From Mobula hypostoma (taxonomy: Eukaryota), in contig NC_086108.1 in assembly GCF_963921235.1 (NCBI RefSeq), positions 44,456,001-44,520,000 on the forward strand: 64,000 nucleotides of DNA. The letters run 5' to 3'. The notes below the pieces were generated by a model. That model was given only the letters and a program-made list of their open reading frames with translations. It was not told the origin of the DNA and made no database searches. Positions 1 to 64,000 of the stretch are shown here, piece after piece. The translations under genes were made by a program, and so were the position numbers. How positions within the stretch are numbered: position 1 is the first letter of the stretch; the number at the start of each line of letters is the position of its first letter.

Positions 1-180
1 GTGGAGAGGTTTGACCGCTGGAGTTTAAACCCTTCTAACCTGGAGAAATAATACCACTTGTATTTGGCCTGTCGAAATTTTGTCTGTTTTAATGAGATCT
101 GCTCTTATTCTTCTAAATATACATTCAGGCCTGTTTGACCCAATACCTCCTTAATCCTGTGATCATAAGACACCTTAGAG

Positions 181-246
181 CGGGGGTTCTCCATCTTTTT
201 TTACATGCCATGGACCCCTGCCATTTACCGAGATTGGGAACCCCTG
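181..246. mobile_element. Tiny hAT (Charlie-like) MITE
   Basis: Ends CGGGGGTTCTCCA...TGGGAACCCCTG with internal CCATGGACCCC; same family as 31953, 40532 and 44355. Confidence 0.6.
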
Positions 247-859
247 CTACAGAAATTCTACGTACATAACTTTAAGTGATTTGTGTTCGTTCATGAATGC
301 ATGCCTATACATGTCAAACATGCAAAAAAAACCTTCAAATTATTTATTTGAGTTGCAATATTCAAGCTTAATTTAAATGTGCCTGCATTGGAATCGAATG
401 TGAAATCTGATCCAGCTGCTGTGGAAACCTGGTGTAAAATTGTTTGCCTTTTGCCAATAGTTTGTGTACAGAATACATCATGTAAAACAGGAAGACTTTT
501 TTTCATCTTTAGGAGGTTGATAAGATTGAGTGGTGAAAGGCTTACTGAGGGTGTGGGAGGAAGTCTTGGAATAGGCTGAAGCATTGTTAGCTGTGATGGA
601 ATGGGTGAAGGAAGGCTAAATCGCAGCTGTATTCTTCACTCGCGAATTGGAAGGTGGAAATAAATAATCCTGGTTTTTATTATCACCAAAGAATTTATAA
701 TTTTCAATTTCCTAGCTCTTCATGCCTGGATATTATAAAACACTCACCATGCAAAAGGAACATGCATGTTGAGCAAGAAAGGTGCACTCAGCTTCTTTCC
801 CTATGCTCTTCCATCACTTCCTTTTCCCCCCACTCACCTTCAACGTAAACCTGACTGCC

Positions 860-980
860 TTTCTTCAGTTCTGAAAAAGGATCTTTGACCTGAACTCTTT
901 CACTTTCCATAGATGCCAACCTCTTCAGTGTTTCCTCTACTTTCTATTTTTGTTTCAGATTTCTAGCATCTGCATTTTTC
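860..980 (+). mobile_element. Old degenerate Penelope-like 3' terminus
   Basis: cagttctgaaaaaggatctttgacctgaa...tttccatagatgcc...ttctagcatctgca resembles the PLE terminal consensus seen elsewhere in the window. Confidence 0.5.
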
Positions 981-1339
981 TTTTGGCTTTGGTTCAGTAC
1001 TTTAGAGGTCAAACACGGTTGAGCAGAGACAGTTACCTCTGCAAATTACTCTTTAGTAGTCAGTTCAAAAATTAATCTCTTGTCTCATGTTTTGCAATGA
1101 ATTCCACAATCAGCTAGATGGCTTCCTGTAGGAAGAGGGCAAAATGACTAGCCATTTAATTCTGAATAAAAACACACTGCAGTTGCCAATAGACGTTTTT
1201 TGGTAATCTTTCTGTTGAGTGAAATACTTTTAGTTCAAGACCAAGGTCAGTTGTGTGTTTTGTTTTCCTGAATTTTCCCCATGTTTACTTGCTGCTGCAC
1301 TCAGCTGTGAGATGGTGGATGACATTTTCTCTGATGTCT

Positions 1340-2180
1340 ATTCCAGATAGTAGATCCTGGGGATTGGAAAGTAGTAAATATGCCCCCTTTGCTTGAGAAA
1401 GCAAGAAAGTATGGGCATTCCTCATGACTACAGATCAGTAAGGCTAGCATTAGTGATAAATTAGAAATGAGCATGGTGGTGGGGGTAGGTAATTAACAGG
1501 CATGCAGGAGAGATTTCAAAGTTCAAAGTAAATTTATTAACAAAGTACATATACCAGGACATGTTTGTGTAAAAGCAGACTGTGCTCAACTAGCCTGACA
1601 GAAGGTTGAAGTCTTTGACAGAGTTTCTCAAACAAACTCGTTAACAGAATTAGGCGTTCTGGAATAATAGAGTTAGGTATTGGCTTGGATAAAGGATTAC
1701 CTTAAGGACAGAATTCAAGTTGTGGCAACAAGTTGTTCTCCAGACAGGAGCTTGATAGACAGTGGAATTTACCAAAAGGTCATTGCTTGTTCTGTGCTTT
1801 TTTTATTGATGCATTTAAACAATTAGGATATTGGCATACAGAGTAGACCTTAAATTTATTATACCAAACTTCTCAGGGACAGTGTACTTCAAGGCTACCT
1901 GTCCACTGCAACAGGTATAGACAGGCTACTGGAATAGGCAGACAAATGAGGCAGTTGAGGTATTGCAAATGGCAGAAGGTATGTGGGCAGGCTTTATATA
2001 CTTAGTGACAAAGCTCTGAATTACGGAGGAACAAAGCAGCCTCTGGGTTCATGTGCCTAGATCTTCAACATTCAGAGTGCAGTCTATTTATTATGCTTAA
2101 CTTTTTAAAATCTCCGCTTAGGCTTTCCGTTCTGGACACCATACTTAAGAATTTAAAGATATTTTAAGAGATTTCTAACA
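1340..2180 (+). mobile_element. Highly degenerate CR1 LINE ORF2 fragments
   Basis: gattggaaagtagtaaat (DW-VAN-like), tttgacagagtttctca (FD-V-H-like), gtattggcttggataaagg (LAWI-like) and ttctggacaccatacttaag. Confidence 0.55.
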
Positions 2181-2529
2181 TTTACTCATGTTCCCAAGAA
2201 AGCACCTCGGCATTCAATACTGTCATCCCCTCAAATCTAATCTATAAGCTACAATATTTTGAGCTCAGTACCTTGTTGTGAAACTATATCCTCTACTGCC
2301 TCCTTGCAGAGAAAGTGTTATCATCTCAGAGAATCTGTCCTGGTTCAAATGTGACACAAATGCAGCGGTACAAGTTGAATGAGTTTAAGCTTCTCATTTG
2401 TGCTAATAGAGCTTGCACATACCTTTGGGGGGGGGGAGAAACAGGTTAAAGGGCTTGAAAAGAAGGGGTTAAAGCACAATACTAGGCAAAAGCCAAACTT
2501 GCTCTTTAAAGGTTGAAGATTGAAAAGCC

Positions 2530-3254
2530 ATGGAGCTCCTCGGTCCAACACACCATTATGAAGAAAGCACGGCAGTGCCTCTACTTCCTTAGAAGTTTGT
2601 GTAGCTTTGAAATGTCATCTAAAACTTTGACAAACTTTTATAATGTGTAGTGGAGACTATACTAACAGGTTGCATCGTGGCCTAGTATGGACACGCCAAT
2701 GCCCTTGAATGGAAAAGCCTACAAAAACTAGTGGATACTGTCCACTCTATTATAGGTAAAGCCCTCCCCCACCACTGAGTACATCTACACGGAGCATTGT
2801 TGTAAGATAGGAGCATCCACTATCAAAGATCCCACCAACTCAGCTATGCTCTGTTGTTGCCGTCATCAGGAGGGAGGTACAGGAGCCTTGGGATCCACAG
2901 CACCAGGCTGAGGAACAGTTATTACCCGTTAGCTATTTGGCTCTTGAACCAGAGGGGATAACTTACTTGCCGCCATCACTTAACTGTTCCCACAACCTGT
3001 GAGCTCACTTTCAAGGACTCTTCATCTTTTGTTCTCTGTTTATTGCTTATTTATTTATTATTGTTATTTTTTTCTTTATGTATTTGTGTGGTTTGCTGTC
3101 TTTTGCACATTGTTTGTCCACCCATTTGGGTGGGGTCTTTCATTGATTCCATTGTGTTTCTTGTATTTTCTGTGAATGCCTGCAGGAAAAAAATCTCAGG
3201 GCTGTATATGGTGACATATATACTTTGATAATCAATTTACCTTGAACTTTGAAC
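2530..3254 (+). mobile_element. Rex/Babar-type LINE 3' fragment (with a small RT fragment at about 2205-2310)
   Basis: KKARQCLYFLRSL, GCIVA-YG and GRRYRSL...RLRNSYYP remnants; (TTGAAC) tail. Confidence 0.8.
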
Positions 3255-3463
3255 GAGTCAGTCTGAAACAATTGGTGTTCTCTTAATGATAAAGGTTGAG
3301 ATTTGATGGAGGACTGCAAGATTAATAGGTTTAGATGGGCATGGAAGTGTCCTAAATTGAAGGTACATGGGAAAGATTTTCAGTAAGAGTTAAATGGGTG
3401 AGGATGAATAAAGTTTGTTTATGCAGAAAGTGTGCACGCACACTCACGCATTTTCACCATGTA

Positions 3464-5374
3464 CAGTACTGTGCAAATGTCTTGGGTGCATGTAAATAAA
3501 TGTGTGAAATGAAGATGCTTTCAAAAATAATGAAACTAAAAGTTTCTAATTATCAAAAAAAAACTATAAAGAGCAGTAAACAGTAAAATCTAAATCAAAT
3601 CCATAGTTGGTGTGATCACCCTTGCCTTTAAACTGCAGCAAATCTCTTGGGTACACTGTTGTGCAGTTTTGTAAGGAAATCAGCTGATGTGTTTTCCCCA
3701 TCATCTTGAAGTTGTGACAGTTCTTCTGCAGACTTTGGTTGTCTCACTTGCTTCTGTCTCTCCAGCAGCCTTGATGGTGTTGACATCAGGGCTCTGCAGA
3801 GGCCATTCCATTTGTTGCAGAATTGCTTGTTGTTCTCACTGAAGCTGGTTCTTTATGGCCTTGGTCATGTGTTTTGGGTCATTGTCCTACTGCAGATTGA
3901 AGTTGGGGACTGACCAGGCGCCTCCCTGGTGGTATTGTGTGATGCATAAGAACCTGCTTATACTTAGCATTGAGATTCTATTAATTCCAACCAAATCACT
4001 AACTCCATTTGCAGAAATGCAGCCCAAACCTGCCCAAACCACTATGCTTCACTGTTGGCTGCAGGCATTCATCCACCTAGAGCTCTCCAGCTCTTCAAAG
4101 GACAACTGCATCCTGTTTGAGCCAAAAATTTCAAATCAGACCATAGCACTTGCTGTCGTTGTTCAGCAACCCAGTCCTTGTGTTTTTGTGCGTAGGTGAG
4201 TCTCTTGGTTTTGTTTCCACTTTGGAGGAATGGCTTTTTGGTAGCATCTCTTCCACGAAGACCACTTCTGGCAAGACCTCTCCAGACTGTAGAGGGGTGT
4301 ACTTTGGTTCTAGTGGTTTCTGTGAGTTCAGAGCTGTTAGTACTGCTGGACTTCCGATTTAAAAGGGACATCAGTTTGTATCTTTCGTCTGCTGTACTCA
4401 GTGTCCATGGCCAAGCACTGCATTTCTGGTCCTCAGCCTTGCCTGATTCTTTGTGCTTCTTTAGAAGAGGACTTGAAACTCCTTTCCGCTGCAAAATTTC
4501 TGCTTGCGAGAGACCTTGCTAATGCAGGATAATCACCTTGTGTCTTGTTGCTATGCTCACTCTTGTCATGGTGCAAGAAATGACAACTTGAAGGTTAAAC
4601 TGTCACATCTGTCGCAACCTCACCTTTTAGTTTGATCCTTCTCGACCAGTTTCTGTTCAGTTAATCAGTTTAGTTCATTCAACTCATTATGTCATTGATC
4701 ATTAGCACCTGTTTGTTATCTTTGTTTAATCACACACTGGGCTATATTCCAACAAACTAACATTGATTTCTGGAACTTCTGATAATGGCACCCCCTCTCC
4801 TTCACCATTCCCATTTCCCCCCTCACTTTTATCTCCTTACCTATCCATCACCTCCCTCGGGTGTTCATCCCCCTTCCTTTCTTCCTTGGCCTTCTGTCCT
4901 CTCCTATCAGATTCCTCCATCTTTAGCCCTTTATCTCTTTCACCAATTGACTTCCCAGCTCGTTACCACCCCTCCCCCTCCCAGTTTCACCTATCACCTA
5001 TTACGTTGTACTACTTCCTCCCTTTCCCCCCCCCTCTTACTCTAACTTCTCATTTCTCTTTTTTGCCAGTCCCTGATAAAGGGGTTTGGCCCGAAATGTT
5101 GACTGTACTCTTTTCCATAGATGCTACCGGACCTGCTGAGTTTCTCCAGCATTTTGTGTGTGTTACCTGCAAAGTAATCAAGTTTTTATTTGAAAAGTAG
5201 TCTATTACTTAATGTTACTTTCTTTACTGAAGTTTCTGACGTTTAATTTTTTTGGGAAATGAATGTTTGGAAATCTAAAATCTCTTTTCTACAGACACTA
5301 AGGCAGAAAACAAAAAATATACATATAAAACAAAACTTCTACTGGGGAAAAAATATCTAAGGTGCACAGTAGTG
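3464..5374 (-). mobile_element. Tc1/mariner DNA transposon, decayed transposase on - strand
   Basis: TA|CAGTACTGTGCA at 3464 and TGCACAGTAGTG|TA at 5363-5374. ORF 4069-4494 has the Tc1 HTH/linker (VHPSTVWRGLARSGLRGR..KKPFL..KRLTYAQKHKDW..VLWSD). Confidence 0.9.
4760..5166 (+). mobile_element. Penelope-like element 3' fragment with mutated hammerhead (5067-5105), nested in the Tc1
   Basis: Starts with an ORF end (NIDF-NF-stop), then a C/T-rich tract, then CAGTCC-CTGATAA-AGGGGTTTGGCCC-GAAA-TGTT-GACTG and the conserved tail. Confidence 0.85.
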
Positions 5375-8300
5375 TATTGCTTCAGGAAATTTGAACCTGA
5401 GGGAGTAACAACAATTTTAGTCCTGTCATCTAGATGTGGGCAAGCATTACTTATCAGCTGGAGAGTTGGTGGCTCTGAGACCATAGCAGTTATAACAAGA
5501 TAAAGATCCAAAAGATTGATAACCTCTTTCCTCCTTACAGTTCCAAAAAAGTGAGCTCCCCAAGTAATCTTTATTAAAGCCTTCTCTGCTGTCTATCATC
5601 AGTGGTGCCTTGTGATCCGTAAAGATGTTGATAGGTGCCAGTTAATCAGGATTTCATCTCCATGACCTTGGTGCCATTTAACGTGAATAGTAATTAACTA
5701 GTAGTCTGGACAGTAATTCTAAATTGCTTATTTCTGTAGTAGCTTGCAATCACTAGCTCCTGATGTGTGGGTCTTGTCCATCTTGTAACATTTCCCAAAG
5801 TTGTACCTGACCTGGAATTATTAAAACTAGGGAATCTCCTCTATCAACTGAAGTGTATGCTGAATTTTGCTTAGAGACTGCTGGTGTTTGAGCAAGCCCA
5901 CACAATGGGAATGACTGGCATTACCACCCCTATTAACAGTAATCTAGTAGTATTAAAAGTACCTTGCAAGTAAGAGAACTCAAATTGATTCTTGAAATAT
6001 CTCCCTTTGATCTCAACCCTGAATGTTTCTACCATTCAATTTAGTTCACTTACACAATATTATTTCTTCCATGCTATTATTACCTCATTTAAAGTGGAAA
6101 GGATTTGCCATTGTATGACCAGGACACCTGTGGAAGAGGTGTAGAGTTTGCTGTTAGTTCAACTTTGTCAGTAGAGTCTGCATCAATTTTTGTGCAAATA
6201 GCTTCATCAGATGTTTCAGTCAATGTTTTGAAATGGAATACACCATTACAAAAATTTCATTTTTGTCATGTACCCTGGAAATCTCCAACAGAGACCTGTA
6301 TTTAATTAAAATATATTGTTTTCACTTCCATCTAGATTATTTAGATCTTCTGTTAAATTCTATTTTCAGTCCTGAGTTGAAGGTGTTGTCTTGAACTGGA
6401 ATGTGGTGATCTGGTGTAATTAAACTCCATTCAAAGAAACTAACTTGAGATGTTGGACTGAGATGTAAGATGCTGATGATATCCAGTGAGTAACACTGTC
6501 CAAAGTAATTCTGTCATTCACTTTTAGTTTGTTTCTTCCTTGAAAGTTGTCTGACTGTTTTAATACCACTATATCTTTTCAATCATCAACCTTTAAAGAG
6601 AAAGTTTTGCTCCTGCACAGTATCATGCTTTAATCTCTTCACTTCAAGTCCTTTAACCCCTTCTTTTCAGGATGAGTAAGCTCTATTAGTGTAAGTGTGA
6701 AGCTTCATTCAGTTTGCAGAGCTGCTAAAAGGATAACACAGAACTGCAAAAATTGGTACATTTTGAATATTATAAAATTAACTGCCCTGGTATAAGCTAC
6801 ACAAATGGTTAACTTTATGCAATTCATTCACAAACGAGAATAGTTTGAACTTTATCCAGGCCGTGTTTGAGACATTAACATTTGCTTTTGGTCACCCTTT
6901 GGGGCCAATTTAACACTTAGTTAACCTGGAAACATTGTCAAGAGGATTTAAATAACATTTACTTTGCAGAATTTGAACACCAGTATTACTACTCTGAACA
7001 TCATTGACACACTTAGGGACAGATTGCAGAACTTTCATTAAAACTGTGTTCTTCATAACTGGTGTCACAAAAATATAAGGACATGGGTCATATTTCCATT
7101 TCACCCCTCCCTACCACAAGTCTAAATAATTTTGTTATCACTTATTACTGTATCCTGTCTAAGTAAAGGGCAGGCAAGATTAAATTGACATTTTGGCTTT
7201 CTCAGTTCATTAGTTGGTAAAAGTACATGTGGTACTAAGCCACACAGCCTAGCATTTGACTTGACAAAAGATTTATACTTGCAACAGATGTCCAAAACAT
7301 TACAAGGTGCTTCACAGGTGTCTTATCAACAAAAATATTACAGAAGTTGATATTAGAAAGGAGCAGACAATTTTTGGGGGAGCTTCAGGTCTTGACAGCT
7401 GAAGGCATCCTTATCTGTGGTGAAATCATGAAAATTGGGAATGAGAAAAGCCCTACTCTGGAGTTTTTGCAAACAGTTGTCAAGTTGGGAGTTTTACAAA
7501 GGAGTGGAGTAAGGCCACAAAGCAACTTAGAAAATCTGAGGGATTGCTTAACCAAGACCCAGTGTAATTCAACAAATGCTGGGGTGTTGACTGTGCATTG
7601 GGGAAAGGTATAAAATTTTTGGGTGACTCTGAATTTACACAGCATAGAATATAGGATGTGTGCTGAGAGTGCAATTGAAAAGTAAGTTTTTCCTATTCTT
7701 CCAGTTCTGTCTTTGCTCCAAGGTGCGCTGAGACAATGGCCAATATGGGCAATGTTAGAAACGGAAATTCAACTGCACCGTTACTATGTTAACAAGTTTA
7801 CAATAAGTCTTGTTAAAATTCACAGAGCTGCTGGGAAATGGCAGCTTGTGAAGATAATTGGGAGCAGTGGGTTTAGTGTTTGATATTCATGTGGAGGAAG
7901 TTTCTTCTCATCCAGTAATAGATTTTGGATAAATAATGGGGGAAATAGGGCTGGTGGTGTCAGTGGTGGTTTGGTCCTTGAGAATGTAAGAAATGGGTGA
8001 AAGTGGCTGTTGGCTATGTATCTGCAGACAGTTTTTGATTGTCAGTTAAGGATAGCAGACAGATGAAGAATAAAGGAAAGGAGTGTTATTTTTTAAATGT
8101 ATCGAATAGGTTCTGTTAAGTGAAAAATATTCTGAATTTACAGTCCATAATCAAAATCTAATTCTTATTGCTGAAGTTTTTTGCAGTGATACAAGATGAT
8201 GTTCTGAAGCCCTAAATATTCAGGAAAACAAGCCAAAAATTCACTTTCAACTGTGGCAGAACCTATATTGAGCAAAATATTGAAAAGTGAGCTGTTTATC

Positions 8301-8763
8301 AATTATCAGACCAGTGTTTGTTTTCTATTTAAGTATTTTAGTAATTCAACAGATTAGGATGTTTTGGGTACATACTCATTTGGTTCTAAGGGAACCAAGA
8401 AATTTTATTTCTGGAGTTGTCTGGCTTGACTAACTAAAATTGAAAGTTTGTGGTGTTTTATTGTGTATATAAGTTTTTAATTTGTTCTTTTAAAAACATT
8501 CCACTTACTAAGGAATCAGTAGACAACCTAAGTGTCTACTCCAGAAAGGGCCTCAGGATAGCAAAATTTTATTAGGAAAACTGAATTCATTCATATGGCT
8601 AGTTCATAAATTAAACTTCTAGTTTGGTGGTTGCATTTTATGATGAAGCCAATTGAAAGTAGAATCTATTCTCTCAAGATGTTCCTTCTATGATCAGATT
8701 ATTTGCTCTTTGGTTTCTAATTCATTTTGTTAAAAGTATTTTCCAAGCCTTGCAATAAACATA

Positions 8764-10337
8764 AGCCCTGATGACCCTGTGATCTCCATCTCAGAGGCCG
8801 ATGTTAGACTGTGTTTAAAGAGAGTGAACCCTTGCAAGGTGGCAAGTCCCGATGAAGTACCCGGTAAGGCTCTGAAAACCTGGCCAACCAACTAGTGGAA
8901 GTATTCAAGGACATTTTCAACCTCTCACTGCTACGGGCAGAAGTTCCCACTTGCTTCAAAAAGGCAACAATTATACCGGTGCCTAAGAAGAATAATGACT
9001 ATCGCCCAGTAGCACTCACGCATCGACAGTGATGAAATGCTTTGAGAGGTTGGTTATGACTAGACTGAACTCCTGCCTCAGCAGGGACCTGGACCCATTG
9101 CAATTTGCCTATCGCCACAATAGGTCAATGGCAGACACAATCTCAATGGCTCTCCACATGGCTTTAGACCACCTGGACAACACAAACACCTACGTCAAGA
9201 TGCTGTTCATCGACTATAGCTCAGCATTTAATACTATCATTCCCACAATCCTGATTGGGAAGTTGCAGAACCTGGGCCTCTGTACTTCCCTCTGCAATTG
9301 GATCCTCGACTTCCTAACCGGAAGACCACAGTCTGTGCAGATTAGTGATAACATGTCTCCTTGTTGGCGATCAACACTGGCACAGCTCGGGTGTGTGCTT
9401 AACCCACTGCTCTCTTCTGTATATACACATGACTGTGTGGCTAGGCATAGCTGAAATACCATCTATAAATTTGCTGACGATACAACCATTGTTGGTAGAA
9501 TCTCAGGTGGTGATGAGAGGGCGTACAGGACTGAGATATGCCAACTAGTGGAATGGTGCTGCAGCAACAACCTGGCACTCAACATCAGTAAGAAGAAAGA
9601 GCTGGTTGTGGACTTCAGGAAGGGTAAAATGAAGGAACACATACCAATCCTCAGAGAGGGATCAGAAGTGGAGAGTTTGAGCAGCTTCAAGTTCCTGGCT
9701 GTCAAGATCTCTGAGGATCTAACCTGGTCCCAACATATCGATGTTGTTACAAAGGCAAGGCAGTGGCTATACTTCATTAGGAGTTTGTAGAGATTTGGCA
9801 TGTCAACAAATGCACTCAAAAACTTCTATAGTTGCACTGTGGAGAGCATTCAGTCAGGCTGCATCACTGTCTGGTATGGAGGGGCTACTGCACAGGACGG
9901 AAAGAAGTTGCGGAGGGTTGTAAATCTAGTCAGCTCCATCTTGGGTACTAGCCTACAAAGTACCTGGGACATCTTTAGGGAGCGGTGTCTCAGAAAGGCA
10001 GCGTCCGTTATTAAGGACCTCCAGCAGTCAGGGCATGCCCTTATCTCACTGTCACCATCAGGTAGGAGGTACGGAAGCCTTGAAGGCACACACTCAGCGA
10101 TTCAGGAACAGCTTCTTCCCCTCGCCACCTGACTCCTAAATGGACATGGAAACTTTGGACACTACCTCACTTTTTTAATACTCAGTATTTGTTTTTGCAC
10201 GTTTTATATTCTATTCAATATACATAATTGGTTTACTTTATTAATATTACTTTTTATTTAGTTTTTTTTCTCTGCTAGATTATGTACTGCATTGAACTGC
10301 TGCTGCTAAGATAACAAATTTCACGTCACATGCTGGT
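8764..10337 (+). mobile_element. 5'-truncated Rex/Babar LINE, disrupted RT
   Basis: [37 protein letters not shown] and C-terminal CITVWYG motifs; 3' end AATAAACCTGATTCTGA; several stops and frameshifts. Confidence 0.92.
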
Positions 10338-10861
10338 GATAATAAACCTGATTCTGAAATCCATGCAACAGTCACATCTCCTCTGAATTTCTGTTACTAT
10401 TTCTGCATGCATTATATAACCCATCCCATGATGAATACTGAGCGTCTCCAGAGAAAGTGCCAGTAATGCTTGTGGTCATCTTAGTTGAAACTGCTATTTC
10501 AGAAAAAGATGAGTCTAGAGTCATGAAATGACTTTTTGTGAAGGTATTTATTTCCCTCCTTGGAATCATTTTGTGCTCAGTTTTGTGAATGGCAACTGGG
10601 ATGTGGTATATTTGGCAATTAAGATAATTCATCAACAATGTGCTTTCAAACTACATTAATAATTCTAAAGACGTGAACTAATGAAACAATGACAGTGGGG
10701 TAGGAGGAATTTGGGTAATCTTTGCTGTATGAATGGGTTGGAAATAGTTGAGAAGAAAATTAATAAAAATCAGTGGGATAGGAACTGTGGGAGAGTGTTT
10801 CTTAATTGACTTAATTCTCAACATGTTTAATGAACTCAGGAGCAGGTTATCCAACTCAGTG

Positions 10862-11310
10862 AACCAGAATCGGGTTTACTATCACTGACACATGTCATGA
10901 AATTTGCTGCGCAGCAGCAGTACAGCACGAGATAAAAATGGCTATGTTGTGCAAAAGATAAATAATCAGGCAGTAGTCATGGACCATTCAAAAATTTGAT
11001 CATGGAGAAGAAGAAGCTGTCCTTAAAACATTAAATGTGGATCTTCAAGCTCCTGTTTCCTCCCCAATGATAGTAACATGAAAAGGGTGTGTTCTGGGTG
11101 GTGAGGGTCTTCCGTAATGATGTCATCTCTTGAGTCGCCACCTCTAGAAAATGCCCTTTATGGTGAGGAGCGTTGTGTCCATGATGGAATTGTTTGAGTC
11201 TACAGTCCTCTGCAGCCTCTTGTGTGATCTCCTTTGTTGGAGGCTCCATACCAAGCTGTGATGCAGCCAGTTAGAATGCTCTCCACAGTACATTGGTATA
11301 AATTTACAAG
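10862..11310 (-). mobile_element. Rex/Babar-type LINE 3' fragment
   Basis: Reverse complement reads VESILTGCITAWYG and ends in gatagtaaacccgattctg. Confidence 0.75.
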
Positions 11311-11489
11311 TGTCTCACACAGCCCAAACAATTTGTAAATGTTGAAAGAAGTTGTGATCTGGGAGCATAATTGAGCAGTTAGATTTTTTAAAAGTTTGTA
11401 AATATTGTCTCACCATCCCATTCCATTTCTGTTCTCCATTTCTCCTGTTGCCATCTTTACAAATTTAAGATGTTTTTGTTTTATTTTAA

Positions 11490-11625
11490 ACCCCGCTTTC
11501 CTAGTTCTGACAATGGGTGTCAGGCCCAAAGTGCAAACACATTCTCATTTAACAGAAGTTGCCCGACATCCTGAATATTTCCATTGTTTTTCTTTCTATT
11601 TTAGATTTTCAGCATTTACAGTTTT
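11490..11625 (+). mobile_element. Old degenerate Penelope-like 3' terminus
   Basis: agttctgacaatgggtgtcaggcccaaa...cagaagttgcccgacatcctgaatatt...ttttcagcatttacag. Confidence 0.5.
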
Positions 11626-12013
11626 ATTTTCATCAGACTAACGTTTGGGTTAAACTATACCTTTAGTATTGTATAGATTTGTGGATGACCTGACTGTAAT
11701 GGAAATACAGTATTCTGTTTTTGAAAACTGTGTTGAGACCCACCCCAAAGAAGCTACTGCTTATAGAGAGCTGTAGATGTATTATTCTTTGGATTATTAA
11801 TGCTGGTCTTAGAGATTTAAAGTATTTACATTTATACATAATACAAACAGTTAATTTAATTTTCAAAAGTAGGCTTAAAAAGTCAAGCACTTACTAGTAG
11901 GGGGGAGGAAATAATAAAAAGTTCGAAGTAAATTTATTATCCAAGCGCATGTACATCACCATATACAACCCTGAAATTCTTGGGAGGCATTCACAGTAAA
12001 TTTTAAGAAACAA

Positions 12014-12800
12014 CTAGAAGCCCCCCACTGGCCTTCTGCCAATCAGCCAAACTTCTATCCATTCTAGTATCTTTCCTGCAATACCATGGGCTCCTACTTT
12101 GTTTAGTAGCTTCCTATGCAGGACCTTGTCCAAGGCCTTTGGAAAATCCAAGAAAACAACATCCCCTGACTCTCCTTTTTCTATCCTACCTGTTATTTCC
12201 TCAAAGAATTCCAACAGATTTTTCCTCAAAGAATTCCAACAGATTTGTCAGGCAAGATTTCCCCTTTAGAAAACCATGCTGACTTTGGCCTATTTTATCA
12301 TGTGCCTTGGAGTATACTGAAATCTTAACGTCAGTAGTGGACTCTTACTGATGGACACTGATGTCAGTCTAACTGGGCTGAACTTTCCTGCTTTTTGCCT
12401 CCTTCCCTTCTTAAAGAGTGGGGTGCGATTTTTCCAGCCCTCTGGAACCATTCCAGAATCTAGTGATTCTTGAAAGATCATTACTAATGCTTCCAGAATT
12501 TCTTCAGCTACCTCTTTCAGAACCCTGGGGTGTAGTCCATCTGCTCCAAGCGACTTATCTAATTTCAGACCTTTCAGTTTCACAAGCACCTTCTCTTTAG
12601 TCATTGCAACATCACTCATTTCTGCCCCCTGACATTCGAATTTCTGGCATACTGCTGGTGCTTTCACAGCAAAGTACTGTTCATATTCAGTTCACTCACT
12701 ATTTATTTGTTCCCATTACGTCTCTCCGGTGTAATTTCCAATGTCCACTCTAGCCTCTTCCTCTGTACATCTCTGAAAAAAAATTCGGTATCCTCTGTTA
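12014..12800 (-). mobile_element. CR1 LINE ORF2 (RT N-terminal) fragment
   Basis: ADGLHPRVLKEVAEEILEALVMIFQESLDSGMVPEGW; NLLEFFEEIT..DVVFLDFPKALDKVLHRKLL. Confidence 0.92.
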
Positions 12801-15734
12801 GCTTATTGACTATTTTGTGTGATTCTGCATCAGAGCTTTTAAGGTAAACTGGTTTCATGAACAATCACTTGCTTTTAGAAAAGCTTTACTGTTTGGTTTA
12901 TGGATTTCTCTATCAATTAAAATTAATTTTCTATATGAATTAAATATATTTTGCGTGGAACCAGCAGTTAGAAATTGCTTTATGTTGTATTTCTGTTTTC
13001 AATGGCAATAAATGAAGAAGAAAGGGCGATGAAGAAGATGGCAATAAATGAAGAAGAAGCTGAAGAGGATGGCATCTAGCTTCACTTGTCCATTGTCAGG
13101 CAGAGAGTACAAAACAAAAAGAGGGTTTTCATTGAATTAGTAATATAAACTGAGAGAATAAACATTTGTTTTCTGAGTGTATTACGAGTCTATCATTCTT
13201 TGGCACAGCTGAAGGCTTTGATAGGTTACCATGTACAGAGAAGAACTGGCACTTAATAATTGCTTCTCCTGCTGGCGTGCCAGTCTAGTTAGCAGGTTTC
13301 TGGCTATGCAGCCAAATCAACATACTGTCGTTTGTACCCAAGTGTCAAGAGACTTGATGAGTAGAGTCCTACAGATAATTTAAGTACTCTTGCTCTAGTC
13401 TCATTTTTTTCTCATCCAAATTACAAACTACATCATTCTCGATTTGCAAAGCTGTACTTTCAGGCAACAGTAATAAATCAATTAATGGCTCCAAATCATT
13501 TAATGGGCTAACACAATAAAATGAAAGCCAACAGCTTGTGTCTCTGCAGTAATATTAGTGGCTGCTTGTTGATTGGAGTAGAGAGTTCAACAGTGCTCGT
13601 TATGTCAATTAGCACAATTAGTACATGATTTGATTGCAGGATTTACACTGCATCTGCTTGAACCCAGCTCTGTTTGCACATTCTGTGAGGCAAAAATGAC
13701 CTTACAATAAATATTGTGCAGCATTGGGCAAATGAGGAGGGGAGGGGAAAGAATTTTACAAATTGTCAAATAATGATGCATTTCCAGATTAATGCCTTTA
13801 CAAATAAGCAAATTTAAAATAAATTTTAACTGACATTTATGTTCATCAAATGCGGGGACAAAGATGGAAGTTTTCTGTATCCTTATCAGTTCATCTCTTT
13901 GCAGTGCTAAGCTACGCCATATCAGATACAATACAAGAAAAAATGAGAATTAAAGCTATGTTTGTTGTATTTTAATACTACTCCATAACAACAACCTCAA
14001 AAAAAAAAGCTCTTTCTCTGCCAATGGTTTCACTTTCAAATGCCTACTTAATCCTTTCCGTTTACAAAGTTGCTAATTTCAAGACTAATTAGTGGATATT
14101 GTGTGTAATTGACTCATGCTTAGGGTTGAAACCACCCCAACTCCTTGGAGTAAAGTCTTCAGTAGATCAGTTTTGATGGCTTTGATCCCTACCCCATTGG
14201 AAAAAACAGATTGGAAGCATACAACCCTTCATCGTTAGGATATTTGCACCGTCATATTTGGAGGCACTTCATTGGTCGGTTGATCATGGATGTTGCTGTT
14301 TGTGATATGCTTGCCAGTATGCAAGCCATGGCAGTTCGATGTGGAGAGCAAGCTGTTGCAACAAGTCATATTCCATTTTGTAATAACATTTGTATGTTGC
14401 ACGGAAACTCATGAAGTGCAAAATATATATTTTTTCTGGTACCTATCTTGCGCTGCCAGTATATTATAGGGCTCCTTCAAGGGCATAATGGTAATAAGTG
14501 AGCAATACTTGTTTCTTGTACATAATAATTTTTCACTGAGGAAAAATGGGACAGCAATGCCAATAGCTTATTTAATGCGAGAGGCTGAAGAAATGAGATT
14601 AAATTTATGTGAAATACAGGGTCAAGAAATTCAGTGTTCAGAATCCCTATCATTCTGGTCAAGATGGCATCGAGCTGCGCTCTACGTCGAGGTTGTGGCT
14701 CAGAATTAGGTATTTTAAGTTTGTAGGGAATGTTTTGGGGGCAGAGAGGGGAGTTAGAGGTTAGGTTAGCGTTCAGGGACAGGGATGTGGAGGAGTTAGA
14801 CAGAGTCTAGGCCTCTGCCCTGTGCTCCGCATGTGAAGGCCAGTGATGTGGGCGAGTGTTGAGGGACATTTGGAGTCTAGGCCTCTAAGGCCAGCAACCT
14901 GGACGAAGGTGGTCAGTGGATGTGGGGATGGAAAGCGCTGTGATGAAGACTAATGAGGATGACTAGGTCAGCTAGTCCCCCAGGTCAGTAGGTCCTGGGA
15001 TCGAATGTACGTGCGATCAAGGGGCATGAGAGCTGGTGACTCCCCCTAGATATACAGGTTGGTAAGTCCAGAGTTCGAAGCCTGGAGTTCAGTATTCTGT
15101 TATTGACTGAGGTTGATACTAAAGATCAAAGCCCGATTGCCGAAACCCTGAAGTCCACTGGGAAAATCAGATGCCCATTGTCTATGCGCTGATTGGAGGA
15201 CTGTCCAATGTGGGTGGGATGGAGGAAAGGAGCGAGTTTTGCTGCTGTTTTTTTTTGCTTGTCATGCTTTGTGTTGTGCTGAGCATTGTGGGTATGTTGT
15301 GTTGGCCCCAGAATGTGTAGCGACACTTGCTGCCTCAGCACAAATGACTCATTTTACTGTCGTTTTAGATGTACGTGTGATAAATGAACAAATCTGAATC
15401 ATTCCCTTGTTTTATTGATTTGCATCATTTTGCATTATGCTATAAAAAGATTTTGAGAAATATTCACCATTTCATACAATACATATGAATTTAAAGATTC
15501 TGTGTAGAAGTTGTCGCTTTACTATGGCCTAGTCTAAAGTCATTGCATGCATTTTGTGCTACACTCTCCTGATACAGCCTTCAACTCTGTTTCTTTAAGT
15601 TCAAGTGGTGCAGATGTCTGGATTAGGCAAACATCTGTTTTGGTTGTTTGCAATTAGATCTGACTTTACCATGTACAGCACAACCGTGCCCTGCTTTTGT
15701 CTGCCACAACAGCTAGTTATTCCAGACAAGGTGA

Positions 15735-15832
15735 TCTCTGATGCAGGGTTTTGACCTGAAATGTAAACAATTTATTTCCTCTCACAGATGCTGCATGACC
15801 CACTGAGTTACTCCAGCAGTTTGTTTGTTGCT
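15735..15832 (+). mobile_element. Degenerate Penelope-like 3' terminus
   Basis: CTGATGC-AGGGTTTTGACCT-GAAA-TGTA...cagatgctgcatgacccactgagttactccagca. Confidence 0.65.
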
Positions 15833-15889
15833 AATTATTCCATATGTGTGCCATCACTAAGATTGGTTATTTACACTTGAAAAACATAG

Positions 15890-16415
15890 CCAGCCCTGCA
15901 ACTGTCAGCTTCACTACTGCTAAACCCTAATCCATGTTTGTCATTACCAGACTTGACTATTCTGTTGTTTTCCCAGCTAGCCTCCTTCATTCCCTCCTTT
16001 GTAAACTTGAGATATTCCAAACCCTAACTTATCTTTGTGCTTGCTGACCAGTATTTCTCGCTTATGCGGTTCTTTCAAAATTCTCACTTTTATTTCAAAT
16101 CCCTCCAGGGCCTTGCATTCCATATCTCCGTGACCATCTCCAGCCCTGTGATCCTCAAATGTAAGTCTATTTCTTGACTCTTAATCCACTTCAAATTTAT
16201 GCATAATTGGAAGCTGTTCTTCAGCATGGAATTTGCTCCCTAAATCTTTGTCCCTCTAGCATTCTCTAATACCCCTGAAATCAGTGTCTATTTGATTCCC
16301 TATGTCTTGCACATTTTGAGCTTTTGGCTCTTCTGATACTTATGAAATTTTATTCAGTGACACTTCTGTAAAGTTGAGGTACTGGAGGTGCTAAAATATA
16401 ATTTATTGCTTTTGC
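15890..16415 (+). mobile_element. Old L2 LINE 3' fragment
   Basis: accctaatccatg..accagacttgactattct resembles L2 TLIHAF-TSRLDY; ttcaaaattctcac..ttcaaatccctcca resembles FKIL-L-FKSL. Confidence 0.6.
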
Positions 16416-17405
16416 TGGTGTTCAGGAACACATTGGGCAAGCTTCCCTCCTGGTTCTTGAACCAAGTCCTATGCAAGTAGCCACATGGTTCCTAACCAGA
16501 AAACTGAGCTATCACATTTGCTCCCATTCTTTATCCTCTTCGGTATACCAGAGCCAGTGATTGGGAAATGTATAATGAAAACAGAAGAGGCTCAACATAA
16601 ATGTTTTTGTAGTCAGTTTGCCACCCAACCAAGAGGTAACCCAAGGTTGGAAAATAGGAAATTGGTTTGTAGTTGTACATAATAGGCTGGAAGAGAAACA
16701 CATTGAAATAGGGAAAACTTCCACAATGGGAGTAAACCTCTTAGTCCTTCCACTCAGTTGTTGATGTGCAGTCATCTTTTACACATAATAATTCTAAAGT
16801 CGGGCTCCTCTGGATGGCTAATGCCCTCTCCTGGGATCAAATCATTAATGGGATTTACGTTTGAATGGAAGCAATTTTAAAAGTTTGATATAAGAGTTTT
16901 TTGGAATGAGTGAATGATCTTAATGGCATTGATTAGTAAAACGTGTGGTGTTTCCTTTGAATGGCCTCCTGTGTCATAAATTTTTTTGTGCTTCTATTGG
17001 TGAGAGGCCTCATTGTTGAGGGGCAGAAATCCACAGACATGGTTTGTCAATGTCTGTCTTGCCTATTACAAAGAGAAGAGATTAAAGTTTATATTAATTG
17101 AAGTCGGGCACGGGAATATTTTTGATCATGGCCACAGGTTTACTATTTCCAATGGAAAAAATAGTTCTGTTGATACACAGAGACCAAATCTGCAGTAATA
17201 TTAGTTTGTTACTCACTTGTTTACCTTATAGCAGTGGTTTTAATTCAAATTTTCTCATAGACCCAGTAAACATTTAAAATTCTTTATTAAAGATTGGATA
17301 TGTGGGCATGATGTCTGGTAGGTAGATGTATAATTCCTGGATAATAGATGCTACTTATTAGCTGAATGGCTACAGTCCTGTGCTATCAGTTGGACACCTT
17401 CCTAA

Positions 17406-17540
17406 ACAAGAGAAAATCTGCAGATGCTGGAAATGCAGGCAACACACACAAAATGATGGAGGAACTCAGCAGGCCAGGCAGCGTCAGTGGAAAGGAGTAC
17501 AGATGATGGTTCGGCCCGAAACTCTTCGGCAGGACTGAAC
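17406..17540 (-). mobile_element. Short Penelope-like 3' terminus with 11-bp flanking duplication
   Basis: CACCTTCCTAA at 17395-17405 and 17551-17561; degenerate hammerhead at about 17500-17537. Confidence 0.85.
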
Positions 17541-18422
17541 TGAGTAATTTCACCTTCCTAAGAAGTAAATTTCATATGATGTTTTTATGTTTATCTCAAA
17601 GAAGATTAGGAATGGGAATTGTATATATAAGTTTGTCACTTACAAATCCAATAGAGAATTTTTGAGACTGTTTACCCAAAGTTGTCAAACACTACAAGCT
17701 GAGGTCACTGCACACCATCGATGTAATTTGGTGGAAGTAAGTTAAATACGCAAAGAAGCAAGGAATGAAGGGGTGTGTTGAGTGACTTATCCCAACACTT
17801 GTACTATGGGCAATGTTCTGTTTACTAAATGCAATGTCCTAGAGTCTATAGTCAGCTCATGTTTGTTACTAATCTCAAAACTAAGTCTGTTCTTGCTTAG
17901 AATCTTTGACAGTAGGAACTTAGAGTTGTAAGCCAGCCAAGTCCTCAGTGACAAGATTCTGTATGTTGCAACATAATACCGTATTGGGTGGGGGCAGATC
18001 AAGCCAATCCAGCAGACCCAGCTGGCTAAACCATGGCTCCCAAGTTTAGCTGGAGCTATGACATGGGCTTAATATGTGAATGTCTCAGCTGTTCAGAGAC
18101 ATTGGATAAATAATACTTAAAGATACTTGAATACTTTAAAATGAAAATGTTAAAGAAAATGCAGTTATAGATGCTTGCTTATTTTAATTCCTGTGGATTT
18201 CCTATTTAGTATAAGGGTATTCTCACACCCCCTGCTGTGCTTCCATACTTAACTGCACCAATCCATTTGGATTGTTTCAGGGATTCACAAATTAAAATCC
18301 TTGTGTGAACATCTTGTGTTTTCCAGAGTTACAATGGAAAACAGCATTTATGTGGTTAAGTGTTATGTACAAAACCTAGCCCTCTGTAATAGTATGTAAC
18401 ACCATAATCTATTAAGTCCAGA

Positions 18423-19851
18423 GTGTCCTGCCTCAACGACTACCGTCCCGTCACACTCCCATCCATCATCATGAAGTGTTTCGAGAGGCTCGTCATGAGG
18501 CACATCAAGACCCTGCTGCCCCCCTCACTGGACCCCCTGCAGTTCGCGTACCGCCCCAACCGTTCAACAGACGATGCCATTGCCATCACCCTCCACCTGG
18601 CCCTAACCCACCTGGACCAAAAAGACACGTACGTTCGAATGCTGTTCATAGACTTCAGTTCAGCATTCAACACAATCATTCCTCAGAGACTGATTGGAAA
18701 GCTGAGCCTATTGGGCCCGAACACCTCCCTCTGCAACTGGATCCTAGACTTCCTGACTGGGAGACCTCAGTCAGTCCGGATTGGAAGCAGCATCTCCAAC
18801 ACCATCACACTGAGCACGGGTGCCCCCCAAGTCTGTGTGCTCAGTCCACTGCTGTTCACTCTGCTGACCCACGACTGTGTTGCAACACACAGCTCGAACC
18901 ACATCATCAAGTTCGCAGATGACACGACCGTGGTGGGTCTCATCAGCAAGAACGATGAGTCAGCATACAGAGAGGAGGTGCAGCGGCTAACGGACTGGTG
19001 CAGAGCCAACAACCTGTCTCTGAATGTGAACAAAACAAAAGAGATGGTTGTTGACTTCAGGAGGACATGGAATGATCACTCTCCGCTGAACATCGACGAC
19101 TCCTCCGTAGAGATCGTTACGAGCACCAAATTTCTTGGTGTTCACCTGGCGGAGAATCTCACCTGGTTCCTCAACACCAGCTCCATAGCAAAGAAAGCCC
19201 AGCAGCGTCTCTACCTTCTGCGAAGGCAGAGAGAAGTCCATCTCCCACCCACCATCCTCACCACATTCTACAGAGGTTGTATTGAGAGCATCCTGAGCAG
19301 CTGCATCACTGCCTGGTTTGGAAATTGCACCATCTTGGACCCTGCAGCGGATAGTGAGGTCAGCTGAGAAGATCATCGAGGTCTCTCTTCCCGCTATTAC
19401 AGACATCTACACCACACGCTGCATCCGTAAAGCAAACAGCATTATGAAGGACCCCACGCACCCCTCATACAAACTCTTCTCCCTCCTGCCATCTGGCAAA
19501 AGGCACCGAAGCATTCGGGCTGTCACGACCAGACTATGTAACAGTTTCTTCCCCCAAGCCATCAGACTCCTCAATACCCAGAGCCTGGACTGACACCAAC
19601 CTACTGCCCTCTACTGTGCATATTGTCTTGTTTATTATTTATTGTTATTTATTGCAGTGCCTGCACTGTTTTGTGCACTTTATGCAGTCCTGGGTAGGTC
19701 TGTAGTCTGGTGTAGTTTTGTGTTGTTTTACGTAGTTCAGCATAGCTTTTGTATTGTTTCATGTAGCACCATGGTCCTGAAAAATGTTGTCTCATTTTTA
19801 CTGTGTACTGTACCAGCAGTTATGGTTGAAATGACAATAAAAAGTGACTTG
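18423..19851 (+). mobile_element. 5'-truncated Rex/Babar (Rex1-like) LINE with 314-aa open RT frame
   Basis: [70 protein letters not shown]; one frameshift near 19340; tail ACAATAAAAAGTGACTTG. Confidence 0.95.
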
Positions 19852-21131
19852 AATATTCAGCATTTGTGTCATATCAGCATTAGATCACTGGGAAGGAAGG
19901 TTCAGAAGAGAGTTATGCACGTGCTTTCTAACTAGAGGAAGGTTTGAAAACAAAAAATATAAATATTTCTAAATATTTCAGGTTTTATGTATCTTTTGGC
20001 TCATCATAAGTGTGCTCCATATTCTTTTGAGGTAACAAAATGTGGGAGACAACAGCATTAATTTTGCTCAGTTAGTGATTGGAATACTAATTATTTTTCT
20101 GGTGCCTGCTGTAAATCCAGGGAGTATTTTAAATTACTATCTGGTGATGCCTTCTGGAACCTAGTTTTGCATATTAGTTAGGGACTATAATCTGTTGTCT
20201 TGACAAAACATTTTGTGGAGTAGTTTGATTTGCAACATTTGATTCACGAGTATTAGCTATAATACTGTTGTCTACTTGCAACTATTTTTCACTGGAGAGA
20301 ACAGCCTGCCACACTTGGTGTATGGGAGTACATTGTACCAAGATTTGCATCCAGCATTTTCGATTTATATAATTTCACATAATGAAACTCTTTCCTTCTG
20401 AAATGGCTGTATTGGCCAACCGCAAAGCGTATATCATCTGGTCGTTGATCAGGATGTGAAGCTCCTAGGAGAAAAGAGAAATTTGGCAAATAATGCCAAT
20501 TCTAAGTGAGGTTGTGTGGAGTATTGGGGCTCAATGAATTGAATTCATTGTTGATGAGAAATGATTTTCTGCTGTGGCGAGAGTGCTGTTTAAGCGAAGT
20601 GTGGACATCTCATCCTGATACTGTTAAAGCAGAGCAATGCTCCTGCTTTCCTTAAGGGGTCAGTTTCAGCTTTCACAACCAATTTACACGCCAGATGTTT
20701 ATCGGTTTAAAGGCAAAACAACTGCATGGTTCTACTAAATTGGTAATGAATATGGTAAGCTGCGTTGCCTCTGTTCTTTGACACATGTGAACTGTTAAAC
20801 GGGCAGATGTTCGGGGATCACCAGCAAAAACATTTGCTTGCAGTGAATTGACCATAGAAATGTCTAATGTAGTCTAATCCAAAGATGCGTTTTGTGAGTC
20901 TGATTTGCACATAATGTTTTTTGTGAAGATGTGGTTCCTTTGGTGCAATCTGAACTTTGAGTTCTGGTGAGAGTGAGAGCATTCTTGCCTATTCATCCCT
21001 CACTGTGCTTTCAATTATGTCTACTCATTTATCAAAGAAACATTGCTCTAAAGTTTGTTGTTGTTTACATTCGATGCAGAATCTGCACTGACAGTTTATG
21101 CAGCATCTAAATAGGTTCTGTATATTACTCA

Positions 21132-21260
21132 GTCACAAGAGACTGCAGATGGTGGAATCAGAGCTGAAAATGAGCTGCTTGGAGGATTTCAGTGGACCAG
21201 GCAGCAACTGTGGAGGGAAATGGACAATTGATGTTCAGGGTTGAGACCTTCATCTGTGAT
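21132..21260 (-). mobile_element. Degenerate Penelope-like 3' terminus
   Basis: gactgcagatggtggaatc...gaccaggcagcaactgtggagggaaatggacaattgatgttcagggttgagaccttcatc. Confidence 0.65.
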
Positions 21261-21269
21261 CCTGTAGGC

Positions 21270-21640
21270 GGTCTTTCAGGATCAAGGATTACTTCTACTC
21301 TAATATTTGGGTTGTGAGTTGAGTCTTGAAGCTTACGTGGGACTTGAGACTGCTCTGTAGATTAGAGGTACCTTACGGGATTGGTAGGCAGGTGGCGCTT
21401 CCACCATTCACAGTACATATTTTCCTGTGTGCTCCTGATGCAAGCACCTGAGACTCGTGATGCCACCCTGAATCCTGCTATTCCACATCGTGTGCCCAAA
21501 GGCCAGGGATTCCAAGGAGTCATCAGCAATGTAAGGACAACATACCTGATCTTTTCCTTCTGTCCACCTGCTGTTATTTCCATAAACTTGGATGTTGCTG
21601 GAAGTTGAGTTTGGGACTTCGTCAAGCAGCTTGCCAGCTC
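21270..21640 (-). mobile_element. Probable RTE-clade LINE 3' fragment
   Basis: Reverse complement reads DSLESLAFGHTMW..I.GG, resembling the RTE ORF C-terminus (WE-LA-DR--WR). Confidence 0.4.
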
Positions 21641-22574
21641 AGCTTATCTGTCTTCACTCAAGAAGAATGGTTGCTTGGAAAGTCCAGAAAGAAATCAAGA
21701 TCAGCAAGACCTGCACTGCACAGTTGTTGGCTTCTGTGATTATTAATCACTTTACCCTTTCAATACCTTATTGATTGTTATATATTTGTCAAAACCAAGT
21801 CTCTTATGCTGAGGATTATGCGTCAGCAAGCAGTATAGAATATTGAAAGACACCTTACTTTTCAATTTAAATTTTGCTAATTTGGTGCTAATTTTGATTT
21901 TACTAATAAAAATTAGTACCAAGACATCTAAGAAGCACCTGACTGCATTGCCTTGTAGTTGGTTGAGTAAAGTTGAATATCATTGGGTTGTCAGAGGTTA
22001 GAGTGAATTGAACTATTTGGTCCGAGAACTAATTTTATCAAATGCTAACAAATAACCTGAATTTTCTGCTCCAGGACATTCACAGATTTAGAGATGTGTA
22101 CCAATTATTTAAATATGCAAGAACATGTATATATTATTAAAAAATTCTTAATTTATTAATTTGTGTAAGATGCTATGTCTATTTGCGTTTGGCACTTTTT
22201 TAGGAAAATGTAACAGGTTGAGAAGTTTTTAATTAGTTGAGTTGTGCTGATGTTGACTTTCGCCTTTAGGTGATAAACAATGAAAGCAAAAAAAAAGTAG
22301 CTTAAAGTTTTCAGTTGTACCAAGGTACAACACAGAAACAAACCTGTGTGACCCACGACCAGGGAGCATATATAAGCATCATGATAGGCACCAATCATGA
22401 TGCCTGTATACGCCAATCCCATTTTCAAAGTTGCTCATCCTAATTTTGATTGACCTGCTGTTCAGCCAAAAAGATTTTTGAAAAGGATTTCAAAGTTGTA
22501 TCTTTATGTTGTCATTTATTCCTGCAGCAACAATGGACTGCATACAACTTGTAAATTAATAATATTTCTGTGAA

Positions 22575-22900
22575 TGGCATAGCAGTAGAGTGGCATGTAA
22601 GTGGTGTACCCGGTTCAATTCTGGTTTTTGGTGCCACCTGTATGGAATTCTCATGTTCTCCCCATGACTGTGTTTTCTCTGTATTCTGGTTTTCTTCCCC
22701 ACTCTAAAGAAGTGCAGGTAAATAAGTTAATTGGCCGCTGTGAACTGCCCCTAATGTATCAACGAGTGATAGAATCTGGGGGAAATTGATGGGAATGTGG
22801 AATAAAATGGGGTAGGAAAGGAATTGTGTTTTAAAAACAAAGGGTATTTGTTAGCACAGACTTGGAGGGTCAAAGAGCCTACTTTCATGCCCCATTTCTC
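22575..22900 (+). mobile_element. tRNA-derived V-SINE-like element
   Basis: B-box-like GGTTCAATTC, then the V-domain-like catgttctccccatgactg..tctggttttcttccccactctaaaga..ttaattggccgctgtgaactgcccc. Confidence 0.7.
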
Positions 22901-23039
22901 TACAACACTGATTCTTATTTACATGTCATGTTAATATTTAATGGTGAGTGTATGCGGCCTCTGTCTTGTTCTTTGGCACTAATGGGTGCCTGTCAGGAAT
23001 GATCCTATTATCCTTTTGTATCCCTTTGTATCCCTTACA

Positions 23040-23320
23040 AAGTTTAAATTAAATTCATTATCAAAGTGCATGTATGTCACCGTATACTACCCTGAGATTC
23101 ATTTTCTTGTGGACATTCGCAGTAAATACAAAGAAACACAATAGAATAAATGAAAAACTTCACACAAAGTGGACAAACAACTAATGTGCAAATGACAACA
23201 GATTGCAAAAATAAAAGTAAAAAAGCACAAACTAAAGTAATAAATGAGCAATAAATATCAGACATGAGATGAAGAGTTCTTGAAAGTGAGTCCATGGTTT
23301 GTGGTTTTAAGAGCTCCAGT
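23040..23320 (-). mobile_element. Rex/Babar-type 3' UTR fragment
   Basis: Reverse complement of the same 3' UTR seen at 3000-3254 and 28130-28350. Confidence 0.75.
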
Positions 23321-24659
23321 ATTATTGAGACATTGCCAGCCAACAGCACCACTTTATCATGTGAGTGAGGTCCAACCAGGTGGAGAATGGCTTCTGTTTA
23401 TTCTTTTAAAAAGTTATTTCATGAGTAAGTGCCATGCAGTGATTTGTTTTCAAATTCTGTCTGTGGAAAAGGAAAGCCTGTATTAAGATTTGGTTGTTCT
23501 GCAAAAGGTAAAGGGGAAGAAAAGAGTGGAAGATTCTGTATTGTTAACAACTGAAGTGTTTTTTAAAAAATGTATTTCTTAAACTTAATGCACTTAGATC
23601 AAAATCTATCAAAATATATCCAAAACAAAATTTCACCTTTCTGTAGATAACCTTTTGAACTTCATGAGCTTTATTCCTGACCATTAGAGCCCACTACTTC
23701 CAAAGTGCTGTTAAATGGGACGTTGTAAGATTTTGACTTTGTGATTATGAAAGAACATTGATAATGATGTATGTTGTTTAGAAGGTAGCTTGGAGGTGAT
23801 CCAGTTGATGACTTTGTCCTTCGAAATGATGGAGCTTTTCAGGGTGCTACTGTCAAAGAAACCTGGGTGAGTTTTAGCAGTGGATTCTGCAGTGAACATG
23901 CAGTATAGTTATGCTGCACTGTGGTGGAGCAAGGGAGATGCGTAAGGTGATGGGATGAGCTACCAAATGGACTGCTTTATCCTAAGGATCATTTCTGGGT
24001 ATTATCATCATTTCTGTTGCCTATATTAAAAGTAATATTTTAATATCACCATTGGTATCATCATATGGTCTGAGTTCCAGGATTTGCTCAAAAATATTGA
24101 TGAGTCCTCACCAAGGCAGTGTTGCTGTAGGAATTAAGGATGCCGTGCTCTTTGCCCTCTACAATTTTTGCTCTATGGTTTTATCATATTCCCCTCAGGC
24201 AAATTTGAAAAGCTTCTGTTGTATTTGAGAGATGCACTAACCGAACTTAGGTTAGGATTTAAAATGAATTGCTTGGGGCGCATTTATAATTTGGATCTAG
24301 TCAATTTCTACATTCAAACTATGTACGCATTATTCCTTAATATGAATTACAATTCTCCAGCTGAGCTCTGCAAATGGGAAGCTTCAGCTTATAAAATCTC
24401 AAGGCTTGGGGAAAGAAAAACAGCTGATCTGGTGACTAGGATTTTGCGAGCTGAGCACTTCCTGTAATTGAGTACATGAACGGAATGCAGAAATTGAGTA
24501 TGTCCCAATTATAAATGCACCCTAAAAAAATTACCTCTGTTTGAGAATGGGTTTGGATTTGGAGTTGGTGTAGCTATCTGGACAAGGGAAGGAGCTGGTT
24601 TTGGTTCTGTCAGTCTGTAAAGAAATTTGTCTTGCCCATTTCACTAAATCTGATAGGAG

Positions 24660-25750
24660 TAGGATCTGAACAGTAAATGATGGGGTGCGAAGGGTGATGA
24701 ACAGATGGACTTTGGGATTTAAGTCTATAGTTCATTGAAAGTGGCAATGCCAGTAGGATTGGGTAATGAAAGAATATGGCGTGCTTGCCTTCATAGGGTG
24801 GGGCTTAGAAAATAACAATTGGGCCATTGTGTTGCAACTGAATAAAACAATTATTAGATTTTTCTTGGAGTATTGTGTACATTCCTCACTATAGGAAGGC
24901 TGTGGTTGAGCTGGGGAGTGTGTGCAGAGGAGGTTCGCTAGGATATTGCCTGGAGTGGAGAACTTCAGTTAAGGGGAGAGATTGGATTGAACAGGCTGGG
25001 GTTATTCTTCTGGAGCACTGGAGACTTGGGATGATGTGATAGAGGTGTATAGAATGATCAGAGGTGTAAATAGTCTTTATCCCATGGTAAGGTCATCATA
25101 AGCAAGTCCCATAGATCCCACATAGTTGCTACATAACTTGATAGGGTGGTTGAAAAGGCCTATGGTGTATTGGCTTTCATGAGTAGGGGGATTGAGTTGA
25201 AGAGCTGTGAGGTGGTGTTGCTGCACTGTAAAACTCTGATTAGACCGTACTTGGTGTATTGTGCTCAGTTCTTGTCTCCTCATTATAGGAACCACGTGGA
25301 AGCTTTAGAGAGAATGCAGAGAAGGTTTATCAGGATGCTATGTGGAAAGGTTATGTGAGTCAGGACTTTTGTCTTTGGAGTGAAGGAGATGGGGGTATTT
25401 TGTTAGAGGTGTATAAGGTTATGAAAGGCATAGACAACGAGTGCCTTTTTCCCAGGGTGGCAATGGCCAATATCAGAGGACATAATTTTAAGGTGATTGG
25501 AAGAAATTGTAGGGGAGGTGTCAGAGATAGTATTTTACACGGCGGTAGGTCCCTGGAGCCTACTTCCAAGGGTGGTAGCAGAGGCTAATACAATAGAGAC
25601 ATCAAAACGACTCTTAAATAAGCACATGGAAGTTGGGAAAATGGAAGCTATGTTAGAGGGAAAGGTTAGCTTGATAGTGGAGCAGTTTTTTTAAAGGTTG
25701 GCACAACGTTGAGGGCTGAAGGACCCATGTTCTACTGTTCTGTGTTCCAA
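24660..25750 (+). mobile_element. Two adjacent CR1 LINE 3' fragments (about 24660-25085 and 25110-25750)
   Basis: KAYGVLAFMSRGIELKS..KTLIRPYLVYCAQFLSPHYR..LERMQRRF; RGHNFKV. Confidence 0.85.
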
Positions 25751-26629
25751 AGTTGCTTACACAGTTGTTGGTATTGGAACTCAGAGGATGTAGCAGAATC
25801 ATACAATCACCATGTTTAAGAGATGTTTAAACAGATATTTAAATAGACATGATGTGTAGGAATACAAGCCTATTGTGGGCTAATGAGATGGGTATAGATT
25901 AGCAGAAAGGTTGGCATGAAGATGGGCTAAAAGGTCCATTTCTCTGTGGTTCAATTCAAACTCTGACTCCACCTTGCCTGAGCAGACCATGGGCTTGAAG
26001 CTGCCAAGGTAAAAACGAAACAAAATCTCAGAAGATGTTTCTCCACAAATCTCAACATTTGGAAACAACTCAAATTCAGATAGATGATGGTCTAGATCTG
26101 ATTGTGACTTCTTGTTAAAGGCACCAGCTGAGCCCCCCTGGAAGCCAACACAAATGTATAATGGCATCTCCAACTGCCTTGTTTGCCACAACGTAGCAAT
26201 CTGTTGACTGCACAAGTTAGGTTCTATTTGCACAGACAGCAGGAAAACTGGTATGTGGTTTGAAACCATTGGTCACTAATTTTAGGGAAGGGATTTCTTC
26301 TTTATGGCTTTAAGAAAGCCCATGGAACCATCACAGATGGGGCAGAAGCTGCTTGAAGGTACAGGCAGATGGGTCGGTCGTATGAGAGGCAGGGAGTTCC
26401 TGCCATTTTTGCTGGGCTTCTGTATGTTCCCATCAAAGACACCAGAGGTTGTCATTGTTACCCAAGTCATTCCTTCTCCATTTTAGACCAATCATGGGAT
26501 TCCCACAAGTGAGCGAGACAGGCTTTGAGATCATCCATTTTTTTTTTCTGATCTCTTGTTGGAGCTGGTTTCGCAGAATGACCGCCGGTAACCAAAGGTG
26601 AGCTGTGTTCATTATTTGTATCAGTGATT

Positions 26630-27200
26630 TGGATTTAAGTGCACAGGGCTTGATTGGTAATTTTGCGGGTGACAGAGAGCCAAGGAGTGGTAGATAAGTG
26701 TGAGGTGAGGCATTTTGGGAACTCAAACCAGCGTAGGACTTGTCCTGTGAATGGTAGGGCACAAGGGGGTGTAAGGTAACAGGGAACCAGGAGTATAGCT
26801 GCATAGTTCTTTGAAAGTGGCATCACAGGTAGTAATGAAAAACGAGTTGAGCCCACAGGCTTTCATCAGCCCAGGGCATTGAACATAGGAGTTGAGACTT
26901 CATGTTGCAGTTGTACAAGTTGTTGTGAAGCAGCACTTGGAGTATTGTATACAGTTTTGGTCACTTTATTATAGGAAAGACATAGTTAAACTACAAGGAG
27001 TACAGAAAAGATTTATGAAGATGTTACCAGGACCAGAGGGCCTGAATTATAGGGAGAAATTGGCCAGGCTAGGAGAGTGAGGAGTAGCCTAACGGATTTA
27101 TAAAGTCATGAGGGGCACAGGTAAGGTGGATGGTTGCAGTCATTTTCCCCAGGGTAGGGGAATCCAAAACTAGGGGGCTTAGATATAAGGTGAGAGGTTG
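26630..27200 (+). mobile_element. CR1 LINE 3' fragment
   Basis: HLEYCIQFWSLYYRKDIVKLQGVQKRFMKMLPG..LNYREKL. Confidence 0.85.
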
Positions 27201-28350
27201 GTGATGAAACACCAATTCCTGCCTGAGAAGCGACTTGGATCCACTCCAATTTGCCTACCAGAGCAACAGATCCACAGCAGATGCCATCTCATTAGCTCTT
27301 CTCTCAACCCTGGAACAGCTGGACAGCAGAGATGCATATATCATGATGTTCTTTATTGATTACAGCTCAACATTCAATACCATCATTCATTCCAGACTAA
27401 TTAGTAAGTTCCAAGACCTTGGCCTCAATACTTGTGCAATTGGATCCTGGATTTCCTCTCTTGTAGACCTCAATCAGTTTGGATTGCCAACAACATCTCC
27501 AACATTTCCTCCACAATCTCCATCAGCACAGGTGTACCACAGGCTGTGTACTTAGCCACATGCTCTACTGGTTTTACACTTAATGACTGTGTGGCTAAGC
27601 ACAGCTCCAATGCCGTATTCAAGTTTGCTGACAACACCGCTGTCGGAGGTGGAGAGGGTCAGCAACTTTAAATTCCTCAGTAAATCAATCACAAACAAGA
27701 GAATATCTGCAGATTCTGGAAATCAAGCAACACACAAAATGCTGGAGGAACTCAGCAGGCCAGGCAGCATCTATGGAAAAGAGCACAGTCAATGTTTTGG
27801 GCCGAGACCTTTCATCAGGACAGTGCCTCTACTTCCTTAGGAGTTTGTGGAGATTCAGGGACATCTAAAACTTCGGCAAACTTATATAGATGTGTAGTGG
27901 AGAGTAATATTGACCACATCACAATCTGGTATGGAAACACCAAAGCTTTTGAACAGAAATTCCTACAAATAGCAGGTACGGCCCAGTCCATCACGGGTAA
28001 AGCTCTCCCAACCATTGAGCACATCTGCTTGAAATGCTGTCACAGGAAAGAGCATCCATCGTCAGGGTCCTGAACCAAAGGGGATAACTTCACTCAACCC
28101 CATCATCGAAATGTTTCACATCCAATAGACTTGCTTTCAAGGACTCTTCATCTCATGCTCTCTATTGCTTACTTGTTTATTATTTTTTTCTTTTTGTATT
28201 TGCGCAGTTTGTTGTCTTCTGCACTGTTATTAACTGCTGAAGTTGCATGATCTTTCATTGATTAAGTTATGGTTATTCTATAGATTTAGAGTATGCCCAC
28301 AAGAAAATGAATCTCGGGGTTGTATTTGGTGATTGTATATGTACTTTGAT
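27200..28350 (+). mobile_element. Rex/Babar LINE fragment, internally deleted, interrupted by a PLE terminus
   Basis: DPLQFAYQSNRSTADAI..FIDYSSTFNTII; KFADNT; 3' end tttatctcgaacttt. Confidence 0.88.
27690..27822 (-). mobile_element. Short Penelope-like 3' terminus with hammerhead remnant
   Basis: - strand GTC-CTGATGA-AAGGTCTCGGCCC-AAAA-CATT-GACTG followed by the conserved tail. Confidence 0.88.
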
Positions 28351-28714
28351 AATAAATTTATCTCGAACTTTAAGGCACATACGATAAAATCATTTAAGAT
28401 GCATATTGATAAGTTCATGGAGGGGTGGGGTTTAGAGGGATATGGGTTTTGCTGGATGGGCACTGTGGCTAGCATAGAATCATTGGGCTGAAGGGCCTGT
28501 ATCCGTGCTGCATTGCTCTGACTCTTAACTGAGCAGAGCTTTGTATTGTTTGCCTGCATTGGAAATTTAATGATGAGCGTATGAATAGTTTTTGATCTGT
28601 TCATTGGAGCTGATTAATGGTGATACTGGGATGTTGGCCTGGGAGAGATCATTGATATTGATAGGATTTGGATTCTGCAGAGATGAGCAGCTTTAATTTA
28701 CTGTATGTCAGTAT

Positions 28715-29140
28715 TCTTGATCTATCCTAGGACCAACACATTAATCCAATCACAAAGAAGGCATGCCAGTGGCTCTACTTCATTGGGAGTTTGTCAAAAT
28801 TTGATATGTCACCAAAGACAATTGCAAATGTCTATTGATATAATTGTACTGCATTTTAGTTGCATCACAGCCTGATAACGCAGGCTCTAGTACACAGATC
28901 ACAAAAGGCTGCACAGGGTTGTAGACTCAGCCAGATCCATCATGGGTGTAACCCACACCCATTTTTTTTCGAGGACATCTTCAAGAAGCAGTCCCTGAAG
29001 AAGCTGGCATCCATCAGTAAGAACCCATCTAAGACATGCCCTCTTCTAGTTACTGCCACCAGGGAGGAGGTACAGGAGCCTGAAGATCCACAGTTAATGA
29101 TTCAAAAATGGCTTCTTCCACTTTGTCATGAGATTACTGG
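28715..29140 (+). mobile_element. Rex/Babar LINE 3' fragment
   Basis: KKACQWLYFIGSL; ggaggaggtacaggagcctgaaga (GRRYRSLK). Confidence 0.7.
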
Positions 29141-30663
29141 ATGTAAAATTGTGAGAATGAGAGGAAATAGAAATAGACTCTATCTTCTCCTCCCCCCTCC
29201 CCCCCCCACACAGAACAACTGGACATGGTTTCTCCTTGAAATCTAAAATTCAATAACTCATTTTTACATGCAACTGATGAATTGCAAAGATAACATTAGT
29301 AATTTAAGCTTGACCATGTTTCAGAAATGTTATGTTGTGAAAGAAAAGGGGAATAAAATGATTGTTTATAATCTGACACTTCCACAAGGGCATTTTGATA
29401 TCCTTCCATTTTATGCTTGAATTCTTTAAGTTGTGTTGTGTCAGGGTGCTGTGGTAAAATGAATGAGCATGTCCTTGGAGAACAGTAACCAAAGTTCGAG
29501 CTTTTGGAGCTGACCATTAGAAAAGGGTAAGTATAACATCCAGTGTGCAAGTACTTGGTACTCAGAGTATACAAATAGATTTGAATAGCAGTGATTGCTC
29601 TTGAGGACATTCTTTGATTTGTCGTGATATGTGGCATATGCTGTGGTAAAGAGAGCATGGGCAAAACGGTTCCACACATTTCCTGATGAACAAGTTGTGG
29701 CATGAGAGGGTGATGTTATTGGGTTTGGCTACCTGGCATTTATTTTGTTGATGTGGCTTTTTTTTTCATCTAATGCCTCAGGCATTCTTTGTGAAAGAGC
29801 AAAATCAAAGTAACATCATGGTAAAATCTGTATGGGTTTGCTAGTTATGCACGAGGGTATTTGAGAAACTTGCTCGAGCTACTTTCATGAAAGAACATAT
29901 AAAGCATCAACGAGGCCGCCTGGTACATCAAGTGAGTGCAGATAGAAATGCTACAACTATGAATAGTGACATTGTTCTCTCCCACACATAGTTACATAAT
30001 ATTCCAGGAGAGTTAGAAAACCAGGGCTAACAGGTTGATCGAAGTCATTTACTGGAACCTCCTTCCTACCATTCCTCACATTCCTCATTTCTTGGTATTG
30101 AATGTATTGCAAAAGTTTATTGTTTTTGTCTGGGGAAAGATGGGAGTTTTAATGTGATTATACAGACTTCCGTTCATGTTGAATTGCATACTGTTCTGGA
30201 TTTGTGTATGTCTTAGTGGAGGACAAATGAAAATTAATTTGCTTGATGAAGAATTCCGAAAGGTCTACTAACGTACATTATGGATAATTCACACGCTTGA
30301 GACTTTTCAGGCTAGCAGATTTTATGGACTATAGGATGCTATTTCTATTAGTATTTCAATACATTTTAATTAATTTTTTTAGATATTACATAATATTATA
30401 ATTAAACTTAGCTGGTCCACTAGAAATTCGAGAAAGCTCAGGGCCCCAGATAGTGCAGAGTGCTGGAACTGAAGTCCCAGTGCATTAGGTTCACGGCAGA
30501 CATCAACTGTAGTCCAGATGATGAAACGTTGGAATTTGTGAATAATTGAATAGTGAATTATCAGCTTTATTTGGGGGTTCTGATTGGCAAAGTTTTCTTG
30601 GTCACCAGCTCTTGAAACAGTAGGTTAAATACTTACCCTGCATTGTTTGTTGTACTTGTAAGG

Positions 30664-30789
30664 TGAGGGTTTCAGCCTGAAACATCGACTGTACTCTTTT
30701 CCTAGATGCTGCCTGGCCTGCTGAGTTCCTCCAGCATTTTGTGTGTGTAGATGGGATTTCCAGCATCTGCAGATTTTCTCCTGTTTGTG
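30664..30789 (+). mobile_element. Short Penelope-like 3' terminus (starts in hammerhead stem II)
   Basis: gagggtttcagcctgaaacatcgactgtactc...tgctgagttcctccagca...ttccagcatctgcagattttctcctgtttgt. Confidence 0.88.
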
Positions 30790-30856
30790 TCTGGGTTTGA
30801 TGTTTTTGGTGGCAGTACGCTACTCTAACTGCTATTCAAACAAATGTTGAAATGAA

Positions 30857-31398
30857 AACAACAGGAATACTGCAGATGCTGGAAATTCGTGCAACACACA
30901 TCAAAGTTGCTGGTGAACAGAGTAGGCCAGGCAGCATCTCTAGGAAGAGGTACAGTCGACGTTTCAGGCCGAGACCCTTGTCAGGACTAACTGAAGGAAG
31001 AGTTAGTAAGAGATTTGAAAGTGGGAGGGGGAGGGGGAGATCCAAAATGATAGGAGAAGACAGGAGGGGGAGGGATGGAGCCAAGAGCTGGACAGGTGAT
31101 TGGCAAAGGGGATATGAGAGGATTATGGACAGAAGGCCCGGGGAGAAAGACAAGGGGGGGGGGAAACCCAGAGGATGGGCAAGGGGTATAGTCTGAGGGA
31201 CAGAGGGAGAAGAAGGAGAGTGAGAGAAAGAATGTGTGTATAAAAATAAATAACAGATGGGGTATGAGGGGGAGGTGGGGCATTAGTGGAAGTTAGAGAA
31301 GTCGATGTTCATGCCATCAGGTTGGAGGCTACTCAGATGGAATATAAGGTGTTGTTCCTCCAACCTGAGTGTGGCTTCATCTTTACAGTAGAGGGGGC
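30857..31398 (-). mobile_element. Penelope-like element 3' end: GIY-YIG C-terminus, pLTR and hammerhead remnant; 14-bp TSD
   Basis: - strand translates LYCKDEATLRLEEQHLIFHLSSLQPDGMNIDFSNFH*, the typical GIY-YIG end. AATGTTGAAATGAA at 30843-30856 and 31399-31412. Confidence 0.92.
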
Positions 31399-31952
31399 AA
31401 TGTTGAAATGAATACATTCGATCGGATTAAATTCAGAATATATTCAATGAGTGGAAGGAGAGATAGCAATCTGCAGAAGTACACCACAGTTTTAATGAGT
31501 CTCTCCTTGTGTTCTTGTCACATGCAGTCTGACCAGTTGAGACTTCTACCTCCAGTATCTGCTGCAATCTCTTGAAGACCAGTTAGTATTTAATGACTGA
31601 ATACTGCCTTTAATTTAGATATAAGTTGTATATGGATACATGCTTTGATATTAAATAAACCTTTGATAAGATTTCAAAGAAGACAAAAGAAAAATGATGC
31701 AGTAATTTTCTGTTTAGTTTCAATATTTTCCTAATTATAATAATTATGACTATGAGCTTGTGCAAAGGTGGGTTTGGATAGTTTGACTGCTGAAACAAGC
31801 AGCATTTCTTAGCTCTTTGTTGCCTCTAAACTGTGGAGGGCTATGTGACCCAGTCGGAGATTATTGCAGCTCTTGCAAGCCACTGGAGAGGAAGTAATGG
31901 GGGATGGGTAGCCTGGTGAAATGGAACACTCTAAAATTGCTTAGGTCTAGAG

Positions 31953-32031
31953 CAGGAGTTCCCAACCTGGGGTCCATGAACCCCTCTGTTAATGGAAGCA
32001 TCTATGGTATAAAGAAGGGTGAGAACCCCTG
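31953..32031. mobile_element. 79-bp hAT (Charlie-like) MITE
   Basis: TIRs CAGGAGTTCCCAACC / GGGTGAGAACCCCTG; 8-bp TSD GTCTAGAG / ATCTAGAG (NTCTAGAN preference). Confidence 0.85.
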
Positions 32032-33035
32032 ATCTAGAGTAAAATGAGTGATTAAAGAAGCTAGAGTTAACATTTTACTCAGATAAGAATGGAAGCTCAA
32101 AGGCAGCATTTAAAATAAATCTTCACCAGCAACTGCAATAAAAACAACTAGAAATCTGAAATACTTTTTTGCTATCCTCTGCTAAAGTTTCACTGGATAA
32201 CTAGGTTTATTGTCATAGTCCAAGACTTGAAGTTGTCTTTGCCAAAATGACTGGCTGTCAATCAGAATGGCAGTCAGCACACTACCATATCACCAGTTTT
32301 CCTGGGATATTACAGAAAGAAGCCAGCATAGAGACTTCCTCTACGTGAGTCGACAATACTGTGCTTTGACCTTGAGATAAGGATTATTTTGGCAAGGCTG
32401 TGCTTATTCTCTGTCCTTTGTTTGCTTTGATGGGCCTTGCATTATTTTACAGCTATTACAATCTGCTCTTTGAAAGATTTCAGATATAGGTTCAGGTTGG
32501 CAATTAACAAGAACTGGTGTGAGGTACCAGCAGAAACTGCTGGATATATCTTTACTGGTTACGATGGAACTGGACTTTCCACTCCATATCAGATCAACTG
32601 CATTAGGTCAGGGAACTCTTGATAATTTTCAGCAAAGCAGTCCTGGTAGAGAAGCCAAGAGTCTCTTCACTGCTGCTGATCGTGCTGGAGTTCAGAGCAA
32701 GCCAAATGCTGTGGACACTTTACTACTTCTGTTGGTTGGGAGTTGTCAAGTTGTGTGAGAGGTGCTGTTTGAGCAAAGTTATTCTTGAGGGGATTTTGAA
32801 ATTCTTCTTGAGGGGTGTTGTGTTTACAGTTCTTGGGGCAAGTTAGAGACAAAGGTAATCACATTCATTTGCAATCAGTGCTTGATGGCAGCAAGGATCC
32901 AAGTAGAGCAGATCCACAACCGTGGATTTCCTCAGGTCATCAGCCCTTGGAGTTGAGTACATATTGACTTCTCTGGTCCAATCAGTGGGTGTGCCTACCT
33001 TGTCCTAGTTGATGCCTATTCCAAATAGCCAAAAA

Positions 33036-33968
33036 TTAGCACGATGCTTTACAGTACCAGCAACCCGGGTTCGATTTCCTTTGCAGGGAAAAGAAAATCT
33101 GCAGATGCTGGAAATCCAAGCAACACACTCAAAATGCTGGAGGAACTCAGCAGGCCAGGCAGCATCTATGGAAAAGAGTACAGTTGATATTTTGGGCCGA
33201 GACTCTCCATCAGGACTGGAGAAGAAAAGGTGGGGGGTCAGATTTAGAAGGTGGGGGAGAGGGGAGAAATAAACACAAAGTGATAAGTGAAACCAGGAGG
33301 GGGAAGAGGTGAAGTAAAGGGCTGGGAAGTTGATTGCTATATCTGCGCTCCATCTGCCAGAACAAGCGGGATCTCCCAGTGGCCACCCATTTCAGTTCCA
33401 CTTCCCATTCCCATTCCAACATGTCAGTCGATGGCCTCCTCTACCGTCGTCAGGAGGCCACACTCAGGGCAGAGGTGCAACACCTTGTATTCTGTCCTTT
33501 TCTCTTCGTGGCCTGTATCTCTTTCACCAGCTTCCTAGCTCTTTACTTCACCCTTCACCTCTCTCTCCCCCCCTCCCCCCTTCCCGGTTTCACCTACCAC
33601 CTTGTGTTTCTCCATCCCCTCTCTCCACCTTCTAACTCTGACTTCTCATCTTTTCTTCTCCAATCCTGATAAAGGGTCTCAGCCCAAAACGTCGACTGTG
33701 CTCTTTTCCATAGATGCTGCCTGGCCTGCTGAGTTCCTTCAGCATTTTGTATGTGTTGCTTGGGTTCAATTCCTGCTGCTGACTATAAGGAGTCTGTACG
33801 TTCTCCTATGTCCATGTGGGTTTCCTCTGGGTGCTCCGGTTTCCTTCCACAGTCCAAAGATGTACTGCTCAGTAGATTAATGGGTCATTGTAAATTAACC
33901 TGTGATTAGGCAAGGATTAAATCGGGGGATCAAATGGCCAGAAGGGCCGTACCGTATCTCAATAAATA
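33036..33968 (+). mobile_element. tRNA-derived V-SINE-like element split by a PLE (parts about 33036-33080 and 33762-33968)
   Basis: B box GGGTTCGATTTCC; V-domain tgggtttcctctgggtgctccggtttccttccacagtccaaaga; tail gtatctcaataaata. Confidence 0.82.
33085..33763 (+). mobile_element. Penelope-like element with inverted 5' pLTR (33085-33335, -) and GIY-YIG end plus pLTR (33340-33763, +)
   Basis: LRSICQNKRDLPVATHFSSTSHSHSNMSVDGLLYRRQEATLRAEVQHLVF; hammerhead remnants at about 33181-33218 (-) and 33661-33698 (+). Confidence 0.9.
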
Positions 33969-35099
33969 TTATCTATGACGTCAACAACAGAGGCTATTAT
34001 ACAACATCTGCTGCAGATTTTTAGCTACTTTAAGAGGCCAGAAAAACATGTTTATGACAATGGCACGCAACTTAGGTCACAGGTTTGCTGCATTCTGCCA
34101 GAACAACAGAATTATCCACATTCACTCACCCCCATATCATCCACAGTCCAAAGGCCAAGCAGAGAGGTTTGTAGATACCTTCAAATGGTCACTTCTGAAA
34201 TCAAGGAGCTTCCACCAAGGCTGTCAACACATTTCTGCTCACATATTGAATTACACCGCATTCAGGCCTCGAGGAGAAGTCGCTGGCTGAAGTACTTCTG
34301 GGAAGAAAACTGCACACCGTGTTGGATGTAATGCTGCCACAGCATCCAACATCTTGGGCTGCAGATGGTCAGGTGCATAAAGGCGGCCACACAGACCTTG
34401 GTCAGTGGGTGAAGCCACGCAAGCCTGGAGCTGCAGCATGGGTCAGACAGTGTCGCAATGGACAACACTCCTGGGTACCAGGTCAGATTGGCCAACGAAC
34501 AGGGAAAGTGCTCTACGAAGTTATCATAGACAGACATCGCTGGCGTTGCCACATCAACCAGATGTGACCACTTGCTCCCAACGGTGTAACAAATTTGTCA
34601 GGCAGATGATCAGACACAGAACTGGACCTTCAACTCCTGGTTTGGTTCAATTTACCCTGACTGAAGCAACTACCAGCGTCAGCAGAGCTGCAAACAACAT
34701 CATGTCAAGAAAATGACAGCTTGCAACCACAAAGAAGGACTGATCTGTAGCGTGAGCCGGTCGTTCCAATTCAAAACAACCTCTGGCTCAAAATTTTCAA
34801 GAGGGAAATGTTACGGCAAGCCGGGACAACTAGCACCTGTTGGTCAGCTGACAGCCAATTCCAGGCTGACTTCCACAAATTGATTGTTGTTGTTCTAATC
34901 AACATCTTGAATGTTCTTTGGGTAAACTGTTTAAATGGTCATGCTTTAGGATGTACAGTGAGTTTTTTTTGAGTTTCTGATTTGTAATTGCATAGTTTTA
35001 CTGAATAAGAGAGTATTTTGAATTTGCTTCAGCTTTGTCCTATCTCCTGGTTTCGGGTCTCATCTGTTGTTATAGTTGAGAGAACATAACAGGCAAACT

Positions 35100-35495
35100 T
35101 TAGTATTCTCTGAAGTTGTGGAGCCTGAGAGGAGACCTGATAGAAGTTTGTTAAATTGGGAGGCGGAGGCATAGACAGTAGACAGCTGGCTTCTTTCTTC
35201 AGGGTGAAAATGTCTAATGCTACAAGGAATGAATGCATTTAAGGTAAGAGAGGAAAGTTCAAAAGAGGTGTGCGGGGCCAGTTATTATAATACTGGGTGC
35301 TGGAATATGCTGCCAGGGCAGGGTAGTGACAGATGCTTAAGAGGCTCTGAGATGGGTATGTTTGAATGGGGGGGGGGGGTGGTTGTGAAGAAGATATGGA
35401 CTATGTGTGCATGTAGAAGGTGTCATTAGATTAATGAGTTTGGCACTACATTATGGGCCAAAGGGCCTGTTTCTTTCAGGGATTGTTCTGTGTTC
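35100..35495 (+). mobile_element. CR1 3' end fragment
   Basis: ctgagaggagacctgatagaagt (LRGDLIEV); gggccaaagggcctgttt..tgttct tail. Confidence 0.7.
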
Positions 35496-37867
35496 TTTCC
35501 CTTACTCTGTTATTATTGTCCAGCAGGTGAAGCACAACTTGATGAAGCTAGAAACTAAGGATACAGTCATACTGAATGGTGAATTGTTAAGCTGGACTTG
35601 TGGCCTCTGAACTGGAGCTTGCTAAGACAGTTCAGAGTACTGCTAAGAATCAACCATGTCACAGTCACCAACCTAATGAAGATATCACATTTACTTGCCT
35701 GAAAGACAGATAATTTTAAACAGCAGCCCAATAGCTTCATGGTTACTTTTACTCTTGATATTTAATTAGTTGCAGGAATTTAAATTCCCAAGCTATTGCA
35801 GTGTGATTTGAACTTGTGTATCCATAGTCCAGCTTTAACTTGCTGGACTAGTGACTTAACCACAGACCTTGCATGGCCTGATCTGTATGTGGTTTACTCT
35901 CAATGAGAGTTTTCTCTGTCATGAGCAAAGCCTTGAATAAATTAGGGAAGATGTGCATGAAACATGGGTTCAGTAAACCAAGAAAATGCTAAATACTATA
36001 TATGATATTATCTGGTTCCATGGCTACTATTACATGTTGCATATAATAAATTATTTGGAGATGATAGAGCTGGTAAGAGATTTCAATTTTTTTTTGCCTT
36101 TGATCACAGTTCAGGAATATTTTGTTATAACTGTTTTAGGCTTTAGTACAATGTGAGCTTACCTACTTCTGAATAATTTTTACATGTATATAAAATATAG
36201 GAATTGCTTGTGGATTGCTGGAATGCAAATATTCCCATTATTTTCCACTCCCTACCCAAGAATAATCATCTTCCTACTACCCCTAACCACCTATTCTTTT
36301 TCGCTGGACTGTGTTCACTCTAGTATTGCTTCCAGTTTTTGATTTTTGTGAGGTGACTTCATCGCCTGATCTTGTTCCCAAGCTGCAGTTCGCTGAACTG
36401 TGGTAAATTTGAAGATCTGTTAGTATTTCTCTCTAGCCAATCCAAGTGGCTTGATACCATGGCTGTAGTCATTTACAAAGCTAAATCGCCAAGGCTGGAT
36501 AACTTAGAGTATATTTTGGCTTCAATGTGAATACATTTGCTTCAAGATTGGCTGGAAGATTGAAAGGAGTGCATTCTATTTTTAACCCTGCACGTTTTCT
36601 TGATTGCTGTATGTCTCCCTCTCCCATTCTAGAAACTATCCAATATTTATTTTCCCTAACTCCCTGAGCTCTTGATACAACCATGTACCTCTTATCATTT
36701 ACCATTTAATTTACTATATTCCTCTCTGACCCACCAACACCACTTTCCTGGATACCAGATGCAGAGAGCAATGAATTCTGGGGCGGGAGGGAGTGTCCCT
36801 GTTATCTATCAAGAAGGATGCTATCAAGCCAATTGAAACAACTGAAAGGCCAACTGAATTGAAGAATTCTCACAGCAAATGAGGAAAAAGAACTCAATTT
36901 TATTATATTTTAAGCATTTTGTAGAGTGTAAATTGAAGATGTCAATATGGAATTGAGGTAGCTGAAATCTAAGTATAAAATAATTTTAAAATGTTATTTT
37001 TAAATTACATAATGGAATTAAAATCCATGTGTAAATTTAGTTTTTATTAGGGCTGGGAAGTGGGGGGGTGGTGTGGGAGATGTTGAATTACTAATGGTGG
37101 CAGTTAAAACTTGCTTAGCCCTCTTGTAACAAAACAGGGTAGTTGGTAGATATCTGTGATTCCATCAACTAGATTTATGAAGATTTTATTGGAAATGATT
37201 GCAAAATGATGCGTACTCATGAAGGAGCTGAAAATCAGTGACCATAATTTCTGGATTTCTCCTTCCTAAACCCATTGTTGTATTTTTAATACTGTTGAAC
37301 AACAGTGAATGCTGAGGGCTTCATCATTATAGTTCCAAATTTGGATCATTAACTTGTTCTATTTGGTTTAGATCCACTCACTTAGAGGGAGTAAAATACC
37401 ATTCACGCTTTAAACGACACCCAAGTTATTTAAGATTTTATTTTTTTTAATAAAACCTAAAGTGGTTACAAATCAAATCCATTATTAACTAATGCACGAG
37501 TTAATGTTATGGATGTAAATCGCTAGAATTCTACAGGTAATTGATCTGAACAGAGCAGAATCAGAGTATGCAATGTATTTACAGCAGCCTATTTTTATAA
37601 AAAAATCAGCACTACTGACCAGTTTTACGGCTTCATTTAATAAAAAATCAATTGAGGGACAAATCTGTCTCCCAATTGTAAGATAACACTGTGTGCAAGT
37701 ATATTTTGTTTTTAGTTGGAGCAGTTAGCTTTCCCTTTTCAGCATGAAATATTAAGGTATTGTATGTCAGTAACTCAGTTAGAAACAATTTCAAAATATT
37801 TCAATACTGCTTCCCCTCTGCCATCAGATTCCTGAATGGCCCATGAGCACTACCACATCATATACAT

Positions 37868-38220
37868 GAGAAATTCTGGAAATCCCGAGCCACACACAAA
37901 ATGCTGGAGGAACTCAGCAGGCCAGGGAGCGTCTATGGAAAAGAGTACAGTCGATGTTTTGGGCCGAGACCCTTCTTCGGGACTGGAAAGGACGGGGGGT
38001 GGGGGAGACACCAGAATAAAAAGGTGGGGAGAGGGGACGGAGAATAGCCAAAAAGTGATAGGTGGAACCAGGGGGGTGGGCAATGTTAAGAAGTGCTGGA
38101 GGGGGAAAAAAAATCTGAGGACAATGGACCATGGGAGAGAGAGAAAGAGGAGGGGGCCCAGGGAGAAGTGATAGGCAGGTGAGGAGAGGTAAAAGGCCAG
38201 AGTGGGGGATAGAGGAAGAC
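37868..38220 (-). mobile_element. Penelope-like pLTR fragment with hammerhead remnant
   Basis: - strand CAGTC-CCGAAGA-AGGGTCTCGGCCC-AAAA-CATC-GACTG. Confidence 0.88.
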
Positions 38221-39230
38221 TTGTTACTCTTATATTTTGCAATTTATACCTTTTACGCCCTTGCACTGTAGTGTTGCCATGAAACACCTAATTTCATATC
38301 ATATGTCAATGATAATGATTCTGGTCATGAAACACATGATGCTACATCTCATTTTTACTTCTGTTGGAGTGTGGCAGGGAAATCCATTCAAGAATGGCAA
38401 AACTTTCTTGCTCTCTACAAACAATACACTTCTTCCCCCTCCCCTCTCCCCCCCCCCTCCAACCTTGGCCTCTGTCCTTGCCAACCCAGAAAAGAATACT
38501 GGTTTGTGTACAAGGTTGAGGGTGATGGCAAATCTCGTTTGTGCGTAAGCCATGTAATAAAGTGTTGTACAAGTTTTACACTGGTCAGATGTTCTGCTCA
38601 GAATCAGTGATTTGTTAGGGTGAATGGGGAAAAAGGAAGATGAAAAGTAATGACGTGAGCTTTTGCAAATATTTTTTTCTCATTGTGTGTACAGAACAAC
38701 GTTGACTGTTGGAGTTGCAATTGCACAAAACATTGAATCTCTGGACAGCTGTTTTAGTAGCTGTCAGGTTATGAGACTTACGATGCTGAGATGTCTCTAA
38801 GCAGCCTAATTTGACAGGAATAAATCTGTCACAGTCCAAATTTGCTGGGTATGTGGTTAAAAGCAGGACCATTAGATTTGGTTAGAATTCAAGAGGGAAG
38901 AAATTGGGAAGTGTAAGTTTCAAACGTGCCAAGGGTTTTGGGAAAAAGATCTCTCGTTTAACAGCATCTGGGTGTGTGAGGAAAGCATCCAGTTTTTTTT
39001 ATAGGTGAAAGGACTGTGACACAGTGTGCAATGGATCAGTGGATGTTGAGTTTCCAGAACAATGTGAAAAGGAACTGTGGTAATTAGGCACAGATTGCTC
39101 TTTGTAAATGAATCTCTTGCTCTGGTAGTGAGTGAACTGTTCCCACCGAGTTTAACCTTTTGCCACAAGGGGTTCAGGGAAGTATGTCATTGTGACAGAG
39201 GTTTGAATCTGAATGTTTTATTTCTTGCAG

Positions 39231-39320
39231 AGTGCGGCGGCAGCTCCAAGTCCAGTGCTTGGAAACATTCCTCCCAGTGATGGGATACCAGGAGGCCCCA
39301 TTCCTCCAGGCTTTTTTCAG
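39231..39320 (+). CDS. SSBP3: SSBP3 coding exon (90 nt, phase 0/0), [30 protein letters not shown]
   Basis: Acceptor tttatttcttgcag and donor CAG/gtaaaa. The translation matches, from memory, human SSBP3 [30 protein letters not shown] directly after the LUFS domain. Confidence 0.96.
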
Positions 39321-40089
39321 GTAAAAAGGTTTTATGATCTTAAATGTTTTGACCAATTTATTCCTGATTTTACAAACACTGTATTTGTAAAGTTTTTTTC
39401 CTCTCTCTAGAACAGTGATAATTTGTTAATATTGGTGCTTTGACGGGTTATTTAGGTGGAGAAAGTTATAGATGATGCAGAACACTTTATCTTCCATCAG
39501 TTGATCTGATTTCTACCAGTATGATGCCTGAGTTGACCTTCACAAGCAAGTGAACTATGCATCATTGCATTTCATTGGCCGAGAGTTGAGATTCAAATGA
39601 GTAGCTAAAAATGGCAGGCAGATTCAAAAACAGGCTTTGTTATTGGTTGAGTTGCCTCAGTATCCAAATTACAGTCTATTTGAAGGTTAAACTGTAGCTT
39701 TTTTTTAACCATGTTATCACTGATGGTTGTGATTCCTTCTGTATTTGTGGATCTGAACTATTTGGCTTGTTGAAGGTGCAGGTGAGTTTGATGTTCAACT
39801 GAAGCGGATGGTGCTTTGATTCCTGTCAACAGATTCCACTTTGGAATCTCGTGTCAGAGAAGTTGTGGTTGAAGATGAGTGAGGGTCTGGGGATCATTTT
39901 AGTCATTGGTGTTCTCTTTATTGATTGTGAGAAACTAAGCTCTGGTACCACTTGACGATTTCAAAATGTCCCTGCGCCCTTTACAGGCAGTGAAGTATTG
40001 CAAAGATGAATTGCCTTGACACATACAATGGTATTTATATAACATCTTTAACAAAGAAAAATCATCAGTCAGAATCATAAGCAATAAAA

Positions 40090-40330
40090 AAAAAAGGTGC
40101 TTCCACTCGCTGACTCTGCACCAACTGTCAAATATCCATTTGTACGAATCCCTTTTTCTCCTCGCATTCCTATCACCTACACACTGTGGCCAGTCATGAA
40201 CCCAAGTCTTTGGGATGTGGGAGGAAACTAGAGTGTCCTGAGGAAAATGTGGAGACCCCATATACACATGCACGTGGTCCTTAGCTCAGATTGGTGGAAC
40301 TGAGGCAGCAGTTCCATTAGCTGCACCTCG
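40090..40330 (-). mobile_element. V-SINE-like element
   Basis: gtctttgggatgtgggaggaaactagagtgtcctgaggaaaa is the reverse complement of the V-domain. Confidence 0.7.
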
Positions 40331-40531
40331 GTGATGGCCCAAAGTATTTGAACATTTTTCTGGTGTACTATTAAACAAAAGTTGACCCAGAGCCTCATGA
40401 AATTAGGGCAGGTGGCCAGAACAGCTAGATTTGAAAGCACATCTCAAGAGTTAGAAGGAATTGCGGAACTTGAGCCCTTGTCTGCTGAAGGTATAGACTC
40501 CAGTGATTGAGCAGTAAAAACAAAACCAGAG

Positions 40532-40614
40532 CAGGAGTTGCCAACCAAGGGTTGGTCCATGGACTCCTTGCTGAATGGTATTGGTGTGTGGTACAAAAAT
40601 GCTGGGAACTCCTG
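40532..40614. mobile_element. hAT MITE (same family as 31953)
   Basis: CAGGAGTTGCCAACC...GGTCCATGGAC...GCTGGGAACTCCTG. Confidence 0.7.
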
Positions 40615-41379
40615 AGTTGGAGGAACACAAATGATATAGAGTTGTATTGATGAGTAAGGCTGCTGAGCAATTGGAAAATCAGGGTGATAATTTCAAAATG
40701 AAGTTTGAATAGGTCAGTCAACACTGTTGTAGTGATCAGAACTTGGCAAGAGTTGAGATAAAGGCTGCAAATTTTTAGGTGTCTTCCACTTTGTTGTGAA
40801 TGGACTGGCTAGTAGGGTACCAATGGCCTGGATGAGGGTTGTAGTGGCTAGCCAAGTTGAGAAAAGGATGGATATCAGGAAATAGATGATTGTAGCAATG
40901 GCATAGTCTGAAGTTCATTTTTGGATGAACCAGAATACAAAGACTGCAAACGATCTTATTCCATGTGTCAGTTGCCTGGGAAATGGATGGAGCTGGTGGT
41001 GAAGGGATGTTTCTGACTGGGACATGAAGATAAATGACTTCAAGCTTTCCAACGTCATGGTGTCAGTCCTGAATAGAATGGTTTTAATCCACATCACAAA
41101 AGGAGATGTTATGATACTCTTGAATCCAGATCAATATTTTCTACATTTATTTTACAACTACAAATTGAGTGGTTTTTTAAAAAAAACTTTGATTGCTTCC
41201 TTCAAGAATAATTTTGTTCATTGAATGTAGAACTCATAGTTGCATAGGCACTGGGATATAGAGTATTTTGATGGATTTAGTATTTTTCCTCATCTAAACT
41301 TGGTTTGGGGTTATACAAAATTCTGTTTCCTAACATACTGTACATTGTGTAACAAGATTAAGAGCTGGCCTCTGGCCCT

Positions 41380-41845
41380 GAACTCTGCTCTTCAAGTTTA
41401 GATAGATTATTGTCCCAGGATGCAGTGAAACTACTTGATCATCAGCTACTCACCACTGATTTTTTCACCATCAATTGCTCTCCTGCCTTCTCCCCACATC
41501 TACTGATTCCTTTATCAGATTCTAATTTGTCAGTTCCTCAATTCAGAAATTCACAACTTTGTTTCAAGTCTCCTGTTGGCTTTGCCCTTCCTTATTTTCA
41601 AGCTTTACAACCCGCAAGTCACTATTCTGGCTTGTGGGCATCTCTGATTCCTTGGTCTACCTTTGGAGGCTGCTTTATAATCTCTAAACTCTGTGATTTG
41701 CTCCCTTAATCCCTCTGCACCTTTTAAAATGCTAATGTAAATTTTGGTAATTTGTCCTAGTTTCTCCATACTGACTTGATCATAATTTTCTCCTGTAAAA
41801 TGCCTTCTGGCATTTTGCATTGTTTTAAATGCAAACTGCTATTGT
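41380..41845 (+). mobile_element. Old L2 LINE 3' fragment
   Basis: ttcagaaattcacaactttgtttcaagtctc; 3' end tgtaaaatgccttctggcattttgcattgttttaaatgcaa. Confidence 0.45.
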
Positions 41846-41932
41846 GTGGCCTTGCAATATTACCACCTGGTTTCATTTTTGAAAGTCATTGTGGCTGAAG
41901 TTTGGTCAAGTAGCTGAATTAAAGAAAAACAA

Positions 41933-42110
41933 AAGAAACTGCAGATGCTGGAAATCTAAAATAAGAACAGAAAATGTTGGAAATACTGAACAGACCAAGC
42001 AGCATCTGTTGAAAGAGAAACCAGTTTACTTTTAAAGTTCAACCCTGAAATGTTAACTCTGTTTATTTTCCTACAGATGCAGGCTAATCTTGAGTATTGC
42101 CAGCTTTTTA
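41933..42110. mobile_element. Inverted pair of old Penelope-like termini joined at the hammerhead region
   Basis: - copy ctgcagatgctggaaatct..agcagcatctgttgaaagagaaaccagttt then + copy cctgaaatgttaactctgttt..cagatgc..tgagtattgccagc. Confidence 0.7.
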
Positions 42111-43750
42111 TTTGATTATAATTGACTTAATAGATGAGTCTTGGGGACTGACGTGCTTGAGATAGGGTAATTCCAGAAAGGATCCTTTTGCTGTTGCTTA
42201 TTTGCAGCAGTTGATGTTCCTGAGTTCTGAATTGGAGTAGGGAGGAGAAAAATCAGATAAATATTGTGGTATGTCTTTGAGAGCCATTGGAAATTGGCAC
42301 ATTTTGATGGTAGATTGTGAGATTGGGCAGAGGCCCTGGGCATTTTGCAGTTGTACTGCCGTACCACTGGCCAACTTTTGAGGCACTCTGTGAAAGTTCC
42401 TTTTCTGGTAGGCTTATTACAGACTGTAAGTGCCCTATCAACAAAATTCTTCTGTGCAGCAGCATCCCTAGAATCATGGAACCATTTGCTGGCCTTAAAG
42501 AGTCGATCAGCCCCACACGGATTTCATGAGAGTAGTGCATTCCTCTTTGAAAGTTGCAATTAAACTTGCGTCACCAACGTGTTAAACAGTCCAAGTCAGC
42601 TTTCATTTTTTTTTATAAAAAGGAGCAATCATTCCCAAGGATTTTTCTAATTATCTTAAGTCAGTGACCTTTGATTTTTGTTTTGCTTGCAGTTCGAAAT
42701 GTCTGTTTCCTGTACCAGTGTTTTGAATTTTGAAAACCAGTTTAATCTTTGCTTTAATGAGAACGCAGTTTTTTGGGCCTTATTTTGGTCAATTTTTTTT
42801 TGTATTTACTTTCTCAAGACATTGTTCATGAATGAAGTAAGGAGGGAAAAATGAACTGATTTGTATTCTTAATTGTACCACCCTATTTAGATAACATTTG
42901 TTAAAAAATCGGTTTCTTTTAACTTTAAAATATTAATTGGGTAATCTTTTGAACAGCTTTTAGCTGTATTCTTTTTATCATGGCCCAATGATGGTCAAAG
43001 TAATGTTGCTTGTTGTGATGAGCATCGTGAATGAATCTCAGGAGAGGATTTTATAACAAACATGCTGTCAACTCACCAGAGAGCAAGTTTAATAGGGCCA
43101 CATAATGGAAAAGGGAAAATGACATTCATCACAAAGCCAGCAGGCAGATGTGTTAATTATGCAAGCATAGGAAATATGTAAATTGCTATTAATCTCACTC
43201 GGGGTCAAAAATTCCACTAGTCCCAGACTGGGACCATCGGAAATTATTCTTCAAAGTCTGAGCTAATGGATTTGAAACCAGAGACAACATAATGCATCCT
43301 GCAGTGTTCATGTGAGATTTAAAACTTTGTACTATATCATGGATGGCATTATTGCTGTTCAAGGGTGTTTGCTCTTCAAAACTCGATAAAGCATTTTGAG
43401 AATCCAAAAAAAACCCCAATAAATATGAAAATAAATTCTATATTTTGCATTGTATAAACTGGCCCAGATCCCTTGTTTAGGATTGCTACAGCAAATGGCA
43501 TGGCAACAGTTTAGTAAATTTAAACAGAATAATTTTTGGAAGGTATTAAATATTTAATAGTCTCAAAAATTGCAGCCAGATGCAAATTAGCAAATGTGAA
43601 CTGGGTTGGTTTATTTTTGAATTTATGCTTCAGCATTAAATAAAACTTCAGCGCAGTCTTGAATGATGTAGGGGAGTCTCATGCAATCTCTACCTTTAAC
43701 CACTTAAGTGTGCCTGCATCTTGCAGTGAAGGAAAATACCTGCCTTCCTA

Positions 43751-44085
43751 AGCAACACAAACAAAATGCTGGATGAACTCAGCAGGTCAGGCTAAATCTA
43801 TGGAAATGAGTAAACAGTCAATGTTTCGGGCCGAAACCCTTCTTCAAGACTGGAAGGGAAAGGGGAAGGCACCAGAATAAAAAGATGGGGAAGGGGAAAG
43901 AGGACCAGCTAGAAAGTGATAGGTGAAGCCAGTTGGGTAGGAGAGGAAGGAATCTGATAGGAGAGGAGAGTGGACCAAAGGAGAAAGGGAAGGGGGGGCT
44001 GGGGGAAGTGGTAGGCAGGTGAGAAGAGGTAAGAGGCCAGAGTAGGGAATGGAAGAAGAGGGGAGGGGGAGGATTTCTTTATTGG
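43751..44085 (-). mobile_element. Penelope-like pLTR fragment with hammerhead remnant
   Basis: - strand CAGTC-TTGAAGA-AGGGTTTCGGCCC-GAAA-CATT-GACTG; imperfect flanking duplication aaggaaaatacctgccttccta / aaggagaaactgcattccta. Confidence 0.87.
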
Positions 44086-44354
44086 AAGGAGAAACTGCAT
44101 TCCTACTCAGACTTGGGATGCCTTTCTGAAAATTGTTCCCAGGGACAATACGAGGCAAAAGGAGGGATCATAGATGGCTTTAAGAGAATTCTTTTTTTTT
44201 TGTGAATGCAGTCTCAATGAGTTACTGCATGGTAAACAAAAAGTGTACAACAAAGAATGCAATTTTAGGTTCTCTCCTTGGAAAGTGCTGATCTCATACC
44301 AGTGTACAGCTTTGGCACTGGTAGCATTTTGGTAAGTCGCATATGAGTCTAGAT

Positions 44355-44421
44355 CAGGGGTTCCCAACCTTTGTTTATACCATGGGCAAGGGGTTCATGG
44401 ACCCCAGATTGGGATTCCCTG
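44355..44421. mobile_element. hAT MITE (same family as 31953)
   Basis: CAGGGGTTCCCAACCT...CATGGACCCC..ATTGGGATTCCCTG, preceded by GTCTAGAT. Confidence 0.75.
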
Positions 44422-45260
44422 CTCCAGGTGATAAGTGTTGGCAAGATATTCAGTAGTAAAGTACAATGATCATGTCCAGACTACACACGCCTTTACTCTT
44501 CCTGTCCATTCTTCCCATTAGGTTTACAATACAATAATGTACACAATTCCCATCATTGTAATGGGCACAGTGTAAATCATGGCATTGTATTTGCATTCTA
44601 CTGCTGTACCGCTACTGGGTCTTGTTGAAGCATGAATAATTTACAAAGGTGGTTCCCAGTACTAATCCACATACAACATTTTAAATGAAAATTCTTTTTA
44701 AAATGAGGATATCCTGATCTATATTAGTGCCATCATGTATTAACACTTACTCAGCTTGAGAGCTTTCCTATATAGAAACATGAAAAATTGACCTAGTACA
44801 GGTTCTCATTGCAGCAGTGGTTCTTGAGTGGTTGTCTTGTAAATTTAACCTTCATCTCCAGTCCAATTGGCACACCTATATCACACAACCTTAGTGTATA
44901 GTCAAACCAAAGATATTTCAAATATGATAGAAGCAACAACGCAATTGATGTTCCATTCATTCTGACTTGCTCTATGCACTGAATAGTGAAGGATTGATCT
45001 TCATTGAGTTATAACATCTCTGATAACAGACATACAATCAGAGCTGTTCCATTTATGGAGTGAGTAGATCCTTGGTTCTTAATTCTTGTTCCCCTGATTT
45101 GGCATCACCCATATTCCTTGTGGTATTGGCTGCTCAGTGTCACTTCACTTGCAAGGGCATTCTTCATCTAAGTCCAGGTGATGAGAATTACTTGGTTGTT
45201 CAGCCAGTTGGAGGTATTTTGTCCTTTGGAGGTGCAGTTTGTTTTACATGAACATCACTT

Positions 45261-46068
45261 CAAAGATTCAATTTAATGTCAGAAATGTATACAATATACA
45301 TCCTGAAATGCTTTTCCTTCGCAAAACATCCATGAAAACAGAGAAGTGCTCCAAAGAATGAACGAAAGTTAGAAGTGAGAACCCCGGTCCCCTTCCCCCT
45401 CCGCTCCCCCCCCCGCACGTAAGTGGCAGCAAGGCAATGATATCCCCTCCCCCCAGCAAAAAAGAAGCGCGGCCGTTACCAAGCACAAGTGTGAGCTAAG
45501 CGATAGCAAAGACCTAGACCTTGCAGTTACCCCAAAGACTATCGCATTTCATCCGGCATTCAGCAGCCCACAGGTTCTCTCTCTCCCCAGTAAGGGAGAG
45601 GGAGGTGTCCCCCATTTTCACTGTGAGCGGGATACATAACAACAGTCCGCTGGTTTACAATGTTAAAAAGTCCATTTCGTTGCTTTTTTCGAGCTCTGTG
45701 CCCAAAGATCGCAAAGATCTTGGGTCTTTGGGCCCACAGCGATAAATTTTCCGGTCTCCCCAACGACATGCGAGTCTCCTACCGCGACACTCAATCCGCC
45801 CGTCTCTAGAGCCCTGAAATCGTAGGCTTCTGAATTCGAGCTGGACTCTCAGGTTGAACCCTTGGTGTGCCGAACATCGGCCAATCCTGAAACCCCGAGA
45901 ACGGGTCCCATTCCTGCAAAGAACCGAAGTCTGCGTGTAACTTCAGGTCAGGGACTTCAAAAGAACCCTGAAAGGGAAAAATAAAGATATTAAAGATGGA
46001 AATAGAGCTGTTTCCGAAGATGCAAAGCAAAGAAGTCGCCGTTTAGCGCCATCTTAACTCCGCCTCCA
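45261..46068 (-). mobile_element. Non-autonomous LINE derivative (Rex/Babar-like 5' and 3' ends) inserted in the BEL 5' LTR
   Basis: - strand begins GGAGGCGGAGTTAAGATGGCGCTAAACGGCGAC and ends ctgacattaaattgaatctttg; CpG-rich; no RT. LTR sequence resumes on both sides. Confidence 0.65.
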
Positions 46069-47453
46069 ATCTTCTGTAGGTAACTTCCTATATGTAACCT
46101 GTTGTTTTGCATCATTTCTTGCACGGATTAATTTGGATTTCAATTTGTAGCACATGGTGGAAAGACATCCATCTCTATGCACTCTTTATTTGCCTTGAAA
46201 CGTCAATATCTTTTCACAAGAAGGATCTCATTTAAAAACCCCGAAGAAAGCTTCCGGCTCAGGTGATATTTGAGAAGGTGTTTAACTCATTGCATAGCTT
46301 TGTGTATACACACTACAAACACACACTGAACGCTGTACACGACAGTGTCATCCTCTGACCTGAGCAACATTGATCACCAAGACTTAGAAATGAAGTCAGA
46401 ATGTAGCGCATTGACTGTGTCATTGCGATGCTTAAATGAATCAGCAGCAGAGCCAATGCAGCAAGAATAGGAGCGAGCGGCTTATGCTAAACAAGAAGTT
46501 GAGATGCAAACAGAGAAAGCTTGCGTAGATGTAGAGAGAATGAGTGTAGAGGCTATGTTAAATGTACTTGGGGAAGAAGACGAGGCTGAGGCTGCCTCAG
46601 CAGAGGCCAAGGTGTATGATGCAGCAGCTGATTTAGATAATGGTGAGTCTGCAACTAGAATCAGTAATAGTTTGCCATCACAAGAACCAATGCATCCAAA
46701 GAATATGTCCAAATGTATCTTGGCTGTGAAAAAGAAATTGGTCCAGCTGCCCACACCATACGGCCAATATGCCTTTCGCATATTCCAGGTATTGACTATC
46801 AAGGTCTACAGCAGTAAAGATCCACAAATACCCCCTTCTGCAGTTTCATCACAGCAAAAACCTCTGTCAAGAGTTGCAACTGATACCGATTTCAACTGCA
46901 CAGACATGGACAGACTGAGCTTCCATCTATCCCAGGACATACATTTGGCAAACCAGTCTCCACAATGCTTTCAATCAGGAGCCTTAGGTGCATTAAATTT
47001 CGCTTGGTATCTGTAACCTAGTCACAGCAGGACTAAAGTGTTTGGCAACTGGTCGACCCGTTATCTATCCTGGAAATCAAGCTTCTGCAATGCCATGGGG
47101 AAGAGCTAGACCTTCTCTAAGTGGCTTGATGTTACTGCAACATGCAAGAAAGGTTAGAGTGGTGCACATTAATAATCCAGCTATGGCTTTACAAATGCTG
47201 TTGGAGAGGTGGACAAATTCTGTGACTCTCTAGAGGCAATCGAAGGATATCTCTTCAGCAGACTCTTAATTTTCCAAACCTCTCACACAAAGAATAGCAG
47301 AAGCTACTGGAGTTTGCAGATATGTTGTCAGAACAAAACAAGGGTTACCTACGAGGACTGAGTTACTTGGACATGGCAAGAGGAATAAACCCTACAGTGC
47401 AGAGACTACCAAGCAAGAACAGTGGATAACTAAACAAAGCATCATGCCCACTA

Positions 47454-47583
47454 GGGTCTCGGCCTGAAACGTCAACTGCACCTCTTCCTAGAGATGCTGC
47501 CTGGCCTGCTGCGTTCACCAGCAACTTTTATGTGTGTTGCCTGAATTTCCAGCATCTGCAGAATTCCTGTTGTTTGCGTTTTT
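47454..47583 (+). mobile_element. Short Penelope-like 3' terminus with perfect 13-bp TSD, nested in BEL
   Basis: ATCATGCCCACTA at 47441-47453 and 47584-47596; starts GGGTCTCGGCCTGAAACGTCAACTG. Confidence 0.92.
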
Positions 47584-50500
47584 ATCATGCCCACTATCTG
47601 TCATTTTTCATTCTTTGTGGATTCCGTCTGCTGCCACACAGAAATGCGAAATGATCCTAGTTTTATGTTCTCAGCTTCAGGTAACACATCTTTCAAAGAG
47701 GTTTTCGGTTCGGTAAAAGCATGAGAAACGAGAACACTTACAACGGTCAACAAAACTTAAGTTGAAAACTCTGTTATGAACCTCAGTAGACAATGCCCTG
47801 ACCATCAGAAACCTACCCCCTTTAAGAAATGCAGAGAGTTCAGCAAGAAACCGCTTGCAGACTGGAGACACTTTCTGAAGGCGTACTCAATATGTTTCAA
47901 ATGTTGTGCCTCAACAGAGAACTAAGGAGTACCTGCAGCAGAGCACAGAGGGGAGCCAACTGAGCCAATGGATTTATTGTGAAGTCAATAGGAGGAGAGG
48001 TCTACTTACTCTTGCCAACCCTCATTGAGTGCGGCCATGTCCCCAACAACAGGGATGACATTCCAATTCCTGAAGCTGCACACGAGGACGTAGCTGACTA
48101 GATCCCTCACTGATTCTTCTGCTGAGGTTCTCCTGTTGCTTGGCAGAGACACCATCTGTGCACGTAAGGTACACGATCAGCGCAGTGGTCTGCTCAGCTC
48201 ACCTTATGCCCAATGACTGGACCTGGGTTGGATCACAGTGGGTGAAGTCTACCGTGATGGTGTTCATCAGCCCACTGTCAGCACATTTAAGACTAATATC
48301 CCGGAGAATGTGCACCTAAGTCATTTCAGACTCTGAGAGTAGAATCTATATGAAAGAGAAGATTGTAGGCGAGCAAACCAAGCATCCTGACATACTTCTG
48401 CTCAATCAGATTTAGGCAAGCTGGTTTTCTGTCACTCAGATGATTATAAGCTGGCATCTTCCATCGAAGATGAAGTCTTCCTTTCAACTATGAAGAGTTC
48501 AGCAAAGATGAGTCGAACAGTTGGGTATCTTCCCTTCCTTGCTGCTCTCCAAGACAACTCCTACCAGACAACAGAGAGCAGGCTCTCAGTTGACTCATGT
48601 CCCTCAGTCACATTGAGAAGGAAACCGGAAATGAAAGATCATTACGCAGAGTTCACGGAGAGACCTCAGGGACAATAATGCTGAGTAAACACCTCCGCCA
48701 GATCCCAAAAAAGAAAACTGGTATTTGCCCAACTTTCATGTTTACCACCCCCAGAAACCTGCATAAATACGAATTGTTTGATTCAAGTGCACAGTTCAAA
48801 GATGTATCACTGAGCAATGTGTTCTTGCAGGGTCCAGACCTCCATAACTGTCTGCTTGGGGTTGTCATGTGCCTCAGAGCTGAGTCTGTCCCAGTGATGG
48901 TAGACTTAGAACAAATGTTCCACTGCTTCCTCATGAGAGAGGATCATCAAGTCTACCTCAGATTCTTGTGGTTTCGGGGCCACCAACTGGACATCGAGAT
49001 TCTGGAGTACAGTAAGAAAGTTCATGTATTTGATAACTGTCCCTTCCTTGCCAGCTCTGGTAATCAGCTATCAAGGGAGAGAAGGAATTCTAGGCTGAAA
49101 CACAAAGGTATCTGAAGGCAACAGACATTGCTGGACGTAGTGAAGTTGGATTCATCCTGGGCAAGGCAAAGTGTGGCCCAATTGTCATTCTGAGTAAGCA
49201 CCATGTCTAATGTCTGCTCATTAGACATTGCCACCATGAACAACATTTTCCAAGTGAGAACGGTTCAAGACTGTTTTCAAGGCTAGTTTCTGAGACTATC
49301 CTTCTGTTACCAAAGACTTAATGAGTCGACATTTGTCTTTTAGTTTCAGTAATTAATTTGACATCCTATGGATGCCGGGGGAAGTGTTCTGGACTTTAGA
49401 GGCGCAGTTCGTTTCCTATGCAGTTTGTTTTGCATGAACATCACTTCCTGCATGTGAGCATTTTTTTTATATCATTTCCTGCACGGGTTAATTTAGATTT
49501 CAGCTTGAAGCACACGGTGGAAAGACATCCATCTTCATGCACTCTTTATGTACCTTTGAAACAGCAATATCCTTTCACGAGTAAGAAAGGTCCCATTAAA
49601 AACCCTAAAGAAAGCTTCTGGCTCAGGTGATTTTTGACTCACTGCATAGCTTTGTATACACTTAATGCACTGCAAGGGCAGTAGAAGGGGCATTGCAGGC
49701 AATTTAGTTCACCACTAATATGTTTGCCATATAGGTACAAACACGTTCCAACAGTTCAGCTCTGTGTTTTAGTGATCAGAACCGAAAATCCAAACTGACT
49801 TCCTCCTTCCCTGAACTCTGCACTCTCCAACCCTATACCATTCAGGCAAAGTAAACATTAATTCCAGATAAGTTTTCGCTTTCTCTATTTCAAATGATCT
49901 TGCTCCTTGTTTTTATTTTACAAACTTGAAAGGTAGGTGCAATTTTTCTCACTTCTTCTCTGACAGATGGTTCTTTATGAATTAACGAATGGCCTAATGT
50001 TCAAGGTATAGTTTTTCCAGTAATTCATGGCTGATCTGTTTGTGTTCTACCTTAAATTGGAAACTTTTAGGCTACGACCATCAGGTTTTCTTTTCTACAG
50101 AAACTAGCCATGTAGAGTTTGAACCACCACTGTTGAAATGGAAAGTTGCTCATAAATCAATGTCCACTGCTGTGTTTGCTACGCATCAGCAGTTAGCCTG
50201 CAGCGTGAGGAATAACAAAGCAGCCCGTCTTGTGTGCCACCACTGCCCCCTAATGTTTTGTGATATTGTACAGAAGTGAACAACTTTGTACTGGATTTTG
50301 CACCAACATGAGTTCAGGTGGAAATTTTGAACAACTTTTGCAGGAAATGTTGGATAGACAGTTGTATACACGTCACATTGAAGAAATAGTCAGTACAGCT
50401 AACTTGACTGTTTGGTTATCAACTTCAAAAGATTTACTATTCCACTGCCCCGCACACACTTGCAATTTCTACTAATTGTGTAAGTGTGTGTTTGTATGTA

Positions 50501-53442
50501 TATATTTGTATTTGTATGTACATTTTTGTTTGCAGTCACAGCAAAAGTAAAATAGTATCAGACCACACTAGATTAGGATATTCTGGATGTTGGTATTGAT
50601 ACAGTGGTCCTCATGTTGTAACTGGTTGAGCAGAATTTTGGCAGATGTTTATGCGACAATTGTAGTTCAAAATTAAAAAGAAAACTTCCAAACGTAATCT
50701 TGCACTGCTTCATTTCTATCTGAATGCTTTAAATCCCTTCAATTTTTTTAAAGTAGCAGTTTACCTTGAAAGGTTAAGAGGTAACCCAATTTAAAAATGT
50801 GTCTAAAAGAAGATCAGGCTGTTTTTGATGTCACCAGCATAATACTTTTCTACACTTTGAGGCATCTTTTCCTAACAGTAGACACACTTTTTTTAGTCAT
50901 CTTTTTCATAAAGGAGCAGAAATGTTAAAATTGGATTAGTATCTCAAATGCTAAGTGTACATTGTGTTGTCTGTTGGGTATTCTGTAGAGGGCAATGTCT
51001 GCATTGTACTTGGTAATTTGCTTGCAGGGCTGTATGTAATGTGCTATATGTTGGATTCAGTGTGTATTGTGTTGTAGTTTGAAATTAGATTAACTGATTT
51101 TAAGAGATTGCGATCACACTATATCCCCATTCTTGACTAACTCTAAATATAGATCGAACTGTGCAGCCACTTTCTCTTTCCTCCCCAACTTTCTGCACAC
51201 TCTTCATCCTCCCAGCCCTCTTCAACTGCCGCCAATCACCAGCTCATTTTCCAAACTTTGAGGTTTAATTGAACGTATAAAAATCATTGTTATGATTTTA
51301 AAGCAACAGATTGTGCTCATTTTATGTTCTCAGAACATTCCGATAATGTAAAAATCAAATTGGATTCCTTCTTGAAATCTGCTTGTCTCACGTGCATCCT
51401 GTTTCTTCATTGCTGTCAGAATATTGAGGTGTAGTGTGCCGTCTTTTCCATACACCCTCCCGAGGGAGGCTGGGAGGAAGTGGACAGCCAGGGTTTTAAA
51501 ACACTTTTGTTATGCAGACAGCCAGGCCCTACGACCCCTACAGACAGAGCTGGCATGAGAATGCGATGTTTGCTGAAGTGTTTACATTGATGCTGCGTCT
51601 GCCGCCACATTATCCAGAAAGTATCTGCCAGAAACATTAACGCAAGAAGTTGCAATTGCTGCAAGGGTTTGATTCATATCTGAAAAAAATTTACTGCCAG
51701 TTGGGAGGTTTTGTGAAGTTTTGGATTTCCTGGGCGTTCCTTTTTATGTCTAAAGTTTTTTTTATTGCTTGAGGCAGTAGTATTTTGGTTGCTCTCACAA
51801 AAAAAAATATTTATTTGACCTTCTGTTCAGTTAACCCTTAAGTGAGATTTTAAACTGGGAGAATGTCTTTTGGTTAAGGGAGAAATATACATTCTAAGAG
51901 TTTTGTAGAATGTTAAGTGATGTAAATTCCACAAAATCAGGAGCAAAAAAAAAGAATTCCTAGTTGAATACTCATTCCATGAGACCAGATTTAATGGAAT
52001 GAGTAATTCTAACCAGTAAGATGAGAGTTTTAAAATATTTTGTCTTCCTAATTCTGTTAACTCCCACTCTATGGAAAGGCCATTCTCAGCTTTCAGGTAA
52101 TTTTTTCAGGCTCTCTTCCATTGATGAGGCTCCTTCATATAAAAAGGACTCCCCAAGTGGCTCAGTGAATAAATGCACTGTCTCTTGTGTTGCTGAGGCA
52201 AATAGATCAAAAAAGTAGCAGATTCTGTCCCAACTCTGCTGGCTTGTCTGAAGCTGAATGGGGATGAGGATGGGGGGGCGGGTGCAGGTGGGGTGGGGGT
52301 ATGGAATTAGGCTTCGGCACAAGACCATCTGGGAAGATTGAACAAGCTAGAGCTGAGTTTTGATTCTTTGGGTTGAATACAATGTATGGCTTATGAGGCA
52401 TCATATTGAAACTTGATGGAATTGTATCCCAGGAGAAGTTTATACCTTCAGGAGGGGAGGAGGAAATTGCCTCCTTTGGGTAGTTACTTTTCAGTATTCC
52501 TGACTGATGCAGTTTAAAGGAGTGCAGTTTTTAATTTGATTGTCATGGGTAATGGAAACCTGTAGCTGTGATTACTCTTCCCTTGGCTTCTGAGTTCCAC
52601 TTTTAACCAGCATTTAAATCTGAAATTTTATACCTAATTTGAAATTGTTAAAAGTGACGTAGTGTTTAATTTTTGTTGTTGTTGCAGAGCTGGAGGAAAC
52701 TGATTGGTTAATGGACAAGTTGGGGGAGGAGTTTCTGCATGTAAGGCCCTCCTCCTAGTCCCCCTCCCCTCCCCCCTCCATGTCTTGAATTTTGTTTGTC
52801 CCCTTTGCAATGTTTAATGCAAAACTTGAATCCCAGAATTCAATAACGCGTAGAATTGGTGATGATTACAGGGACTTACAGAAAAGCTTCTTGTAAATCT
52901 AGAAATGGAACTGGTTGGCTCAGTATCAACCTAATTGGTTCAAAAGCTTTATTTACTGTGTTTTGCCATGAATCTTTTAACGAAATGATGAGATGTAAAT
53001 TCTGTAGTGTGTTCCGTTCTCACCAACACAAAAGAACTACAGGTGCAAATGCATTCCGGCTTCATTAACTTCCACTCCCTTTTAATTTGCGTAATTTCAT
53101 TTCTCTCTTGCTCATCGCTGTTAATTAGGGCACCCTCTAATCAGTACTATTTATCACAGTGGTACTCATGTTTGGTAAAGCTGCTTTGCAGAATTGCTAA
53201 ATGACTAATTAATGTCTGTTAATTAAGAAAATTGCTCGTGGTAACAAACTACATTGTCGCTGGCAGCAGCCTAGAGACTAACACTTGTTGAAAGCACAAA
53301 CATGGCGGGTCTGCAACAGCTGTTATGCTCTTTTTTTAATATTAAAAAAATCTTTTAAAATGGCTCTACAATTCTCCGAGCCTCCTGCAACTTGATGCAC
53401 TGACGCTGTAACCCCCCTCCTTTGCTCTCTAACCTCTCGCAG

Positions 53443-53523
53443 GGACCCCCAGGTTCTCAACCCTCGCCACATACACAGCCGCCTCCTCACAATCCTAACA
53501 ACATGATGGGACCCCACAATCAG
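53443..53523 (+). CDS. SSBP3: SSBP3 coding exon (81 nt, phase 0/0), GPPGSQPSPHTQPPPHNPNNMMGPHNQ
   Basis: Acceptor ctctctaacctctcgcag and donor CAG/gtaatg. Matches SSBP3 GPPGSQPSPHAQPPPHNPSSMMGPHSQ, a segment I do not recall in canonical SSBP2. Confidence 0.95.
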
Positions 53524-56046
53524 GTAATGAGCTGATGCAGTTGCTTGGGTTCTTCACTTCAAAGGGAGCAAGAATTTCTACATTTGACTAATGATTTGCC
53601 TTTGCTTGCTGTTCTTTTATGTACAAAATTCCTGATCGGGTTGTCCCCAGAAGTGAAGCTTCCGTTTAGGGCTCTTCTAAATTTGTTCAATTTGGTTCAG
53701 GCTTCTGCTGGCCCACAGTACACAAATGCATATTGAAATCATTTTTTTGTTCCCTTCTCTTCATGCCCTTCAGGCCTCTCCCCAAATTAGATCGTGGTAT
53801 GCCTACCCTTGAGGGATGTGGCCAGACTTCAGAGGTGACCCTTGTCAATGAATGCAAGGTGACTCTTTGCACTCGGAGGCCATCACAGCCCAGTCCTGTC
53901 CTGCCATCCACACAGACACGTGCACATTTTCCCCACAAGAATCAGTGGATAATGAATGGAAGTAGGAACTCTGGTTGGTTATAGTTTTCTTGCCCCATTT
54001 CTTTAGATCACCCACCTGTCCTAAACTACCATCTGTCCCTCGGCATTCACCTTTTGGGTCCAGAGGCATGAGGTTAATAGCGTATTGAGCTTTGCCAAAT
54101 TTTCTCAAATCAGGGCATCGAACTGGAGCTGAACCTTGGTCTCCTTTGTTCACCTGGTTCGATTCCAACCCGTATAGTGCATGTATCAGGTGGGGTGAGA
54201 CCCTCGTCTTAAACTTCATGTCTTAAATTCATTTGGCATACTGGCATTTTTGAAACGTGTGCAATTTCAGATGGCAGGACTAATTAGTTTTTTATTTGGA
54301 AACTTTGTAGGGTGGTGCGGTGGCTTGATTTTCAAAAGTATATACATGATCCTTTGGGATTAAGAAGGTTCACTCATGGGATAACCAGATTAGCTATTAC
54401 ATATTTCCTTCCATGATTGTAAATACTTCTAAATGTACTTGGCTATGTGTGCAGTTCACTGCCCTGATACTGGGTCTGTGAGCATTTTCATTTCTTTGAG
54501 TCCATGGTTTAAAACTGAATGTGTTGATGTTTATTGATGAGTTATGTTACTGGTGATTTTTTTGTATTTACATGTCCGTGTGTCTCTGTATTAAATGTGC
54601 AGTATTTTGTTGCATGATTGTTTACCATGTTATCTGCGGCGTTGAGGAATCCCCTCAAGATGTTGCTGAGTCACTGATTCCTTGGCTATCGTGAGCTCAC
54701 CGTCTACAAATGTGTTCATTTTACTGTGTTTAGACACAAGGCAGTTGAGAAAACATTTCCAAACAAATGATACTCCCGGCAACTTTTTATTGTACATTAC
54801 TCCACAGTTTGTTTAATTAAGGCTCCTATTTAATGTCTTATATTGAAAATCTAAAATAACTTGGCTTTATATATTAATTCACTCCCCCCTCCAGCTGAAT
54901 ATCCGTTGCATTCCTCTCTCAATCCACATTTTATTTGGCTGGTGCTGCTCCACAAAAACCGTATAATGATACCCAGGCAGAAGGATTTTCTTTAGATTCT
55001 TCTTCCCTTCCAGTACAATGGTGTTTTTTAAAAAGAATAGCAAATACTCCTGTAAATCTTAGTCTTGCAGAAGTTTTACCTGTTATGTGGATGCCTCAAA
55101 TGTTTCAGTGGGAGCTTGGAATTTTCTGTAATTATTTTCAAAAACTTCCAAATTTCCAGCATCCAGTTTTTGCATAAATTTGCCATGGCTTTGTTTGTTG
55201 GGAGGAAATAGTTTTGCTTATGTAAAGTGTAAGACTGCTTATGTCCATTTCAGTTTGTTCACAAAGTGAAACAAATTCTTTGTAACTGAATAAAAATTGA
55301 GTTGCATTTGATCTGTTTTTCTTTGCAATCGTTAGAGTCTGTTATCCTTTAAAGTTTAGCTGTAAAAGAGCAGCACCACTGTGAGGAGAAACATTGGCTG
55401 TGAACATATTCCTTAGCACCGAATCAGTGCACGACCCTATAATATTTCACACTCCACGGTAAAGTGGAATATATTGCTTAATTATTCCAGACAGATTGTT
55501 ATGTTGTGAAGGAAATTGATACAGCTTTAAAGCTATAAAGGTTCTTCTCTGAAGGGTCAGAGAAGTTGAGTTGTAATATGCAGTATTCAGTTTCTATTAA
55601 ACTTTCTTTTGTGTAGTGTTGTTCATTGGAATATTTGGAAAAAAATTGTTTTTAAAAGCATAGTATGATGTTTGAAAAGTGAATTACAATTTCCTTTGTC
55701 ACCTCCGAGTCCTCATTTTTATCCAGATGCAGTAATCAAGAAATGGCTATGACAAGTGATTTATTGCCACAAGTGAAATCACTCAGAAACCACTGTTTTC
55801 AATTCCACCTGAACCTTGCATGGATTGTAAATTGTACTGAGCTCACTGAGAGTGCAGGAATTCATAGGGTTGGTTAATTTACTGTTTCACACGTCACCAA
55901 ATCACTTGCTTTGGCTATGGTAACTTTTCAAATTGTTGCATGAATCTGCAGTTTTTTTTCCACTTGTATAAAAATGTTTTAATTGAGTGAGATTAAGACT
56001 GTTATTTTAGCAGATTGTAGACTTAACCAATTCTATGTGATTGCAG

Positions 56047-56106
56047 CCTTTTATGTCACCGCGATACGCAGGAGGTCCAAGGCCCCCCATCAGAATGGGA
56101 AGCCAG
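56047..56106 (+). CDS. SSBP3: SSBP3 coding exon (60 nt, phase 0/0), PFMSPRYAGGPRPPIRMGSQ
   Basis: Acceptor ttgcag and donor CAG/gtactg. Matches SSBP3 PFMSPRYAGGPRPPIRMGNQ. Confidence 0.95.
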
Positions 56107-56199
56107 GTACTGTACCCACTGTGCTTCTATCACAAGGCCACAGTAAGTGGCCCCATCCTGTACCAGTTTGGCTGGGGTGATTTTAATATCCTTGGTAGT

Positions 56200-56850
56200 A
56201 TAGGAACAGATTATACTATTCAGCCTGTAGAGCCGACGTTGGCATTCGGTGAGGTGGTGGCTGATCGCAACTGCAACCCTCTCCTTGGTTTCTGCTTTAT
56301 AGCCTTGACTGGCTAAACTTTCATCTTTTGCAGATTCAAAATTATTAATTGAGGTAGCATTTTGTTTTTGTGTGAGACCTTTCTATGTTTCTGTCACGCT
56401 ATGCTGCAGTTTCTTGCATGAAGGAGTATCTCCTCAATGACTTAACACCATGTTTTAAATTCTGTCCCTTGTCCTCTAGTTTCCCCACTAGTGGGATAAG
56501 TTCCTGTGTACCCATCCTGCCAATGTAAAGGCATTCAGTCAGATCATCCCTTAACCTATCATCCGGGGAAGTCTAGCTTAATTTAAATAATCTCTCTTCC
56601 AAATCTAAATAATCTTTAGTTCCCTGATAACATTCCTTTATGTCTGTACTGTCTTTCTAATGTGAGCTATCCAAGACTTTGATTTGCTGTAGCAAGAATT
56701 TTTCCCCCCTTTGTATTCTGGTCTTCCAAAGGCCAACTTTCCTTTGGCTATTTCCATTCTTCTGGTGCCTGATCTCTACAGTTAAGTGCACTTGTATATA
56801 TGGATCTTTGGAGTCACCACTGGTTCTAGCATATCAAAATTTAAATGTAT
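56200..56850 (-). mobile_element. Old CR1 3' fragment
   Basis: ggaacagattatactattcagcctgtagagcc; ttttaaattctgtcccttgtcct (reverse complement resembles TRGH-LK); agatcatcccttaacct. Confidence 0.5.
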
Positions 56851-58959
56851 ATATTTAATTTTTCTGTTCTAATGGTTTACCACATCCACTGCTGATCCAT
56901 CTTGTGAGTGATATTGTACTGTTGTTGAGTTTTGTTTTCCTGTACAAATAAGCTCAGTTGGTTCGAATGTCAGATCAATGATGACGTGGAGCCTGTCTTT
57001 GCTTACGCTCTTGCATGAGGTTGGCACAAGTGTTAATAGTTTTACTGAGAAAACTTGCTTACAGAATACATGTACACATGTGGCATCTGATTTCAGCAGC
57101 ACCCTGACATTTGGGAAAACCTGGTTTTGGAGATGGCTCTTTTTCAGCCCTTGCGAAGTGTATCTATTTTGTTGGGACATGAGATAACCATTAGAATATA
57201 TTTAATTCAACAATTTGTCTTGGAAACCATCGAAATGATCATGGTCCTTGGAATGAAATACGTTGTGTTTTGTTTCTACCAGTTTTCGGAGTGTCTGCAT
57301 TCTTCATTTATCTGTTTCCAGTTCCCAGAGCACCTTTCTTCATCGCCGCCTCACCCAAACCCAATTCACCTTCTCAACTGCATTAACTATCATTTATGTT
57401 AGATTTATGTAGCTAGTACTGAAACCCCATCAGATTTCTGCATCGTCCAGTGATTTTTGGATGTGAGTAATGATTAGGAGTGGGAAATCTCACTCACTGC
57501 TTTCACTCTGCCTTGCTCACCTACCTTCATAGTCTGTGGCACATTGAGAACAACTTAGGATATGTAGCTCCACCAGCTCAACAGTCACCATCAGTACGTT
57601 GACATGCCAGGCTGTTACTACTTCATTTCCCATTTCCTCCTCCTGATCTCCCCCTTCTCCCCTCGCACCACAGGACAAGTTAGGAATGAATGTTTCCCTA
57701 TAACTAAAAGGTCTGATTTTGCATAACCCAAACCAAAAATTAATCCTGACAAATTAATTTTAGATTAGTTGTTCAGCTGAACCATTGCTGGATTACCTCC
57801 TTGAAGACGACTTTAAAAGCATAAAGATGTCACTTTTCTCTTCATGCAGAGGCCTTCTAAATATGACCGTGCAGCTTTTCCAAAACATGAGCCTGGTCTT
57901 TGCAATACATTCCTGTTCCCCACGCCCAGTGGCATGATAATAAACTACTTCCATTTGACCCTGAACTTGTATGTTCTTTCTTCTGAGTGTCAGCTGCAGC
58001 TTCCTGTGCAGAGACGCGGCATTCTTTCTGGGAAAGATTAAATAACTTGTGCTATTAAGAACCCACCCTTCCTTCCTAAAATGTTTCCGATACCATAAGA
58101 ATTTCTCCTCCTGAATAATATAGAAAGACTACCAAGAAACAGAAGGGTTTTTTTTTCGGTCCATTCAGATTACAGCAGCAGCCCTAGCTCATTAGCATTA
58201 ATGTCCTCAGTGTTTTTTCTGAGAACCGTTCTGGACTGCAATATCTTGTAGTACTGTGGACTGGTGGAATACAATATCGAAATACTGTGTTTCTTTTCAA
58301 GATGGCTCAAATTAATTATTGCAGTTAGAGTGAAATGGACAGCCATAAAGACAGATGAGTTGTTGTTCCAGTTTAGTTTAGGTAAACCTTTCTCCTTGTA
58401 AAGGAGCTGGAAAAATCTATGCAACTTTTAAAATTTTTTGCTGGAGTGCAAGGAAAAGGTTTTAATATTCAATCTGCCCTACCATCCACAGCTAGTCAAG
58501 TGGTGATTGGCTGAGCAACAATTTTACATATGCCATTAGTGAAGATGAAGTGAGCCTTCAGTCACCCCAAGCTGCTGAACTTGGGGTGCAGTCTTTGTAT
58601 TCTGCTGAATCCATTGTATAACACACAAGTACTGGACGGACCCTAACGTTTGCGTGTTCTGGGTCTTCTGCATAGGAATGTTGAGCCAATTGGCTGGATC
58701 ATGTTCAGTAATTAGTAATAGTATTTCTTCCCCCACCCTCCCCCCAAATGTAGGGCTTCCTAGTTTGAGCAGTGTAGCAGTTTTCTAAGTGTTATTGGTA
58801 AAGTACGCCGAGCCAGAATTATTGAGTTCGTGATTCTATTGCAACACTTTAATTGCTGTCACAGTAATTGTCTAATCACATTTTCTAACCTGTGGTCTAA
58901 CATTTTCATTAGACTATGATTGATAGGAATCAGTTATTGGAAATTTTTAAACATTGTGT

Positions 58960-59950
58960 GGCATAGAAATAGGCCCTTCAGCCCACTGTGTCTATACTAG
59001 CCTCCTTGCCCAACTATACTAATCCTGTTTGTACTAATTCCATATCTCCCCCCCCCCCCCCCGTTCATTCATGTACCTTCAAGGTGCCTCTTAAATATTG
59101 TCGCTGTTCTGCCACCTCTGGCAGCTCAGTCCAGATATCGACTACCCGCTGTAGGGAAAATACTCCTCAGATCCCCTTTAAACTTCTCTCACCTTAAACC
59201 AATACCCTCTAGTTTTAAACACCTCTGCAGTGGGAAACAGACACTGGCTATCTACACTTACCATAATTTAACATACCTCTGCTGTGTTGCCTCCTTCAGT
59301 CAAGGGAAAGAAATAACCAACCCATCTGCACTCCCCTGATATCTTGAGCTTTCCAATCCAAGCAATGTTCTCTTCAATCTTCCTTGCATCCTCTCTAACT
59401 TAATCATGTCCTGACTATGTGGCAACCAGGGCTACACACAATTCCCCATACGACCTAACCAGTGTTGTATACAGATAGAACATGGCGTCCCAACTCTTAC
59501 ACTCAGTGCTGTGGTCAGTGAAAACAACCAGCGAAACATGTACTTGGATCCTATCTCTCTGTTTGCCAACATTTCATTGTCTGTGTCCTGCCCGGTTTAA
59601 CTTTCCAAAATGCATCAGTTTGCATTAATTGTCTGAGTTAAATTACATCTGCCATTCCCTTGCCCATTTCCCCATCTGGTCCAAATTCTGCTACAACTTC
59701 AGACAACTTTCTTCATTGTCCACTACAGCAGCAATTTTGGTGCAACCTGCAAATTTACTAATTATGCTACCCACATTCTCTTCCAACTACATTGCAAACA
59801 GCAGGGGATTGCTGATCACAGGCCTCCAGTCTGATAAACAGCCCTCCACAATGAGCTTCTAACTGCTACCGTCATTGACTAGCTCACCCGAGGTCTTGTC
59901 TGTTCTAACCTTTTGGATTAGCCTGCTGTGCTGGACTTTGTCAAAAGCCT
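58960..59950 (-). mobile_element. CR1 3' fragment
   Basis: gaaataggcccttcagcccac (3' end); caccttaaacc..ccctctagtttt; tggtgcaacctgcaaatttacta (reverse complement resembles SKFAD); ctttgtcaaaagcctt (KAFDK). Confidence 0.85.
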
Positions 59951-60530
59951 TGCCACAGTTCATGGTAATAAAACATATAAGGTGTAGTATTACTTAGTAG
60001 AAGATTTAAATAGATGGTCTTTAAAAGATATGTCTGCTTGTCTTTTTTAAATTTCTTAAAGCAATTTTTTTTAAAAAAACGTTCATTTTCATTAGGCATG
60101 TTCCCCTTTAAGTCAATCTGTGACAATATATTAACACTTGTACACAAGTCAACCACTTGGATCCATGACATTGAAGGGGTTCAGGAGGGGCAAAAGTTCA
60201 TGCCTAAGCAGAGAAGAGGGAAAAAATGAAAGAGCACAGAAGTGTTTTATCACTTCAGTATACTGTATTTTACTTCATAAACCTTTGTCATTACAATTTC
60301 TTCATAATGCTTCAAATGTGCAAATTCCAGTGCAATTTTTGGAAAGCTGCTGATTACGGGAAATGTGCAATTATTCATCCTTTGCAGCTACCCTTCACTG
60401 TAGCCCCATATGTACTCTCTTGTCTCTCCTTCATTAATCAACTGGCACATGGATATCCATTAGTTGTGTGTGGAGCAGAGGTCAATTCTGTGAAAGTGGA
60501 TGCGGTTTAGTAATCCTGCATTTGTTTTAG

Positions 60531-60597
60531 CCCCCAGGTGGTGTTCCCGGTGCACAGCCGTTGCTACCAAACACATTGGATCCCACACGGCAGCAAG
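60531..60597 (+). CDS. SSBP3: SSBP3 coding exon (67 nt, phase 0/1), PPGGVPGAQPLLPNTLDPTRQQ(G)
   Basis: Acceptor tttgttttag and donor AAG/gtgaga. Matches PPGGVPGTQPLLPNSMDPTRQQG. Confidence 0.95.
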
Positions 60598-60680
60598 GTG
60601 AGATGTATTCCCAACTCCAGATAGGAATCAAAAGAATTCTGTGGTGTACACTGCATAAAGTTTCCTCTCCCTTGTTATAG

Positions 60681-60754
60681 GACACCCTGGTATGGGTGGG
60701 CCAATGCAGAGAATGAATCCTCCTCCGCGAGGAATGGGCCCAATGGGACAGCAG
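60681..60754 (+). CDS. SSBP3: SSBP3 coding exon (74 nt, phase 1/0), (G)HPGMGGPMQRMNPPPRGMGPMGQQ
   Basis: Follows an 83-nt intron. Acceptor cccttgttatag and donor CAG/gtaagc; phase is compatible with both neighbours. Confidence 0.95.
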
Positions 60755-60919
60755 GTAAGCAGAACAGAAACTGCATTCTTTCAGTTTCTACCCTTGAACA
60801 TGGGAATCGTGTTTTAGCAGAATCTGTAATTTTCATTGTCCACCAGTTGTTAGCAAGCCCTGGCATGTCTGATTGGCTTCCTTATGAAGAGATTTGTACT
60901 TTATTCATTCAAGTATTCG

Positions 60920-61078
60920 CCTTCTGGTTTCCTCCCACAGTCCAAAGACATACTGGGTAGGTTAATTGGTCATTCTAAATTGTCCCGCGGTTAGGTTAGG
61001 GTTAAACCGGTTGTCAGGTGTGGCTGGGTGGTGCTGTTCGAAGGACCCGTTCTGTGCTGTATCTCAAAATAAATAAAT
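60920..61078 (+). mobile_element. V-SINE-like 3' fragment
   Basis: ctggtttcctcccacagtccaaagacatac..ttaattggtcattctaaattgtccc..gtatctcaaaataaataaa. Confidence 0.75.
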
Positions 61079-61866
61079 TTAGGTTGTGCAGATCAATTGA
61101 AAATGAGCCCTTGTTTTTAATTAAGTGGAGGTAGTATTTGGAATTCTCCAATGGCTACTGAGTAAGTGTATCAAATGTGCCATAAGTTATCCTTTCTGAA
61201 TTTGGATACACAGTACCTCTGATCTAGAAAGAGAAGAAACATCTGCCGGAGGAAAAGTTCCTCCCAGGCCTGGTTTGTTGGTTGTTTAAACTGGTAAATG
61301 AGAAGGTTGTGGTTTCAAACACAATCCTAAATGTTTAAGCATTGGCGCAGTGTTTTCAGCATATCATTCATACAGTGCAGCAGTGTTGGTATGTAGTTTA
61401 TAGTATCGTGCTAAACTACAGAATTTGAAGGTAGGAATTTCAGCATAGGCATCTTCAGCATTGACTCTCAATATTGGACAACTTTTCCTGATACCCATTT
61501 ATTTTTGATCAAATGTTTAAGGGCGTTTCTTCTATCTAGTGAGGAAAAGATGGGAGTATGTTGGGGTAGTAGTGAATTCAAGTGCGTGCTGGGGCTAAAG
61601 TGTTGCTGCTGATGTCCAATTGAATTTGGGTAGGTGCCATGTGGTGAAAGCAATTGTCTCCATTGGACTGCAGGACCCATTTGGGCTTTAAATTTTTAAA
61701 AAAACTTTAACTGGGACTGAGAATTAGCTTGATGATGTCAGTTGAATTTGGTTTTGGTATTGGGAATGTGCATATTAACAAATTAACTTTGTTTTTTTTT
61801 TCCCTTCCCTGCCCTTCACTGGTTTCCTTCTCGTTATGGTAGTCTGATCCTTGGTTATCGTTGCAG

Positions 61867-61931
61867 AACTATGGCGGTTCAATGAGACCTCCACCCAATT
61901 CAATAGGTCCAGGCATGGCTGGAATGAACAT
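61867..61931 (+). CDS. SSBP3: SSBP3 coding exon (65 nt, phase 0/2), NYGGSMRPPPNSIGPGMAGMN(M); alternative acceptor at 61843 adds SDPWLSLQ
   Basis: Acceptor ttgcag and donor AT/gtaagt. Matches NYGSGMRPPPNSLGPAMPGINM. Confidence 0.94.
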
Positions 61932-62271
61932 GTAAGTCTCTTGCATACAGATAAATCTATATGCTACTAAAACTCTCATGCTCTGTCTGTCTGTTTGTGA
62001 CCTCGAGTCAGCGCAAACGCTGTATTACAGCAGCACTTTTTTTTGGCTACATTGAATTCAAGTGCGCTAACTTACAGAATGCAGGCAAAGTTCAGGGTTA
62101 TATATTCATATAAAATTGCTCATTTGCCAAAAATCAACAGGTTGGCTTTCACCCGAGACCCGACCGGCCATCATGGAAGTCGGGACACGACAGCCCAACG
62201 CATGCGCACGGCCAGCCCCAGCAACGACACCTACCGGAGCAAAAGGGCAGGGCAGCTCTATTTCGAGGGCA

Positions 62272-62650
62272 CAAAATAATCTGCAGATGCTGGGGTCAAA
62301 GCAACACGCACAACACGCTGGAGGATCTCAGCAGGTCGGGCAGCACCTGTGGAAACGAACAGTCGACGTTTCAGGCCGGAACCCTTCATCAGGACTGAAG
62401 AAGGAGGGGGCAGAGGCCCTATAAAGGAGGTGGGGGGAGGGTGGGAAGGAGAAGGCTAGAAATGTTCCAGGTGAAAAACCAGTAAGGGGAAAGATAAAGG
62501 GGTGGGGGGAGAGGATAGGCAGGAAAGGTGAAGAAGGAATAGGGGAAAGCATAATGGGTAGTAGAAAGAGGCAGAACCATGAGGGAGGTGATAGGCAGCT
62601 GGAGGAGGGGGCAGAGTGAAACTGGAATGGGGAAGGGAGGGAGAGGGATT
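62272..62650 (-). mobile_element. Penelope-like pLTR fragment with intact hammerhead core
   Basis: Same terminal consensus as the other copies, with CpGs retained. Confidence 0.9.
62360..62397 (-). ncRNA. Minimal type I hammerhead ribozyme motif
   Basis: - strand CAGUC-CUGAUGA-AGGGUUCCGGCCU-GAAA-CG-UC-GACUG: stem I CAGUC/GACUG, complete core, short stem II, palindromic ACGU in place of stem III, GUC cleavage triplet. Confidence 0.85.
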
Positions 62651-63315
62651 TTGAGGGGTCACATTCTGCTAATCACCATCAGCATGTGCAGGATTGGGAC
62701 AGATCTAACTGCCACCCATCAATAAGAGATAATTAAATCTTACTGTAATGACGTACTTCGAGACACCCATAAAACCCTTTGCTGCAGTCAAAGGACAGCG
62801 GTGACTATATCACGTCCATTTAGGAGAACACCAACCACAACATCTAGAATAATCAGCATCCTTTGGTGTTAGTGCTTCATATCTTCTATCCAGCATTAGG
62901 GTAAAAAAAAATGGTCAGCCTAATTATGCTGCATGGAAAGGGAAGGGGGTCATCATGGTCAAGAGCTGACACCAAACATGGTCGGGAAGCGGCAAGGAGA
63001 GGGAGAGAACAAGAATCAGATGAAGCCAGGGCCGCACGGCTCCAGGATCAAAGAGTCAGGACAAAAAAGATGAGAGAAGAGGAGACAGAGGAGGAGAGGC
63101 ATGCACGTCTCCAGGATCAGAGACAAACAACAAACAGCAGAAGAGCTGAAGAGATGAGCGATGAAAGGGCTGCACGTCTCCAGAATGACAACGAGAGGCA
63201 CAAGGATGGCTGATAAACCAGAAATGATGCCATCAAAAGTGTCCTTCGTTAAAAGAGGAGCAGCTATATTTGCTTTGTGATGTGTCATTCTTCTTTAATA
63301 AACTGAGATTTTCTA

Positions 63316-64000
63316 CAGAAAAGACTGGTAAAGACAAATGTAGGTCCCCTACAGACAGAGACAGGTGAATTGATTATGGGGAGCAAGGACATGGCAGACC
63401 AATTGAATAATTACTTTGGTTCTGTCTTCACTAAGGAGGACATAAATAATCTTCCAGAAATAGTAGGGGACAGAGGGTCCAGTGAGATGGAGGAACTGAG
63501 CAAAATACTTGTTAGTAGGGAAGTGGTGTTAGGTAAATTGAAGGGATTGAAGGCAGATAAATCCCCAGGGCCAGATGGTCTGCATCCTAGAGTGCTTAAG
63601 GAAGTAGCCCAAGAAATAGTGGATGCATTAGTGATAATTTTTCAAAACTCGTTAGATTCTGGACTAGGTCCTGAGGATTGGAGGGTGGCTAATGTAACCC
63701 CACTTTTTAAAAAAGGAGGGAGAGAGAAACCGGGGAATTATAGACCGGTTAGCTTAACGTCGGTGGTGGGGAAACTGCTGGAGTCAGTTATCAAGGATGT
63801 GATAACAGCACATTTGGAAAGCGGTGAAATCATCGGACAAAGTCAGCATGGATTTGTGAAAGGAAAATTATGTCTGATGAATCTCATAGAATTTTTTGAG
63901 GATGTAACTAGTAGAGTGGATAGGGGAGAACCAGTGGATGTGGTATATTTGGATTTTCAAAAGGCTTTTGACAAGGTCCCACACAGGAGATTAGTGTGCA
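63316..64000 (+). mobile_element. Young 5'-truncated CR1 LINE ORF2, open to the window end
   Basis: My translation is uninterrupted: KRLVKTNVGPL..LNNYFGSVFTKED..KSPGPDGLHPRVLKE..PGNYRPVSLTSVVGKLLES..SQHGFVKGK..DVVYLDFQKAFDKVPHRRL. Confidence 0.95.

What the first reader, a model, noticed from the sequence alone, without database searches (positions are those of the whole stretch)
860..62650. About 15 dispersed hammerhead-bearing PLE termini behaving like a SINE/retrozyme-like family
Seen: related termini at about 860, 5067, 11490, 15735, 17406, 21132, 27690, 30664, 30857, 33085, 33661, 37868, 41933, 43751, 47454 and 62272, on both strands and of widely differing divergence. Two are attached to GIY-YIG C-terminal coding sequence (31285-31398 and 33340-33492), which identifies the parent as an endonuclease-bearing Penelope-like element. 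Inference: about one hammerhead-derived motif per 4 kb would imply a very large genomic ribozyme population and several waves of activity. This repeat is easily mislabelled as a SINE.
Basis: partly seen in the sequence, partly recalled or inferred. Interest (0 to 1): 0.7.

Follow-up and report, generated by a model that had tools for sequence, protein, structure and literature searches.

The report
Decayed Penelope-element tails with hammerheads
The repeats are the cut-down, mostly decayed tail ends of a very abundant Penelope-like jumping gene of a ray, and they carry the small hammerhead ribozyme motif already known from such elements, so the kind is ordinary although the density is high.

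Summary
All 16 listed termini are real, plus a 17th: one per 3.8 kb, 15 insertions. They are 5'-truncated 3' ends of a Neptune-type Penelope-like element (PLE), laid out as endonuclease C-terminus, pyrimidine-rich UTR, minimal type I hammerhead, about 95-nt tail. The attached coding pieces match a stingray protein with RT, CX4CXXC linker and GIY-YIG (79% over 34 aa). Target-site duplications, head-to-head inverted pairs and an optional tail end fit known PLE insertions. It is not a retrozyme (no tandem arrays) or a SINE (no Pol III boxes). Only 1 of 17 cores is intact; non-CpG core positions decay like the tail (8.1% vs 9.3%), so these are relics, not a ribozyme population. Related public runs show very high abundance and a lineage-specific subfamily wave. 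One detail of interest: 9 of 17 5' ends lie within 39 nt of the hammerhead start (P 0.005-0.02), possibly run-off at the RNA's 5' end; the depth data do not confirm it. The scan has reported this family many times in this genome, and the end clustering in other genomes. Known kind (Cervera and De la Pena 2014).

The parts
856..985 (+). old PLE terminus (61% to majority), degenerate hammerhead and long tail; weak UTR homology further upstream
4759..5170 (+). PLE 3' end: last endonuclease codons (weak), pyrimidine-rich UTR, hammerhead with 2 core changes, short tail
11490..11629 (+). old short PLE terminus (57%), possible 12-bp TSD with 1 mismatch (low complexity)
15725..15829 (+). old short terminus starting about 12 nt before the core; 13-bp TSD with 1 mismatch (15712-15724 / 15830-15842)
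17406..17550 (-). short terminus, exact 11-bp TSD (17395-17405 / 17551-17561), 3 core changes
21130..21266 (-). old short terminus (61%), no TSD found
27690..27822 (-). short terminus beginning at helix I, inserted in a LINE remnant; core CpG decay; no TSD found
30664..30789 (+). short terminus lacking C3-U4; left junction shared with organisms B and C
   Evidence: (table 8, records 9 and 17)
30857..31398 (-). 5'-truncated PLE of a second subfamily: endonuclease C-terminus (31286-31398), UTR, hammerhead with G8 lost, long tail; exact 14-bp TSD at 30843-30856 / 31399-31412
33085..33335 (-). inverted 5'-truncated partner (long tail) of a head-to-head pair
33336..33761 (+). PLE 3' end with endonuclease coding piece 33340-33492, internal deletion, UTR, hammerhead (G8 and G12 changed), short tail; the pair is flanked by an imperfect duplication (33067-33084 / 33762-33776) in the B-box of a tRNA-type SINE
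37870..38222 (-). PLE 3' end with UTR, 3 core changes
41928..42114 (.). old head-to-head pair joined in helix II (41928-42045 minus, long tail; 42036-42114 plus, short tail); no CUGAUGA box left
43751..44094 (-). PLE 3' end with UTR reaching about the stop codon; 11-bp TSD with 1 mismatch
47454..47583 (+). short copy of the 30857 subfamily starting at helix II; exact 13-bp TSD (47441-47453 / 47584-47596)
62268..62650 (-). PLE 3' end with UTR and the only intact core
62360..62397 (-). intact minimal type I hammerhead: 5-bp helix I, CUGAUGA, bulged A, 4-5-bp helix II, GAAA, loop-less palindromic helix III (ACGU), predicted cut after GUC (between 62365 and 62364)

Best explanation
The repeats are dead-on-arrival retrocopies of several subfamilies of a very high-copy Neptune-type Penelope-like retrotransposon in a ray-like cartilaginous fish (host inferred from the closest protein relatives). 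Inferred mechanism, by analogy with studied PLEs: the RT/GIY-YIG protein nicks target DNA and starts cDNA synthesis inside its RNA at one of two sites about 35-40 nt apart, some 60 and 95 nt downstream of the hammerhead. This gives the short and long tail ends. Synthesis stops early or switches to make a head-to-head inverted partner, and repair leaves 11-14-bp target duplications. The pseudo-LTR hammerhead is a passenger of the loop-less, dimer-dependent kind. It is copied uncut and then decays neutrally, first at its CpGs. Shown here: layout, homology, duplications, decay, abundance. Inferred: priming sites, enzymology and any cleavage. The excess of 110-145-bp inserts most likely arises when RT starts in the upstream pseudo-LTR and runs off the RNA's 5' end near helix I; that step is the least certain.
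For: Coding pieces: a two-sequence profile found 168 proteins at E<=0.001. The best named ones are from stingrays, skates, an electric ray and whale shark (10 looked up). P0004 (Hypanus sabinus XP_059820754.1) has RT YIDD, linker CKWNKCYTC and VVY..YIG. It aligns to 31126-31402 through the endonuclease end (79% over 34 aa) and on into the UTR (44% over 61 positions), E 7e-18. P0029 independently links the endonuclease end to the UTR type of copies 43751 and 37868, down to the hammerhead. 56 long homologues of P0004; 49 of the 49 with a YIG motif carry CX2-5CxxC; RVT_1 and GIY-YIG hits in 3 of 3 scanned. Architecture: exact TSDs at 3 of 15 insertions, imperfect ones at 4 more. Two head-to-head pairs have the long tail at one end only, as in Craig et al. 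2021 Fig. 2. Two tail ends recall the two RT start sites of anole PAc. Hammerhead anatomy matches min-HHR. Decay in 8 main-type copies: core non-CpG 6/74, tail non-CpG 63/680 (Fisher P=1.0), core CpG 11/24. Endonuclease-coding depth is about a quarter of tail-core depth in 3 of 3 large runs, like 3 of 17 copies here.
Against: No RT, no GIY-YIG motif and no full-length copy lies in the window, and no genome is held, so the master element was not seen. The window fragments have no Pfam hit and the first word-based search found nothing. Pfam scores of the full-length relatives straddle the cut-offs. Neptune placement rests on the linker, not on an RT tree. 8 of 15 insertions show no TSD. In nearest-neighbour folding the catalytic dimer (-16.1 kcal/mol) is less stable than two misfolded monomers (-23.0) or the best dimer (-28.1). 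For the 30857 subfamily, contig depth just upstream of the hammerhead (7.0-8.5 million) is not lower than on it (5.4 million), which does not support run-off at the hammerhead genome-wide.
Confidence: 0.88

Rival explanations
1. The short (about 110-145 bp) copies are a separate non-autonomous SINE-like family, born from the pseudo-LTR and moved in trans by the PLE protein.
For: 9 of 17 5' ends fall between about -21 and +17 relative to C3. No tail-only copy of 50-100 nt exists, although planted ones are detected (7 of 11 at 50 nt, 11 of 11 at 80 nt or more). Simulated P 0.005-0.02 under exponential truncation. Several short copies have their own TSDs.
Against: The 5' ends spread over 39 nt and recur in different subfamilies and age classes: 47454 groups with the long copy 30857 at 100/100 support. 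No A or B box in 17 of 17 units, no tRNA gene. The 5' ends were partly set by eye, and for old copies the UTR may have decayed beyond recognition.
Confidence: 0.08
2. A non-LTR retrozyme: hammerhead-processed, circularising tandem units that re-insert as monomers.
For: Type I hammerhead and PLE ancestry fit the proposed origin of retrozymes (bioRxiv 10.64898/2026.07.22.740005), and dispersed monomers are described there.
Against: No tandem array of the unit (6 rows, periods 18-36, none at a copy) and no head-to-tail pair among 17 copies. The motif is the minimal, not the canonical, type. No copy starts at the cut site. 3 of 17 carry coding sequence.
Confidence: 0.03
3. The hammerheads are a working, selected population of genomic ribozymes that cut host transcripts.
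For: One of 17 cores is intact. Many contigs of a run guessed to be RNA lie on the unit (23,122), so intact copies could meet in trans.
Against: 16 of 17 are broken or truncated; non-CpG core decay equals tail decay. The intact monomer folds with its core paired away. Min-HHRs cut weakly even as dimers, and PAc uses uncut RNA for insertion.
Confidence: 0.04

Closest known systems
Minimal type I hammerheads (min-HHR) in pseudo-LTRs of metazoan PLEs (Cervera and De la Pena 2014, PMC4209133; parts 1-2 of 4 of the text read, one supplementary table searched, one not searchable)
   Same: CUGAnGA and GAAA boxes, short helix I (5 bp), one unpaired base before helix II, loop-less palindromic helix III, mostly single dispersed motifs from truncated PLEs, some close pairs on opposite strands; reported in fish Xena, Poseidon and Neptune elements, with about 4,000 in coelacanth and 9,000 in Xenopus.
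   Different: Helix II is 4-5 bp here against 7-8 bp in Schistosoma. Relic density (one per 3.8 kb) is far above what those counts of intact motifs imply. No cartilaginous fish appeared in the parts read or in the searchable supplement.
Neptune clade of EN+ Penelope-like elements (as described in Craig et al. 2021, PMC8557442; passages read)
   Same: C-terminal GIY-YIG endonuclease, CX2-5CxxC linker in the close relative, hammerhead near the 3' end, heavy 5' truncation, inverted 5'-truncated partner, 30-40-bp tail at one end only.
   Different: No full-length or tandem copy in the window; clade not tested by tree; TSDs of 11-14 bp in non-microsatellite DNA, whereas a microsatellite bias is mentioned for Neptune.
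Poseidon PAc of Anolis carolinensis (Frangieh et al. 2024, PMC11167929; parts 1-2 of 4 read)
   Same: Hammerhead followed by about 60-95 nt and two alternative 3' ends; inserted copies hold the uncut hammerhead.
   Different: Different clade (PAc is Poseidon); whether the ORF starts in helix II here is unknown; PAc biochemistry is not shown for this family.
Non-LTR retrozymes (Cervera and De la Pena 2020, PMC7229834, passages; Li et al. bioRxiv 10.64898/2026.07.22.740005, parts 1-3 of 5 read)
   Same: Type I hammerhead, short non-coding dispersed units, PLE connection.
   Different: Retrozymes are head-to-tail repeats, typically with canonical hammerheads, expressed as circles; here there are no arrays, the motif is minimal and some copies run into coding sequence.

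Membership tests
EN+ Penelope-like element (Neptune type) | C-terminal GIY-YIG endonuclease | tested here: met
   Window pieces align to the C-terminal part of GIY-YIG domains of P0003, P0004, P0149; the motif itself is outside the window
EN+ Penelope-like element (Neptune type) | PLE-type RT in the same ORF | tested here: inconclusive
   Present in the stingray relative P0004 and in long homologues; not present in the window; no genome held
EN+ Penelope-like element (Neptune type) | CX2-5CxxC linker between RT and EN | tested here: met
   In P0004 and P0003 and 49 of 49 long homologues with a YIG motif; shown on relatives, not on window DNA
EN+ Penelope-like element (Neptune type) | Pseudo-LTR with hammerhead downstream of the ORF | tested here: met
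   Copies 30857 and 33661 carry EN, UTR and hammerhead on one strand
EN+ Penelope-like element (Neptune type) | 5' truncation, inverted partner, optional 30-40-bp tail | tested here: met
   Two head-to-head pairs with the long tail at one end; two 3' end classes
EN+ Penelope-like element (Neptune type) | RT phylogeny within Neptune (against Nematis) | not tested
Minimal type I hammerhead | CUGAnGA and GAAA boxes, UH site, helices I and II | tested here: met
   Copy 62272 only, 1 of 17; its 10.1-11.1 pair is G-U, while the majority sequence has G-C
Minimal type I hammerhead | Loop-less palindromic helix III | tested here: met
   ACGU at 15.1-16.1
Minimal type I hammerhead | Self-cleavage as a dimer | not testable with these tools
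   Folding energies do not favour the catalytic dimer, but the model omits core contacts
Non-LTR retrozyme | Head-to-tail repeats with a hammerhead in each unit | tested here: not met
   no array and no direct tandem among 17 copies in this window
Non-LTR retrozyme | Abundant circular RNA | not testable with these tools
   Only contigs were available
SINE | Internal Pol III promoter or tRNA-derived head | tested here: not met
   No A or B box pattern in 17 of 17 aligned units (patterns recalled); ARAGORN 0
SINE | One discrete 5' end and own lineage | tested here: not met
   Ends spread over 39 nt in 9 copies, 8 copies are longer, and short and long copies share a subfamily

The most novel reading that the evidence does not exclude
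About half of the inserts form a discrete class of 110-145-bp 'leader' retrocopies. They arise when the PLE RT starts internally in the upstream pseudo-LTR and runs off the RNA's 5' end (transcription start, or the polypyrimidine-CAG splice acceptor that coincides with helix I). A PLE would then mass-produce SINE-like hammerhead inserts with no SINE master, and ray genomes would hold 10^5-10^6 records of where the PLE transcript begins and whether it was cut.
Probability: 0.4. Interest if true: 0.45.

Novelty: new member of a known kind. Interest (0 to 1): 0.2.

Why it matters
For annotation: this unit should be filed as a PLE 3' end, not as a SINE or unknown repeat. Its pieces are spliced into ray gene models (for example ATP synthase c, RecQ5 and neuromedin-U receptor isoforms). 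For mechanism: a family this abundant lets one map PLE priming sites, 5' ends and any hammerhead cutting from genomic copies alone; the role of the PLE hammerhead is still open. It does not amount to a large population of working ribozymes: 1 of 17 cores is intact, which would extrapolate to the same order as counts already published for amphibians.

Tried and rejected
Rfam at gathering thresholds: 0 hits. No genome is held, so no direct copy count or master element. Word-based protein search with 33340-33492: 12 candidates, none at E<=10; Pfam on both window fragments: none. A 25-nt tail pattern in metagenome and viral contigs: 0 and 0. No RNA holder is on record; run X9 is only guessed to be RNA. 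Its depth relative to X1 is lower over the pyrimidine-rich UTR (0.02-0.05 in the bins 30994-31303) than over parts of the tail (0.14-0.20) and the endonuclease piece (0.09-0.12). That would fit a spliced-out intron, but the tool states that contig depth cannot rank parts of a gene and no matching joint is among those listed (1005 hidden), so I do not count it. Cleavage-product origin of short copies rejected: 0 of 17 start at the cut site, and that site is not among the loose ends shown (3139 hidden). The loose-end piles at 30703-30706 are alignment breaks of other subfamilies, not truncations. The tree of 17 short rows resolves only one branch firmly. Lunse et al. (RNA Biol, PMC5785218) is not held; I saw it only as cited in a review. 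Literature searches for a description of this family in sharks or rays and for non-autonomous pLTR derivatives listed no such paper; Repbase and Dfam could not be searched, and the bioRxiv supplements, which include one chondrichthyan, could not be seen. The bacterial promoter scan was uninformative.
Full report
Observation. A profile from 8 of the listed copies found all 16 listed termini and a 17th at 42033-42109(+). The 8 listed copies outside the seed set scored E 2e-7 to 2.5e-33, and the reversed window gave nothing better than E 4.4. A profile of all 17 adds none at E<=1. That is one copy per 3.8 kb, 8 on + and 9 on -, from 15 insertions. Rfam finds nothing at gathering thresholds.

Anatomy. 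In element sense the longest copies read: end of an ORF, 250-300 nt of pyrimidine-rich UTR, a hammerhead motif, then a tail. The tail ends either about 60 nt after the motif (5067, 15735, 33661, 43751, 42040) or about 95 nt after it (11 copies); 37868 is intermediate. The one intact motif (62360-62397, minus) has a 5-bp helix I, CUGAUGA, one bulged A, a 4-5-bp helix II, GAAA, and ACGU in place of helix III, with the predicted cut after GUC. This is the loop-less minimal hammerhead of Cervera and De la Pena 2014, thought to need a dimer. The descriptor gave 1 hit in the window and 1 hit in all of 50 shuffles.

Parent element. The two coding pieces have no Pfam hit and a word-based search failed, but a full HMMER scan with their alignment found 168 proteins at E<=0.001. 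The 10 looked up are from stingrays, skates, an electric ray and whale shark, from which I infer a ray-like host. P0004 (Hypanus sabinus) holds the RT YIDD motif, a CX4CXXC linker and the VVY..YIG motif. It aligns with copy 30857 through the endonuclease end (79% over 34 aa) and into the UTR (E 7e-18). P0029 links the endonuclease end to the UTR type of copies 43751 and 37868. Searching with P0004 among longer proteins gave 56 homologues of 734-958 aa. 49 have a YIG motif and all 49 carry the CX2-5CxxC linker; 3 of 3 scanned hit RVT_1 and GIY-YIG near the cut-offs. The linker marks Neptune and Nematis, and a vertebrate survey found only Neptune and Poseidon outside coral, hence Neptune-type. 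No tree was built, and no RT or full-length copy lies in the window.

Insertion signature. Exact target duplications flank 30857 (14 bp), 47454 (13 bp) and 17406 (11 bp). One-mismatch ones flank 15735, 43751 and 11490, and an imperfect one flanks the 33085-33761 pair; 8 of 15 insertions show none. One-mismatch matches of this size also occur by chance, so they count only where they sit on both junctions. The 33085/33661 and 41933/42040 pairs are joined 5' to 5' with the long tail at one end only, the arrangement drawn for PLEs in Craig et al. 2021. The two tail ends parallel the two internal RT start sites shown for anole PAc; that mechanism is inferred here, not shown.

State of the ribozymes. 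One of 17 cores is intact, 4 lack C3/U4 by truncation, and 12 carry 1-5 substitutions. In 8 main-type copies (9 of 17 left out as old, of another subfamily or out of register), non-CpG core positions differ at 6 of 74 and tail positions at 63 of 680 (Fisher P=1.0), while core CpG positions differ at 11 of 24. This is neutral, methylation-type decay; the sample is small. The intact monomer folds with its core paired away (-11.5 kcal/mol), and the catalytic dimer (-16.1) is less stable than two such monomers (-23.0) in a model that omits core contacts.

Abundance and waves. No genome is held. Laying contigs of four public runs on 30560-31480 placed 298,177 (X1, organism A, possibly the source sample), 198,078 (X5, organism B), 23,122 (X9, guessed RNA) and 127,296 (X10, organism C) contigs. 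In X1, flank depth is about 20 and the tail-core bin sums to 18.1 million. The tool warns that this is no copy number. My arithmetic gives 9x10^5 as a ceiling and about 3x10^4 as a floor if contig overlap inflates it 31-fold, so the window is not an unusual cluster. The endonuclease bin is 0.23-0.26 of the two tail-core bins together in X1, X5 and X10, in line with 3 of 17 copies here reaching coding sequence. Identities to the majority fall in three tiers: 87-95% (8 copies), 79-82% (3; 30857 and 47454 form a firm clade) and 57-69% (6). The tail end specific to the 30857 subfamily is about 50-100-fold rarer in organism C after scaling by flank depth (3,367 against 783,055 raw). The same depth, 4.47, on both flanks suggests an empty site there, though the joint is not among those listed. 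The 30664 junction is shared by A, B and C. Several waves are therefore supported.

SINE or retrozyme? There are no arrays or direct tandems, no Pol III boxes in the 17 units, no tRNA genes, and no copy starts at the cut site. Neither label holds. What remains is that 9 of 17 5' ends lie between about -21 and +17 of C3, and no 50-100-nt tail-only copy exists although planted ones are found (7 of 11 at 50 nt, 11 of 11 from 80 nt). The simulated P is 0.005-0.02, with ends partly set by eye. The short class spans subfamilies and ages, which points to a property of the mechanism and not to one SINE master. I noted run-off at the RNA's 5' end after priming in the upstream pseudo-LTR as a candidate before seeing two earlier notes that say the same for other genomes. 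A polypyrimidine-CAG acceptor also coincides with helix I, as described for Drosophila virilis Penelope. Against it, depth just upstream of the hammerhead is not lower than on it for the 30857 subfamily, though that low-complexity stretch may attract unrelated contigs.

Verdict. It is a new, very abundant member of a kind described in 2014; the SINE/retrozyme and ribozyme-population framing overstates it. Four searches listed no paper on this family in rays, but Repbase, Dfam, subscription journals and the bioRxiv supplements were out of reach. The scan has 41 notes fitting these words in this genome, 8 of them shown, all to the same effect. Interest 0.2.

Noticed in passing
window 33030-33925: Nested insertions: the inverted PLE pair sits in the B-box region of a tRNA-type SINE (related piece at 60923-61010, 78%), which itself interrupts an LTR-retrotransposon integrase remnant (rve_3 E 1.5e-5 at 33979-34287). 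The SINE label is recalled.
   Followed up: partly
window 18408-19367, related pieces at 8999-10132 and 27191-27637: A 319-aa open RT frame of a LINE (RVT_1 E 3.8e-29, ALKBH8_N E 2.6e-17) with several decayed relatives.
   Followed up: partly
window 4069-4518 (minus): Tc1-type transposase remnant (HTH_Tnp_Tc3_2 E 2.2e-12) next to PLE copy 5067.
   Followed up: partly
window 62905-63213 (plus): Open frame with 23-aa repeats, weak STPR hit (E 0.035); such repeats occur in Helitron-like proteins (recalled).
   Followed up: partly
window 46471-49115: Open-frame remnants that look like a BEL/Pao-type retrotransposon (recalled); no Pfam hit for the two frames scanned.
   Followed up: partly
window 44355-44421: 67-bp element with terminal inverted repeats, MITE-like (hAT-like ends, recalled).
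   Followed up: no
proteins P0002, P0005, P0026, P0030, P0164: Ray and skate gene models (ATP synthase c, neuromedin-U receptor, RecQ5, NYAP1-like) contain this PLE's endonuclease end or the antisense hammerhead-tail as exons: exonised repeats or annotation artefacts.
   Followed up: no
window 33205-33235 (minus) and the same place in other long copies: A polypyrimidine tract ending in CAG, a textbook 3' splice site, coincides with the 5' strand of helix I in most long copies.
   Followed up: partly
window 12112-12580 and 63535-63988: Two copies (65%, opposite strands) of another LINE-type RT region.
   Followed up: no

Follow-up and report, generated by a model that had tools for sequence, protein, structure and literature searches.

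A minimal hammerhead motif in a Penelope-like element end, most likely carried by a Helitron into an intron of an SSDP-family gene

The present analysis concerns a window of 64,000 nucleotides from Mobula hypostoma (the window being the whole stretch of DNA that was analysed) and, within it, a hammerhead motif that lies in the end of a Penelope-like element (PLE), itself inside a Helitron. The features at the locus are as follows.

39228-39320 (exon 39231..39320), + strand: SSDP-family exon, from a PF04503 match
56032-56106, + strand: last SSDP match upstream of the motif, from a PF04503 match
61956..63316, + strand: non-autonomous Helitron carrying the PLE end, with its 5′ TC after a host A, from junction and end comparison
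62260..62269, − strand: downstream 10-bp target-site duplication of the PLE insertion, from junction comparison
62270..62647, − strand: 378-bp 3′ end (part of the pseudo-LTR) of a Neptune-type PLE, from relatives including full-length ones
62360..62397, − strand: minimal type I hammerhead motif, from sequence reading, a strict descriptor and stem analysis
62648..62657, − strand: upstream 10-bp target-site duplication of the PLE insertion, with one CpG-type change and single at empty sites
62911..63210, + strand: short frame inside the Helitron that weakly matches the STPR repeat (PF21107, E 0.034, below cut-off)
63317..64000, + strand: start of a ~1.8-kb 5′-truncated CR1-type LINE with an RT frame (RVT_1), inserted into the Helitron

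SSDP-family matches occur on the + strand on both sides of the motif, the next one lying about 15 kb past the window end, and the motif is therefore intronic and antisense. The original prediction had placed it antisense to SSBP3; the antisense position stands with respect to an SSDP-family gene, defined by PF04503 exons on the + strand, while the paralogue name is tentative, SSBP3 being what we take the gene to be from its exon peptides. Searches of the PDB and the Atlas with the 30-aa exon peptide gave no match. The LINE at 63317..64000 is assigned by us to CR1 on its sequence features, and the frame at 62911..63210 is presumably a remnant of the N-terminus of a Helitron protein. Elsewhere in the window are fragments of another non-LTR family (18408-19367, 8999-9454 and 27191-27632), whose 319-aa frame matches RVT_1 and ALKBH8_N, and two frames that we assume to be remnants of a Tc1-type transposase (4069-4518) and an LTR retrotransposon (48594-49115).

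Read on the − strand from 62397 to 62360, the motif agrees letter for letter with its earlier description: stem I has five Watson-Crick pairs, the conserved core (CUGAUGA ... GAAA) is complete and the GUC triplet present, helix III is a loopless ACGU palindrome, and the predicted scissile bond falls between 62365 and 62364. Stem II, previously described only as short, is present and can be refined to an unpaired A followed by four pairs (G10.1-U11.1, G-C, G-C and U-G). In type I order, core positions C3-A9, G12-A14, A15.1-U16.1 and H17 are all found, as are two features given for this class in PMC4209133, an unpaired base between 9 and 10.1 and a loopless palindromic 15.2-16.2. A descriptor search and the Rfam hammerhead model had both been proposed as checks. 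The strict descriptor used here (stem I of at least 4 pairs, core, stem II of at least 3 pairs, palindromic helix III, UH) gave one match over both strands of the window, at 62360..62397, and no other on either strand of the window plus the next 39 kb; there was no match in any of 100 Markov shuffles of the window or in any of five shuffles of an 800-kb sample. The bare core pattern matched 10 times in the window against 7.4 expected, i.e. not above chance, and the 38-mer folded no better than its shuffles (z −1.1). With the Rfam model the motif went undetected at E≤5, so that RF00163 is unusable as a check for the PLE motif here. Judged from its sequence, the window motif is a minimal type I hammerhead with predicted self-cleavage. 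It is of a known kind, the minimal hammerheads of PLE ends, and is itself ordinary, because exact 34-letter intact-core matches in the genome number 1,778 for the window subfamily and 45,139 for a commoner loop variant (0 for the control), a total of at least 46,917 that counts exact patterns only.

The window copy differs from its subfamily at two CpG sites. Positions 7 and 11.1 are both U, where C is found in 22 and 23, respectively, of 28 subfamily copies picked by their RT region; these two CpG-type changes leave the core unbroken. The second concerns the 10.1-11.1 pair, which is G-C in 22 of the same 28 copies and G-U in the window copy, G-U also occurring in 41 of 76 sampled copies, mostly of a younger subfamily. 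In the subfamily that is both largest and least diverged (mean 4.6% vs 7.2%), most copies have G-U at 10.1-11.1 and, at the outer pair of stem I, U-G (L154:6951-7087 with a further 43 sampled matches, and 30859-30994 and 47453-47572 in the window), indicating that a weakened stem II has spread widely.

Covariation in stems I and II, a further check that the original prediction had named, did not materialise within the PLE family. Two-sided changes were absent from the 28 RT-anchored copies and numbered 0-4 per pair in the 76 sampled copies, far below broken pairs; the outer stem I pair was broken in 13 of the 28, and one-sided C-G/U-G and G-C/G-U shifts separate subfamilies in the stem pairs. 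Power was low because the copies are close kin in neutral decay. With covariation almost nil, what speaks for a ribozyme is that the core is complete and that the motif agrees with a class already described. A sign of selection was also sought in CpG strand asymmetry in the same 28 copies; the TpG:CpA counts, 26:14 over four core sites and 11:7 over three control sites, gave no signal of selection on single copies.

Nearest-neighbour energies, which leave out the tertiary contacts of the hammerhead core, favour other structures. The monomer folds best as a hairpin in which core and cleavage site are paired (−10.8 kcal/mol, or −14.5 for the CpG-intact form). The double hammerhead reaches −14.7 kcal/mol, compared with −21.6 for two hairpin monomers and −26.7 for the most stable dimer; folded within 251 nt of sequence, stems I and II show a pair probability of 0.0. 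For L017 and the window motif (62360-62397), a C at position 7 lets the letters of the core form an unbroken pairing with helix III and the cleavage triplet; in these folding models the stable inactive hairpin formed with C7 could be an off state for monomers. Since helix III has no loop, the active fold is out of reach for the monomer. Two copies joined as a double hammerhead would have their ACGU palindromes pair with each other, and each 5′ arm with the 3′ arm of the other copy (PMC4209133; PMC6765202). By analogy, the parent element would cut at GUC only as such a double hammerhead, with helix III built from two ACGU palindromes, and probably only with help of the element's protein. The modelled energies, which disfavour the active fold, fit the low activity of minimal hammerheads described in PMC4209133 and the protein dependence described for Anolis in PMC11167929.

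The earlier placement of the motif in a Penelope-like terminus is supported by relatives that run upstream into an RT/GIY-YIG ORF, and fits the class described in PMC4209133. The piece at 62270..62647 begins just past the ORF stop codon and contains a pyrimidine-rich 3′ UTR, the hammerhead and a terminal tail, without coding sequence; the RT and GIY-YIG ORF is present in the parent family and absent from the window copy. In the relatives this ORF has a DKG motif, RT, a CX3CxxC linker (seen in L187, L189 and L004; the Neptune criterion is CX2-5CxxC between RT and EN) and GIY-YIG, the 669-aa frame of L187 matching RVT_1 at E 7.9e-6 and GIY-YIG at E 0.0038, both below the Pfam cut-off. The parent family thus appears to be an EN+ PLE, of Neptune type by its Cys linker, a feature that Neptune shares with Nematis (PMC8557442). 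The ORF probably starts some 170 nt downstream of the hammerhead, and its best named protein matches are from rays and sharks. Two ray gene models (P0001 and P0033), named as kinase-domain and chitinase-domain host proteins, align with more than half of the PLE ORF at 76-83% identity and are likely mis-annotations or exonised element sequence. Among six long loci examined, a hammerhead in each of the two end repeats was seen only in L196, in the order inverted truncated copy, end repeat, ORF, end repeat; L194 is a partial tandem in which the upstream repeat ends before the hammerhead. The family of PLE ends has 14 copies in the window and 152 matches in 80 evenly spaced 10-kb stretches, or about 190 per Mb, and 17 motifs in those stretches pass the strict descriptor. 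Many intact motifs form close opposite-strand pairs (e.g. G000:C1:109233-109337 and C1:2546805-2546874), the inverted structure typical of PLE insertions. A tandem array at L195:3269-4026, of 13.5 units of 56 bp with 86% matches, has in each unit a decayed hammerhead copy and a short spacer, and is retrozyme-like and derived from the PLE end.

L013, one of the 29 closest PLE relatives, matches the window copy far beyond the PLE end, in a flanking repeat of about 1.1 kb for which a first look gave 1,647 candidates. Helitrons have a 5′ TC and a 3′ hairpin followed by CTRR, and insert between A and T with no target duplication. The carrier conforms, with A before TC at its 5′ end and a hairpin, CTAG and T at its 3′ end. 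The last ~120 bp of the window Helitron (hairpin, CTAG, host T) lie past the window, the 3′ end falling 1.3 kb beyond it, behind the CR1-type insertion (L080:2269, window-equivalent 65269). A solo LTR was considered for the carrier and ruled out, as the ends of 30 loci are TC and hairpin-CTAG. The exact right junction between PLE and Helitron occurs at 19 loci on 13 contigs, all 19 with the same left junction and Helitron 5′ end (type A). At these loci A precedes TC in 17 of 19, and where the 3′ end lies in the fetched DNA (13 of 19) CTAG is found in 11 of 13 and T next in all 13; the flanks of the 19 differ, and absence of a Helitron target duplication was judged from them by eye. The left junction pattern gave 26 loci, 13 coinciding with the 19 by coordinates, for a total of 32 type A junction loci (about 38 by capture-recapture), of which the 13 left-only loci are pattern matches alone. 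The same junction at 19 loci with differing flanks leads to the conclusion that the ribozyme most likely reached this site by being copied along with the Helitron. One longer Helitron copy (L060) runs into more STPR-like coding sequence in place of the usual 3′ end and is a possible lead to an autonomous partner.

An alternative explanation could be that a young PLE copy, perhaps still active, retrotransposed here by itself. This would be consistent with a clear 10-bp duplication and with a copy that is among the three least diverged of its family in the window and, as originally stated, intact, its motif being the only complete one of the 14. It would not account for 19 loci that share one duplication, one 5′ truncation and one 3′ end in the same Helitron site, nor for a piece with no ORF that is 5.5% diverged and older than the CR1 nested in its carrier, and the nearest genomic relative is only 95% identical, over 151 bp. 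Self-insertion is thus largely refuted.

The PLE endonuclease could instead target the Helitron site, the composite loci then being independent insertions into a hot spot. The same Helitron family has captured a PLE piece a second time (type B: L032, L040, L044 and L049), independently of the first. This piece, of about 1.1 kb and with a 10-bp duplication, includes the GIY-YIG region, 3′ UTR and hammerhead and has its 3′ end ~30 nt earlier; it has 44 exact junction matches, four of them inspected, and both cargos are antisense to the Helitron. Two separate insertions into one small family would suit a hot spot, as would the Helitron-only tree (42 rows, leaving out 4 of the 19 type A loci and 2 duplicates), where carriers do not form one clade and at least two of six changes are forced by well-supported branches, and the polymorphisms that some cargo and free copies have in common, which require gene conversion or recurrent change. 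On the other hand, the 5′ truncation point and duplication are identical in 19 of 19, and all 19 cargo pieces share a haplotype of alleles rare in the 28 free copies (5/28, 2/28 and 4/28), whereas among free copies flanks are unrelated and 5′ ends scattered. Carriers also cluster in the tree (6 changes against a shuffled mean of 12.5; 0 of 500 shuffles), and derived Helitron alleles are found in 10 of 15 carriers and 0 of 27 others. Repeated targeting of the site is accordingly very improbable. Of 29 Helitrons compared, one has a PLE end at the window site and four a longer piece elsewhere, the rest being empty at both. The empty-site sequence, in which the 10 bp occur once, matched exactly 379 times, compared with 26 left junctions that are filled.

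With respect to age, the claim that this is the youngest copy in the window was not upheld. The composite is 5.5% from its own consensus (68 of 1245 sites), and an equal divergence was measured for the copy at 30850-31400 (28 of 507, 5.5%; Fisher p=1.0), while a truncated copy at 47453 differs at 4 of 119; the copy studied here is among the three youngest in the window but is not recent. The CR1-type LINE, nested inside the Helitron with a 7-bp duplication and therefore a later insertion, differs from the majority of six sampled relatives at 36 of 1829 sites (2.0%), significantly less than the composite (p=2e-7). Potential activity, also proposed originally, finds no support, there being no ORF, an antisense position, and no intact partner on the same strand in 103 kb. 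The ribozyme strand at this locus is absent from the pre-mRNA and no element protein is encoded; four contig sets of presumed RNA origin held repeat-derived pieces only, with strand and ends unreadable. The window copy is probably silent.

It could be argued that the copy has been kept as a ribozyme, either cutting an antisense transcript or pairing in trans with PLE RNAs through ACGU. The core bases and GUC are all intact after 5.5% divergence, the genome holds tens of thousands of potential partners, and conserved intronic hammerheads are known in amniotes (PMC6155905). However, of the 19 cargo copies 8 continue to satisfy the descriptor and 11 no longer do, which makes intactness at this age unremarkable; G10.1-C11.1 is now G-U, the context fold buries the motif, and PLE hammerheads have been reported to lack activity as monomers with low activity as dimers (PMC4209133) and to need the element's protein (PMC11167929). 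Retention for function is consequently hard to credit. Hardly more probable is a broader proposal, that the Helitron twice took up a ribozyme-bearing PLE end as useful cargo and that lone copies cutting in trans via ACGU seeded intronic hammerheads that were later domesticated.

Patterns detected are best explained by a minimal hammerhead of a Neptune-type PLE end repeat, the window copy being most likely an inert passenger carried into the intron by a non-autonomous Helitron, to which we give a probability of roughly 0.85. A 5′-truncated PLE end would have retrotransposed once into one Helitron copy, creating the 10-bp duplication; rolling-circle transposition would then have copied that Helitron to some 30-40 sites, including the SSDP intron, leaving the ribozyme facing away from the host gene; and CR1 would later have entered the window Helitron while CpG decay altered two motif bases and kept the core. 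The order of these events follows from nesting. Some observations fit less easily with passive carriage: carriers are not one clade, the window copy is without two alleles common to 10/15 and 12/15 carriers and ends its triplet in C (GUC), GUU being the form of 14 of 19 cargo copies, and no orthologous empty site was seen for the window locus. Contigs of runs X1 and X5 extend from the unique flank 28 letters into the Helitron, short of the 31-letter threshold, and the X9 contig ends at the junction, so that none of these was counted as an orthologue. The GUC could reflect the ancestral state, conversion or selection.

The findings have two implications, both modest in value. First is that at least 46,917 intact cores and about 190 PLE ends per Mb provide a strong test bed for these ribozymes, on which cutting in cells and depletion of intact copies on the sense strand of introns could be addressed. 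Secondly, Helitron-borne copies offer a natural control, as ribozymes copied as DNA and free of selection on RNA.

Descriptions of minimal hammerheads in metazoan PLEs go back to 2014 (Cervera and de la Pena, PMC4209133), with reports from Xena, Poseidon and Neptune elements of fishes. The present motif resembles these in its type I core, a helix I of 4-5 bp, the unpaired base between 9 and 10.1, the G10.1-C11.1 pair (in its subfamily), the loopless palindromic 15.2-16.2 and its place in an end repeat, most copies being solitary and truncated. It differs in a helix II of 4 bp, compared with 7-8 bp in schistosome families, and in the G-U of the window copy and largest subfamily at 10.1-11.1, for which G-C was described. 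Intact cores number at least 46,917 here, against ~4,000 in coelacanth and ~9,000 in Xenopus, although search methods differ. Cartilaginous fish are unnamed in the introduction, results and discussion of that paper, whose supplements may list shark or ray motifs, and our literature search for PLE minimal hammerheads in cartilaginous fish yielded nothing relevant among the papers listed. The Anolis Poseidon element PAc (Frangieh et al. 2024, PMC11167929) is likewise a vertebrate PLE with an end-repeat hammerhead and two alternative 3′ ends ~30 nt apart, seen here among cargo A, cargo B and free copies. The PAc ORF begins within stem II, as opposed to a likely start codon about 170 nt past the motif in the present family, which is also set apart by the Neptune/Nematis Cys linker, and PAc cleavage has been measured and is protein-dependent whereas that of the hammerhead here is predicted from sequence. 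Non-LTR retrozymes (bioRxiv 10.64898/2026.07.22.740005), for which one chondrichthyan genome was sampled, are also non-coding hammerhead-bearing derivatives of PLE ends; they form tandem arrays, and the window copy, which shows no tandem series of hammerhead units, stands alone and was moved as cargo in DNA form. We found no report of Helitron-carried PLE hammerheads in the literature, judged mainly by title and abstract. A parallel is known from bat Helitrons (Thomas et al. 2014, PMC4224331), where a retroposed piece with its own target duplication also lies inside a Helitron, with empty exemplars and tens of further copies; the bat cargo is an L1-made retrogene, while here it is a PLE end bearing a ribozyme, and one Helitron family took up such an end twice.
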